A stretch of 64,000 nucleotides of DNA, taken from positions 179,242 through 243,241 of the forward strand of contig NC_057757.1 of the NCBI RefSeq assembly GCF_004010195.1, given 5' to 3'. The translations under genes were made by a program, and so were the position numbers. The notes beneath the pieces were generated by a model. That model saw only the letters and a program-made list of their open reading frames with translations, ran no database searches and had not been told where the DNA came from. This DNA is from Chiloscyllium plagiosum. Its lineage: Eukaryota. Below, piece by piece: positions 1 through 64,000 of this stretch (within the stretch, counting starts at the first letter, position 1; every line of letters begins with the position of its first letter).

Positions 1-140
1 CTCCGACAGTGCGGCACTCCCTCAGCACTGACCCTCCAACAGTGCGGCGCTCCCTCAGCACTGACCTTCCGACAGTGCCCACTCCCTCAGCACTGACCTT
101 CCGACAGTGCCCACTCCCTCAGCACTGACCTTCCGACAGT
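1..140. repeat. 32-33 bp minisatellite (CTCCGACAGTGCGGCACTCCCTCAGCACTGACC)
   Basis: Direct tandem repeats visible. Confidence 0.95.
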
Positions 141-149
141 GCAGTTGAT

Positions 150-950
150 GCTGATCTGCAGTTCTCCATTGAGCAACACACACAGCCCAGATAGTCAACT
201 ACAAAAGCAATCATCCCAATACCCACAAACGGAGCATCATCAGCCACAACAATGCTGTAGCAGCAAGGAACTACGAGCAGAAGAAAAATACCTATGCAGC
301 GTTTTCAAGAGCAGGTACCCAATAAACACTGTCCGCCAATTCTCAAACAACAAAACCAGAGACTCGAGCCACACTACCATACACCAGACTACTCTGACCC
401 CTTGGCATCGTGGGAGCCCACAAACCCACCAACACACTGGAACAACTACTAGTGAACCCAAAAGACCATGTACCACAACCAGCAACATGAATGTCATATA
501 CAAAATATCCTGCAAGGACTGCAATACGCATTACATCAGACAGACCGGCAGGAAACTAGCCAGCAGGATACAGGAGCACCAACCAGCCACCAAAAGACAT
601 GATCAGCTATCACTCGTATCCTTACACACAGGCAAAGAGGGACACCACTTTTACTGGGACAATACATCCATTCCAAGACAGGCTAAACAGAGACATGCAC
701 AGGAATTCCTAGAAGCCTGGCATTCAAACCGGAACTCCATTAATAAACACATGGGAGTTGAACCCCATTTACCAATCACTGAGTAAAAGAACTGGAAATA
801 TCACCCACCTTAATGGACCAAGTCAAATAAACAGAAAGCGGGACAGAACATCAATGCTTCAACAGAGGCTCACTGATGATGTTACCTAGCATGGTGACAA
901 AACATCTGAGAACAAACTTACCAGCTCAGCGAACAAACTCACAACCTGAA
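150..950 (+). mobile_element. Penelope-like retroelement 3' part (GIY-YIG endonuclease remnant plus terminal region with hammerhead motif)
   Basis: ORF 139-786 contains NVIYKISCKDCNTHYIRQTGRKLASRIQEH...EFLEAWHS..SINKH, typical of a PLE GIY-YIG domain. A CTGATGA hammerhead-like core follows at 873. Confidence 0.9.
869..910 (+). ncRNA. Degenerate minimal type I hammerhead ribozyme of a Penelope element
   Basis: CTCA-CTGATGA-t-GTTACC-tagcat-GGTGAC-AAAACATC-TGAG. Stem I (CTCA/TGAG) and stem II pair. GAAACGTC has become AAAACATC, consistent with two CpG-decay changes. Confidence 0.75.
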
Positions 951-1053
951 CAAGATCTCATTATCTGTTCCAAGTGAACACAGCACCAACTGGTGTCAAG
1001 CACATTGTAATGTGTAAATTGGTCTCAATTCATTAACACGAGCTTCGCACTAC

Positions 1054-1183
1054 CTGCCAGGATGTCGGTCTCCCTTCCCCTGGGAGACTGGCTGAAATCT
1101 ATTCCAGAACTATCAGACCGCCCAATGGAAACAGAGGATGTTTTGAGGCTGGGGCCTCGTGAAAAACTGCCGTGGCCCTCCAT
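1054..1183 (-). CDS. Candidate first coding exon of an unidentified gene (exon 1201-1054)
   Basis: Acceptor ttctttcattgcag| at 1201, an in-frame upstream stop, and a strong-context ATG (gaaATGG) at 1183. It reads MEGHGSFSRGPSLKTSSVSIGRSDSSGIDFSQSPRGRETDILA+G and ends at donor CAG|gtagtg. It lies ~1.4 kb downstream of the CpG island. Protein not recognised. Confidence 0.45.
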
Positions 1184-1354
1184 TTCTTCACTTCATATAT
1201 CCTGCAATGAAAGAACATTGTATGACACTTTCATCTCCAGCCATTGTACATTCCCAATGAGAATTCACACAGCTCCCCAAACTATCCATCTCAGATAAGA
1301 GAAATGCAAAATAGGAATTCTGAACCTGTGCAGTCATTGTCCTCAAAGTGTTTC

Positions 1355-2000
1355 AGGGATACAGTGTAGAGGGAGCTTTATTCTGTCTGTAACCCCATCA
1401 TGTCCCTGTCCTGAGAGTGTTTGATGGGAGAACACTGTAGAAGGAGCTTTACTCTGTATCTAACCCATTGTGTCCCTGTCCTGGGAGTATTTGATGGGGA
1501 GACCATGTAGAGGGAACTTTATTTGGTATCTAACCCCGTACCGTCCCTGTCCTGGGAGTGTTGAATGGAGGGACAGCATAGAGGGAGCTTTATTCTGTAT
1601 CCAACCTCATGTTCAGTAAGTGTTTTATAGGGGACAGTACAGACAGAGCTTTACTCCGTACCTAAACCCATGCTTATCCTTGTCCTGGGAGATTTTGTTG
1701 GGGGGGCGGACATTGCAAAGAAAGCTGTACTCTGTATCTAACCCTGTGCTGTCCCTACCCTGAAAATGTTTGATGGGGACAGTGTAGAAGGAGATTTACA
1801 CTGCACCTGACCCTGTGCTGTCATTGTGTTGGGAGTGTTTGATGGGAGGGAGCGTAGAGAGAGAGAGAGAGCTTTCATTTTTAAAGAGTGGAGGGAGTTT
1901 TATTTCCAGATCAAAAGAGTAGAGAAAGCTTTAGTTTGTATCTAATTTCCCATTCTGTCCCAGTCCTGGGAGTGGTGGACTGGGACAATGTAGAGGGTGC
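1355..2000 (+). repeat. ~70 bp satellite (GGGACAGTGTAGAGGGAGCTTTACTCTGTATCTAACCCCGTGCTGTCCCTGTCCTGGGAGTGTTTGATGG)
   Basis: About 9 diverged tandem copies. Confidence 0.9.
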
Positions 2001-2408
2001 ACTGCATGAGGTGATGGTTACGAGGGAATGTAAATATTGGTGCTCTCCTTTTTCTCCATGAATACACCAGAACTACACCACTATAGATGTGACATTTGAA
2101 AGTGAGTGAAATGAAATGTTAACCATAACGAGGAAGAATTTGTAAATTCCTGTGGAAGCATTCACATCCTGACAATGTCTGAAGAGCACCTCACACCGAT
2201 GACGTACTTTGGAAGGAGGGTCACAGTACAACAGTGACAGCCCTAACGATGCATGGCAGGATCCCAAAAACAAAAGACTTGGGGAATGCCACCAACACTG
2301 ACCCTGGTACCAGTGAGTGCACAGGGGTGATAGACCAAACCAAAGGTTACATGGGGTCTGTCACACCCAGTGGAGGGAGACAGGGCTTCATTCGAAAGAT
2401 TATACTTT

Positions 2409-2585
2409 TGACAGTGTGGCGCTCCCTCAGCACTGACCCTCCGACAGAGCCCATTCCCTCAGCACTGACCCTCCGACAGAGCAGCACTCCCTCAGCACTG
2501 ACCCTCCAACAGTGCGGCACTCCCTCAGCATTGACCCTCCGACAGTGCGGCACTCCCTCAGTGCTGACCCAGTGGCAGTGCTCCT
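2409..2585. repeat. 33 bp minisatellite
   Basis: Tandem CCCTCAGCACTGACCCTCCGACAGTG units. Confidence 0.9.
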
Positions 2586-2589
2586 TCCT

Positions 2590-2950
2590 GACTCTCCGTT
2601 TGATATTTTCTTTCGCCTCCTGTTGCCGGGGACACCCGTCCAACCGAACCTGCTCGCCGCGGCCTTCCGCGCTGATTGACGGTCCCTCCACCAATTAGAG
2701 CGCGGCTCCACACTAGCCCCGCCGAGCCGGGCCAATAGGAGGCAGGGACCAACCCTCCAGCAGTGTTGGTTGAGAAGGCACGGCGACCGTTGGAGCAGTT
2801 TCCCGGGCAACGGGGCCACGCGATGGTGGGGCGTGTCCTGGAGCCCCGTCGATCAGTCGCCTCCCACTCGCTGATTGGCCGCCGCCTGTTGCCCCGGGAC
2901 ACTGGTCGCTGGGGTCTGCGCACGTTTCCAAATTTGTCAATGGGCTCTTA
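2590..2950. promoter_or_regulatory. CpG-island promoter with multiple CCAAT boxes
   Basis: The only strongly CpG-rich unique stretch in the window. CCAAT/ATTGG-type motifs lie at ~2672 (ctgattga), ~2692 (ccaat), ~2732 (ccaat) and ~2872 (ctgattggc), with GC-box-like elements. Confidence 0.65.
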
Positions 2951-3240
2951 AAGGTACAGTCCCCGCCAGAAGTTGAAAGGTCAAAGTCTCCAGCCTTGGC
3001 ATCTCTGTCCACCCCCCCAACCAACCACCACCAGCCCAGAGAAGCCCTGAATGTTTTATTCTGCCTTCATTCCTCCACAGATGGAGCCCACTCCGCCCAC
3101 CACATCGGTGCTATCTCATGTTTGAGCTGACAAATTCCCAGCCTTCGATTTGCTTTCCCTGATTCACTCATGGGAAATGGGCTTCTCGCGCCAAACCGAC
3201 CGTCATTACGGCCATGTACTTGGTGCCATTCGAAAGGAAG

Positions 3241-4230
3241 CTAGAGTCATAGAGACGTACAGCACGGAAACAGACCCTTCGGTCCAACCTGTCCATGCCG
3301 ACCAGATATCCCAATCCAATCTAGTCCCACCTGCCGGCATCCGGCCCATATCCCTCCAAACCCTTCCTATTCATATACCCATCCAAATGCCTCTTAAATG
3401 TTACAATTGTACCAGCCTACACCACTTCCTCTGGCAGCTCATTCCATACACATACCACCCTCTGCATGAACAAGTTGCCCCTTAGGTCTCTTTTATATCT
3501 TCTCCACTCACCCTAAACCTATGCCCTCTAGTTCCGGACTCCCCGACCCCAGGGAAAAGACTTTGTCTATTTATCCTATCCATGCCCTTCGTGATTTTAT
3601 AAACCTGTATTAGGTCACCCCTCAGCCTCCAATGCTCCAGGGAAAACAGCCCCAGTCTATTCAGCTTCTCCCTATAGCTCAAATCCTCCAACCCTGGCAA
3701 CATCCTTGTAAATCTTTTCTGAACCTTTCAAGCTTCACAACATCTTTCCGATAGGAAGGAGACCAGAATTGTACGCAATATTCCAACAGTGGCCTAACCA
3801 ATGTCCTGTACAGCCGCAACATGATCTCCCAATTCCTGTACTCAATATTCTGACCAATAAAAGAAAGCATACCAAACGCCTTCTTCACTATCCTATCTAC
3901 CTGCGACTCCACTTTCAAGGAGTTATGAACCTGCACTCCAAGGTCTCTTTGTTCAGCAACACTCCCTAGGACCTTATCATTAAATGTGTAAGTCCTGCTA
4001 AGATTTGCTTTCCCAAAATGCAGCACCTCGCATTTATCTGAATTAAACTCCATCTGTCACGTCTCAGCCCATTGGCCCATCTGGTCAAGATCCTGTTGTA
4101 ATCTGATGTAACCTTCTTTTCTGTCCACTACACCTCCAATTTTGGTGTCATCTGCAAACTTACGAACTGTACCTCTTAAACTCACATCCAAATCAATTAT
4201 GTAAATGACAATAAATAGTAGACCCAGCTC
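3241..4230 (-). mobile_element. CR1-clade LINE (HER1-like) 3' fragment, frameshifted
   Basis: RT motif KFADDTKIGG, then MEFNSDKCEVLHFG...LEYCVQFWSP, and a CR1 3' UTR with a CTCTATGACT-type tail. Confidence 0.95.
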
Positions 4231-4239
4231 TAAGTTCCA

Positions 4240-4700
4240 GGTTCGTGGCCCATCAGCACCAAAGGAACAGTGATATATTTCCAAGTCAGGATGGTGAGGG
4301 GCTCGGAGGGGAACTTGCATGGGATGGTGTTCCCATGTATCAGCTGTCTCTTGTCCTTCTGGATGGAAGTGGCCGTGGGTTTGGAAGGTGCTGCCTGAGG
4401 ATCTTTGGTGAGTTTCTGCAGTGCATCTTGTAGATGGTACACACTGCTGCTACTGAGTGTCGGTGGGTAAGGGAGGGGATGTTTGTGGGTGTGGTGCCAG
4501 TCAAGCGGGGGCTGCTTTGTCCCTGGATGGTGTCGATCTTCTTGAGTGTTGTTGGAGCTGCCCCCATCCAGGGCCCCCATTCCCTCACACTCCTGACCTG
4601 TGCCTTATAGATGTTGGGATAGTCTTTGTAGGGGAGTCAGGAGATGAGTTACTCGCCGCAGTATTCCTAGCCTCTGACCTGCTGTTGTAGCCACTGTGTT
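4240..4700 (-). mobile_element. Second CR1/L2-group LINE family, 3' fragment
   Basis: WMGAAPTTLKKIDTIQ...HRHSVAAVCTIYKMHC. The same sequence recurs at 43880-44360 and in the long copy at 51440-53950. Confidence 0.85.
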
Positions 4701-5161
4701 AAAGGTCAATAAAGGCTGGTGCTGTTCCTGTCGACTGACCCTGAACTGTAGAGCCTCTGCCTTGAGTTGAAGGTATGTTATAAGTGCACATTTTCTTTCT
4801 AGCTGTTATCACGTCCCACTTTTGCCACGAATCTTCTAGCATGCTGGCAGGTGGGACTAGATTGGATTGAGATATCTGGTCAGTATGGGTGAGTTGGGCT
4901 GAAGGGTCTGTTTGTGTGCTATACATCTCTATGACGCTATGTTGCTGACTCTACTGCAATTAAAACTTATTCTCTCTATTTACAATGTCAAAACTCTTGT
5001 TTTATTTTTTATTTCTCTTGAGAATGTCACAACCTGGCACTTAATAGTCCTAGCTCATTAACGATTTCATGCAAATCATATTGACTTGGTACCTCTGGAA
5101 TTTTCCCCGGTCCTACAACATAGTGAGATCCACAGTTTCCTCCAATTCCAGCCTCTTTAAC

Positions 5162-5472
5162 TTGATTGATTGTTGCCACACGTACAGAGGTAAAGTGAAA
5201 AGTGTTGTTTATGTAGTAGATCATGCTCGGCGAGTGCATCAGGGTAACAGAACAGAGTGCAGGATAGTCTTACAGATACCGAGAAGGTGCAGAGAGAGAT
5301 CAGCTTTAACATTATAGAGGTCCATTCAAAATCTGACAACCGCAGGGAAGAAGTTGTTCTTGAACCTGTTTGTACGTGTGTTCAAACTTTTATACCTTCT
5401 GCCTGATAGAAGAGGGTGAAAGAGAGTGTAACTGGGGTGGGAGAGGTCTTTGATTATGTTGGATGCTTTCCT
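5162..5472 (-). mobile_element. Rex1/Babar-clade LINE 3' end
   Basis: The minus strand reads KASNIIKDLSHPSYTLFHPLLSGRRYKSLNTRTNRFKNNFFPAVVR, the characteristic Rex1/Babar ORF2 C-terminus. A 3' UTR ending in (AATC)n follows. Confidence 0.85.
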
Positions 5473-5589
5473 TACTTTAGTTATTAACCATGCCTCCTAA
5501 ATTCTCTTGATACACCCAGGATGTTGCTTCATTGACAGTTTCAGCTGTCTGACCTCTATCAATTTCACAGTGTTTATTTACACAATTTA

Positions 5590-5810
5590 TGTACAGCAAT
5601 AAACTATACATTCAGCTATAACGTGCATTTCATTAACGCAAATTCGCTATAACACGATTGACAAATTGGGGACCTTATTTCTAAAGCGTGTACTGGTATT
5701 GACGCAATCCCAGCCCTGTTAGTTTTAAAGCTGCTGCTTTTTACACGATTTTCTTATAACACAGGATTGAACAAGAACAGAACCAGTATGTTACGGCAGA
5801 ACTGACTGTA
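5590..5810. mobile_element. Tc1/mariner (Tigger/pogo-like) MITE, degenerate
   Basis: The right end ...GTTACGGCAGAACTGACTG|TA resembles a Tigger TIR plus TA target. The left end is eroded. Confidence 0.5.
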
Positions 5811-6737
5811 AACGATTTGGATGTGAATATGGGAGGCATGGTTAGTAAGTTTGTGGAGGACACCAAAATTGGTGGTGTAGTTAATAGTGAAGAATATTAT
5901 TCAAGACCACAAAGGAATCTTGATGAATTGGGCCAATGTGCTGAGGAGTTGCAGATGGAGTTTAATTTGAATAAAAGTGAGGTATTACAGTTTGGTAAAA
6001 CAAACAAGGGCAGGACTTTCACAATTAATGGTAGGGCCCTAGGGAGTGTTGTTAAACAGAGAGACCTAGAGTTTCAGGTACATAGTCCTTTGAAATTGGC
6101 ATCACAGGTCGACAGGATGCTTAAGAAGATGTTTAACACGGTTGCCTTCATTGCTCAGCCCACTGAGTACAGGAGTTGGGAATTCTTGTTGAGGTTATAC
6201 AGGAGGATGGTGAGGCTACTTTTAGAGTCCTGTGACCAGTTCTGGTCTCCCTGTTATAGGAAGGAAATTATTAAATTGGAGAGGGTTCAGAAGAGATTTA
6301 CCAGGATGTTGCTGGGATTGGAGGGTTTGAGTTATAAGGAAAGGCTGCACAGAAGCATAGGAGGCTGAGAGGTGACCTTATAAAGGTTTCTAAAATCATG
6401 ACAAGGTGAATAGCCAAGGTCTTTCCCCTGTGTTGGGGGGAGTCCAAAACGAGGGGGCATAATTTCAAGGTGAGAGGAGAAAGATTTAAAAGGAACCTGA
6501 GAGGCAACGATTCACAGAGGGTGGCTGCTGTGTCGAATTAACTGCCGGAGGAAGTGGTAGATGCAGGTACAGTTACAACATGTAAAAGACATTTGGGCAG
6601 GTATATAGATAGGAAAGGTTTAGCGGGATATGGGACAAACGCAGGCAAATGGGACTAGTTTAGTTTGGGACCATGATTGGCATGGATGAGTTGGACCGAA
6701 GAGTCTGTTTGCGTGCTATATGACTGTATGACTCTAC
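5811..6737 (+). mobile_element. CR1-clade LINE 3' fragment
   Basis: SKFVEDTKIGG...QFWSPCYRKEIIKLERVQKRFTRML plus a CR1 3' tail. Confidence 0.95.
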
Positions 6738-6934
6738 AAACAAACAGACCAAAACAAAAACCACATCCCTGAGCAGTTTCCTTCCTTGTCAATCAATTAC
6801 TGTCTCCATTAACATAGCTGGCGAATTTCAGAACTGTGTCAATGCTGGTTGGGGTCAAAGAGGTCAATGTATCAGCTTCAAGCAATGGAACCTAAGAAGA
6901 AACTTTGGATCAGGTTTAAATGCTGATTCCGAAG

Positions 6935-7200
6935 CCTCCACCATAAGGTTTGGACTGACAAGGGGCAAGTGACATTCACGTTATACAAATACCAGGCAGT
7001 GACTTTCTCCAACAAGAGAGAATCTAGCCACCACGCTGTGACATTCAGCGGCATTACCATCATTGAATCCCCAGACAATCTACACCCTGGGCGTTACCAT
7101 TGACCAGAAACTCAACTGGGCATATTGTATAAACACAATGGCTACAACAGCAGGTCAGAGGCTGGAAATCCTGCAGTGAGTAACTCACCTCCTAACTTCT
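6935..7200 (+). mobile_element. Second LINE family fragment
   Basis: Similar to the post-RT region (WADKWQV...) of the 51440-53950 family. Confidence 0.65.
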
Positions 7201-7202
7201 GA

Positions 7203-7340
7203 AGGAGAAAGTGAGGACTGCAGATGCTGGAGATCAAAGCTTAAAAATCTGTTGCATAAGCCCGAAACGTCGATTCTCCTGCTCCTTTGTTGCTGCCTGA
7301 CCTGCTGCGCTTTTCCAGCAACACATTTTTAAGTCCTGAC
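7203..7340. mobile_element. Short Penelope-related foldback element (partial hammerhead GCCCGAAACGTC)
   Basis: Shares arm sequence with the elements at 10507, 20169 and 52343. Confidence 0.75.
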
Positions 7341-7344
7341 TTCT

Positions 7345-8375
7345 GAATACAAGCCCAGCCCATCCAACCTTTCCTCACCACTGCCTTACACCCACACCAT
7401 TCATTAGAACTTCTCTGAACTGTCTCCAACACATTGACATCCTTCCTTACATAAGGAGACCGATTCTGTAACACAGTACTCCACATGTGCTCCATCAATG
7501 TCCTGTATAACTGACACATACCCTCCCTACTTTTGTATTCAGTCCAGCCTTGCAGAAAAGGATGGCATTCTATTACTTGCTGTTCCTGCGCACTGACCTC
7601 TCGTGATACTTGTACACAGAAACCCAGTACCCTCTGCAGTTGTAATCTCTCACCATTTAGATAATATGGCTCCCTTCCTTTCTTCCCGGCAAAATGGACA
7701 ATTTCACATTTTGTCACATGTTTGCCCACTGTCAGTTCCTCTCTATGCTGACTGGAACAAAGTCAGGCAGGTGGACATTACAGAATATGAGTCCCCTGAC
7801 TGGGGCTGTTAACCTGGTCCAATCAGGGAGTCCTGGCTGACAGATAGAAACAGGAGTGTCGGAGGTTCTGTTCTCTCTGAGAGCTGGCTCTGAGGGAGCT
7901 GGATCAGTGTCCTGGACTCTCTGCATGTAAGTAAAGGGTGACTTGGTGATGGCATACTGATCTCTGGGGAGTTATTTCACTATCCATATCTTTTCGTAGC
8001 TTCTTGATGTCTGCTTCCCAACCTACCTTCTTGCCTTTCTTTGTGTCATCAACAGATTAGGCAACCATACCTTTTATTCCTTCATCCAAATCATTTGTTT
8101 AAATTGTAAACCATTAAGGTCCCACCACAAATCTTGCCAACCCAAAAAGGACGCAGTCTTATCTCTTGCCTCTGCTTCCTCTTAGCCAGTTGATCTTGTA
8201 TTGATTCCGAAATGTTAACTCCACACCCTTACACCATGAGCTTTTAGTTCCCACAACAACCTCTGATGGCACCATATCAGTGCCTTCTGGAAGTCTGTAC
8301 ATCACCAGCTCCCCCCGAACCACAGCATGTTATCTCCTCAAAGAATGCCAATAGAGTGGTCACACCAGATTTCCT
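7345..8375 (-). mobile_element. Old CR1 LINE fragment interrupted by a solo LTR
   Basis: KCEIVHF...RSPYVRKDVNVLETVQR on the minus strand. Confidence 0.75.
7730..7979 (+). mobile_element. Solo LTR (~250 bp)
   Basis: TG...CA termini, CCAAT and an AGTAAA polyA-like signal. A related copy lies in reverse at 36609-36835. Confidence 0.65.
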
Positions 8376-8379
8376 GATT

Positions 8380-8790
8380 CTCACACACAAACATGCATTT
8401 ACACTCTCACACATGTACACACTCAGATTTACAGACACTCACACTCTGACACATTCACATGCACACACGTGTACTCACTCATACAGACTCATGTGCCACT
8501 GCGCACAAACACACAAACTCTCACACTCACACACACACTCACACACATACTCATACACAAATACTCATACACACATACTCACACACACACTCATACACAT
8601 ACACAAATACTCATACATACACATATACATACACACACATTCATACACACACTCATACACATACACTCATACACACTCACACCAAACACACACTCACACT
8701 CATACACACATACTCATACACACATACTCATACACACACACTCATACACATACACTCATACACACACACGTGCGCACACACACAGACATG
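8380..8790. repeat. CA-rich microsatellite
   Basis: (CA)n/(CATA)n/(CACT)n mosaic. Confidence 0.95.
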
Positions 8791-8811
8791 TAAAAAGATG
8801 ATGTAACAAGA

Positions 8812-9175
8812 AAGGGAGCTGGTGTAGTTGCTGGACTGTTAATCCAGAGACCCTGGTCATGTTCAGGGGTCTCAGGTTCAAATCCTGCCATGGCAGATTG
8901 TGGAATTGGAATTCAATAGAAATGAAATCTGGCATTAAGAGTCTAATGGTGACCATGAATCCATTGCTGATTGTTGGGAAACCCCATCTGGTTCAGTAAT
9001 GTCCTTCAGGGAAGGAAACTGCCATCCTTACCTGGTCTGGGCCTACACGTGACTCCAGACCCACAGCAATGTGGTTGGCTCTTAAACTGCCCTCTGGGTA
9101 ATTAGGGTTAGGTAATAAATGTTGGAGCAACCAGCGATGTCCACATCCTATGAATTATTAATTAAAAAAAGAAAG
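8812..9175 (+). mobile_element. tRNA-derived SINE sharing its 3' tail with the second LINE family
   Basis: A-box-like TGGTGTAG and B-box GGTTCAAATCC. The tail ggtaataaatgttgg...cacatcctatgaa-A(n) matches LINE tails at ~46950 and ~53900. Confidence 0.8.
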
Positions 9176-10506
9176 TTTAGCCAAGAATCATTGAAAATTA
9201 TCAATATAAATCTACACTGTACAAGACCCTAGAGCTCAAGGTCCAGATTGCATGGCATTACATTGAGCCTACATCACAGAAACAGGCCATTCGGCCTATC
9301 TTCTCCATACTGGTCTCCTCCCGCCCCACAAATATGCTTGTCCCCTTACATGTTTATCCAGCCTCAGTGTCCTTCTGCCTTCAATTTATCAACAGTATTC
9401 CCCTTTCCCACTCCCTGTGAGTATGCGTTCCACATTCTAACCTTCCCAACCCCCTGTGGGAGTGAGCCCCACTTTCCCCCCCAACCTCTGGGTGAGGACG
9501 TTAGTCCGCGACTGTCGGACATTGAGAGCCCATAGCCCAACTCTGGCTCCCTACGTCACAAAATCAAGGTTCCATCTCGCTCTGTCCAGTCCATTGGAAC
9601 TAGCAGAAGGAAGACAATGAACTTCACAACATCACAAACCAAGTGTCGATTCAAATTTAAATCAGAACCTGACGGTGTAACGGAAAACCAGAAGTTAGGA
9701 TGCTACATGGATTTAAATCAAACACAGAGATAGCGACTCCACACAGGCATCATCCCCAGAGACGAAAGAATTATTGGGCGTGGTGTACCACAATATCCAA
9801 TAAAATCTTCCCAAGTCAAGGTAACGGACAGAGATGTTATGTTAGAGGAGAGCCACAGGATTGTTCAATGTGATTCTTAAATCAGCAAAGGTTAACCCAA
9901 TAGATTCCCAGGGTCAGGCGATTGTCCCTGGGGGGAGAGACGATGGAGAGTGGGCCTTTGTTGAGAAGGCGAGAGTCGCTGAACGAAACGGATAAAATTC
10001 GGATGCTGGGGAGCTGCTGAGAGGGAATTCATCCTCGCTGCCCTCCCCACTCTCCCCATCTCTCTCTCTCCCAACAGGTAGCTGGCACAGGGGATCCCAG
10101 GATGGGAACAAGAGGTGAACATTTCCCGTCGGACTCAAGCAGAAATTTCTGCCTTCAGAGAATAGTAAGCCCAGCTGCTGCATTTCATGATCCCACAGCG
10201 GGTTCTGAGTGAGGTCCAATAGATCATTCAGCACTCAGGAATGAAGCTACATAGGGTGGGGGTTAGGGCAGGTAACTGGACATGAGGGAAATGATTAGCC
10301 TTGATCCGAAGGAACAGCAGTTAGACTTGGGTAGTACAATGGCCTACTCCTGCCCCTATTCCACTTTCTGATATCTTGTTATGGTGAACCCTTCATGAGC
10401 CAAGCAGAGGTTCAGGTCCAGGAGCTCTCCAAGAAGCTCAGGTCCTGCAGACGTTTCAGACAGTTTCCACCCATACATCACAGCCTGCTGCCCATCAAAT
10501 CACCAA

Positions 10507-10672
10507 GGAGGAAGTGAGCACTGCGGATGCTGGGGATCAGAATCCAGAGTATGGCGCTGGAAAAGCGCAGCAGGTCAGGCCCCTGATGAAGGGCTCTTGC
10601 CTGAAACATTGATTTTCCTGCTCCTCGGATGCTGCCTGACCTGCTGTGCTTTTCCAGCGCCACACTCTCAAC
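10507..10672 (+). mobile_element. Short Penelope-related foldback element with hammerhead core
   Basis: Inverted arms (gctggaaaagcgcagcaggtcaggc / gcctgacctgctgtgcttttccagc) surround CTGATGA-agggctcttgcct-GAAAC-ATT at 10583-10610. Confidence 0.8.
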
Positions 10673-10724
10673 CCAATCCAATCAGCAGCCTGCTGCTTAC
10701 ATCTCTCGTTTCTCTTCAGACAGA

Positions 10725-11170
10725 CTCTGGGAGTGTTTAATAGGGGGGCAGTGTACAGGGAGCTTTACTCTGTATCTAACCCCGTGCTGTCCCTGTCCTG
10801 AGAGTGTTAGATGGGGGACAGTTAGAGGGAGCTTTACTCTGTATCTAACCCCGTGCTGTCCCTGTCCCTGGGAGTGTTTGATGGGGGGGACAGTGTAGAA
10901 GAAGCTTTACTCTGTATCTAACCCCGTGCTGTCCTTGTCCCTGGGAGTGTTTGATGGGGGGGGACAGTGTAGAGGAAGCTTTACTCTGTATCTAAACCCG
11001 TGCTGTCCCTGTCCCTGGGAGTGTTTGATGGGGGACAGTGTAGAGGGAGCTTTACTCTGTATCTAACCCCGTGCTGTCCCTGTCCTGAGAGTGTTTGATG
11101 GGGGACAGTGTAGAGGGAGTTTTGCTTTTAGTTTAAAAGAGTAGAGGAGCTTTACTCTGTACCTAAACCC
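10725..11170 (+). repeat. ~70 bp satellite
   Basis: Period of 70 (tagagggag at 11041 and 11111). Confidence 0.95.
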
Positions 11171-11303
11171 AGTTCTGCCATATAGATAATGATCTGATGG
11201 GGGAGAGATGGATGAATAAATTGAGGAAGGTGATGGATGGAGAGATTGACAAAGAAAGGGATGGATAGAGAGATTGAGGGAGAAAGTGATGGATGGAGAG
11301 ATT

Positions 11304-11803
11304 NNNNNNNNNNNNNNNNNNNNNNNNNNNNNNNNNNNNNNNNNNNNNNNNNNNNNNNNNNNNNNNNNNNNNNNNNNNNNNNNNNNNNNNNNNNNNNNNN
11401 NNNNNNNNNNNNNNNNNNNNNNNNNNNNNNNNNNNNNNNNNNNNNNNNNNNNNNNNNNNNNNNNNNNNNNNNNNNNNNNNNNNNNNNNNNNNNNNNNNNN
11501 NNNNNNNNNNNNNNNNNNNNNNNNNNNNNNNNNNNNNNNNNNNNNNNNNNNNNNNNNNNNNNNNNNNNNNNNNNNNNNNNNNNNNNNNNNNNNNNNNNNN
11601 NNNNNNNNNNNNNNNNNNNNNNNNNNNNNNNNNNNNNNNNNNNNNNNNNNNNNNNNNNNNNNNNNNNNNNNNNNNNNNNNNNNNNNNNNNNNNNNNNNNN
11701 NNNNNNNNNNNNNNNNNNNNNNNNNNNNNNNNNNNNNNNNNNNNNNNNNNNNNNNNNNNNNNNNNNNNNNNNNNNNNNNNNNNNNNNNNNNNNNNNNNNN
11801 NNN
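11304..11803. other. Assembly gap (500 N)
   Basis: Run of N. Confidence 1.
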
Positions 11804-12048
11804 GGTCCCAAGGCAGAAGATGAAGCGTCCTTCCTCCAGGCATTGGGTGGTGAGGGAGCGGCGATGGAGGAGACCCAGGACCTGGGCATGTCCTCGACAG
11901 AGTGGGAGGGGGAGTTGAAGTGTTCAGCCATGGGGCTGTGGGGTTGGTTGGTGCGAGTGTCCCAGAGATGTTCTCTCAAATGATCTGCAAGTAGGCTTCC
12001 TGTCTCCCCGATGTAGAAGAGACTGCATCAAGAGTAACAGATACAGTA
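11804..12048 (-). mobile_element. Penelope-like element GIY-YIG fragment (second family)
   Basis: Minus strand LYIGETG...REHLWDTRTNQPHSPMAEHFNSPSHS. Confidence 0.85.
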
Positions 12049-13214
12049 TTTAAGACAGTCAGTCCTTGATTAATAGGGATCAAGAGTTATGCGGAGAAGG
12101 CAGGAGAATGGGGTTGAGAAACCTATCAGCCACGATCGAATGGTGGAGTGGACTCAATGGGCTGATTGGCCTCATTTCTGCTCCTTTATCTCATGATCTA
12201 TTTATGGACGTACTTGTATATGGCACTGGAAGCAATCTAGAGGTTGCTACTTTAGGGTCCTGCTCACTAATTTTCTGCCTAGATCCCAAGCTTCTATTTG
12301 CAGGGTCACATGTCTCTTCAGCAATGTTGTGAGTCAAAGTAGTCCCTGACCTCTGGCTGTTAACCCTACCGCAGAAGATCGTCCTGCCATGAAGTCTCTG
12401 AACCTGGTACCAGGAAAGCTACAAACTATCCTGGAGTCACAGAAATAAAATAAGCAACTGCGGATGAAACAAAAGCAGAAATCGTTGGAGAAACTCAGCA
12501 GATCTGGCAGTATTTATCAGAAGAAAGAGTTAACATTTCAAGTCTGCCATTTCTTTGTCAGTGATTGCAGCTGCTGAGCAAGCTCAAGACACAAATCAGT
12601 TGATGAAACTTCCCACTTGTGGGCCTGTCTGGTCAACAAATCTCCTCAGGCCAACGTTTGACCCCCCTGCACACCCTTCCCTTCCATGAGAGACTTTCCA
12701 TGTACAGAGACCAAAACAGCAGACAAGAACACAGCTGGGGCATCAGAGGCACCAAGATAATGGTTAAGAGCCAATAGGAAGCTACACAATTGTAAGTCAT
12801 TCTCGCAGTTATGAACCGACCAGGTATGGATTGGATCAGCAAGAATCAAAACATTTGCAATTGTGACACACAGAGTACTGCACCAACTTCTCAGCCCTCA
12901 GCCTGGCCGACCATGGCAGAGTAATGTCATCACAGTAAGCAGGGTCTGGGAACATCAGAAACCATCAAGCTGGACCAAGCAAGACGAACAATACTCCAGG
13001 CTGCTTTCCTTTGATAGCCAATGAAATGTATCTCAAGGAAATGGTCAGCTAGAGGCCAGCACATTCTCCGCTCTGAATATTTGGGGATATTGACTCTTAT
13101 TGTAAAGTGACTCAGACTCAATAACTCAATCAAAACATTGGTATTATGTCCCATGAAAGCACACAGTAAATTAGCAGGATCGCTTTACAATCACTCCACC
13201 TCAGCAAACAAGGA

Positions 13215-13480
13215 CCTCAGATACAGAGTAAAGCTCTCGTTATACCCCCACATCAAACACTCCCAGGACAGGGACAGCACGGGGTTAGATACAGAGAAAA
13301 GCTCCCTCTACACTGTCCCCCATCAAACACTCCCAGACAGGTACTACATGAGGTTAGATACAGAGTAAAGCTCCCTCTACACTGGCCCCATCAAACACAC
13401 CCAGGGGAGGGACAGCACGGGGTTAGATATAGAATAAAGCTCCCTCCACACAGTCCCCCCATCAAACACTCCCAGGACAC
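13215..13480 (-). repeat. ~70 bp satellite, reverse orientation
   Basis: Reverse complement of the 10725 array. Confidence 0.9.
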
Positions 13481-13714
13481 ATCACCAGGTAGGTAAATTG
13501 CCTTTGTCCTTTTAAATCAAAAGTAAAGCTTCCAATATTCTGTTCCTAACAAAGTTCTTCAAATCCAACCAAGTAAGTACACTCTGATTGCTGGGTGTTC
13601 CCCAATCAAAATGTGGATATTCCTGATCTGAGATGAAGAAAGACCCTCAATCACCAGAAGGTTGGAATTCAACTTGATCAGAAAGTCTGACCTTACAAAT
13701 ATTCAACCAACAGA

Positions 13715-14978
13715 ACCTCAGCACTGTCGGAGCATCAGTGCTGAGGGAGTGCCGCACTGTCTGAGAGTCAGCACTGAGGGAGCACCGCATTGTCGGAGGG
13801 TCAGTGCTGAGGGATCACCGCATTGTCGGAGGGTCAGCGCTGAGGGAGCGTCGCATTGTCAGAATGTCAGCGTTGAGGAGACGCCGCACTGTCAGAGGGT
13901 CAGCACTGAGGGAGCACTGCATTGTCGGAAGGTCAGCGCTGAGGGAGCACCGCACTGTCGGAAGGTCAGCGCTGAGGGAGCACCGCACTGTCGGAAGGTC
14001 AGCGCTGAGGGAGCGTCGCATTGTCAGAATGTCAGCACTGAGGGAGCACCGCACTGTCGGAGGGTCAGTGCTAAGGGATCACCGCATTGTCAGAGGGTCA
14101 GTGCTGAGGGAGCATCACATTATTGAAGGGTCAGTGCTGAGGGAGTGCCACACTGTCAGATGGTCAGCGCTGAGAGAGTGGGCACAGTCGGAGGGTCAGT
14201 GCTGAGGGAGTGTTGGAGCGTCAATGTTGAGGGAGCGCCGCACTGTCGGAGGGTCAGTGCTGAGGGAGCGTCACACTGTGGGAGGGTCAGCGCTGCATTG
14301 TCGGAGGGTCAGTGCTGAGGGAGTGCCACACTATCAGAGGGTCAGCATTGAGGGAGTGCCGCATTATTGGAGGGTCAGTGCTGAGGGAGTGCCGCACTGT
14401 CGGAGGGTCGGTGCTGAGGGAGTGGGCAGTGTCAGAGGGTCAGTGCTGAGGGAGTGCCACACTGTCGGAGGGTCAGTGCCGAGAGAGCGCCGCACTGTTG
14501 GAGGGTCAGTGCTGAGGATGCACCGCACTATGGGAGGTACAGTGCTGAGGGAGTGGGCAGTGTCAGAGGGTCAGTGCTGAGGGAGTGCCACACTGTCGGA
14601 GGGTCAGTGCTGAGGGAGTGCCACACTGTGGGAGGATCAGTGCTGAGCGAGCGCCGCATTGTCGGAAGGTCAGCGCTGAGGGCATGCAGCACTGTCGGAG
14701 GGTCAGTGCTGAGGGAACGCCGCACCATCAGAGGGTCAGTGCTGAGGGAATGGATACTGTCGGAGGGTCAGTGCTGAGTGAGCGCCACACTGTTGGAGGG
14801 TCAGTGCTGAGGATGCACCGCACTATGGGAGGGACAGTGCTGAGGGAGTGGGCAGTGTCAGAGGGTCAGTGCTGAGGGAGTGCCACACTGTCGGAGGGTC
14901 AGTGCTGAGGGAGAGGGCACTGTCGGAGTGTCAGGGCTGAGGGAGTGGGCACTGTCGGAGGGTCAATGCTGAGGGAGC
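13715..14978. repeat. 33 bp minisatellite (purine-rich orientation)
   Basis: Tandem GGAGGGTCAGTGCTGAGGGAGTGCCGCACTGTC units, which produce the 11-aa periodic ORFs. Confidence 0.95.
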
Positions 14979-15067
14979 TCCTTCTCAATCGCTCCCTTCT
15001 CCTTAGGTGTGGTGACCCTCAAGTTAATCCACTGCCAGTCATTTCTCTCTTGATGAAGTCCTCTGGT

Positions 15068-15666
15068 CATAGAGTCAGAATTCTAGAGTGGTACAGCACG
15101 GAAACATACCCTTTGGTCCAACATGTCCATGCCGACCCAATATCGTAACCTAATCTAATCCCATTTGCCAGCACTTGGCCCATATCCCTCCAAACCCTTC
15201 CTATTCATATACCCATCCAGGTGTCTTTTATATGCTGTAATTGTACCAGCCTCTACCACTTCCCGTGGCAGCTCATTCCAAACACGCACCACCCTCTGTG
15301 TGAAAAAGTTGCCCCTTAGGTCTCTTTTAAATCTTTTGCCCTCTCACCCTAAACCTATGTCCTCTAGTTCTGGACTCCCTCAGCCCAGAGAAAGTACCTT
15401 GTCTATTTATCGTATCCATGTCCCTCATGATTTTATAAACCTCTATATTAATTGCCCCAGCCTATTCAGCCTCTCCCTTTAGCTCAAGCCCTCCAACCCT
15501 GCCAACATCCTTGTAAATCTTTTCTGAACACTTTCACATTTCACAACATCCTTCCGATAGCAGGGAGACCAGAATTGAACACAGTTTTCCAAAAGTGGCC
15601 TAACAAATGTCATGTACAGCTGCAACATGACCTCACAACTCCTGTACCCAATACTCTGACCAATAA
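15068..15666 (-). mobile_element. CR1 LINE 3' fragment
   Basis: Near-identical to the 3' part of 3241-4230. Confidence 0.9.
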
Positions 15667-15829
15667 TGGGTGGGGGAGTGTGTTACAACAGGTGACCACA
15701 CCAAACTATTCATAAGCATGCACACACACACACACAACACACTCTCCTCTCTCTCACACACACACACACTCTCTCACACACGGTCTCCTTTTCCCTCTCT
15801 CTCTCACTCACACACACTCTCCTTCCCTT

Positions 15830-15864
<35 letters not shown>

Positions 15865-16359
15865 AAACAACAGCTGCAGTGACAGTGTAGAGTAGCCCCT
15901 TGGTCCTCACATATCTGGAACACATTCTCTGTCACACTTGAGATGGATATGTTCCCCACCCCACTCTGAAGGCGCACTTTTCCCTGGAAGGTTAAGAGTC
16001 TCCAATTAGGAAGAACTTGCTGGAAGATTTTACCCACCCCCCGCCCAGCCCCAAACCTCGCTCTCTCCACCAGGTCCCTTCAGCAGTTCACACTTATACA
16101 GATCTTCAATCTGACCCTGATTAATAACATTACCACAGGGGCCTACGGAGGCTGAATGTGTAACATCACCAATGGAAAAGAAAGCAAGGCCAGGGGATTG
16201 TGGGGAAACTCGCTGCTGTCGAAGTGGTCAGGCAGTCACACGCAGGTCAGGATGAGGGCCACCTCTACATTGATAAATACCTCACGGATGCTCGGGCCAT
16301 GTCATGATTTGAACTGACAGAATGCATTTTGACCGATTCTGCCCAAATGAAACTGCTCA

Positions 16360-19300
16360 CACTGAAGATACAGACAAGCCCCTAGACTGGAGGTACAGTC
16401 ATTCCCCTAGACCAGAGGTACAGTCAATTCCCAAGACTGAAGATACAGACAATCCCAGAGACTGAAAATACAGACAAGCTCCTAGACTGAAGATATACAC
16501 CGTCCACTAGATGGAAGATACAGACAAGATACTACAGTGAAGATATAGATAACCCCCTAGACGGAAGTTACAGTCAAACCCCTACAATGAAGATACAAAC
16601 AATCACCAAGAGTGAAGCCAAAGTCAATCCCCTAGACTGAAGATACAGTCAATACCCTGAACTGAAGACACAGTGATCCCCTACACTGAAGATGCAGACA
16701 TTCTCCTAGACTGAAAACACAGAACAATTCCCTGGACTGAAAATACAGACAAGCCCCTAGACTGTAGATGCAGACCGGTCCCTAGACTGAGGACACAGAC
16801 AATCCCAGAGACTGAAGATGCACTCAATCCCCGAGACTGAAGACAGACAAGCTCCTAGACTGAAGATACAATCATCCAGACTGAAGATACAAACCCCTAG
16901 GCTGAAGATAGAGACAATCCCCGAGACTGGAGACAAAGAAGCCCCTGGAATGAAGACACAGACAATTCCAAAGACTGAAGGTAAAATAATCCCTAAACTG
17001 AAGCTACAGACAAACCCCTAGGCTGAAAATACAGATAAGCCCCTAGACTGAAGACACAATCAATCCCCGAGATTGAAGACCCAGACAAGCCCCTAGACCA
17101 AAGACATAGTAAATCTACTACACTGAAGACAGACAATCCCCTGCACTGAAGATACAAACAATCCCCTAGACTGAAGATACAAGCAATCCTCAAGACTGAA
17201 GGTACACACAAGCCCATAGACTGAAGATACAGACATTCCCCAAGATTGAAGATACAGTCAATTCCTGAGACTGAACATAAGATAACCCCTAGACTGAAGA
17301 TAAGGACAAACCCCTAGTCAGAAGATACAATCTATCCCCGGGACTGAAGATACAGACAAACCCGTAGACGGAAGACAAAGAGAAGCCATGAGAAGAAAGA
17401 TACAGACAATCCCCGAAAGTGAAGATACAGTCAACCCCTAGACTGAAGATATAGTCAATCCCCCAGGCTGAAGACACAGACAAGCCCCTAGACTGAAGAT
17501 ACAGTCAATTCCCGAGACTGAAGATAAGATAACCCCTAGACTGAAGACACAGACAATCCCCTAGGCTGAAGATATAGTTAATCCCCGAGACTGACGACAC
17601 AGACAATCCATGGAATGAAGACACAGAGAAGCCATGAGAAGGAATACACAGACAATTCCCAAGACTGAAGACACAGTCAATCCACTAGATTGAAGACACA
17701 ATCAATCCCCTGGACTGAAGATACAGACAATCCTGTGGACTGAAGACACTAGACTGAAGACACAGTCAATCCACGAGACTGAAGATACAGACTATCCCCA
17801 CAGATTGAAGATACAGACAATCCTCTTGACTGAAGATACAGACAAGCGGATAGACTGAAGATACAAACAATCCCCTGAAGATACAGTCAATCCCCCAGAC
17901 TAAAGACACAGTCAACCCCTAGACTGAAGATACAGACAATCCCTGAGACTGAAGATACAGTTAATCACCTTGACTGAAAATACAGACAAGACCCTAGACC
18001 GACGTAACAGAGATGCATCTAGACTGATGACACAGTCAATCCCCGAGACTGACGACGTAGACAATCCTCTAGACTGAAGATACAGAAAATCCCATAGACT
18101 GAAGACACAGCCAATCCCCTGGAGTGAAGATACAGACAAGCCCCGAGACTGAAGATACAGTCAATCCCCTGGAGTGAAGATACAGACAAGCCTCTAGACT
18201 GAAGACACAGTCAATCCCCAAGAGTGAAGACACAGCTGAGCCCCGAGACTGAAGATACAGACAATCCCCAAGACTGAAGATACAGTCAAGCCCCTAGACT
18301 ATGGATATAGACAAGCCCCTAGACTGAAGATTGAGACAATCTCCTGGATTGAAGATACAGTCATTCCCCTAGGCCGAAGATACAGAGAAACCACTAGAAG
18401 GAAGATACAGACAATTCCCGAGACTGAAGATACAGTCAATCCACGAGACCGAAGATACAGTCAATTCTGCAGACTGAAGACATAGTCAATCCCCTAGACT
18501 GAAGACACAGTCAATCCCCTAGACTGAAGACACAGTCAATCCCCTAGACTGAAGGTACAGACAATCTCTGAGACTGAAGATAAAGACAAGCCCCTAAACT
18601 GAAGATACAGTCAGTTCCCAAGACTGAAGATATGATAACTCCTAGACTGAAGATACAGACAATCCCTGAGACTGAGGACACAGTTAATCCCCGAGACTGA
18701 AGATACAGGCAAAAATACTAGACTGAAGATACAGTCTATCCCCGGGACTGAAGACATAGACAATCCCATGTACTCAAGACACAGAAAAGCCATGAGAAGG
18801 GATATACAGACAATTCCCTAGACAATCCCCTAGACTGAAGATACAGACAATCCCCTAGACTTGAAGACACAGACAAGCCCCGAGACTGAAGATACAGTCA
18901 ATCCCTTAGACTGAAGATACAGTCAGTTCCCAAGACTGAAGATATGATAACTCCTATACTGAAGATACAGACAATCTCTGAGACTGAGGACAAGTTAATC
19001 CCCGAGACTGAAGATACAGACACGCCTCTAGACTTGAATACACAGACAAGCCCTGAGACGGAAGATACAGTCAATCCCCTGGACTGAATATACAGTCAAT
19101 CCCTTAGACTGAAGATACAGTCAGTTCCCAAGACTGAAGATCTGATAACTCCTAGACTGAAGATACAGACAATCTCTGAGACTGAGGACACAGTTAATCC
19201 CCGAGACTGAAGATACAGACAATCCCCTAGACTTGAATACACAGACAAGCCCCGAGATGGAAGATACAGTCAATCCCCTAGACTGAAGATACAGTCAATC

Positions 19301-22300
19301 CCTTAGACTGAAGATACAGTCAATCGCCTGGACTTAAGATACAGCCAATCCACTAGACTGAAGATGTAGATAATCCCTGAGATTTAAGATACAGACCAGA
19401 TCCTAGGCTGAAGAAATGGTCAATCCCCAAGACTGAAGATACAGTCAATCCCCTGGACAGAAGACACAGAGAAGCCACTAGAAGGAAGATACAGACAATT
19501 CCTGAGACTAAAGATACAGTCAATCCAAGAGACTGAAGATACAGTCACAGACAAGCCCCGAGATGGAAGATACAGTCAATCCCCTAGACTGAAGATACAG
19601 TCAATCCCTTAGACTGAAGATACAGTCAGTTCCCAAGACTGAAGATATGATAACTCCTAGACTGAAGATACAGACAATCTCTGAGACTGAGGACACAGTT
19701 AATCCCCGAGACTGAAGATACAGACACGCCTCTAGACTTGAATACACAGACAAGCCCTGAGATGGAAGATACAGTCAATCCCCTGGACTGAATATACAGT
19801 CAATTCCTGAGGCTGAAGATAAGATAATCCCTAGACTGAAGATACAGACAATCCCCTAGACTTGAATACACAGACAAGCCCCGAGATGGAAGATACAGTC
19901 AATCCCCTAGACTGAAGATACAGCCAATCCACTAGACTGAAGATGTAGATAATCCCTGAGATTTAAGATACAGACCAGACCCTAGGCTGAAGAAATGGTC
20001 AATCCCCAAGACTGAAGATACAGTCAATCCCCTGGACAGAAGACACAGAGAAGCCACTAGAAGGAAGATACAGACAATTCCTGAGACTAAAGATACAGTC
20101 AATCCAAGAGACTGAAGATACAGTCAATCCCGCAGACTCAAGATACAAACAAGCACCAAGACTGAACGGAAAATGTGTTGCTGGAAAAGCGCAGCAGGTC
20201 AGGCAGCATCCAAGGAACAGGAGACTCAACGTTTCAGGAAGGGCTTATGCCCGAAACGTCGATTCTCCTGCTCCTTGGATGCTGCCTGACCTGCTGCGCT
20301 TTTCCAGCAACACATTTTCAGCTCTGATCTCCAGCATCTGCAGTCCTCACTTTCTCCACCAAGACTGAATGTACAGACAAGCATCTAGACTGAAGACACA
20401 TTCAATACCCAAGACTGAAGATACAGACAATCCCTGAGACTGAAGATACAGACAAGCCTTGAGACTAGAAATACAGTCAATGCCCTAGACTGAAAACACA
20501 GTCAATCGTCTAGACTGAAGATACAGTCGCTCCCCTAGGCTGAAGATAACGACAATCCCCGAGACTGAAGATAAAGACAAGCCCCTTGACTGAAGATACA
20601 GTCAATTCCTGAGACTGAAGATAAGATAACCTCGAGACTGAAGATACAGACAAGCCCCTAGACTGAAGATACAGACAAGCCTTGAGACTGAAGATACAGT
20701 CAATCCCCTAGATTGAAGACACAGTCACTTCCCTAGGCTGAAGATAACGACAATCCCCGAGACTGAAGATAAAGACAAGCCCCTAGACTGAAGAAACAGT
20801 CAATTCCTGACACTGAAGATAAGATAACCTCGAGACTGAAGACACAGACAAACCCCTAGACTGAACATACAGTCAGTTCCAAGACTGAAGATATGATAAC
20901 CCCTATACTGAAGATACAGACAATCTCTGAGACTGAGGGACACAGTTAATCTCCGAGACTGAAGATACAGGCAAAAACCCTGGACTGAAGATACAGTCTA
21001 TCCCCTGGACTGAAGACACAGACAATCCCGTGTACTGAAGACACAGAAAAGCCATGGGAAGGAATATACAGACAATTCCTGAGACAATCCCCTCGAATGA
21101 AGATACAGCCAATCCCCTAGACTGAAGACATAGACAAACTCCTGGACTGAAGATACAGGCAATCTTGTGGACTGAAGGTACAGACAAGCCCCTAGACTGA
21201 TGACGCAGTCAATCCCCAAGACTGAAGACACAGACAATCCCCTGGACAGAAGACACAGAGAAGCCACTAGAAGGAAGATACAGACAATTCCTGAGACTGA
21301 AGATAGAGTCAATCCCCCAGACTGAAGATACAAACAAGTACCGAGACTGAACGTACAGACAAGCATCGAGACTGAAGACACATTCAATCCTCAAGACTGA
21401 AGATACTGTCACTCCCCTAGGCTGAAGATACAGACAATCCCCGAGACTGAAGATAAAGACAAGCCCACAGACTAAAGACACAGTCAACCCCTAGACAGAA
21501 ACAACAGACAATCTTGTAAGCTGAAGAGACAATCAATCCCCGGATTGAAGATACAGTCAATCCCCGAGACTGAAGATACAGAGAAGCGCCTAAACTGATG
21601 ATGCAGACAATCCCCTGGACTAAAGATACAGACTATCCCCTAGGCGAAAGACACAGTCAATCCCCAAGACCGAAGACACAGGCAAGCCCCTAGACTGAAG
21701 ATACAGTCAAACCCCAAGACTGAAGAAACTGACAAATCCCTAGACCAAACAGACAGTCAATTCCCCTGGACTGAAGATACAGTCAATCCCCCAGACTGAA
21801 TATACAGATAGGCTGATAGACTGAAGGTACGAACAAAGCTCTAGACCAAAGATACAGACTAGCCACTTAGATTGAAGATACACACAATCCCCGTGATTGA
21901 AGACACAGTCAATTGTCGAGACTGAAGATAAAATTAATGCCTAAGAATGAAGACACAGACAAGCCCCTAAGCTGAAGGTACAGCAATTCCCTAGACTGAA
22001 GATAAAAACAGGCCCTGAAGACATAGTCAATCCCTGAGACTAAAGATACAGACAATCCCCGAGACTGAAGATACAGTCAGTCCCCAAGACTGGAGATACA
22101 GGCAAGCCCATAGACTGAAGATACAGACAATCCCCGAGACTGAAGATACAGACAAGCCCCTAGACTGAAGATACAAACAATCCCCTAGTCTGAAGATATA
22201 GACAACCCCCTTGACTGAAGATACAGTCAACCCCTTAGATTGAAGGTACAGACAATCCCCTAGACTGAAGACACACTCAATCTCCTCGACTGAAGATACA

Positions 22301-22340
22301 GACAACCCCTTGGATTGAAGATACAGACAAGCTCCTGGGG
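16360..22340. repeat. ~6 kb minisatellite, 24-25 bp unit (AGACTGAAGATACAGACAATCCCCT)
   Basis: Period of 25 (agact at 18496, 18521, 18546), with internal higher-order duplications. Confidence 0.97.
20169..20356. mobile_element. Short foldback Penelope-related element inserted in the minisatellite, with 15-bp TSD
   Basis: ~66 bp inverted arms (20170-20235 / 20253-20318) and GGGCTTATGCCC-GAAAC-GTC. TSD caccaagactgaa(c/t)g at 20154-20168 and 20357-20371. Confidence 0.9.
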
Positions 22341-23218
22341 GGGTGGCTCTGGAAATCCCCTTCTGTCTCAGAATACAGACTGAGATGAGGAGAAGTTTGT
22401 ACCCTCAGACGGGTTGAATGCCTCTAACTCTCCTCTTCAGAATATCCAAGACAGGAATGGACAGATTTCTCGGTGTTAAAGGAACCAAGGGATGGAAGGA
22501 GAAGAGTTGGGGATGCGATAGTCTCTGGGGAGGAGATTGACCACTATTGAGTCAGGCTCGCTGGGGGCTGAATGGTCTCTCTCTGTCCTGAGCAAAATTG
22601 CTTCTAAACAGAACAAGCTGGCAATGATGGTGCTTGGGCAGTGATGGAATGGGCTTGAAGTGGCGGAGATTCCAAGGGGTGAGGCTGAGGAGTGGGTGCC
22701 CGGGAAGTGTGGCCAGGGAAGGGGATGAGTCATTAGGCTGGTGACTGAGTGAGCAGGCAGGAGGGGGCTGGGACGCTGGGTATAATGAGGACCATCCGGG
22801 TCAGTGGCCACTGAGAAACGCCCCTTGCCAGTGGAAGCCCTATAGCCAATGTTAGGTGCCACCAATGGCCTGCAGTCAGGCTGCAGTCCCTTGCCATCTC
22901 AGTATGGACTAAAACACAAAGGCAATGAGGTGACCAGGCGTTGGCAACTGCCTTTTAAGGCCCCAGTTTTCTCCCGATGATGCTTTGAACACCCTTCCCT
23001 CCCCAACAGCAAGCAACTTAATCACAACCTCTGACAAATTTGATCAGCTGCAAGGCCAGATGAAATTACAAAGAGGGGTTTGAACTTTTTAATGTTTAAA
23101 TAACCATGGCCAGGGGTTTCAACACATGGAATGCAGGAATAAGCAAACAGAAATGAATTTAAAACAGAATGAAAGGATGGGGTTTTCCTTAAATTCTCAA
23201 TGAAAATGATTCACTAAC

Positions 23219-23335
23219 CTTGCATCCAAACATCAGGGACAAAGTCTTGTTGGTACATATTACCTTGCACTGACACAGCACGGGAGAGAAACAGGCCAGA
23301 TCTTTAATTGGTGGTGACATGATACGCAGACCCAT
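23219..23335 (-). CDS. Alternative first coding exon (alpha-type, Cys-rich N-terminus) of a DLG/PSD-95-family MAGUK; paralogue uncertain (DLG4 or DLG2)
   Basis: Manual translation gives MGLRIMSPPIKDLACFSPVLCQCKVICTNKTLSLMFGCK (39 codons), ending in phase 0 at donor AAG|gttagt. It closely resembles the recalled DLG2/PSD-93 alternative N-terminus MSPVVKDPDCFTPMICHCKVACTNNTLSLMFGCK, which splices to the KYRYQDED exon. It is not in the ORF track. Confidence 0.9.
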
Positions 23336-23760
23336 GAAAGAAAATTAAACAATATTCCGACAGCAGGGTCCGAGATGCTGATTATCCAGGCTCCTGTTGT
23401 ACAATCTCGGATGTGCCCTATTCCCAAATTCTGCGTAACTCTCAATTCATCATATCTTCCCGGTGAGGTGCATTCCCCCTCTCTGTCTCTCTCTCTCTCT
23501 CTCACACACAATCACACAGACTCCTTCTTTCCTGTTTCCTCGTTCTGCCCTTTTTCCCCGGCTCAGCATCACAGTGTGCTCTGCAAGCCCAGGGAATTCC
23601 CAGCCAATCACAGCACCGATCCTACAGCCTCAGTGTAAGAGGAGAATTCACCGAGCGGAGAAGGGTAAACTGTGCGGTGGAGAGCTGGGGGTGGGGAGGG
23701 GGAGAGAGACAGAGAGAGAGAGAGGGAGAGACAGACAGACAGAGAGAGGACAAGAGAAGG
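23336..23760 (-). promoter_or_regulatory. 5'UTR and putative promoter of the DLG alpha-type exon
   Basis: Unique sequence directly upstream of the ATG, with a CCAAT box (agccaatca, ~23602-23610) and GA/CT microsatellites (~23480-23510, ~23700-23750). Confidence 0.5.
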
Positions 23761-24204
23761 GACCAGGCTGGAGATGGATGGCACAGAGCAATGGTTGCTG
23801 ACAATCTGGAGAGAGAGCTCCTTCAATAATGTCACTGTCTCTCATAACGCGACTGCAAACAAAGAGAAGCAGGGCAGAACCACCCTGTCAGAGTACTGAA
23901 GTGCAATTTAACCCAGCTGCAGGCAGCGTCAGGCGAAGGCACTGAAACCTGAGAGGTCCATCAGGATGACACTCAGTAATTGCAATACGTACCATCCGCA
24001 GCAGTGACCAGCCCCCACCACAGCCTGCACCCCTGACTCATACTGAGCAACAACACAGAGGAAACCGTCTGCTTCCCTCACTTCCAATCAGCCTCCCTTT
24101 CCCTCGTCTGGATCCAAATCCTGGAATTCCCTCCTTAAGGGCACTGTGGGTCAACCCGGACATGGACTGCAGTGGTCCAAGGGGGCAGCTCACCACCACC
24201 TTCA

Positions 24205-26490
24205 GGTGCTCCCTCAGCACTGACCCTCCGACAATGCACTGCTCCCTCAGCACTGACCCTCCGACAGTGCGGCACTCCCTCAGCACTGACCCTCCGACAA
24301 TGCAGAGCTCCCTCAGCACTGACCCTCCGACAATGCAGAGCTCCCTCAGCGCTGACCCTCCGACAGTGCAGCACTCCCTCAGCACTGACCCTCCGACAAT
24401 GCAGAGCTCCCTCAGCACTGACCCTCCGACAATGCAGAGCTCCCTCAGCACTGACCCTCCGACAGTGCGGCACACCCTCAGCACTGACCCTCCGACAGTG
24501 CGGTGCTCCATCAGCACTGACCCTTTGATAGTGCCCGCTCTCTCAGCACTGACCGTCCGACAGTGCGGCACTCCCTCAGTACTGACCCTCCAACAGATCC
24601 CGCTCCCTCAGTGCTGACCCTCCAACAATGCAGCCCTCCCTCAGCACTGACCCTCCGATAGTGTAGCACTCCCTCAGCACTGACCCTATGACAGTGTGGC
24701 GCTCTCTCAGCACTGACCCTCCAACAATTCGGCGCTCCCTCAGTGCTGACCCTCCAATAGTGTGGCGCTCCCTCAGTGCTGACCCTCCAATAGTGTGGCG
24801 CTCTCTCAGCACTGACCCTCCGACAGTGCGGCGCTCCCTCAGTGCTGACCCTCCAATAGTGTGGCGCTCCCTCAGCACTGACCCTCCGACAGTGCAATAC
24901 TCCCTCAGCGCTGACCCTCCAACAGTTCAGCACTCCCTCAGCCCTGACCCTCTGACAGTACGGCGTTCCCTCAGCACTAACTCTCCGATAGTGCTCGCTC
25001 GCTCAGCACTGACCCTCCAACAGTGGCGGCTTCTTCAGCACTGACCCTCCGACAGTGCCCGCTCCCTCAGCACTGACCCTCCAACAGTGCCCGCTCCCCT
25101 CAGCACTGACCCTGCGACAGTGCCCGCTCCCTCAGCACCTACCCTCCAACAGTGCCCGCTCCCTCAGCGCTGACCCCCCGACTCAGCCCGTTCTCTCAGC
25201 ACTGACCCTTCGACAGTGCGGCGCTCCAACAGTGACCGCTCGCTCAGTGCTGACCCTTCGACAATGCGGCACTCCCTCAGCACTGATCCTCCGTCAGTGC
25301 CCACTCCCTCAGCACTGACACTCTGACAGTGCCCACTCCCTCAGCACTGACCCTCCGTCAGTGCCCACTCCCTCAGCACTGACCCTTCAACAGTGCAGCA
25401 CTCCCTCAGCACTGACCCTCCAACGGTGCCTACTCCCTCAGCACTGAACCTCCGACAGTGCCCGCTCCCTCAGCGCTGACCCTCAGACATACGGCGCTCC
25501 CTCAGCACTGACCCTTCGACAGTGCAGCACTCCCTCAGCACTGACCCTCCAACGGTGCCCACTCCCTCAGCGCTGACCCTCCATCAGTGCCCGCTCCCTC
25601 AGCGCTGACCCTCCAACAGTGCCCGCTCCCTCAGTGCTGACCCTCCAACAGTGCAGCGCTCCCTCAGCATTGACCCTCCGACAGTGCCCACTCCATCAAC
25701 GCTCACCCTCTGACAGTGTGGCGCTTCCTCTGCGCTGACCTTGCGACATTGCAGTACTCCCTCAGCACTGACCCTTCAACAATGCAGCACTCCCTCAGCC
25801 CTGACCCTTTGACATTGCAGCACTCCCTCAGTGCTGACCATCCATCAGTGCCCACTCCCTCAGCGCTGACCCTCCAACAGTGCCTGCTTCCTCAGCACTG
25901 ACCCCCTGACAGTGCGGTGCTCCCTCAGTGCTGACCCTCCATCAGTGTCCGCTCCCTCAGCGCTGACTCTCCAACAGTACCCACTCCCTCAGTGCTGACC
26001 CTCCAACAGTGCAGCACCCCCTCAGCACTGACCCTCTGACAATGCAGCGCTCCCTCAGTGCTGGCCCTCCAATAGTTCCCACTCCCTCAGCGCTGACCCT
26101 CCTACAATGTGGCGCTCCCTCAGCACTGACCCTCCATCAGTGCAGCGCTCCCTCAGCACTGACTCTCCGACAGTGCCCACTCCCTCAGCCCTGACCCTCC
26201 GACAGTATGGCACTCCCTCAGCACTGACCCTCCGACAGTGCAGCACTCCCTCAGCACTGACCTTCTGATAGTGCCCGCTCTCTCTGCACTGACCCTCCGA
26301 CAGTGCAGCACTCCCTCAGCACTGACCCTCCAACAGTACGGCATTCCCTCAGCACTGACCCTCCGACAGGGCAGCACTCCCTCAGCACTGACCCTCCAAC
26401 AGTGTGGTGTTCCCTCAGCACTGACCCTCCAACAGTGTGAAGTTCCCTCAGCACTGACCCTCCTACAGTGTGGAGGACCCTCCGCACTGA
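24205..26490. repeat. 33 bp minisatellite (pyrimidine-rich orientation)
   Basis: About 2.3 kb tandem array. Confidence 0.97.
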
Positions 26491-26819
26491 AGGAAATGCT
26501 GGGCCGACCAGCGATGCTCCAAACAGTGAGGGAGTTGGGGGACATTGATTGGCTCATTGACCGTGACAGGGAAGGGTTGTGAGACAGACAGCGTCCCAAC
26601 GTGGCCAAGGCCCAGAGGGCAGTACATTTCCCCAGGTCTCGTTCATTTATCCCTCCAGATGTCAAACTGTCCCCACCACCAACAGAGAATTACTGGGTAC
26701 AAACAACAACCAACAATCATACATCTAATGGGGAAGAAAGAAACACTGCCAGTCTCAGCAATACATCTCAATTCCGGGATAATTGTCATTAATAACTAGT
26801 CATGGTGGGTAAACGCAAT

Positions 26820-27312
26820 ACAGAGGGAGCACTGCACTGTCAGAGTGTCAGCGCTGAGGGAGCATCGTACAGTCGGAAGGTCAGTGCTGAGCGAGTGCCG
26901 CACTATCAGAGGGTCAGCGCTGAGGGAGTGCCACACTGCCAGAGGATCAGTGCTGAGGGAGCGGGAACTGTCAGAGGGTCAGTGCTAAGGGAGCGTTGCA
27001 CTGTTGGAGGGTCAGTGCTGAGGAAGCAGGCACTGTCAGAGGGTTAGCGCTGAGGGGGCGCTGCATTTTCAGAGGTTCAGTGCTGAGGGGGTGCTGCATT
27101 GTCAGAGGTTCAGTGCTGAGGGAGTGCCACACTGTCAGAGGGTCAGTGCTGAGGGAGTGCCACACTGTCGGAGAGTCAGTGCTGAGGGAGTGCCACACTG
27201 TCGGAGGGTCAGTGCTGAGGGAGCGCCACACTATCGGAGGGTCAATGCCGAGGGAGTGCCGCACTATTGGAGGGTCAGTGCCGAGGGAGCACCGCACTGT
27301 CAGAGGGTCAGT
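26820..27312. repeat. 33 bp minisatellite (opposite orientation)
   Basis: Reverse-complement units relative to 24205-26490. Confidence 0.95.
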
Positions 27313-28192
27313 AAAGAGGAAGGTGCAATTTACATTTTGAAAGTTATTGGAATTCAGCTCCCTTTCAGACAGAGCATTCCAGATGACAACAACTTGCTGT
27401 GTCAATACAAAAGCTTTTTCCTCATCTCCCGCTTCGGTTCTTTCACTAATTATCTTCAATCTATTTCCCTGTGTTGACCAACCTTCTGCCAATGTCTCCT
27501 CATTTACCTAAACAAAATCCCTCATGCTTTTGAAAACCACGATCAAATCTCAGCGTTTGTGTCCTGGACTGTTTTTATTAATCTTTTCTTTTCTTGGAAT
27601 CGGAGTGAATTGGAATCAACCAGCTGAAAGTTAGCTGGGGCCTTGGAAACTCCACTTATGTGAACAGGGAGAAAAGCAGCCAGTTACTGTGGTAATATTA
27701 CAAGGGCCTAATCTGGCCTTTATGTGATGTCAAAGGCCTGACCACCAATCCAGGCTCATCCAAACAAGGCCAGAATTTTTGCCAGGTCTCGCTTTGGGAA
27801 CATTCACAGTCCTGAGAGGTCTCAAGTTGGACATGGAGGTTACCAGACTTCCTAGTCCCGGCCTCCACTCCCTACCCGTCTCAGGAATCCTGGGCGCCCC
27901 TTGCTTAGGCCTTTGTCCTGGACCTCAGTCCCTCCTCATGGCTGTCAGAACCTGGGACTTTGTCCGACCTATTTCCAGTACATCTGGAACACTGCCTTAT
28001 CTCTGCAAACTCCTGCTCCATGCAATACGCCTCAGTCAGGCAGCGAATTCCGATCCTTGCATCACCGGAAAATCCGAGATGAGGAAAGTCAACAAGACAC
28101 GTGCAGGCGGACACAATAGGTGAAAGGTTTCCCACACCCCCCCCCCCCCCTCCCCGTGCTGAGTATAAACATGAAAAGGTGCATTCCATTTG

Positions 28193-28525
28193 GAGTCATA
28201 ACCCGTCCATGCCGACCAGATATCCCAACCCAATCTAGTCCCACCTGCCAGCACCCGGCCCATATCCCTCCAAACCCTTCCTATTCATATACCCATCCAA
28301 ATGCCTCTTAAATGTTGCAATTGTACCAGCCTCCACCACTTCCTCTGGCAGCTCATTCCATACACGTACCACCCTCTGTGTGAAAAAGTTGCCCCTTAGG
28401 TCCCTTTTATATCTTTCCCCTCTCACCATAAACCTATGCCCCTCTAGTTCTGGACTCCCCGACCCCAGGGAAAAGACTTTGTCTATTTATCCTGTCCATG
28501 CCCCTCATAATTTTATAAACGTCTA
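28193..28525 (-). mobile_element. CR1 LINE 3' end
   Basis: RGERYKRDLRGNFFTQRVVRVWNELPEEVVEAGTIATFKRHLDGYM. Confidence 0.95.
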
Positions 28526-28829
28526 TCTTGGACAATTTTCAAACTGAACAATTAGGTTTGAGCTGTCCTCGGCTCTCCACACTGTTTGGGAGGGGAGGGT
28601 CTGATTCCTGAATTTAGGAAAATGTTTGTCCTTCCTGGCAGATCGATGGGATCAGGTGGTCAGACTGGAGCTTGCTACTCTACCCTGAGCTGGTCATGTG
28701 CAGCAAGGTACACCCACAACATGTGGCCTCAGAGGGTAGTGCTCCTTCCAATGAGGGCAGCTCAGTGCCCAGCAAGGGCACATCGAGGGCAAGAGAACAG
28801 AGCGGCACAATGTCGTGAGCATCTGTGAA

Positions 28830-31800
28830 ACCAATGGACATGGGGAGAGCATTGGGGACAGGGGAGAGGGCCAGGGACATGGGGTGAGTGCTGGGGACAC
28901 AGAGAGAGTGTTGGGAACACGGGGAGAGGGCCGGGGACACATGGAGAGAGGGCTGTGGACACAGAGTGTGTTGGGGACACAGGAGAGGGCCAGGGATATG
29001 GGGAGAGAGGGCTGTGGACACAGAGAGAGTGTTGGGGACACGGGGAGAGTCCTGGGGACAGGGGGAGAGAGGGCTGGGGACACAGGGAGAGTGCTGGGGA
29101 CACGGGGTGAGAGCTGGAGACAGGGGGAGACCCCTGGGCACATGGGGAGAGCACTGCGGACATGGGAAGAGAGTGCTGGGGACACAGGGAGAGAAGGCTG
29201 TTGACACGGGGAGAAGGCAGTGGACATGGGGAGAGAGGGCGGGGACACAATAAGAGTGCTGCGGACACGAGGAGAGTGCTGGGGACACGAGGAGAGGGCC
29301 AGGGACTCGGGGAGAGCCCTGGGGATATGGGGACAGTGCTGAGGTCATGGGGAGAGAAGGCTCTTGACATGGAGAGAAAGCCGGGGACACAAGGAGAGCA
29401 CTAGGGGCATGGCTGAGGACACAGGGAGAGAGGGCTGGGTACACGGGAAGAGCACTGGGGGCAAGGGAAAAGGCTGGGATCACAGGGAGAGTGTTGGGGA
29501 CATTGGGACAGTGCTGGAGACACAGGGAGAGTGCTGGGGGCACGGAGAAAGTGCTGGGGACACAAAGAGAGTGCTGGGAACATGTAAGGGACACGGGGAG
29601 AGCCCTGGGGATGTGGGGAGAGTGTTGAGGACACAAGGGGAGCCCTGGGGACACAGGGAGAGTGCTGGGGACACAGGGAGAGTGCTGGGGACACGGGGTG
29701 ATTGTTGGGGACACGGTGAGAGCCCTGAAGACACGGGGAGAGTGTTGGGGACACGGGGAGATTGTTGGGGACACGGGAAGAGCCCTGGAGACACTGGGAG
29801 AGTGTTGGGGACACAGGGAGATTGTTGGGGACACAGGAAGAGCCCTGGAGACACGGGGAGAGTGTTGGCGACACGGGGAGATTGTTGGGGACACGTGAAG
29901 AGCCTGGAGACACTGGGAGAGTGCTGGGGACACAGGGAGAGTGTTGCGGACACGGGGAGAGTGTTGGGGCCACGGGGAGAGCCCTGGGGTCACGGGGAGA
30001 GTGTTGGGGACATTGGGACAATGGTAGGGACACAGGGAGAGTGTTGGGGACACGGGAACAGTGCTGAGGACACGGGGAGAGTGCTGGGGACACAGGGAGA
30101 GTGTTGGGGACACAGGAAGAGCCCTGGGGTCACGGGGAGAGTGCTGGGGACACGGGGAGAGTGCTGGGGACACGGGGAGAGCCCTGGACACGGGGAGAGT
30201 GTTGGCGACACGGGGGGAGATTGTTGGCGACATGGGAAGAGCCCTGGAGACACTGGGAGAGTGCTGGGGACACAGGGAGAGTGTTGGGGACTCGGGGAGA
30301 GTGTTGGGGACTCGGGGAGAGTGTTGGGGACACAGGGAGAGCCCTGGGGTCACAGGGAGAGTATTAGGGACATGGGGAGAGCCCTGGAGACACGGGGAGA
30401 GTATTGGGGACACAGGGAGAGCCCTGGGGTCACGGCGAGAGTGTTGGGGACATTGGGACAGTGCTGGGGACACAGGGAGAGTGCTGGGGGCACGGGGAAA
30501 GTGCTGGGGGCACAGGGAGAGTGTTGGGGACACGGGGGAGTGTTGGGGACACGGGGAGAGCCCTGGCGACAGGGGGACAGAGGGCTGGGGACACAGGGAG
30601 AGTGCTGGGGACACGGGATGAGAGCTGGAGACAGGGGGAGACCCTTGGGCACATGGGGAGAGCACTATGGACACGGGGAGAGAGGGCTGGGGACACAAAG
30701 TGAGTGCTGGGAACACGGGGAGAGTGTTGGGGACACAGGGTGAGGGCCAGGGACATGGGGAGAGCCTTGGGGACATGGGGAGAATGCTGGGGACACGGGG
30801 AGAGAGGACTGGAGACGCAGGGAGAGTGCTGGGGACATGGGTGAGAGCTGGAGACAGGGGGAGAGCCCTGGACACATGGGGAGAGCGCTGCAGACATGGG
30901 AAGAGAGTTCTGGGGACACGAAGAGAGTGCTGCGGACACGGGGAGAGTGCTGGGGACACGGGGTGAGGGCCAGGGACATGGGGAGAGCTCTGGGGACATG
31001 GGGAGAGTGCTGGGGACATGGGGAGAGAGGGCGGGGACACAATAAGAGTGCTGCGGACACGGGGAAAGTGCTGGGGACACGGGGAGAGGGCCAGGGACTC
31101 GGGGAGAGCCCTGGGGACATGGGGAGAGTGCTGGGGTCATGGGGAGAGAAGGCTCTTGACACGGTGAGAGTGCCGGGGACACAAGGAGAGCACTAGGGGC
31201 ATGGCTGAGGACACAGGGAGAGAGGGCTGGGTACACGGGAAGAGCACTGGGGGCAAGGGAGTGCTGGGGTCACGGGGAGAGTGCTGGGGACATGGGGACA
31301 GTGCTGGGGACACGGGGAGAGTGCTGGGGACACGGGGAGAGTGCTGGGGACACGGGGAGAGTGCTGGGGACACGGGGAGAGTGCTGGGGACACGGGGAGA
31401 GTGCTGGGGACACGGGGAGAGTGCTGGGGACACGGGGAGAGTGCTGGGGACACGGGGAGAGTGCTGGGGACACGGGGAGAGTGCTGGGGACACGGGGAGA
31501 GTGCTGGGGACACGGGGAGAGTGCTGGGGACACGGGGAGAGTGCTGGGGACACGGGGAGAGTGCTGGGGACACGGGGAGAGTGCTGGGGACACGGGGAGA
31601 GTGCTGGGGACACGGGGAGAGTGCTGGGGACACGGGGAGAGTGCTGGGGACACGGGGAGAGTGCTGGGGACACGGGGAGAGTGCTGGGGACACGGGGAGA
31701 GTGCTGGGGACACGGGGAGAGTGCTGGGGACACGGGGAGAGTGCTGGGGACATGGGGACAGTGCTGGGGACACGGGGAGAGTGCTGGGGACACGGGGAGA

Positions 31801-32380
31801 GTGCTGGGGACACGGGGAGAGTGCTGGGGACACGGGGAGAGCGCTGGACATGGGGAGAGTGTTAGGGACATGGAAAGAGCCCTGGTCATGGGGAGAGTGT
31901 TGGAGACACGGAAAGAGCCCTGGAGACATTGGGAGAATGTTAGGGACACGGGGAGAGCCCTGCAGACACGGGGAGAGTATTGGGGACACGGGGAGAGCCC
32001 TGGAGTCATGGAGAGAGTGTTGGGGACACGGGAGAAGCCCTGGAGACACTGGGAGAGTGCTGAGGACACAGGGAGAGTGTTGGGGACTCGGGGAGAGTGT
32101 TAGGGACACAGGGAAAGTGTTGGGGACACGGGGAGAGCCCTGGGGTCACAGGGAGAGTGTTAGGGACATAGGGAGAGCCCTGGAGACACGGGGAGAGTAT
32201 TGGGGACACGGGGAGAGCCCTGGGGTCACGGGGAGAGTGTTGGGGACATTGGACAGTGCTGGGGACACAGGGAGAGTGTTGGGGACACAGGGAGAGTGCT
32301 GGGGGCAAGGGGAGAGGGCTGGGGCACTGGGAGAGAGCTTGAACACGGGAAGAGGGCGGGAGAGCACTGGGACATGAGGA
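28830..32380. repeat. 20 bp G-rich minisatellite (GTGCTGGGGACACGGGGAGA)
   Basis: 22 perfect copies at 31301-31740 within diverged flanks. Confidence 0.97.
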
Positions 32381-33156
32381 GAGTGCCAGGATACTGGTCG
32401 ACAAGGGTTACTGATGTACAGGACCATGGACAGTTCTCCAGGCTGAAAGTCAAGTTGGTCTGACAGCCTCAATTTCAACACCAGGACAAACCCAGGATGA
32501 TTTGCCATAACAACATGGACTCCAGGTCATAGAAGCCTGTAGACTGTAGGAGCACATAGAAATCACAAAAGATAAAGAGTGAAGATTTCATGCGATTTGG
32601 TCAATTTGAGAAGGTGGACAGGCAAAAGATTACAGAGCAAGTACAAACTGACTTTCTGATATATTTTACCAGAGAACATTTCTCTCTGCATCGCTCTGAC
32701 ATTCCATAAGCTCTTCAAAACACCACTTTATTGAAAACCGCTGAAGATTAACTGTAGAAATGACAACGTCAACTGTAATGCACCAGGTATAGCCTATCTC
32801 TGACAAAACACAGTCTGACTTTTTCACAGTGACACTCAACATTGCAAATGTTAAAACACTGATCATCAACAAACATCCTGCAGGTCACCATTAATCAGAA
32901 ATCTAACTGGCCAATAGGGCTAGCAAAGCATGTGAGACAATGGGTTCTGAGGGAAGTGTATTGAAGCAGGGGAGTTATCTCATCATACAGCACAGAAACA
33001 GACTCTTCACTCCAACTGGTCCATGCCAACAATAATCCCAAATTAAAGCTGCCTGCACTTGGCCCATATCCACCACTTCAGTGCTCCTGACAATGCGCCT
33101 GACAGTGCTCCTGACAGTGCTCCTGACAGTGCTCCAAAAGCTTATGATTTCAAATA

Positions 33157-33306
33157 CAGAGGAACCTCGATTATCCAAACGTCGATTATCCAAATTTTGG
33201 ATTCTCCAGACTAGATCGCAAAGTGCTGATGCTTGGCTAAACTCTGTTATCCAGCATTAGATTATCTGCACCTGCCTGTGCCATTCGGATAGTCAAGGTT
33301 CCTCTG
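33157..33306. mobile_element. Tigger/pogo-like MITE
   Basis: TIRs CAGAGGAACCTCGATTATCC / GGATAGTCAAGGTTCCTCTG, flanked by TA on both sides. Confidence 0.85.
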
Positions 33307-34469
33307 TATACCTGTTGGACTATAACCTGGTGTCATGTGGTTTCTGACTTTGTCCATCCCAGCCCAACACTGGCACCTCTACACCATATCCCTCCAAACA
33401 TTTCCTGTTCATTATCTTCTCCAAATGCCTTTTAAACATTGTAACTGTACCTGCATCCACCACTTCCTCTGGAAGTTCATCCCACACACGAACCGCTCAC
33501 CGTGTAAATACACTCCTCGTGTTTTTTTTTAATCTTGCTCTTTTCACTTCAAAAATATCCCTCCTGGTCTTGAATCCCCCATCTGAGGGAAAAGCCACCT
33601 TATTACACTTTGAGTATTCCGTCTTGTTCAGGTCACCATACTTCATAAAAGATGTGAGTGTTAACAAAGAATAGATAACTGTATTTAAATGGAGTCCAAG
33701 TCTACATGTTCAGTGAGAGCTTTATTTCAGCTGACCACATTCCTTAAAACTCACCCCCACTGGTTTCTAGTTGCCCATATTTAAACAACAAACTCACATC
33801 TAATTAACCCTTAACTAATACATGAATCAGCTGTTCCCTCATTCTATTTGGTCTCAGGAATTAGATAACAGATTCTTCTTTTGCTTTCTAGATAAATCAT
33901 TCTGTAATTATCAATTAGTAAAGGGAATGGAGAGTTCTGGGAAAAAGACAGGAAAGTGAGGATGAGGATGAGGATGATCTGCTCACTATGATCTTGGTGA
34001 ATGGCAGCACAGACTCGATGGGCTGAATGGCCTTCCTTGGCTCCGATGTCTAACCACATCATATTCCCATTTCTTTTTTTCATACATTAAAGCTCCCCAA
34101 GCATCCTTTTTCTTTCCAGTAGGTCTAACAATTTCTTGGAAATTGCTGCTTTCTTTATGAAACAATCAGATAGCCAACTGTCCCATTCCAATATTCCCCA
34201 TTTTACAGTACTGGTTTTCAAACTGGGATTTCAATCCAATCTCCTTCCATTCACACATTTTGTTGAGTGTATGATATCCCATTGCAACGTATTATTGATG
34301 AAGCACTCATTGGGTAATGCTGCTGAATATCTTTATAGAATTTCTTACAATATTTCGACCAGGCAAAACGCTATACCTACTGCCTAGCTAAAAGTGAGAG
34401 CTTCTGCTGTAGGTACCTTTTGTTTACAACTTCTTTGATCTTGTTAGCTTCCCAAGCTTAATGGCAATG

Positions 34470-35922
34470 TCTACTTTTAGCTTGGGAAGTTTAACTCCTC
34501 TTTAGCCACAGGAGAAGTCCCTGAAGACGAGAGAATAGAAAATGTTGTTCCTTTGTTGAAGCAGGGCAGCAGGGAGAATCCTAGTAATTATAGACAATTG
34601 GGCCTTACCTCAGTGGGCGGGACACTATTGGAGAAGATTCTTAGGGACACAATTTACTTGCAGTTAGACAACAATGGACTTCTTAGGGACAGTCAGCATG
34701 GCTTTATGCAAGGAAGGTCTCATATCACAGACTTGACTGAGTTTTTTGAGGAAGTGATGAAGATGGTTGATGGAGGTAGGGTAGTGGATGTTATCTCCAT
34801 GGATTTTACAAAAGCATTTGACAAGGTCCCTTCTGGGGTAGGCTGGTCCGGAAGATCAAATTCACATGGTTCGATCCAAAATTGGCTTGGCCATGGAAGA
34901 TAGAGGGGTAGTAGTAGATGGTTGTCTTTTCGACGAGAGGTCTGTGACCAGCGGTGTCCTTCAAGGATCCATGCTGGGACCTCTGCTGTTTGTAATATAT
35001 ATGGAAATGATTGGATGAAAATATCAGTGGTCTGATTAGTAAGTTTGCAGATGACATGAAAATTGGCGAAGTTGTGGATCGTGAGGAAGGATATCAAAGG
35101 ATGAAGTAGGACAGAGATTAACTGGAAAATTGGGCTGAAAACTGTCAGGTGGAGTTTAATCCAGACACGTGTGAGATGATGCATCTTGGGAGCTCAAATG
35201 GCTGGACCACAAGGAACATTGAATTGTGGGATCCAAATCCATAGCTCCCTGAAAGTGGCAACACAAATGGATAAGATGGAAAAGGAAGAATATGGCATAC
35301 TTGCCTTCATGAGTCGGGGCACTGAGTATAAAAGTTGGCAAGTTCATGTTTCAACTATATAAGACTTTAGTCTCGACACACATTTGAAGTTCTGTGTGCA
35401 GTTTTGTTCACAGCACAATAGGAAGGCTGTGGAGACTTTGGGGCGAGTGCAAAAGAGGCTTATTCAAATGTTGCCTGGATCAGAGCGTATTCGTTACAAG
35501 GACAGGTTGGACAAACTTGGATTGTTTTTGCTAAACCATCGGAGGTCAAGAGGCGACCTGACAGAAGTAAATAAAATCATGAGAGACGTGGATAGGGTGG
35601 ACAGTTGGAATCCCTTTCTCAGGGTGGAAATGTCAAATACTAGATGGCATAGATTTAAGGTGGGAGGGAGAAAGTTGAATGGAGATGTGCGAGGAAGGTC
35701 TTTCTTCCCACAGAGAATGGTAGGTGCCTGGAACATGCACCAGGGGAGGTGGTACAGGCAGATACAATAGCAATGTTATACAATACAAGGCATTTCGACA
35801 GACATTTGAACAGGCAGTGAATAGAGGGATACAGGCGATATAGAATCAATTTAGAACCGCATCAAAGTTGGTACAGACACAGTGGGGTGAAGGGCCTGTT
35901 CCTGTGCCATACTGTTCTATGT
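34470..35922 (+). mobile_element. CR1 LINE fragment (RT and C-terminus, decayed)
   Basis: QHGFMQGRS, MDFTKAFDKVP, KFADDMKI, and a CR1 tail. Confidence 0.95.
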
Positions 35923-36608
35923 AAGCGGTTCTGAAGAAGTCACATTGAACTTGAAACATTAACTTGGCTTCTCTCTCCATAGATGTTGTCAGATTTGCTG
36001 AGTTTCTCCATCACTTTGTCTTATTTCAACATTTACTTACAAGAGAAACTAGAAATCCTTCTGTACTTGGGAACCCACTATAGAGATTTATTAAATAAAC
36101 ATTGTAAAAAACAAGTTCATGTTCCTGACATCTCTCACTGAAATTTCAAGAAACAAATTTCCATTTTTAATGTTTACAAATATTTGCTCGCCCAAATAAT
36201 ATCTCTCCCCAGGGATTGTTCAGAATTGCACTCAGCTCTAAAACTTCAAGACTGACATCTAGCCTTGTTTGGGTGAGCATCTGTTTCAGCTGTCTGATTA
36301 AGACTTCCCCATTGCTTTAGTTTTGGAAGCCACTGCACCTTTTTCTGAAAGCCCCCCTCTGCCTGAAAGCAATGAGGCTGACAATTTCCAAACTGATGCA
36401 TTCTACTTGCTTGCTAAATCCAATGTACCAAAAAGCTCCAGAGGCCTGGCTTGCTTGTTGTGAAATCTGCTTTCAGCACATTTGTGACAAAGTTTTCAAA
36501 TTCACTGCTCACACCCACACAAAAAAACCATCTACATGCACCATAAAGATACCTGAGAGCTGCCTCCCTTCATGGTGTCAGTAAGTCTGCTTTTAACTGA
36601 GGACAGCC

Positions 36609-36835
36609 TGAAATAATTCCACAGACATCAATATCCCATCACACTTATTAATACATGTAAAGAACACGGAGTCTGACCAGCTAGATCAGAGCCAGTGCCT
36701 AGAGTGAAGGGAATCCCTGAGACTACTGTTTCTATATGTCAGCCACAACTCCCTGATTGGACCAGGTTAACAGCTCCAATGAGGGAACTCATACTCAATG
36801 AGATCCACGTGACCAATCTCATTCCAATCACCACA
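36609..36835 (-). mobile_element. Solo LTR
   Basis: TG...CA termini and a near-perfect 5-bp TSD CAGCC/CAGTC. Homologous to 7730-7979. Confidence 0.7.
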
Positions 36836-36949
36836 CAGTCCATTCTAATAAGATATCTTATTGGCAATTATTAAATTATGGAGGCATCATTTAAGTCATC
36901 TACTCATTTATTTAACTTCCAGAGTATTTTCTTTACAGTTGGTGCCACC

Positions 36950-38466
36950 TTTGGCAGACAAATAAACCTTTGCCTTTTGAACTGATTTCCCTGCAGCTTT
37001 AATGAATTGATCTACCCTCCCAAATACATGCTGCTAACAAAGCAAAGAAACATCTCAAACTTGTTTTCCTGCTGTTGGTGAATCTGCCACTGCATCTTGA
37101 TCCCCAGGTTCTATTTCCGATCCTCATGCTAATAGTTTTCTGAGTCCGACTTTGAGAAAGCTTTTCAGGGTGCATCTATCTGTGTGAAAGGGATGACGAT
37201 CTCCTATCTGACTCCTCTGCACATGCCTCAAATTCTCGTCAACAAAAATAGAAATTGCTGGAAAAGCTCAGCGAGTCTGGCAGCATCTGTGGAAAGAAAT
37301 CAAGCTTAACATTTTGGGTCAAGTGACCCTCCGTCAGAATCCTGAGTTAACTGTGATTTCTCTCCAACAACCTGCTGAGCTTTTCCAACATTTCCTGCTT
37401 TTGTTTCTGATTTCCAGCACCCTCAGTTCTTTCTAGTTTTATTTTATAGTTCTTGTTGTTTGACATCTTTTATGAACTTATCTTTGGATTTGTTCAAGGC
37501 CTCTCGGTCTTCCCAATCACATGGCCTGCTGCTGCAGTTTTCCTGATTTGTAATGTATTCCTTATTAAACTGCACACTTCCTTGCTTTGTCTCTTTATCG
37601 GGATGGCTACTGTTTATTAATCAAATTTTGACACATTAATCAAATTCCTTTCAATGGCCCAGGGTCTCTTTCTGGGGAATAAAAACCCCAAAAAACTGTG
37701 GATGCTGGAAATCAGAAACCAAGTTTCTTTTTAGGGTATGTTTTCTGCTGAGCTCACTGTTAAAGCTCACAGTTCAAATGCTAACCCTCACCCTGGCCCT
37801 GACTCAATGCTCTAATTTCCAGCCTTCTATCTCTGTATTGCATATGTCCAACCCATGGGCCTAAACTCCTGTCCCTCATCCTGTACATGATCCAGCTTGT
37901 ATATTTTCCAGTGTCCTCTACTGCTCTGCTTACAATGTCCTTCAGTATATTTTACACATATTTTCTTACAAAGCTCATATCTAGCATTTATTAATGAGCT
38001 TCTTGTAAAGCAATACAGTAATGGCTTGATTGTGGAAATTGCAAACTCACAAATTTTCCAAACACAGCAGCTTTGTCATTTTCAACATCCAATTTGATGA
38101 CATTCTGGGCTAAATTTTCAATTTTATCACCAACTGCCCTCTACGATCGCTACTGCAAAGGAATGCATTCCAAAAACTGTTTGTTATTCTGAAATTGATT
38201 CTCGCAAGGTATATTTATCTGCACATTTAACCCCTGTCTAAACAAGGAGTTAAGACGTTAGCGCTGTCTAATCGTTTAAACACCAACAGAGATTGGAGAA
38301 TTTCCAAATGAAAGTTCTGCAGTCTTGCATACAATCTACGGAATTCCATCATGTACTCCTCCACGGTGTTATCCTCAATGTTTATAAATGTGTCAAAATC
38401 TGACCATGCCTCCGAAGCAATCCATTTATCACTTTTGTGATCAATTTTATCCAAAAACATTAACAA
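36950..38466 (-). mobile_element. Decayed Copia-superfamily (GalEa-like) LTR retrotransposon internal relic
   Basis: Gag-like FLDKI..SDKWIASEAWSDFDTF...VEEYMMEFRRLYARL...LLVFKRLD (38466-38227), post-protease KLDVENDKAAVFGKFVSLQFPQSSHYCI (38110-38000) and TGKYTSW motif (~37900). These resemble recalled GalEa-type polyproteins. Confidence 0.6.
37241..37445. mobile_element. Short foldback Penelope-related element (older subfamily)
   Basis: Arms gctggaaaagctcagc / gctgagcttttccaac, with a degenerate hammerhead-like core on the minus strand. Confidence 0.6.
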
Positions 38467-38469
38467 TCT

Positions 38470-40790
38470 ATCAGGGAAAAGGTTGAGATTCTGAAGGGAG
38501 ATTACAGAGAGTTAGGCAGAACTTTAAAAAGGAGGTCCTCAAGGGGAGCTGGTGTATGGGAGAAGGATTCACATTTTTGGATCACTGGAATCTCTTTTGG
38601 GGTAGAAGTGACCTGTACAAGAAGGACGGATTGCACCTAAATTGGAAGGAGACTAATATACTGGCAGAGAAACTTGCTAGAACTGCTTGGAAGGATTTAA
38701 ACTAGTAAGGTGGGGGGGTGGGACCCAGGGAGATAGTGAGGAAAGAGATCGATCTGAGACGGGTACAGCTGAGAACAGAAGTGAGTCAAACAGTCAGGGC
38801 AGGCAGGGACAAGGTAGGACTAATAAATTAAACTGCATTTATTTCAATGCAAGGGGCCTATCAGGGAAGGCAGATGAACTCAGGGCATGGTTAGGAACAT
38901 GGGACTGGGATATCATAGCAATTACAGAAACATGACTCAGGGAGGGGCAGGACTGGCAGCTTAATGTTCCAGGATACAAATGCTACTGGAAGGATAGAAA
39001 GGGAGGCAAGAGAGGAGGGGGAGTGGCATTTTTGATAAGGGACAGCATTACAGCTGCTGAGGGAGAATATTCCCAGAAATACATCCAGGGAAGTTATTGG
39101 GTGGAACTGAGAAATAAGAAAGGGATGATCACCTTATTGAGGTTGTATTATAGACCCCTTAATAGTCAGAGGGAAATTGAGAAACAAACTTGTAAGGAGA
39201 TCTCAGCTATCTGTAAGAATAATAGGGTGGTTATGGTAGGTAACTTTCCAAACATCGACTGGGACTGCCATAGTGTTAAAGATTTAGATGGAGAGGAATT
39301 TCTTAAATGTGTACAAGACAATTTTCCGATTCAGTATGTAGATGTACCTACTAGAGAAGGTGCAAAACATGACCTACACTTGGGAAATAAGGCAAGGGGC
39401 AGGTGACTGAGGTGTCAGTGCGGGAGCACTTTGGGGCCAGCGACCATAATTCTATCAGTTTTAAAATAGTGATGGAAAATGATAGACCAGATCTAAAAGT
39501 TGAATTTCTAAATTGGAGAAAGGCCAATTTTGATGGTATTAGGCAAGAACTTTTGAAAGCTGATTGGAGGCAGATGTTCGCAGGTAAAGGGACGGCTGGA
39601 AAATGGGAAGCCTTCAGAAATGAGATAACAAGAATCCAGAGAAAGTATATTCCTGTCAGGGTGAAAGGGAAGGCTGGTAGGTATAGGAAAAGCTGGATGA
39701 CTAAAGAAATTGAGGGTTTGGTTAAGAAAAAGAAGGAAGCATATGTCAAGTATAGACCAGGATAGATCGAGTGAATCCTTAGAAGAGTACAAAGGAAGTA
39801 GGACATATACTTGAGAGGGAAATCAGGAGGGCAAAAAGGGGACATGAGATAGTTTTGGCAAATAGAATTAAGGAGAATCCAAAGGGTTTTACAAGTATAT
39901 TAAGGACAAAAGGGTAACTAGGAAGAGAATAGGGCCCCACAAAGATCAGCAAGGCGGCCTTTGTGTGGAGCCACAGAAAATAGGGGAGATACTAAATGAA
40001 TAGTTTGCATCAGTATTTACTGTGGGAAAGGACATGGAAGATATAGACTGGAGGGAAATAGATGGTGACATCTTGCAAAATGTCCAGATTACAGAGGAGG
40101 AAGTGCTGGATGTCTTGAAAAGGGTAAAGGTGGATAAATCACCAGGACCTGATCAGGTGTACCCAAGAACTCTGTGGGAAGCTAGAGAAGTGATTGCTGG
40201 GCCTCTTGCTGAGATATTTGTATCATTGATAGTCACAGGTGAGGTGCCGGAAGACTGGAGGTTGGCAAACGTGGTGCCACTGTTTAAGAAAGGTGGTAAG
40301 GGCAAGCCAGGGAACTATAGATCAGTGAGCCTGACGTCAGTGGTAGGCAAGTTGTTGGAGGGAATCCTGAGGGACAGGATGTACATGTATTTGGAAAGGC
40401 AAGGACTAATTAGGGATAGTCAACATGGCTTTGTGCGTGGGAAATCATGTCTCACAAACTTGATTGAGTTTTTTGAAGAAGTAACAAAGAAGATTGATGA
40501 GGGCAGAGGGTAGATGTGATCTATATGGATTTCAGTAAGGCGTTCGACAAGGTTCCCCATGGGAGACTGATTAGCAAGGTTAGATCTCATGGAATCCAGG
40601 GAGAACTAGCCATTTGGATACAGAACTGGCTCAAAGGTAGATGACAGAGGGTGGTGGTGGAGGGTTGTTTTTCAGACTGGAGGCCTGTGACCAGTGGAGT
40701 GCCACAAGGATCGGTGTTGGGCCCTGTACTTTTTGTCACTTACATAAATGATTTGGATGTGAGCATAAGAGGTACAGTTAGTAAGTTTGT
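38470..40790 (+). mobile_element. Long CR1 LINE fragment: ORF1 end (SGNH esterase-like), APE endonuclease, N-terminal RT
   Basis: FLDHWNLFWGRSDLYKKDGLHLN (ORF1), CIYFNARGL..DIIAITET, SDHNSI, KSPGPDQVYP, QHGFVRGKSC and [10 protein letters not shown], with several frameshifts and stops. Confidence 0.95.
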
Positions 40791-41089
40791 CCCAAACTTT
40801 TCCACCATGAACAAGTCAATCATATAATAAAATACATCATATTTACAATATAAGTGAAGTCTCCCCGTTTGCCTCGATGGGTGCAGCTCCAACAAAACAC
40901 AAAAGGTTCAACACCATCCAGGACAAATCATTATAACCTTCAGCATCTTCAAACACTCCCACCCTCCCTCCCTTCCTGCCTCCGTCCACCCCTGCTGTAC
41001 ACTGGCAGTAATATATACCATCCAGAGGATGCATTGCAGCAAATCTTCATGGCTCCTTCAACAACATCTTCCACACTGACAACAAGGGT

Positions 41090-41862
41090 ATAGGGAGTTT
41101 CACACTGTATCTAACCCCGTGCTGTCCCTGTCCTGAGAGTGTTTAATGGGGACAGTGTAGAGGGAGCTTTACTGTGTATCTAACCCTGTGCTGTCCCTAT
41201 CCTGAGAGTGTTTAAGGGGGACAGTGTAGACGGAGCTTTACCCTGTATCTAACCCCATGCTGTCCCTGACCTGGGAGTGTTTAACGGGGACAGTGTAGAG
41301 GGAGCTTTACTCTGTATCTAACCCCATGCTGTCCCTGACCTGGGAGTGTTTGATGGGGGACAGTGTAGATTAGATTCCATACAGTGTGGAAACAGGCCCT
41401 TTGGCCCAACCAGTCCACACCGGCCCTCCGAAGTGTAACCCACCCAGACCTATTTCCCTCTGACTAATGCACCTAACACTATGGACAATTTCCCATGGCC
41501 AATTCACCTAATCTGCACATCTTTGGACTGTGGGAGGAAACCGGAGCACCCGGAGGAAACCCACGCAGGCACAGGGAGAATGTGCAAACTCCAAACAGAC
41601 AGTTGCCCAAGGCTGGAATCGAACCTGGGACTCTGGTGCTGTGAGGCAGCAGTGCTGACCACTGAGCCACCGTGCCGCCCCCACGCTGTAGAGGGAGATT
41701 TACTCTGTACCTAACCTCATGCTAGCCCTGTCCTGAGTGTGTTTGATGGGGTCATTGTAGAGGGAATTTTACTCTGTATCTCACTCTCATGCTGTCCCTG
41801 TCCGGGGAGGGTTTGATTGGGGACCGTGTAAAGGGCGTTTTACTCTGTATCTAACCCTGTGG
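41090..41862 (+). repeat. ~70 bp satellite interrupted by an HE1 SINE
   Basis: Satellite units lie on both sides of the SINE at 41370-41682. Confidence 0.9.
41370..41682 (-). mobile_element. HE1-like tRNA-derived SINE (V-SINE), full length
   Basis: Head GGGCGGCACGGTGGCTCAGTGG...GGTTCGATTCC, V-domain TGTGGAGTTTGCACATTCTC-like, and a CR1-like tail ending in (AATCT)n. Confidence 0.92.
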
Positions 41863-41881
41863 TGGATCTTTCTTTTTTTAG

Positions 41882-42202
41882 AGATTAGATTCCCTACCGT
41901 GTGGAAACAGGCCCTTTGGCCCAACAAGTCCACACCGACCCTGTGAAGAGCAACCCACCCGGACCCGTTCCCCTACATTCGCCCCTGACTAATGCATCTA
42001 ACACTATGGGCAATTGAGCGTGGCCAATTCACCTGACCTGCACATCTTTGGACTGTGGGAGGAAACCGGAGCACCCGGAGGAAACCCACACAGACACGGG
42101 GAGAACGTGCAAACTCCACACAGACAGTTAACCGAGGCTGGAATTGAACCCGAGTCCCTGCTGCTGTGAGGCAGCAGTGCTAACCACTGAGCCAATGTGC
42201 TG
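41882..42202 (-). mobile_element. HE1-like SINE
   Basis: Same architecture as 41370-41682. Confidence 0.9.
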
Positions 42203-42284
42203 TTTGATGTGGACAATTAGAGAGAGCTTTACTTTCAGTTTAAAATAGCAGAGGGAGCTTTACTCTGTCTCCAACCCATACGTT

Positions 42285-42675
42285 CACACTTTCTCACACA
42301 CGCACACACACACTCTCACACACACATACACTTACTCTCACATACACACACACACTTACTCTCTCTCACACACACATACACTTACTCTCACATACACACA
42401 CACACTTACTCTCTCTCACANNNNNNNNNNNNNNNNNNNNNNNNNNNNNNNNNNNNNNNNNNNNNNNNACACACACACTCCCACACTCACACATGCACCC
42501 CCTCACAGACTTAAGACACTCTGCACTCACTACACACACACTTTCTCACACATGCACACGCGCGCGCATGTACACACACTTACTCTCTCTCTCACACACA
42601 CACACATGCACACGCGGGCGCACACACACTTTCTCTCTCTCTCTCACACACACACACATACAAACACACACACAA
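42285..42675. repeat. CA/CT microsatellite with a 48-N gap (42421-42468)
   Basis: Directly visible. Confidence 0.95.
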
Positions 42676-43064
42676 TGTGTGTCAGTACTGTATTAAGATT
42701 GTTAGTTATAATTCTCCCATGAACGGTTATGAAATATTCTCTTAAATTTTAGTAGCTGTGGGACTCTCGCTACAACATACAACTCATTTAAACCCAAGGA
42801 ACCTTTCAGCTAAGTTGGAATGAGGCTAATTAATCTAATTCAGTTGGGTTCTCCCACTCTCCCAGATGTTTCACTGTCTGTGTTAGTTTCCACAGCACTC
42901 GGTTCTCAGCCCCATAGCTGCCAATGTTATTGGAGCAGATTAGCATTTAACCTTTGACCTCAGCAATGCACATACTGAGGTCAAAGGTTAAACACCTGAG
43001 AGCCATTGGCAAATCAAGATCGTCATCTGTCCAATACAGAAGATTAAGGGGTGATCTAATCAGG

Positions 43065-43590
43065 GTCGTAGGGTCATACAGCATGGGAACAGATTCTTTT
43101 GTCCAAATTGTCCACCCGACCATGTTCCCAAATTAAATTAGTCCCACTTGGTTGGCTGATAGCCCTCCAAACCTGTAACTGTACTTGCAGCCATCACCTC
43201 CTTTGGCAGTTCATTCTACACACGAACTGCTGCTCATGTCCTTCTCAAACCTTCTCCACTCCCCTTAAAAATATGCCCCCTAGTTTTGAACTCCCATATC
43301 CCGGGGAAAAGACCCTTGCTATTCACCTTATCTAAGCCCGTCAAGATTAAACCCTTATCGGGTCACCCCTCCACCTCCTGCACTCCAGCGAGAGAAGTCC
43401 CAGCCTCTCCTAATTACACAAATCTTCCAGTCCTGGCATCGTCCTAGTAAATCTTTTCTAACCCCTCTCCAGCTTAATAATATCCTTCCTAGGGCAGTGG
43501 GACCAAAAACTGGATGCAGTACTCCAGAAGTAGTCTCACCAACATTCTGTACAACCTCAACATGATATCCCAACTCCTACACTCAAAAGA
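43065..43590 (-). mobile_element. CR1 LINE 3' fragment
   Basis: Homologous to 3241-3850. Confidence 0.85.
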
Positions 43591-43879
43591 GCTGAACACT
43601 GCAGGCAGTTCAGTCAATTCAGTCCAGAATGGGGAGTCAGAGGGAAGATTAGAGACATTGAAAATGAGAGGGAAGCTGAAAATTCAGGACATGTATTGTG
43701 TTTTATAGAACATAGGAACTGGGGGAATTGAATCCACTGTGAGGCAGCAGCACTAACCACTGAGACACTGTACCATACTGAAAGGATAAGTTTCATTAGG
43801 TTTTCTTCACATCAATCCAACTGATGTCCTGTACCTTCAGGCTGGGAATTTATGTTAATACTGTGTTTAAAAAACAAAT

Positions 43880-44360
43880 TAGAGGCTGGAAATTCTGCAG
43901 TCAATAACTCACCTCCTGACTCCCCAAAGCCTGTCCCACCATCTACAAGGCACAAGTCAGGAGGGTGAGGGAATACTCCCCACTTGCCCTGGATGGGGGC
44001 AGCTCCAACAACACTCAAGAAGCTTGACACCATCCAGGGACAAAGCAGCCCCCGCTTGATTGGCCCCACACCCACAAATATCCCCTCCTTCCCTTACCCA
44101 CCGACGCTCAGTAGCAGCAGTGTGGACCATCTACAAGATGCACTGCAGAAACTCACCAAAGATCCTCAGGCAGCACCTTCCAAACCCATGGCCACTTCCA
44201 TCTAGAAGGACAAGGGGTAGCAGATACAGGGGAACCCCACCCCCTGCAAGTTCCCCTCCGAGCCCCTCCCCATCCTGACTTGGAAATATATCGCCGTTCC
44301 CTCAATGTGGCTGGGTCAGAATCCTGGGATTCCCTCCCTCAGGGACGTTGTGGGTCTACC
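43880..44360 (+). mobile_element. Second LINE family 3' fragment
   Basis: WMGAAPTTLKKLDTIQ...IYKMHCRNSPKILRQHLP. Confidence 0.85.
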
Positions 44361-44644
44361 CTCCAGCAACAGTACTCTATGTAGCTTTGGGTCTCCTTCC
44401 CCCAGGCGAGATATTATTGCCACAGAGAGGGTGCATCGAAGGTTCCCGAGCCTTGATCCCGGAACGGTGCGACTGTCCTATGGAAAGAGATCTGACAAAC
44501 TGGGCTGGTGTTTCCTGGAGTTTCACAGAATGATATTTAAAGGGGATGGACAGGCTGGGTGCAGGTCAGCTCTTTCCCCTGGTTGGAGAAACTAGAAAGA
44601 GTTAAAAATAAGGGGAGTGACAGTTCAGTCTGAAATGAGAATTT

Positions 44645-44985
44645 TTTTTATTAATTCACAGGATGAGGGTGTTGCTGGCCAGGTCAGTATTTATTGCCCA
44701 TTCCTAATTACCCAGAGGTCAGTTGTGAGCCAACCCTATTGCTGTGGCTCTGGAGTCACGTATAGGCCCAGACCAGGTAAGCATGGCAGTTTCCATCCAT
44801 AAAGGATATTAGTGAACCAGATGGGTGCTTCCAACAATTGGCAGTGGATTCATGGTCACCATTGTTTTATTAAATTCAAATTCCACCATCTGTCATGGTG
44901 GGATTTGAACATGTGTCCCCAGAACATTACCTGGGCCTCTGGATTAACAGTCCAGCAGTAATACCACTATCTGCCATCACCTCCC
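44645..44985 (-). mobile_element. tRNA-derived SINE (same family as 8812-9175)
   Basis: Reverse-complement similarity, including the B-box. Confidence 0.8.
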
Positions 44986-45124
44986 CCCCCATAATGAGCC
45001 CTTGGAATATTCTATACCGCAGAACACTGTGAGAGCTCAGTCTTAGAGAGTGTGTAAGACAAACATCGAGAGATTTGTGACTTCCAATAGCATACAGGGT
45101 TATGAGGATAGGGATAGGGTGATA

Positions 45125-45380
45125 TAAATCCCCTGAGAAAAAGAACAGGAAATGACCTCACCATAGGAAATGACATCACCACAGGAAATGGCATCACCAA
45201 CCCAAGGAAACCCAAACATATAAACAGAAAGTGGGCTACACCACCAATGCTTCGTCCAGAGACCCAATGATGATGTTATCTAATATGGTGACAAAACATC
45301 TGAAACAAACCTCCCAGCTCAGCAAGCAAACCTCCAACCAGAACCTCAACCGAGCTACAAATCTTCTCAAAACCCGCTAA
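45125..45380 (+). mobile_element. Penelope-like element 3' end with degenerate hammerhead
   Basis: Homologous to 770-950. ATGATGA...GGTGACAAAACATC at 45267-45300. Confidence 0.8.
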
Positions 45381-45764
45381 AGCGTTGAAGTGTCCCACCA
45401 GCCATGCACATATTGAATAGTGGGGTAGGCTTGACAATATGAACAACCTGCTGCTGTTTCCATGTAAACACATACCAAGCACCTCAAGATCGGGAACATT
45501 GCAACGGTTGGCTTTCTAATAAAAGAAGGCTGAGATCCATTCAGTTTACCTTCCTCCATCTTGATGATGTTACGTCAATGGTAACAGAGCCATTGATTAG
45601 TCACAACGATCAGACTCAATCATTATGTTGACAACACAGCCAGATGGGAGCTAAGCAAAGCTGTCTTTGACAGTGACCTTTGGAAACCAACACTCCTCAG
45701 TTACCTGCTCCACAAGATCCCTGTTCGTTCTCACCATGACATTTTTCAAATTTCAAAAGAGCAC

Positions 45765-46185
45765 TACAGCGGACAAACTAGCAGGAAACTTGCAACCAGA
45801 TACCCGAACACCAACTGGCCACTGAAAGACACGACCCATTCTCACTCGTTTCCATACAGACAGACAACAAAGGACACCATTTTGACTGGGGCAACACACA
45901 CATCCTAGGACAGGTGAAACAAAGACACGCACAAGAATTCTCAGAGGCATGGCATTCTAACCAGAACTCCATCAATAAACACACCGACTTAGATCCTATC
46001 TACATTCCCTTAAAAAAATGAACCGGAAATGACATCAGCCACCTTAAGAAACCAAGACCTATAAATAGAGAGGCAGGACATACACCAGCATTTCACCAGA
46101 GACTCTCAGTGATGGTATGACCGAGTCATGGTGATGAAACATCTGAAGACAAACCTTCCAGCTCAGCAAGCTAACTTACAGATTT
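45765..46185 (+). mobile_element. Penelope-like element GIY-YIG end plus terminal region
   Basis: GHHFDWGNTHILGQ..QRHAQEFSEAWHSNQNSINKH, with GAAACATC at 46136. Confidence 0.85.
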
Positions 46186-46644
46186 ATATTTCAAATTACT
46201 CAGATCCTTAAAAGAATTTGCATTTGGCTGAATCAGTTCCATCAATCTTGCCAACCCTCTCGGAGTGTCAGATTGATAACAGCACCATTCAGTAAAATAC
46301 TGTTTTTGCAGTGTTTTCCCTTGCTCCACACGATCCCCTCAGAAGCCAATCCATCCAGCCTCTTAGTTATACGTGTCACTGTCTGCTGTATCCTTCCTAC
46401 AGCTCTGACCACAACTGTACTCAGAATTCTAAATGGAGCCACAATGCTGATTCATTTCATTAAGAGGCAGAGTTACCACACTATTCCTGCTCAACATCAA
46501 CCTTCGCATAAAACCCAACTTTCCATTAACACACTCCTACCCAACAGTGTTGCGATAGCTTCAGCACCTTTCCAATCTGGAGCCCCCGCCACCACTGATG
46601 CCTTTTGTATCCTATACAAATGAGATACATCTCCTTTCAGCACC

Positions 46645-46970
46645 ACTGACGCTCAGTAGCAGCAGTGTGTACCATCTACACTCTTCAGGCAGCACCTTCC
46701 AAACCCACGGCCACTTCCATCTAGAACGACAAGGGGCAGCAGATACATGGGAACACCACCCCCTGCAAGTTCCCCTCCGAGCCCCTCACCATCCCGACTT
46801 GGGAATATATCGCCGTTCCCTCAGTGTGGCTGGGTCAGAATCCTAGGATTCCCTCCCTCAGGGGCATTGTGGGTCTACACTACAGCACATGGACTACAGC
46901 GGGTCAAGAAGGCAGCTCACCCCCACCTTCTCACAGGGTCAACTAGGGACAGGCAATAAATGCTGGGCCC
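46645..46970 (+). mobile_element. Second LINE family 3' end
   Basis: Same sequence as 53590-53950. Confidence 0.8.
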
Positions 46971-47786
46971 ATGTTGCATGCAGATTGGATTAAAAATAGA
47001 ACAACCAGCTAATGTCCTCAACAGGTAAACTTTGAAGGATGGTCTCAAGGTCCCCATGATGCCCAGAGCACCCATTGTAAGGCAAGTCACACATTCCCAG
47101 GATAACATTGGAAATCTTTCAAACCTGTCAAGTTATTGTACAATACTGGGACTGTCAGAGGTTCACTGCATGAACAAATATGGCAGCTTTGGACACCATT
47201 GCAATTGGAAAGACATTACAGTGATGTGTTACAACAGGTTACTCAGAAAATGTTTCCAAGCTAAATATCCCAGAAGTGCTTATTATCTCTCCTGGTGTTT
47301 CTCTCCATCCATCCAGGCTACTGATGTTGAGTTGTATTAAGGTTATAGACCATTCAGCCCAACTTGCACCACACTGATATTTCTGCTAACATTCAAGCTT
47401 CTTCCCATCAGCCCTTCATTCCATGCTACCAATAAATTCTTCTATTTCGTGCCCTCTCATCCTCGATCGAGTTGAGCAGATTGATCCTATTCACCTCGAC
47501 ACCTCACTCTGTGCCAATCAGCTCCACTCTCTCCCCAAACTCTGGCGAAAAGCATTTCTCCTGAATTAGATCAGTTCGTCTGTCCAACACTATGGTACCA
47601 AGTTTCCACATCCCAAATAAGAACTGACATCTTCATACCCACCCATCAGAAACCAGAAAGAAGGTATTTGGGAAGGAGTCTTCCAAAAGGGACAATGTGG
47701 AGCCCAAGGCTTCATCGTCCAACTGAAACCAATCCTGAGGCAACTCATCATCACGGATCACCACTGGCCCCTGGACCCAAACAGCT

Positions 47787-48286
47787 NNNNNNNNNNNNNN
47801 NNNNNNNNNNNNNNNNNNNNNNNNNNNNNNNNNNNNNNNNNNNNNNNNNNNNNNNNNNNNNNNNNNNNNNNNNNNNNNNNNNNNNNNNNNNNNNNNNNNN
47901 NNNNNNNNNNNNNNNNNNNNNNNNNNNNNNNNNNNNNNNNNNNNNNNNNNNNNNNNNNNNNNNNNNNNNNNNNNNNNNNNNNNNNNNNNNNNNNNNNNNN
48001 NNNNNNNNNNNNNNNNNNNNNNNNNNNNNNNNNNNNNNNNNNNNNNNNNNNNNNNNNNNNNNNNNNNNNNNNNNNNNNNNNNNNNNNNNNNNNNNNNNNN
48101 NNNNNNNNNNNNNNNNNNNNNNNNNNNNNNNNNNNNNNNNNNNNNNNNNNNNNNNNNNNNNNNNNNNNNNNNNNNNNNNNNNNNNNNNNNNNNNNNNNNN
48201 NNNNNNNNNNNNNNNNNNNNNNNNNNNNNNNNNNNNNNNNNNNNNNNNNNNNNNNNNNNNNNNNNNNNNNNNNNNNNNNNNNNNNN
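47787..48286. other. Assembly gap (500 N)
   Basis: Run of N. Confidence 1.
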
Positions 48287-49364
48287 CCGTGGTGTCAGAG
48301 CGGGAGACTGAGGGAGGGGATGTGGATGGGGGGGATTTGTCTGTGAGCGTTTTGGGTCTCACACTGAGCAAACTGGATCCCCGGGGGATGGTGTGTCCCT
48401 GCTCCCAATTGAAAGCCCCGCACTGTTTCCTCAAAGCCTGACCCTGTGAGGATTATAGGTTAGGGGAATGGATTCCCATAAAGTTTGGATTTGTCAGTGG
48501 GCAGGTTCCTGAGACCCCTGTCCACTCTGGCACAGTCGGAGTGTCCCGGAAGGTGCGGTAAAGTCTGTCTGGGGCGGGTGGTAACAGTGCTTTAAATCAG
48601 CTCTGGTTTTTACATCCAGGTTATATCGAAATTGTTAACATGTAGATTGAGGCTTGCTGACTGAAACCATTTTCAACTCAATCTGTGCACCCTGGTTCCG
48701 TTATTGTGGGAATGTCTAACTCAGCATCGTCCTAAGGAATGCCAAATAAATCTCCCCATCGCAGGCTGAATCCATGTTCGGGTGTCAATCCATTTCCATT
48801 CCTGCAATTCATGATTCACTCTGGCATCAGGACTGAGTAAAGGGCAAGGTCAGGGCTGTTAAAGGCGGTGCCTGATCCACAGAGGGACATTTGCATGCTC
48901 AAGTCTTTAAATTGGCAGCACACATTAAGGGAAAGCTGTTTTTAAAACCAGAGAGGATCCTGAGCTTTGGAAGTACAAGCATAAGTGAATTGTGTTGAGC
49001 CTTCCTAACTGATGGATTAAGGTTCCCTCAGCTGGAGTGTCAGGGCCCATTTACAGAAGGCCTGCAATTCTAGAAATAACTCCTGGGATAGATTGTTGCA
49101 GGAGGACAGATTGAGAGACTGCCGCAGTTTCCAGAACAATGAGGAATGATCATACTGGAACTGACAGCACTCCTCCTGTGATCATCTTTGCTGTGGTGGT
49201 GAAGGAGGTTTGTATCCCCTTGTTTAGAGCGTGGAACCAAAGGGTACTGCCTCTAAATATGGGACAGTCAATTTTAGACTGAGATGCGGAAGGCTTTCTT
49301 CTCTCTGAGGGGAGTGCATATTTGGAATCCTCTCCACAGTAGGTTATGAAAGGTTAGTTCCTAA

Positions 49365-49930
49365 GTTAGAGAGTCCAACAGGTTTATTTGGAAACACTAG
49401 CTTTCGGAGCGCTGCTCCTTCATCAGGTGGTTGTGGAGAATTAGATTATAAGACACAGAATTTATAGCAAAACTTTACAGTGTGATGTAACTGAAATTAT
49501 ATATTGAAAAAGACTTGGATTGTTTGTTAAGTCTCTTATCTGTTAGAATGACCACGTTGGTTTCAGTTCTTTCATATGTAAATCGCAAAACCTTTTTAAA
49601 AGTTACATTCTCAAGTGAACTTTAACAATTGGTGTCATGTTGGCCCAGCTAATATATTGAAGGTATGAGCTTTCCTGTGTGAGGCTGTCTGTGGCCACAA
49701 TGGCCAGACTGATTCTAATCTAAAAGATGGACTAACAGAAACTTACATGGATTCATGCAGTATTTGAGCAATGTAAAATGTAATTCTGCAAGTACAGAGA
49801 CACCCCACAAATGTATATGTGTACGTGTGCATGCATGTGTGTGGGGTGGGGGCGCGGGGTATGAGTGTCTGTGAGAGAGTGTGTGTATGTGTGTGTGAGT
49901 GTCTGTAAAGAGATATAAGATCAATAGGTG
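49365..49930 (-). mobile_element. Penelope-like element 3' terminal region (third family)
   Basis: Hammerhead core followed by AATAAA-cctgttggact. A related tail fragment lies at ~33310-33380. Confidence 0.7.
49395..49429 (-). ncRNA. Minimal type I hammerhead ribozyme, core intact
   Basis: Minus strand CAC-CTGATGA-A-GGAGC-agc-GCTCC-GAAAG-CTA-GTG: perfect 5-bp stem II, palindromic AGCT helix III, CUA triplet and stem I CAC/GTG. Confidence 0.8.
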
Positions 49931-50139
49931 TCTATGTTTTAAACTGTCAAGGGATGTGGGGAGACAACAGGGAAATGGTTTTTGAGGTAGATCAGACACA
50001 AACTTCCTGCTGATTCCATAAGAGCATCAGAAACACGAGGAGGAGTAGACCATCTGGCCCCTCGAGCCGCCTCTGCCATTCATAAGATCAAGGCTGAACC
50101 TCTCGTGGTCTCCGCTCCACGCACCCGCCCGCTCACCAT

Positions 50140-51376
50140 AAGCGGATAGAGCAGGGTGAGGAATAGATGTTGCAGGTTCCAGGGCTTAGGTCTTCCATTA
50201 AAAACAGGCAAGGCGTTAAAAGAGAGGGAGGTGTGGCCTTGTTAGTCAAAGATAGTATAACAGTGGCTGAGAGAACTTTTGATGAGGACTCTACTGAGGT
50301 AGTGTGGGCTGAGGTTACAAACAGGAGAGGAGAGGAGAGGTCACACTGCTTGAAGTTTTTTATAGGTCTCTGCAGAGTTCCAGGGAGGTGGAAGAGAGGA
50401 TTAGCAAAATTATTCTGGGTAGGAGTGAAAGGAACAGGGTAGTCATTATGGAGGATTTTAACTTGCCCAACATTGACTGGAAATACTATAACTCTAGTAC
50501 GTCGGATGCATCAGTTTTTGTCCAATGTGTACAGGAAGGTTTCCTGACACAGTATGTCGAAGGGCCGACAAGTGGTTAAGGCCACACTAGATCTGGTACT
50601 TGGTAATGTGAGGTGATTCACTTTGGGAAGAATAACAGGAAGGCAGAGTACTGGGTCAATGGTAGTGTGGGTGTGCAGAGGGATCTTGCAGTCCACGTAC
50701 ATAGATCCCTGAAAGCTGCCACCCAGGTTGATAGTATTGTTAAGAGGTCATACGATGTGTTAGGTATCATAGGTCGAGGGATTGAGTTCCGGAGCCGCAA
50801 TGTCATGCTGCAATTATACAAAACACTGGTGCGGCCACACTTGGAATATTGTGTACGGTTCTGGTCGCCCCATTACAGGAAGGATGTGGAAGCATATGTG
50901 GAAGTATTGGAAAAGGTGCAGAGGAGATTTACCAGGATGTTGCCTGGTCTGGAGGGAAGCTCTTCTGAGGAAAGGCTGAGAGACTTGGGTCTGTTCTCAT
51001 TGGAAAGAAGAAGTCTCAGAGGAGATTTGATAGAGACATACAAGATGGTCAGAGGATTAGATAGAATAGACAGTGAAAGTCTTTTTCCTCGGATGATGAT
51101 GTCAGCTTTATGAAAGGGCATAACTAAAAATTGCGGGGTGATAGATTTAAGACAGATGTCAGAGACAGGTTCTTTACGCAGAGAGTGGTAAGGGTGAGGA
51201 ATGCAATACCTGCTAATGTAGTTAACTCAGCCACATTAGGGAGATTTAACCAATCCTTAGATAAGCACATGGATGATGATGGGATAGTGTCGGGAGACAA
51301 GCTGAGAATAGTTCACAGGTCAGTGCAACATCGAGGGCCGAAGGGCCTGTTCTGCGCTGTACTGTTCTATGTTCTA
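50140..51376 (+). mobile_element. Internally deleted CR1 LINE (endonuclease joined to post-RT region)
   Basis: GGVALLV...DFNLPNIDW...LDLVL is joined at ~50606 directly to CEVIHFG...LEYCVRFWSP, followed by a CR1 tail. Confidence 0.9.
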
Positions 51377-52342
51377 AGCTTTCAGTCCTTTACTGTTCAA
51401 ACACCTATCTGTCTTTGCCTTAAATACATTCAACGAGGGAATTCCACATACCGTCCTCCCTTGGCTCCTGGATCCGTATCCTCCATGTTGAACAACGTTT
51501 GGAGGAAGCGCTGAGGGTGGCAGGGTCACAGAATGTCCTCTGGGTGAGGTATTTCAGTGTCTCACCATCAGAGTAGCTCAGCAGTAGCATTACTGATGGA
51601 GCTAGGCGGGTGATAAAGGACAGAGCTGCTAGAATGGGTTTGCAGCAGGTGGTGAAGGAGTCAATAAGAAGGAGAACCAGACCTGACCTCCTCCTTCCCA
51701 ATCTGCCAGCTGCAGATACATCTGTCCATGACAGTATCGGTAAGAGTGACCACCGCACAGTCCTTGTGGAGACAAAGTCTCACCCCCACATTAAGAATCC
51801 CCTCCATCGTGTTGTGTGGCACTATCACCGTGCTCAATGGGACAGACTTCAAACAGATGGAGCAACTTCACACTGGGCATCCCTGAGGCACTGAGGGCCA
51901 TCAACAGCAGCAGAACTCTACTCCAGCATAATCTGTAACCTCATGGCCCGGCATATCCCTCACTCAGCCATTACCATCAAGCCACCTGGTTCAGTGGGGA
52001 GTGCTGGACAGCATGCCAGGAGCAGCACCATGAACAATGAGGTGAAGCTAAGGAACAAGGCTAGTTACGTGCTAAACCGCACAAGCAGCAAGTGATAGAC
52101 AGAGCTAAGCAATCCCACAATCAACAGGTCAGATTGAAACTCTGTAGTCCTTCCACATCCAGTCATGAATGGTGGTGGGACAACTAAACAACTCACTGGA
52201 GGAGGATGCTCCATAGATATCCCCATCCTCAATGATGGAGGAGCCCAGCACATCAGTGCGAAAGGTAAGGCTAAAGCATTCACAGCAATCTTCAGTCAGA
52301 ATTGCCGAGTGGATGATCCATCTCAGGTTCCACTAGTGATTA

Positions 52343-52445
52343 GGAGAAAGTGAGGACTGATGAAGGGCTTTTGCCCGAAACGTTGATGTTCCTGCTCCTC
52401 AGATGCTGCCTGACCTGCTGTGCTTTTCTAGCACCACACTCTCAT
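52343..52445 (+). mobile_element. Short Penelope-related element with intact hammerhead core
   Basis: CTGATGA-A-GGGC-tttt-GCCC-GAAAC-GTT at 52357-52384, nested in the LINE. Confidence 0.8.
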
Positions 52446-53104
52446 CTTCATCCAGTGATCCCCAGCATCACAGATACCAGTCTCCAGCGAATTCTATTCA
52501 CTCCACATGATATCAAGAAACAGCTGGAGGCACTGGATACTGCAAAGGCAATGGGCCCCGAGAACATTCCGGCAATAGGACTGAAGACGTGTGCTCCAGA
52601 TCCTGCCACTCCCCTAGCCAAGCTGTTCCAGTTACAACACCCGGCATCTACCCGACAATGTGGAAAATTGCTCAGGTATGTCCTGTACACAAACAGCAGG
52701 ACACATCCAACCCGGCCAATTCCCACCCAATCAGTCTACTCTCCATCATCAGTAAAGTGATGGAAGGGGCTACCAAGCAGCATCTGCTCAGCAATAACCT
52801 GATCAGTGACGCCCAGTTTGGGTTCCACCAGGGCCACTCAGCTCCTGACCTCATTACAGACTTGGGTCAAACATGAACAAAAGAGCGGAATTCCAGAGGG
52901 AAGGGGAGAGTGACAGCCCTTGACACCAAGACTGCATTTGACCGAGTGTGGCATCAAGGACCCTGGCAAAACTGGAATCAGTGGGTGAAAGTGAGCACTG
53001 GTCAAGCTGATTGGGCAGAGCTGCTAAACTGGCGCTGCAGCAGGTGGTGAGGGAAAAACATACCTGACCTCATCCTTACCAAACTGCCAGCTGCAGATGT
53101 GTCC

Positions 53105-53210
53105 AGGAACCGTGTTCCTGCTGAAGAGCTTATGCTCGAAACATTGATTCTCCTGCTCCTCGGATGCTGCCTGACCGGCTGCGCTTTTCCAGCACCACAC
53201 TCTTCGACTG
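53105..53210 (+). mobile_element. Short Penelope-related element with degenerate hammerhead
   Basis: CTGCTGA-A-GAGC-ttat-GCTC-GAAAC-ATT plus the shared arm. Confidence 0.75.
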
Positions 53211-54236
53211 GATTCAATGGGTCAGGGGGCAAACTCTCCACTGGTTGGAGTCATACCTGGCACTTGGGAAGGTGGTGGTGGTTGTTGGAGAATCAGTCAT
53301 ATCAGCTCCAGGCCATCTCTGCAGGAGTCCCTCAGGGGAGTGTCCTCGGCCCAACCATCTTCAGCTGCTTCATCAATGACCTTCCCTCTATCAGAAGGTC
53401 CGAAGTGGGGATACTCACCGATGATTGCACAGTGTTCAGCACCGTTCACCCCGCTCCCTCAGAGACTGAAGCAGTTTAAATGCAGCAAGATCTGGACAAT
53501 ATCCAGGCTTGGGCTGACAAGTGGCAAGTAACTTTGTACCACACAATGCCAGGCTATGACCATCACCAACAAAATCCCCTCCCTCCCCCACCGACGCTCA
53601 GTAGCAGCAGTGTGTACCATCTACAAGATGCATTACAGAAACTCACCAACGATCCTCAGGCAGCACCTTCCAAACCCACGGCCACGGGGTTTGGAGGGAC
53701 AAAGGGCAGCAGATACATGGGAACCCCACCCCCTGCAAGTTCCCCTCCGAGCCCCTCACCATCCTGACTTGGGAATATATCGCCGTTCCTTCAGTGTGGC
53801 TGGGTCACGATCCTAGACACTGTGAGTGTCCTGATACCAAGATCCATCATGGTTTAAGATTGCGGGTGACCGGCACCTGCTACAAAGCAGCCAGGGCCTG
53901 GCAATAAGTGCTGACCCAGCTTGTGACACCCACGTCCCATGAACCAGTAAAACTGACCTGAAAGACCAGCATTGTCCAGTTGCTGCAGTAATGCAGGCTT
54001 ACTGTGGGAGGGCAGGTCACTGTGGGACAGAACCAGACGCTGGCATCGACTTCAGACACAACACTGAGAGCCTGGTAAGACCACAAGTGGTGAATGTGGC
54101 ACAGTTCCGTTCTGCTTATAATGAACAAGGTGTAGCGACATTGGTGAAGACACAAGGAAAATAATACAGCACATCTTCAGAAATGGAAGTTAGCCCTGTC
54201 AGGAAAGATTGAACAGACTGCTTTGTCTTGACAAGA

Positions 54237-54400
54237 GGGGTGGCAGGGTGGCTCAGTGGATAGCACTGCTGTCTCACAGCATCAAGGGCCTGTGTTCGAT
54301 TTCAGCTTCAGCTGTCTGTCTGTGTGGAGTTTGTACATTTTCCCCATGTCTGTGTAGGTTTCCTCTGGGTGCTCTGGTTTCCTCCCACAGTCCAAAGATA
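54237..54400 (+). mobile_element. HE1-like SINE 5' half
   Basis: tRNA head plus V-domain. Confidence 0.85.
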
Positions 54401-56270
54401 TATAAGGACAGTTGAGGGGACATGAGATAGCTTTGGCAAATAGGGTTAAGGAGAATCCAAGGGTTTTTACAAATACAATAAGGACAAAAGGGTAACCAGG
54501 GAGAGAATAGGACCCCTTAAAGTTCACCAAGGCCATCTATGTATGGAACTGCAGGAGGTGGGTGAGATACTAAACAAGCATTTTGCTTGTTTACTGTGGA
54601 GAAGAATACAGACACTAGGGAACTTGGGGAAATGAATAACGACATCTTGAAAAGTGTCCTTATTATAGAAGGCAGAAATGCATGATGGTGGATAAATCCC
54701 CAGGACCTGATCAGGTGTGCCCTAGAGCTCTGTGGGAAGCTAGGGAAATGATTGCTGGGCCCCTTGCTGAGATATTTGTATCATCAATAGCTGCAGGGGG
54801 TCTGTTTCAAGACTGGAGGTTGGCTAATGTGGTGCCACTGTTTAAGAAGGGTGGTAGGGACAAGCCAGGGAACTATAGAGCAGTGAGCCTGATGTCGGTG
54901 GTGGGCAAGTTGTTGGAGGGAATCCTGAGGGACAGGATGTACATGTATTTGGATAATCAGCATGGCTTTGTGCGTGGGAAATCATGTCTCACAAACTTGA
55001 TTGAGTTTTTTGAAGAAATAGCAAAGAGGATTGAAGGCAGAGCAGTAGATGTGATCTATATGGACTTCAGTAAGGCGTTCGACAAGGTTCCCCATGGAAG
55101 ACTGGTTAGCAAGGTTAGATCTCATGGAATACAGGGAGAACTAGCCATTTGGATACAGAACTGGCTCAAAGGTAGAAGAGGGTGGTGGTGGAGGGTTGTT
55201 TTTCAGACTGGAGGCCTGTGACCAGTGGAGTGCCACAAGGATTGGTGCTGGGTCAATTGTTTTCTGTCATTTATGTAAATGATTTTGATGTGAACATAAG
55301 AGGTACAGTTAGTAAGTTTGTAGATGACACCAAAATTGGAGGTGTAATGAACCGCATTTTCCATGGCTAACCCACCTAAGCTGCACATCCCTGGATTCTA
55401 TAGGCAGTTTAGCATCGCCAAACCAACTAACCTGCATATAAAGTCATAGCGATGTACAACATGGAATCAGACCCTTCGGTCCAACTCTTCCATGCCAACC
55501 AGATAATCCTAAATTAATCTAGTCCCATTTGCTAGCACCCAAGAAAGTTACCTCAAATTACAACAGGATCTTGATCAGATGGGCCAATGGACCAAGGAGT
55601 GGCAGATGGAGTTTAATTGAGATAAATGGGAGGTGCTGCATTTTGGAAAGGCAAATCAGGGCAGGACGTATACACTTAATGGTAAGGTCCTAGGGAGTGT
55701 TGCTGAACAAAGTGACCTTGGAGTGCAGGTTCATAGCTCCTTGAAAGTGGAGTCGCAGGTAGATAGGATAGTGGAGAAGGCGTTTGGTATGCTTTCCTTT
55801 ATTGGTCAGAGTATTGAGTACAGGAGTTGGGAGGTCATGTTGCGGCTGTACAGGACATTGGTTAGGCCACTGTTGGAATATTGCGTGCAATTCTGGTCTC
55901 CTTCCTATCGGAAAGATGTTGTGAAACTTGAAAGGGTGAATAGTCAAGGTCTTTTTCCTCGGGTAAGGGAATCCAGAACTAGAGAACATAGGTTTAGGGT
56001 GAGAGGGGAAAGATTTAAAAGAGACCTAAGGGGCAACCTTTTCACACAGAGGGTGGTACGTGTATGGAATGAGCTACCAGAGGAAGTGGTGGAAGCTGGT
56101 ACAATTACAGCATTTAAAAGACATCTGGATGGGTATATGAATAAGAAGGATTTGGAGGGATATGGGTTGGGTGCTGGCAAATGGGACTAGATTAATTTAG
56201 GATTATCTGGTTGGCATGGAAGAGTTGGACCGAAAGGTCTGATTCCATGTTGTACACCTCTATGACTTTG
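54400..56270 (+). mobile_element. CR1 LINE fragment (RT to tail) with small nested insertions
   Basis: DKSPGPDQV, QHGFVRGKSC, MDFSKAFDKVPH, KFVDDTKIGG and LEYCVQFWSP. Confidence 0.95.
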
Positions 56271-56299
56271 AAATCATTCAGAGCCAGTGTACTGCCATG

Positions 56300-57245
56300 A
56301 AAGATTTACTGGGATGTTGCTGGGAACGGAGGGTTTGACATTTTGGACCTTTTTCACTGGAGCGTAGGAGTTGAGGGGTGACCTTACAGGGATTTGTAAA
56401 ATCATGAGGGGCATAGATAAGGTGAATAGCAAGTGTCTTTTCCCCAGGGTGGGGGATCACAGGACAAGGGAGCATATTTTTTAAGATGAGAGGAGAAAGA
56501 TTTAGAAAAGATATGGGGGACAATCTTTTAACAGAGAGAGTGGTTCATATGTGGAATGAACTTCCAGAGGAAGTGGTAGATGTGGGTCCAATTACCCCAC
56601 TTAGAGTCTTAGAGTCATAGAGATGTACAGCATGGAAACAGACCCTTCGATCCAACCCGTCCATGCCGACCAGATATCCCAACCCAATCTAGTCCCACCT
56701 GCCAGCACCCAGCCCATATCCCTCCAAACCCTTCCTATTCATACACTCATCTAAATGCCTCTTAAATGTTGCAATTGTACCAGCCTCCACCACATCCTCT
56801 GGCAGCTTATTCCTGTTCAGCCTCTCCCTGAAGCTCAAACCTTCCAACCCTGGCAACATCCTTGTAAATCTTTTCTGAACCCTTTCAAGTTTCACAGCAT
56901 CTTTCCGATGGGAAGGAGACCAGAATTGCATGCAATATTCCAACAGTGGCCTAACCAATGTCCTGTATAGCAGCAACATGACCTCCCAACTCCTGTACTC
57001 AATACTCTGACCAATAAAGGGAAGCATACCAAACGCCTCCTTCACTATCCTATCTAACTGCGACTCCACTTTCAAGGAGCTATGAACCTGCACTCCACTT
57101 AAATGACGTTTGGATAGGTACATGAATAGGAAAGGTTTGGAGGGATATGGGCCAGGAGTTCAGAGGAAGGCTTGGTTTAGTTCGGGATTATGGTGGGCAT
57201 GGACTAGTTGGACCGAAGGGTCTGTTTCTGTGCTGTGTGACTGTG
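56300..57245 (+). mobile_element. CR1 3' end containing a nested antisense CR1 (56604-57094)
   Basis: The nested copy is flanked by TSD CCACTTA at 56597-56603 and 57095-57101. Confidence 0.88.
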
Positions 57246-58369
57246 AAAAATAATCCAAACAGTGAATTCAATCTCAATCCCAAGGTGGGGTGGAATAAAA
57301 AGGGAAGAATATGGTCCTTTGTAGCCTCTGTCTGACTCGATCCATTCCGGTGTAACTGAGTTCAGTTCAGGATAAAGATACCAGCCTTGAACAGGGAGGA
57401 GGGCTTGTTTACCAGAATAATCCTGGGGTTGGAGAGTATTAACTTAGCAGCACAGATAGTACAAATCAGGTTTATATTCTCATGAGTGTAGAAGATTAAA
57501 GAATGATCAAAGAAAGAGATTTTGTATGATTGACATGAAGTTGAAACACTGTAGTTTATTCTGAAATTCGGAACTTACTCGGGTGGATTGGGAAAGTGCA
57601 ATTAATGATTTGACATTAGACGTACAATGGTGAGTATTTAAATAAAGAATATAAGGTCTCCAGCAGATATATATATTCATCTCAGGAACAATCATCTAGA
57701 GGGAAAGGTGAGTCAACAATGAAAGAAGTTAATGATTATGTTTAATCAAAGGAAGTGGCTCATTATATGGAGACCAAAAATAGCAATAAGCTTGAGGATT
57801 GGGAGCAATTTGGGATTCAGCGAAGGCAGACCACGAAACTGTAAATGAAACGGTAATTGCAAGCTAGCGAGGAATAGAGAGGCACTGTGTAAAATGAAAC
57901 TGTGAAGGAAGGAGATGAATGAGGATAAACTTAGGCCCATTACAGAAAGGGGACAAGATCATTCATTGTGAGGAAAAGGGAGACATTTGTTTCACATCTG
58001 GCTTGATGGAAGAAGGTACAGGAAATATCTCAGAAATACAAGAAGAGAAAGGGACTTGTCTAACTGAAGAGCCACAAGAAATGAGTATTTGTAAAGAAGT
58101 GGCACTTGGCAAAACAGTGGACGGAGAGTTGGTGTGTCAGGACCAGAGGAGCCACTTACAGAACAGCCACAGGAGAAACCATGAATGTGATGTATTGGAT
58201 TTTCTCTGAAAGGTTTTGCTAAGGATCTCATACAGCAGTTTAGAAAACAAAATGAGAGAGGGCATGTGTGAGAGAGTGCATGTGTGAGAGAGTGTTTATC
58301 AGGAGTTTACAAGTATGCATAAGGGTTAAAAATATGGATTGACAATTGGTTAAGGACCCTTTTTTAAAG

Positions 58370-60310
58370 AGGTTAAACAGACCATTTGGCCCAGCCTGTC
58401 CACACTCACCCTCTGGTGATCAATCCATCCATCCCTGAACTCTTACATTTCCCATGGGTAACCTGTACATCCCTGGGCACTATGGGACAATTTCTCTTGG
58501 CCAATCCACCCTAACCTGCACATCCCTGGGGACAAAGGGACAATTTCCCATGACCAATCCACCCTAACCTGTACATCCCTGGACATTATAGGACAATTTC
58601 CCATGGCCAATCCACCCTAACCTGCACATCCCTGGGGACAATTTCCCATGGCCAATCCACCCTAACCTGCACATCCCTGGGCACTATGGGACAATTTCCC
58701 ATGGCCAATCCACCCTAACCTGCACATCCCTGGGGACAATTTCCCAAGGCCAATCCACCCTAACCTGCACATCCCTGGGCACAATGGGACAATTTCCCAT
58801 GGTCAATCCACCCTCACCTGCACATCCCTGGGGACAAAGGGACAATTTCCCATGGCCAATCCACCCTCACCTGCACATCCCTGGGCACTATGGGACAATT
58901 TCCCATGGCTAATCCACCCTAACCTGCACATCCCTGGGCACAATGAGACAATTTGCCACGGCTAATCCACCCTAACCTGCACATCCCTGGGCACTATGGG
59001 ACAATTTCCCTTGGCCAATCCACCCTAACCTGCGCATTCCTGGGGACAAAGGGACAATTTCCCATGGCTAATCCACCCTAACTTGCACATCCCTGGGCAC
59101 TATGGGACAATTTCCAATGGCCCATCCACCCAAACCTACATATCCCTGGGGACACAGGGACAATTTCCCATGGCCAATCCACCCTAACCTGCACATCCCT
59201 GGGGACAATTTCCCATGGCCAATCCACCCTCACCTGCACATTCCTGGGCACCATGGGACAATTTCCCATGGCCAATCCACCCTAATCTGCCCATCCCTGG
59301 GCACAATGGGACAATTTCCCATGGCCAAGCCACCCTCACCTGCACATCCCTGGGCACTATGGGACAATTTCTCTTGGCCAATCCCCACCCTAACCTGCAT
59401 GTCCCTGGACACTATGGGACAATTTCCCATGGCCAATCCACCCTAACCTGCACATCCCTGGGGACAAAGGGACTATTTCCCATGGCCAATCCACCCTAAC
59501 CCGCACATCCCTGGGCACTATGGGACAATTTCCCATGGTCAATCCACCCTCACCTGCACATCCCTGGGGACAAAGGGACAATTTCCCATGGCCAATCCAC
59601 CCTAACCTGCACATCCCTGGACACTATGGGACAATTTCCCATGGCCAATCCACCCTAACCCGCACATCCCTGGGCACTAAGGGACAATTTCCCATGGCCA
59701 AGCCACCCTAATCTGCACATCCCTGGGCACTATGGGACAATTTGCCACGGCCAATCCACCCTAATCTGCACATCCCTGGGCACTATGGGACAATTTCCCA
59801 TGGCCAATCCACCCTAAACTGCACATCCCTGGGCACAATGAGACAATGTCCCATGGTCAAACCACCCTAACCTGCACATCCCTGGACACTATGGGACAAT
59901 TTCCCATGGCTAATCCACCCTAAACTGCACATCCCTGGGCTCAATGAGACAATTTCCCATGGCCAATCCACCATAACCTGCACATCCCTGGGCACTATGG
60001 GACAATTTCCCTTGGCTAATCCACCCTAATCTGCATATCCCTGGGCACTATGGGACAATTTCCCACGGCCAATCCATCTTAACCTGCACATCCCTGGACA
60101 CTATTGGACAATTTCCCATGGCTAATTCATCCTGACTGGCACATCTTTGGACTGTGGGAGGAAACCAGAGCATGCGGAGGACGCCCGCGCAGACACGGGG
60201 AGAATGTGCAAACTCCACACAGACAAGTTGCCTCAGGCTAGAATCAAACCTGCGTCCTTGGCGCTGTGAGCTAGCAGTGCTAACACCTGAGGCAACATGC
60301 CAAGGCCACA
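58370..60310 (-). mobile_element. HE1-like SINE with internal tandem expansion
   Basis: SINE head and V-domain at 60130-60310, tail at 58370-58440, with the array between them. Confidence 0.85.
58440..60130. repeat. 53 bp (and 44 bp variant) SINE-derived minisatellite
   Basis: CCAATCCACCCTAACCTGCACATCCCTGGGCACTATGGGACAATTTCCCATGG, about 30 copies. Confidence 0.95.
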
Positions 60311-60389
60311 TTAAAATCTTCACAGGGAAAGGTGAAACAAAGGGCTGAATACACAATGAAAACAAATTGACTCATAAATCGAATCTCCT

Positions 60390-61210
60390 ACTGTTGGAGT
60401 GAGCACTGTTGGAGAGTCAGTACTGAGGGAGCACCGCACTGTCAGTGGGTCAGTGCTGAGGGAGCACCGCACTGTCAGAGGTCCATGCTGAGGGAGTGGG
60501 CACTGTCGGAGGGTCAGTGCTGAGGGAGTGTGCACAGTCGAAGGGTCAGTGTTGTGGGAGTGCCGCACTTTCGGAGGGTCAGTGCTGAGGGAATGCCGCA
60601 CTGTCGGAGGGTCAGTGCTGAGGGAGTGCTGCACTGTCGGAGGGTCAGTGCTGAGGGAGTGATGTACTGTCGGTGGGTCAGTACTGAGGGAGCACCACAC
60701 TGTCACAGGGTCAGCGCAGAGGGTCAGTGCTGAGGGAGTGGGCACTGTCGGAGGGTCAGTGTTGAAGGAGTGCCGCATTGTCAGAGGGTTAGTGCTGAGG
60801 GAGTGCTGCACTATTGGAGTGTCACTGCTGAGGGATTGCCGCACTATCAGAGGATCAGTTCTGAGGGAGTGAGCACTGTTGGAGGGTTAGTGCTGTGGGA
60901 GTACCCCACTGTTGGAGGGTCTGTGCTGAGGGAGTGCTGCACTATCGGAGGGTCAGTTCTGAGGGAATGGGCACTGTTGGAGGGTTAGTGCTGTGGGAGC
61001 GCTGCACTGTTAGAGGATCAGTGCTGTGGGAGTGCCGCACTGTCGGGGGGTCAGTGCTGTGGGATTACTGCACTATCAGAGGGTCAGTGCTGAGGGAGTG
61101 GGCACTGTTGGAGGGTTAGTGCTGTGGGAGTACTGCACTATCGGAGGGTCAGTGCTGTGGGAGTGCCACAATGTCGGAGGGTCAGTACTGAGGGAGCACT
61201 GCACTGTCAC
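60390..61210. repeat. 33 bp minisatellite
   Basis: Purine-rich orientation. Confidence 0.95.
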
Positions 61211-61520
61211 ACAGTGGCTTGACTGTACTGTCAGGATACTTCAGTCTTCAGAGACCAAACCAAGGCCTGTTTGAACTATCTTATAAAAAATTCCCAGTTT
61301 ATCATGAATAACTGAATTCTATCTTTTATATCTCTCCGCAACATCTCTCAGGAAAGTAAATTAACAGGTCACTGTCATTTAGCTATTTGTGGGAGCTTGC
61401 TGTGCCGAAATTGACTGCTTTGTTCCTGACATCAGTAGGAGGCTGACACTTCTAAAATAGGTCTCTGGTTATGAAGCCCTCAGAGATCCTCGGAGGTGGG
61501 GAAATTTGCTGCAAGGTTTG
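61210..61520 (+). mobile_element. Deu-domain SINE (AmnSINE1/SacSINE1-like) remnant
   Basis: TTTGTGGGAGCTTGCTGTGCCGAAATTGACTGC...ACACTTCTAAAATA resembles the recalled DeuSINE central and 3' region. Confidence 0.55.
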
Positions 61521-61944
61521 GTCTCCTTCTTGAAGTGTTAGTTTTTCAGTGAGAACTCGCAGGTACATCCAGCACTATCCTGTCTCAGCACAATACACAG
61601 ACCTCCCTTGCCTTTTCACCCTGCTGAAAAACAGATCTGCAGTTTAATGCTTTATTGAAGTCTTGCAAATGGTCAAATGAGGAAGGAAGGCTGTATGTCA
61701 CAGTGAGTGGTACGACTCATGAGCAGCAGCAACGAGAAGCGAGATAGTCTCATGTTCTGCAGATTCCAGCCCAGCGTGCTGGGCAGCAGCTCAGTCAGGG
61801 CTCTGTCACCTCCAGCCAATAGGCTCATTCTGACACTCACAAAAAACCCTGGTCTCATTGGCAATGCACGTTCAGCGTGAGTCCTCAGTGCAGACACAGG
61901 CCTGTCCTGTGGGACATTGGCCTGCCATATGCCAAGTAGCAATG

Positions 61945-64000
61945 GTCACTGTGTGAGGGTCAGCAACAGTCCCTGTGTGAGGGTCATTATCAGTCTCTGT
62001 GTGAGGGTCAGTATCAGTCTCTGTATGAGGGTCAGCATCAGTCACTGTGTGTGGGTCAGTATCAGTCTCTGTGTGTGGGTCAGTATCAGTCTCTGTGTGT
62101 GGGTCAGTATCGGTCTCTGTGTGAGGGTCAGTATCAGTCACTGTGTGTGGGTCAGTATCGGTCTCTCTGTGTGGGTCAGTATCAGTCATTGTGTGTGGGT
62201 CAGTATCAGTCTCTGTGTGTGGGAAAGTGTCAGTCTCTGTGTAAGGGTCAGTATCAGTCTCTGTGTGATGGTCAGTATCAGTCTCTGTGTGAGGGTCAGT
62301 GTCAGTCTCTGTGCGGTGGTCAGTGTCAGTCTCTGTGCGGTGGTCAGTATCTGTCTCTGTGTGTGGGTCGGTATGGATCTCTGTGTGTGGGTCAGTATCG
62401 GTATCTGTGTGAGGGTCAGTATCGGTCTCTGTGTGTGGATCAGTATCAGTCTCTGTGTGAGGGTCAGTATCAGTCTGTGTGTGTGGGTCAGTATCAGTCT
62501 CTGTGTGTGGGTCAGTATCGGTCTCTGTGTGAGGGTCAGTGTCAGTCTCTGTGTGGTGGTCAGTATCGGTCTCTGTGTGTGGGTCAGTATCAGTGGGTCA
62601 GTATGAGTCTCTGTGTGTGGGTCAGTATCGGTATCTGTGTGAGGGTCAGTATCGGTCTCTGTGTGTGGGTCAGTATCAGTCTGTGTGTGAGGGTCAGTAT
62701 CAGTCTGTGTGTGTGGGTCAGTATCGGTCTCTGTGTGTGGGTCAGTATCAGTCATTGTGTGTGGGTCAGTATCAGTCTCTGTGTGTGGGAAAGTGTCAGG
62801 CTCTGTGTAAGGGTCAGTGTCAGTCTCTGAGTGATGGTCAGTATCAGTCTCTGTGTGATGGTCAGTATCAGTCTATGTGTGAGGGTTAGATTTGATTAGA
62901 TTACATTACATTACAGCGCGGAAACAGGCCCTTCGGCCCAACTAGTCCACACCGACCCGCCGAAACGCAACCCACCCATGCCCCTACATTTACCCCTTAC
63001 CTAACACTACGGGCAATTTAGCATGGCCAATTCACCTAACCTGCACATCTTTGGACTATGGGAGGAAACCGGAGCACCCGGAGGAAACCCACGCAGACAC
63101 GGGGAGAATGTGCAAACTCCACACAGACAGTTGCCTGAGGCAGGAATTGAACCCTGGTCTCTGGCGCTGAGAGGCAGCAGTGCTAACCACTGTGCCACCG
63201 TGCTGCCCACCAGTCAGTGTCAGTCTCTGTGTGTTGGTCAGTGTCAGTCTCTGTGTGATGGTCAGTATCAGTCTCTGTGTGTGGGTCAGTATCAGTCTCT
63301 GTGTGATGGTCAGTATCAGTCTCTGTGTGTGGGTCAGTATCGGTCTCTGTGTGAGAGTCAGTATCAGTCTCTGTGTGTGGGTCAGTATCGGTCTCTGTGT
63401 GGGTCAGTATCGATCTCTGTGTGTGGGTCAGTATCGGTCTGTGTGTATGGGTCAGTGTCAGTATCTGTGTGTGGGTCAGTATCAGTCTCTGTGTGAGGTT
63501 CAGTATCAGTCTCTGTGTGTGGGTCAGTATCAGTCAGTGTGTGTGAGGGTCTGTATCAGTGTCTGTGTGTGGGTCAGTATCAGTCTCTCTATGATGGTCG
63601 GTATCAGTCTCTGTGTGTGGGTCAGAACCAGTCTGTGTGTGAGGGTCAGTATCAGTCTCTTTGTGTGGGTCACCATTGGTCTCTGTGTGAGGGTCACCAT
63701 TGGTCTCTGTGTGAGGGTCAGTATCAGTCTGTGTGTGTGGGTCAGTATCAGTCTCTGTGTGAGGGTCATTGTCAGTCTCTGTATGAGGGTCAGTATCAGT
63801 CACTGTGTGTGAGGGTCTGTATCAGTGTCTGTGTGAGGGTCAGTATCAGTCTCTGTGTGTGGGTCAGTATCAGTCTCTCTATGATGGTCGGTATCAGTCT
63901 CTGTGTGTGGGTCAGAACCAGTCTGTGTGTGTTGGTCAGTATCAGTCTCTGTGTGAGGGTCAGTATAAGTCTCTGTGTGTGGGTCAGTATCAGTCTCTGT
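61945..64000. repeat. 24 bp minisatellite (GTGTGGGTCAGTATCAGTCTCTGT)
   Basis: Tandem array, interrupted by a SINE at 62886-63208. Confidence 0.97.
62886..63208 (-). mobile_element. HE1-like SINE, full length, young
   Basis: Intact head, V-domain and CR1-like tail with terminal (TAATC)n repeats. Confidence 0.93.

What the first reader, a model, noticed from the sequence alone, without database searches (positions are those of the whole stretch)
869..53210. Dispersed population of minimal hammerhead ribozymes carried by several Penelope-related families
Seen: CTGA(T/A)GA-stemII-GAAA(C/G)-NUH motifs or clear derivatives at 873(+), ~7260 (half), 10583(+), ~20241 (half), ~35931(+), ~37310(-), 45267(+), ~46110(+), 49395-49429(-), 52357(+) and ~53118(+). 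Stem II varies while still pairing (GGGC/GCCC, GAGC/GCTC, GGAGC/GCTCC, GTTACC/GGTGAC). Helix III is reduced to a palindrome (ACGT or AGCT). Established: Penelope-like elements carry such minimal type I hammerheads, which are thought to cleave as dimers. Inference: about ten copies in 64 kb imply a very large genomic ribozyme load, partly within host-gene introns.
Basis: partly seen in the sequence, partly recalled or inferred. Interest (0 to 1): 0.7.

Follow-up and report, generated by a model that had tools for sequence, protein, structure and literature searches.

The report
Decayed shark Penelope hammerhead stubs
These motifs are real pieces of a tiny self-cutting-RNA (hammerhead) motif already described for Penelope-like jumping genes, but only one of the twelve hammerhead-bearing copies found in this shark-type window is complete, so they are likely fossil end-stubs of the jumping gene rather than a large load of working ribozymes.

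Summary
All 11 sites exist, plus a missed twelfth (12561-). They fall into four families (A-D). A follows a Penelope/Poseidon-type GIY-YIG remnant. D's 35-nt hammerhead recurs behind a Neptune-type endonuclease in a marine contig. B and one C copy show the known PLE layout of head-to-head arms and a one-sided tail.

Only 49426(-) passes a full minimal-hammerhead descriptor (0 in 40 shuffles). 52357 has an intact core but no stem I. In the nine A/B/C cores, 15 of 18 core CpGs are hit. Stems differ between families and still pair; within a family there is one compensatory case.

In runs that hold these families, tens of thousands of contigs match each of B and D. RNA reads of family D are polyadenylated about 27 nt behind the predicted cut, and most span the cut with an intact G12. 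So the motif load is large, but efficient cutting is not seen. No host gene was identified, so the intron claim is unsupported.

This is a known kind (Cervera and De la Pena 2014). The scan has already reported these hammerheads, the two-arm layout and the poly(A) use many times on other DNA, including this genome.

The parts
150..786 (+). Broken C-terminal part of a Penelope/Poseidon-type PLE ORF (RT thumb region plus GIY-YIG endonuclease with CxxC between GIY and YIG), directly upstream of the family A pLTR
   Evidence: tblastn E 1e-37 to 8e-41 to shark RT + GIY-YIG proteins P0002, P0004
826..950 (+). Family A pLTR: TATA-like box 47 nt before C3; hammerhead with C3 at 873, 4-bp stem I and 6-bp stem II; G12>A and 16.2>A, predicted dead
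7204..7333 (.). Family B two-arm stub: inverted tail arm 7255-7204 and direct arm 7254-7329 starting in loop II (no CUGA box); 14-bp target duplication (13/14) at 7190-7203 and 7334-7347
10507..10672 (.). Family B two-arm stub: inverted tail arm 10580-10507 and direct arm with C3 at 10583; core boxes intact, but C11.1>U, 16.2>A and no stem I
11804..12035 (-). Separate remnant of a second PLE-type GIY-YIG endonuclease; no pLTR could be linked because an N gap follows
   Evidence: E 7e-4; tblastx to L002, E 3e-6
12443..12566 (-).
20167..20356 (.). Family B two-arm stub inside the 25-nt satellite: direct arm from G8 through the tail, inverted arm from the 3' strand of stem II to the proximal end; perfect 13-bp target duplication
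35927..36026 (+). Family C stub; C3 at 35931; stem II collapsed, 16.2>A
37241..37446 (.). Family C two-arm stub: minus arm with C3 at 37337 (A9>G, G12>A, 15.2>U) ending at the proximal site; plus arm starting near the cut site and ending at the tail
45217..45345 (+). Family A pLTR: TATAAA 48 nt before C3 (45267); C3>A, G12>A, 16.2>A
45782..46180 (+). GIY-YIG remnant followed by a family A pLTR: TATAAA 49 nt before C3 (46109); C3>G, A9>G, 16.2>A
49372..49910 (-). Family D pLTR and upstream region with a (CA)-rich stretch. TATAAA at about 49466-49461; the only complete minimal hammerhead (C3 49426, G12 49405, predicted cut between 49398 and 49397); AATAAA at 49388-49383; family poly(A) site near 49370-49372. 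The 5' boundary is approximate.
52343..52447 (.). Family B stub in a LINE remnant: short inverted tail arm joined at C3 (52357). Core and ACGU intact; H17 is U (family majority C); stem I 5' strand absent
52987..53206 (.). Family B insert with a 16-bp target duplication (14/16): a 14-nt inverted tail end (read by eye), about 115 nt of LINE-like sequence, then the direct arm with C3 at 53118 (A6>C, 16.2>A, H17 U; stem II GAGC/GCTC)

Best explanation
The motifs are minimal type I hammerheads in four repeat families that are likely all pseudo-LTR ends of Penelope-like retrotransposons (PLEs); all but one of the twelve window copies are truncated or mutated and so predicted to be inactive. Shown: the anatomy; family A lying behind a PLE endonuclease remnant; the family D hammerhead lying behind a Neptune-type endonuclease in an unrelated contig; CpG-biased decay; head-to-head arms with a one-sided tail of about 37-40 nt; and poly(A) addition just behind the uncut family D motif. 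Inferred mechanism: the PLE enzyme cuts both target strands. Each end likely primes reverse transcription at one of two fixed sites flanking the tail. Copying runs toward the RNA front, which is predicted to lie just before the hammerhead (TATA boxes 40-49 nt before C3), so short copies end in or just before the uncut motif. Once in the genome, the core's CpGs (C11.1pG12, C15.2pG16.2) likely deaminate and kill most copies. In the live element the hammerhead would cut slowly, as a dimer through the 4-nt palindrome and/or with help from the element's protein, to process tandem transcripts. It is not an efficient stand-alone ribozyme in host RNA.
For: PLE link: (family A behind RT/GIY-YIG relatives from bamboo and zebra shark; P0002 reads on into the pLTR). 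L002 has a CX2-5CxxC linker, a GIY-YIG, then a pLTR whose hammerhead matches 49429-49395 at 33 of 35 nt, with a 5-bp stem I and a downstream AATAAA; L001 has the same pLTR next to an inverted RT piece. Layout: 5 of 5 family B inserts and 1 two-arm C insert have one arm ending at about +54 to +60 and the other at about +97 from the cut (B ruler; the 53118 tail arm was read by eye). Target duplications score >=10 in 3 of 5 B inserts, against 1 of 300 random pairs. This is the published PLE pattern (PMC3846280, PMC8557442 passages), and two RT start sites with both strands cut and extended were shown in vitro (PMC11167929). Decay: 15 of 18 core CpG sites hit, against 6 of 90 other core bases (Fisher p about 9e-6 per base). 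The same CpGs are the main listed variants among laid contigs. RNA: 1826 of 3954 laid reads have a T-run loose end at 49372 where DNA contigs continue into the family tail; depth does not fall across the cut (2464 versus 2516); G12>A is 440 of 2461 (18%) in RNA against 14-16% in DNA. Published minimal PLE hammerheads do not cut as monomers, cut weakly as dimers, and are dispensable for insertion in vitro.
Against: No ORF was linked to families B or C. Pattern scans for them found nothing in the microbial and viral collections, so their PLE status rests on layout and motif. Two of five B target duplications (scores 5 and 6) and the C one (score 3) are within the chance range (scores >=5 in 33 of 300 random pairs). 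The reads come from many family copies (5 of 3954 were 99% alike or better), from a species label that may not be this window's, and from a library whose tissue I do not know; a few loci can dominate, as the strand-specific variants show. The 85% filter leaves out old copies, so the genome-wide intact fraction may be higher than in this window yet lower than in the lay tables. The transcription start is predicted from TATA spacing (textbook knowledge) and from pile-ups of copy ends; it was not mapped.
Confidence: 0.85

Rival explanations
1. The intact minority is a functional regulatory load. Family D stubs give host transcripts a poly(A) site, and dimer- or protein-assisted cleavage about 27 nt upstream removes the tail, so these copies tune host mRNA ends.
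For: AATAAA lies 10 nt after the cut and is used in vivo. Most laid D and B copies keep G12. The order hammerhead-then-AATAAA is also seen in the unrelated L002 element. Earlier scan notes report U6 joined at the cut sites (not tested here).
Against: Uncut polyadenylated reads are not enriched for dead cores beyond the neutral loop-CpG control: G12>A 18% versus 14-16%; loop CpG 13% and 29% versus 12-17% and 21-24%. No host gene was identified. Family B RNA comes from both strands, as passive read-through would.
Confidence: 0.08
2. Families B, C and D are independent non-autonomous ribozyme elements (non-LTR retrozymes or SINE-like elements) that spread as RNA circles made by double self-cleavage.
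For: The stubs are short and have no ORF. Non-LTR retrozymes are reported in one chondrichthyan and derive from PLE pLTRs (bioRxiv 10.64898/2026.07.22.740005). A few contigs show a piece joined back to just before C3 (table 5c).
Against: No tandem hammerhead array was found in the window. The copies have variable 5' ends, inverted arms and a one-sided tail. Their ends do not sit at the cut, and they usually include the uncut core, which cleaved monomer circles would not give. Family B stem I is weak.
Confidence: 0.06
3. The matches are chance CTGANGA...GAAA juxtapositions in a repeat-rich window.
For: A 25-nt satellite holds 137 CTGANGA boxes. Rfam gives no hit. The fold z-score of the best copy is only -1.2.
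Against: 0 full or core-intact hits in 40 shuffles. Four families with different paired stems. The same 35-nt motif occurs in an unrelated PLE.
Confidence: 0.01

Closest known systems
Minimal hammerheads (min-HHR) in pLTRs of metazoan PLEs; Cervera and De la Pena 2014, PMC4209133 (parts 1-2 of 4 read: results, discussion, start of methods; supplements not seen)
   Same: Type I fold, one unpaired base between A9 and 10.1, G10.1-C11.1 pair, short helix I, palindromic 15.2-16.2 with no loop III, many sequence families per genome, mostly solitary truncated copies, some pairs on opposite strands; thousands per vertebrate genome.
   Different: No shark is named in the parts read. The counts there (about 4,000 in coelacanth, 9,000 in Xenopus) are lower than the contig counts here suggest, though contig counts are not copy numbers. 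CpG decay and poly(A) use were not in the parts read.
Poseidon PAc element of Anolis; Frangieh et al. 2024, PMC11167929 (parts 1-2 of 4 read)
   Same: Two reverse-transcription start sites flank the tail, and both DNA strands are cut and extended. The hammerhead cuts only with protein and is not needed for insertion, and no RNA-seq ends were found at the cut. The window's arm ends and the uncut reads fit this.
   Different: That work is in vitro on one lizard element. Here the evidence is genomic junctions and reads, and pairing one proximal with one distal end per insert is my inference.
Complex EN+ PLE insertions (inverted pLTR, optional 30-40 bp tail at one end, TSD); PMC3846280 and PMC8557442 (passages read)
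   Same: Head-to-head arms, one-sided tail, target duplication, TATA box in the pLTR, captured foreign sequence between pLTR pieces.
   Different: The inserts here are only about 105-220 bp with 13-16 bp duplications (8-10 bp in the rotifer passages). That paper proposes self-priming on an antisense template rather than two-ended priming.
Non-LTR retrozymes; Li et al., bioRxiv 10.64898/2026.07.22.740005 (part 1 of 5 and passages read)
   Same: Type I hammerheads derived from PLE pLTRs; present in a chondrichthyan.
   Different: Retrozymes are defined by tandem units that each have a complete hammerhead; none was found in this window.
Dimer-cleaving small PLE hammerheads; Lunse, Weinberg and Breaker (PMC5785218; not held, seen only as a title and a summary passage in review PMC6765202)
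   Same: Palindromic, very short stem III; activity as dimers.
   Different: I could not compare their sequence families or rates.

Membership tests
Minimal PLE hammerhead (min-HHR) | Core boxes CUGANGA and GAAA plus NUH intact | tested here: met
   Met for 49426, 52357 and 10583 (and 35931, whose stem II has collapsed); not met for the other 8 of 12 copies
Minimal PLE hammerhead (min-HHR) | Stem II with one base after A9 and G10.1-C11.1 | tested here: met
   Fully paired with G-C in 873, 45267, 52357, 53118, 37337 and 49426
Minimal PLE hammerhead (min-HHR) | Palindromic 15.2-16.2 in place of helix III | tested here: met
   Intact in 49426 (AGCU), 52357 and both half copies (ACGU); broken by CpG changes in the other 8 of 12
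Minimal PLE hammerhead (min-HHR) | Short helix I closing a type I fold | tested here: inconclusive
   3-4 bp in 49426 and 873, 5 bp in L002; family B has only about 2 bp plus a mismatch and most B stubs lack the 5' strand
Minimal PLE hammerhead (min-HHR) | Self-cleavage as a dimer or with protein | not testable with these tools
   Reads cannot show the short 3' product
EN+ Penelope-like element | [quoted passage not shown] | tested here: met
   Family A directly; family D motif through L002 and L001; not shown for B and C
EN+ Penelope-like element | Inverted 5'-truncated arm, 30-40 nt tail at one end, target duplication | tested here: met
   6 of 6 two-arm inserts have a one-sided tail; the duplication is above chance in 3 of these 6
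Penelope/Poseidon versus Neptune clade | Absence or presence of the CX2-5CxxC linker before the GIY-YIG (PMC8557442) | tested here: inconclusive
   The linker is absent in family A relatives and present in L002; no RT tree was built and family D's own ORF is not in the window
Non-LTR retrozyme | Tandem repeat with a complete hammerhead in consecutive units | tested here: not met
Rfam hammerhead families | Match to an Rfam hammerhead covariance model | tested here: not met
   No hammerhead match at E<=10; a motif without helix III may simply lie outside these models
Domesticated intronic hammerheads of amniotes | Single conserved copy in a host intron | tested here: inconclusive
   No host gene identified; the copies belong to high-copy families; orthologous conservation was not tested

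The most novel reading that the evidence does not exclude
The family D pseudo-LTR is a complete mini transcription unit of about 100 nt: TATA box, hammerhead at the RNA front, AATAAA and poly(A) site. Its many intact genomic stubs end shark transcripts with an uncut ribozyme 27 nt before the poly(A) tail. When PLE protein or a partner RNA is present (for example in the germ line), cleavage strips the tail, making a transposon-activity-dependent decay switch spread over very many host RNAs.
Probability: 0.08. Interest if true: 0.65.

Novelty: new member of a known kind. Interest (0 to 1): 0.22.

Why it matters
The motif, its host element and its massive dispersal are published, so the finding as stated is ordinary. 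Its use is as material. Shark PLE stubs are very many, and their junctions record how PLEs integrate (two fixed priming sites, one on each side) and whether the RNA was cut before copying, which are open points of PLE biology. The 49426 copy is a natural complete minimal hammerhead next to a poly(A) signal that the family uses, which makes monomer, dimer and protein-assisted cleavage directly testable. The correction also matters: counting motifs overstates working ribozymes, because CpG decay hits G12 and the dimer palindrome first.

Tried and rejected
- Whole genome: none is held, so there is no genome-wide count or within-family covariation test.
- Rfam: no hammerhead match.
- MAFFT misaligned family A against the others; that alignment was not used, and positions were anchored by script instead.
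- Pattern scans for family B in metagenome, viral and prokaryotic genome contigs and for family C in viral contigs found 0 matches. These collections are not expected to hold shark DNA.
- No RNA holder was listed for 49300-49900. Run X22 laid 0 reads, which is no test.
- 'Places where many molecules begin or end' was empty in both lays; this says little for this library type.
- Using core-mutation frequencies in family B RNA as a sign of cleavage was rejected: G12>A is 24% in sense versus 10% in antisense reads, but C11.1>U is 9% versus 33%, and an A15.1>C variant appears in 95 of 673 sense reads and 1 of 480 antisense reads, so a few loci dominate.
- Copy number from summed contig depth was rejected; the tool says it is not one.
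- Co-folding of two copies gave non-productive duplexes as the lowest-energy state and only a few kcal/mol for the 4-bp helix III; not informative for a tertiary fold.
- Host gene: Pfam scans, a splice-signal scan with 11 candidates and a search with candidate exon 10078-10164 (one unrelated bacterial repeat protein) found none.
- In-cis dimers: 52357/53118 (761 nt apart) and 45267/46109 (842 nt apart) are same-strand pairs, but each pair has a broken palindrome and a missing stem I strand or core changes, so productive dimers are unlikely.
- The extra G at 5' ends claimed in earlier notes was not tested properly; 53118 fits, but the joint letters are mixed.
- Literature searches for shark-specific reports listed none; only open-access text is searched.

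Full report
Observation. All 11 listed sites exist. Self-BLAST groups them into four families: A (873, 45267, 46109), B (7260, 10583, 20241, 52357, 53118), C (35931, 37337-, and a missed copy at 12561-) and D (49426-). B and C share some similarity downstream of the cut. A descriptor scan gives 1 complete minimal hammerhead (49426-), 2 with intact core and palindrome, 3 with intact core and stem II, and 5 with at most one core change; the means in 40 shuffles were 0, 0, 0 and 0.3. Rfam has no matching hammerhead model at E<=10. The motif is real; the count of complete motifs is 1 of 12.

Anatomy. Each family has its own stem II and stem I sequence, and the least-damaged copies pair: GTTACC/GGTGAC with CTCA/TGAG in A; GGGC/GCCC in B; GGGTC/GACCC in C; GGAGC/GCTCC with CAC/GTG in D. 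This is covariation between families. Within a family there is one compensatory case (53118, GAGC/GCTC); it was not among the variants listed at 3% or more, where 7 rows were not shown. The majority 5' strand of family B stem I (AUUC, against GAUU) gives only two pairs, a mismatch and one more pair. In the nine A/B/C cores, 15 of 18 CpG sites (C11.1pG12 and C15.2pG16.2) are changed, against 6 of 90 other core bases (p about 9e-6). That G12 and the other core bases are needed for catalysis is established hammerhead knowledge, so these copies are predicted dead. 52357 keeps its core but has lost the stem I 5' strand to an inverted arm and has U at position 17, where most laid copies have C.

What carries them. 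Family A sits directly behind broken PLE ORF ends at 150-786 and 45782-46020. Their best relatives are RT + GIY-YIG proteins annotated from bamboo shark and zebra shark, with CxxC between GIY and YIG and no upstream zinc-finger linker, which fits the Penelope/Poseidon type. For family D, a pattern scan of metagenome contigs gave 2 loci. In L002 a CX2-5CxxC linker and GIY-YIG domain end an ORF upstream of a pLTR whose hammerhead matches 49429-49395 at 33 of 35 bases, extends stem I to 5 bp and is followed by AATAAA; no other nucleotide match to the window was found. L001 has the same pLTR beside an inverted RT piece. For B and C no ORF was linked. Their layout is the published PLE one: all 5 B inserts and the two-arm C insert have head-to-head arms, with one ending at a proximal site (about +54 to +60 from the cut on the B ruler) and the other about 37-40 nt further. 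The short tail arm at 52987 was read by eye, and the BLAST end of the 52357 direct arm is blurred by similar host sequence. Target duplications of 13-16 bp are above chance in 3 of 5 B inserts (score >=10, against 1 of 300 random pairs, searched over fewer lengths); the other two B inserts and the C insert are not. Opposite-strand joints next to C3 recur in laid contigs.

Abundance. No genome is held. Two DNA runs that hold about half the sampled words of 49300-49900 gave 33,915 and 31,869 contigs on the D stretch and 44,403 and 48,300 on the B stretch. These are not copy numbers, and the runs may be from relatives, but they show very large families. Depth on D peaks over the hammerhead and falls about tenfold or more 15-25 nt upstream of C3. 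Loose ends with mixed flanks pile up at the 5' edge of stem I in D (184 and 178 contigs, agreement 0.36 and 0.41) and just before the core in B (383 and 393; there the reference itself ends, but agreement is only 0.36-0.37). TATA-like boxes lie 40-49 nt before C3 in the four long copies, which predicts a start about 10-19 nt before C3. Reading these pile-ups as copies run off the front of uncut RNA came from earlier scan notes; I tested it only partly.

RNA. In one poly(A) single-cell run (about 2% read), 3954 reads laid on D. Of these, 1826 have a loose end at 49372 whose consensus is a T run (agreement 0.76), while DNA contigs continue there into a tail that is not A-rich (523 and 614 contigs). 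So family D RNAs are polyadenylated on the hammerhead strand about 27 nt after the predicted cut and about 11-15 nt after AATAAA. Depth does not drop across the cut. G12>A is 18% in these reads against 14-16% in DNA, no more than the shift at the neutral loop CpG. If intact copies cut efficiently, the uncut pool should be enriched for dead cores, and it is not. Limits: cut products would be invisible, the reads come from many loci (5 were 99% alike or better), and a few loci can dominate. Family B RNA (2129 reads) comes from both strands and its variant frequencies are locus-driven. A second RNA run laid nothing.

Host gene. The intron claim is not supported in this window. Of 363 ORF scans against Pfam (with some overlap between sets, and with repeat regions masked in the larger set), the only hits were RT or endonuclease domains plus one weak hit below its cut-off. 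A candidate exon had no meaningful relative. A GC-rich stretch with CCAAT boxes at about 2620-2950 may be a promoter (by eye). Short exons would be missed.

Comparison with what is known. Cervera and De la Pena (PMC4209133, parts 1-2 read, supplements not seen and possibly holding a shark example) describe this motif, its many families per genome, its dispersal as truncated copies, no monomer activity and weak dimer activity. Frangieh et al. (PMC11167929, parts 1-2 read) show two RT start sites around the tail, extension of both strands, protein-dependent hammerhead cleavage that is dispensable for insertion, and no RNA ends at the cut. The inverted arm and one-sided tail are in PMC3846280 and PMC8557442 (passages). 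Passages of PMC2377424 on Drosophila Penelope describe a TATA-less internal promoter and had no match for polyadenylation terms. Searches for shark-specific reports listed none. The scan's own notes already hold these hammerheads (830 notes match the words), two-ended priming and poly(A) use behind the ribozyme; they are leads, not support.

Verdict. Real motif, known kind, correct family assignment, overstated function. Interest 0.22.

Noticed in passing
window 52987-53114 (+): Between the two pLTR ends of one target-duplicated family B insert lie about 115 nt that resemble a LINE stretch at about 51630-51720, suggesting a template switch to LINE sequence during insertion.
   Followed up: partly
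window 37349-37446 (+): The plus arm of the family C insert begins at or within 3 nt of the predicted cut site; a single case that could be a copy of cleaved RNA.
   Followed up: partly
window 49372: The 3' end of the family D copy coincides within about 2 nt with the family's poly(A) site rather than with the tail; no target duplication was seen by eye.
   Followed up: partly
window 33306-33385 (+) and 37682-37722 (-): Further stubs without a hammerhead: a family D piece starting just after the AATAAA position, and a family C tail piece.
   Followed up: no
window 16361-22330: A 25-nt satellite of about 239 copies carries 137 CTGANGA boxes without the GAAA half; a source of false hammerhead hits.
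   Followed up: partly
L002 1331-1365 and L001 967-1001: A marine-metagenome PLE with a Neptune-type linker shares 33 of 35 hammerhead bases with shark family D and nothing else at nucleotide level: strong constraint or convergence.
   Followed up: partly
P0003: A bamboo shark MAP3K7 isoform annotation ends in a family A-like PLE endonuclease region; exonisation or a gene-model artefact.
   Followed up: no
window 2620-2950: GC-rich stretch with several CCAAT and GC boxes on both strands; a possible CpG-island promoter.
   Followed up: no
window 10078-10164 (+): An 87-nt open segment with strong splice signals; no meaningful protein relative was found.
   Followed up: yes
window 33155-33310: A short element with inverted ends (MITE-like, by eye) next to the family D stub.
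   Followed up: no
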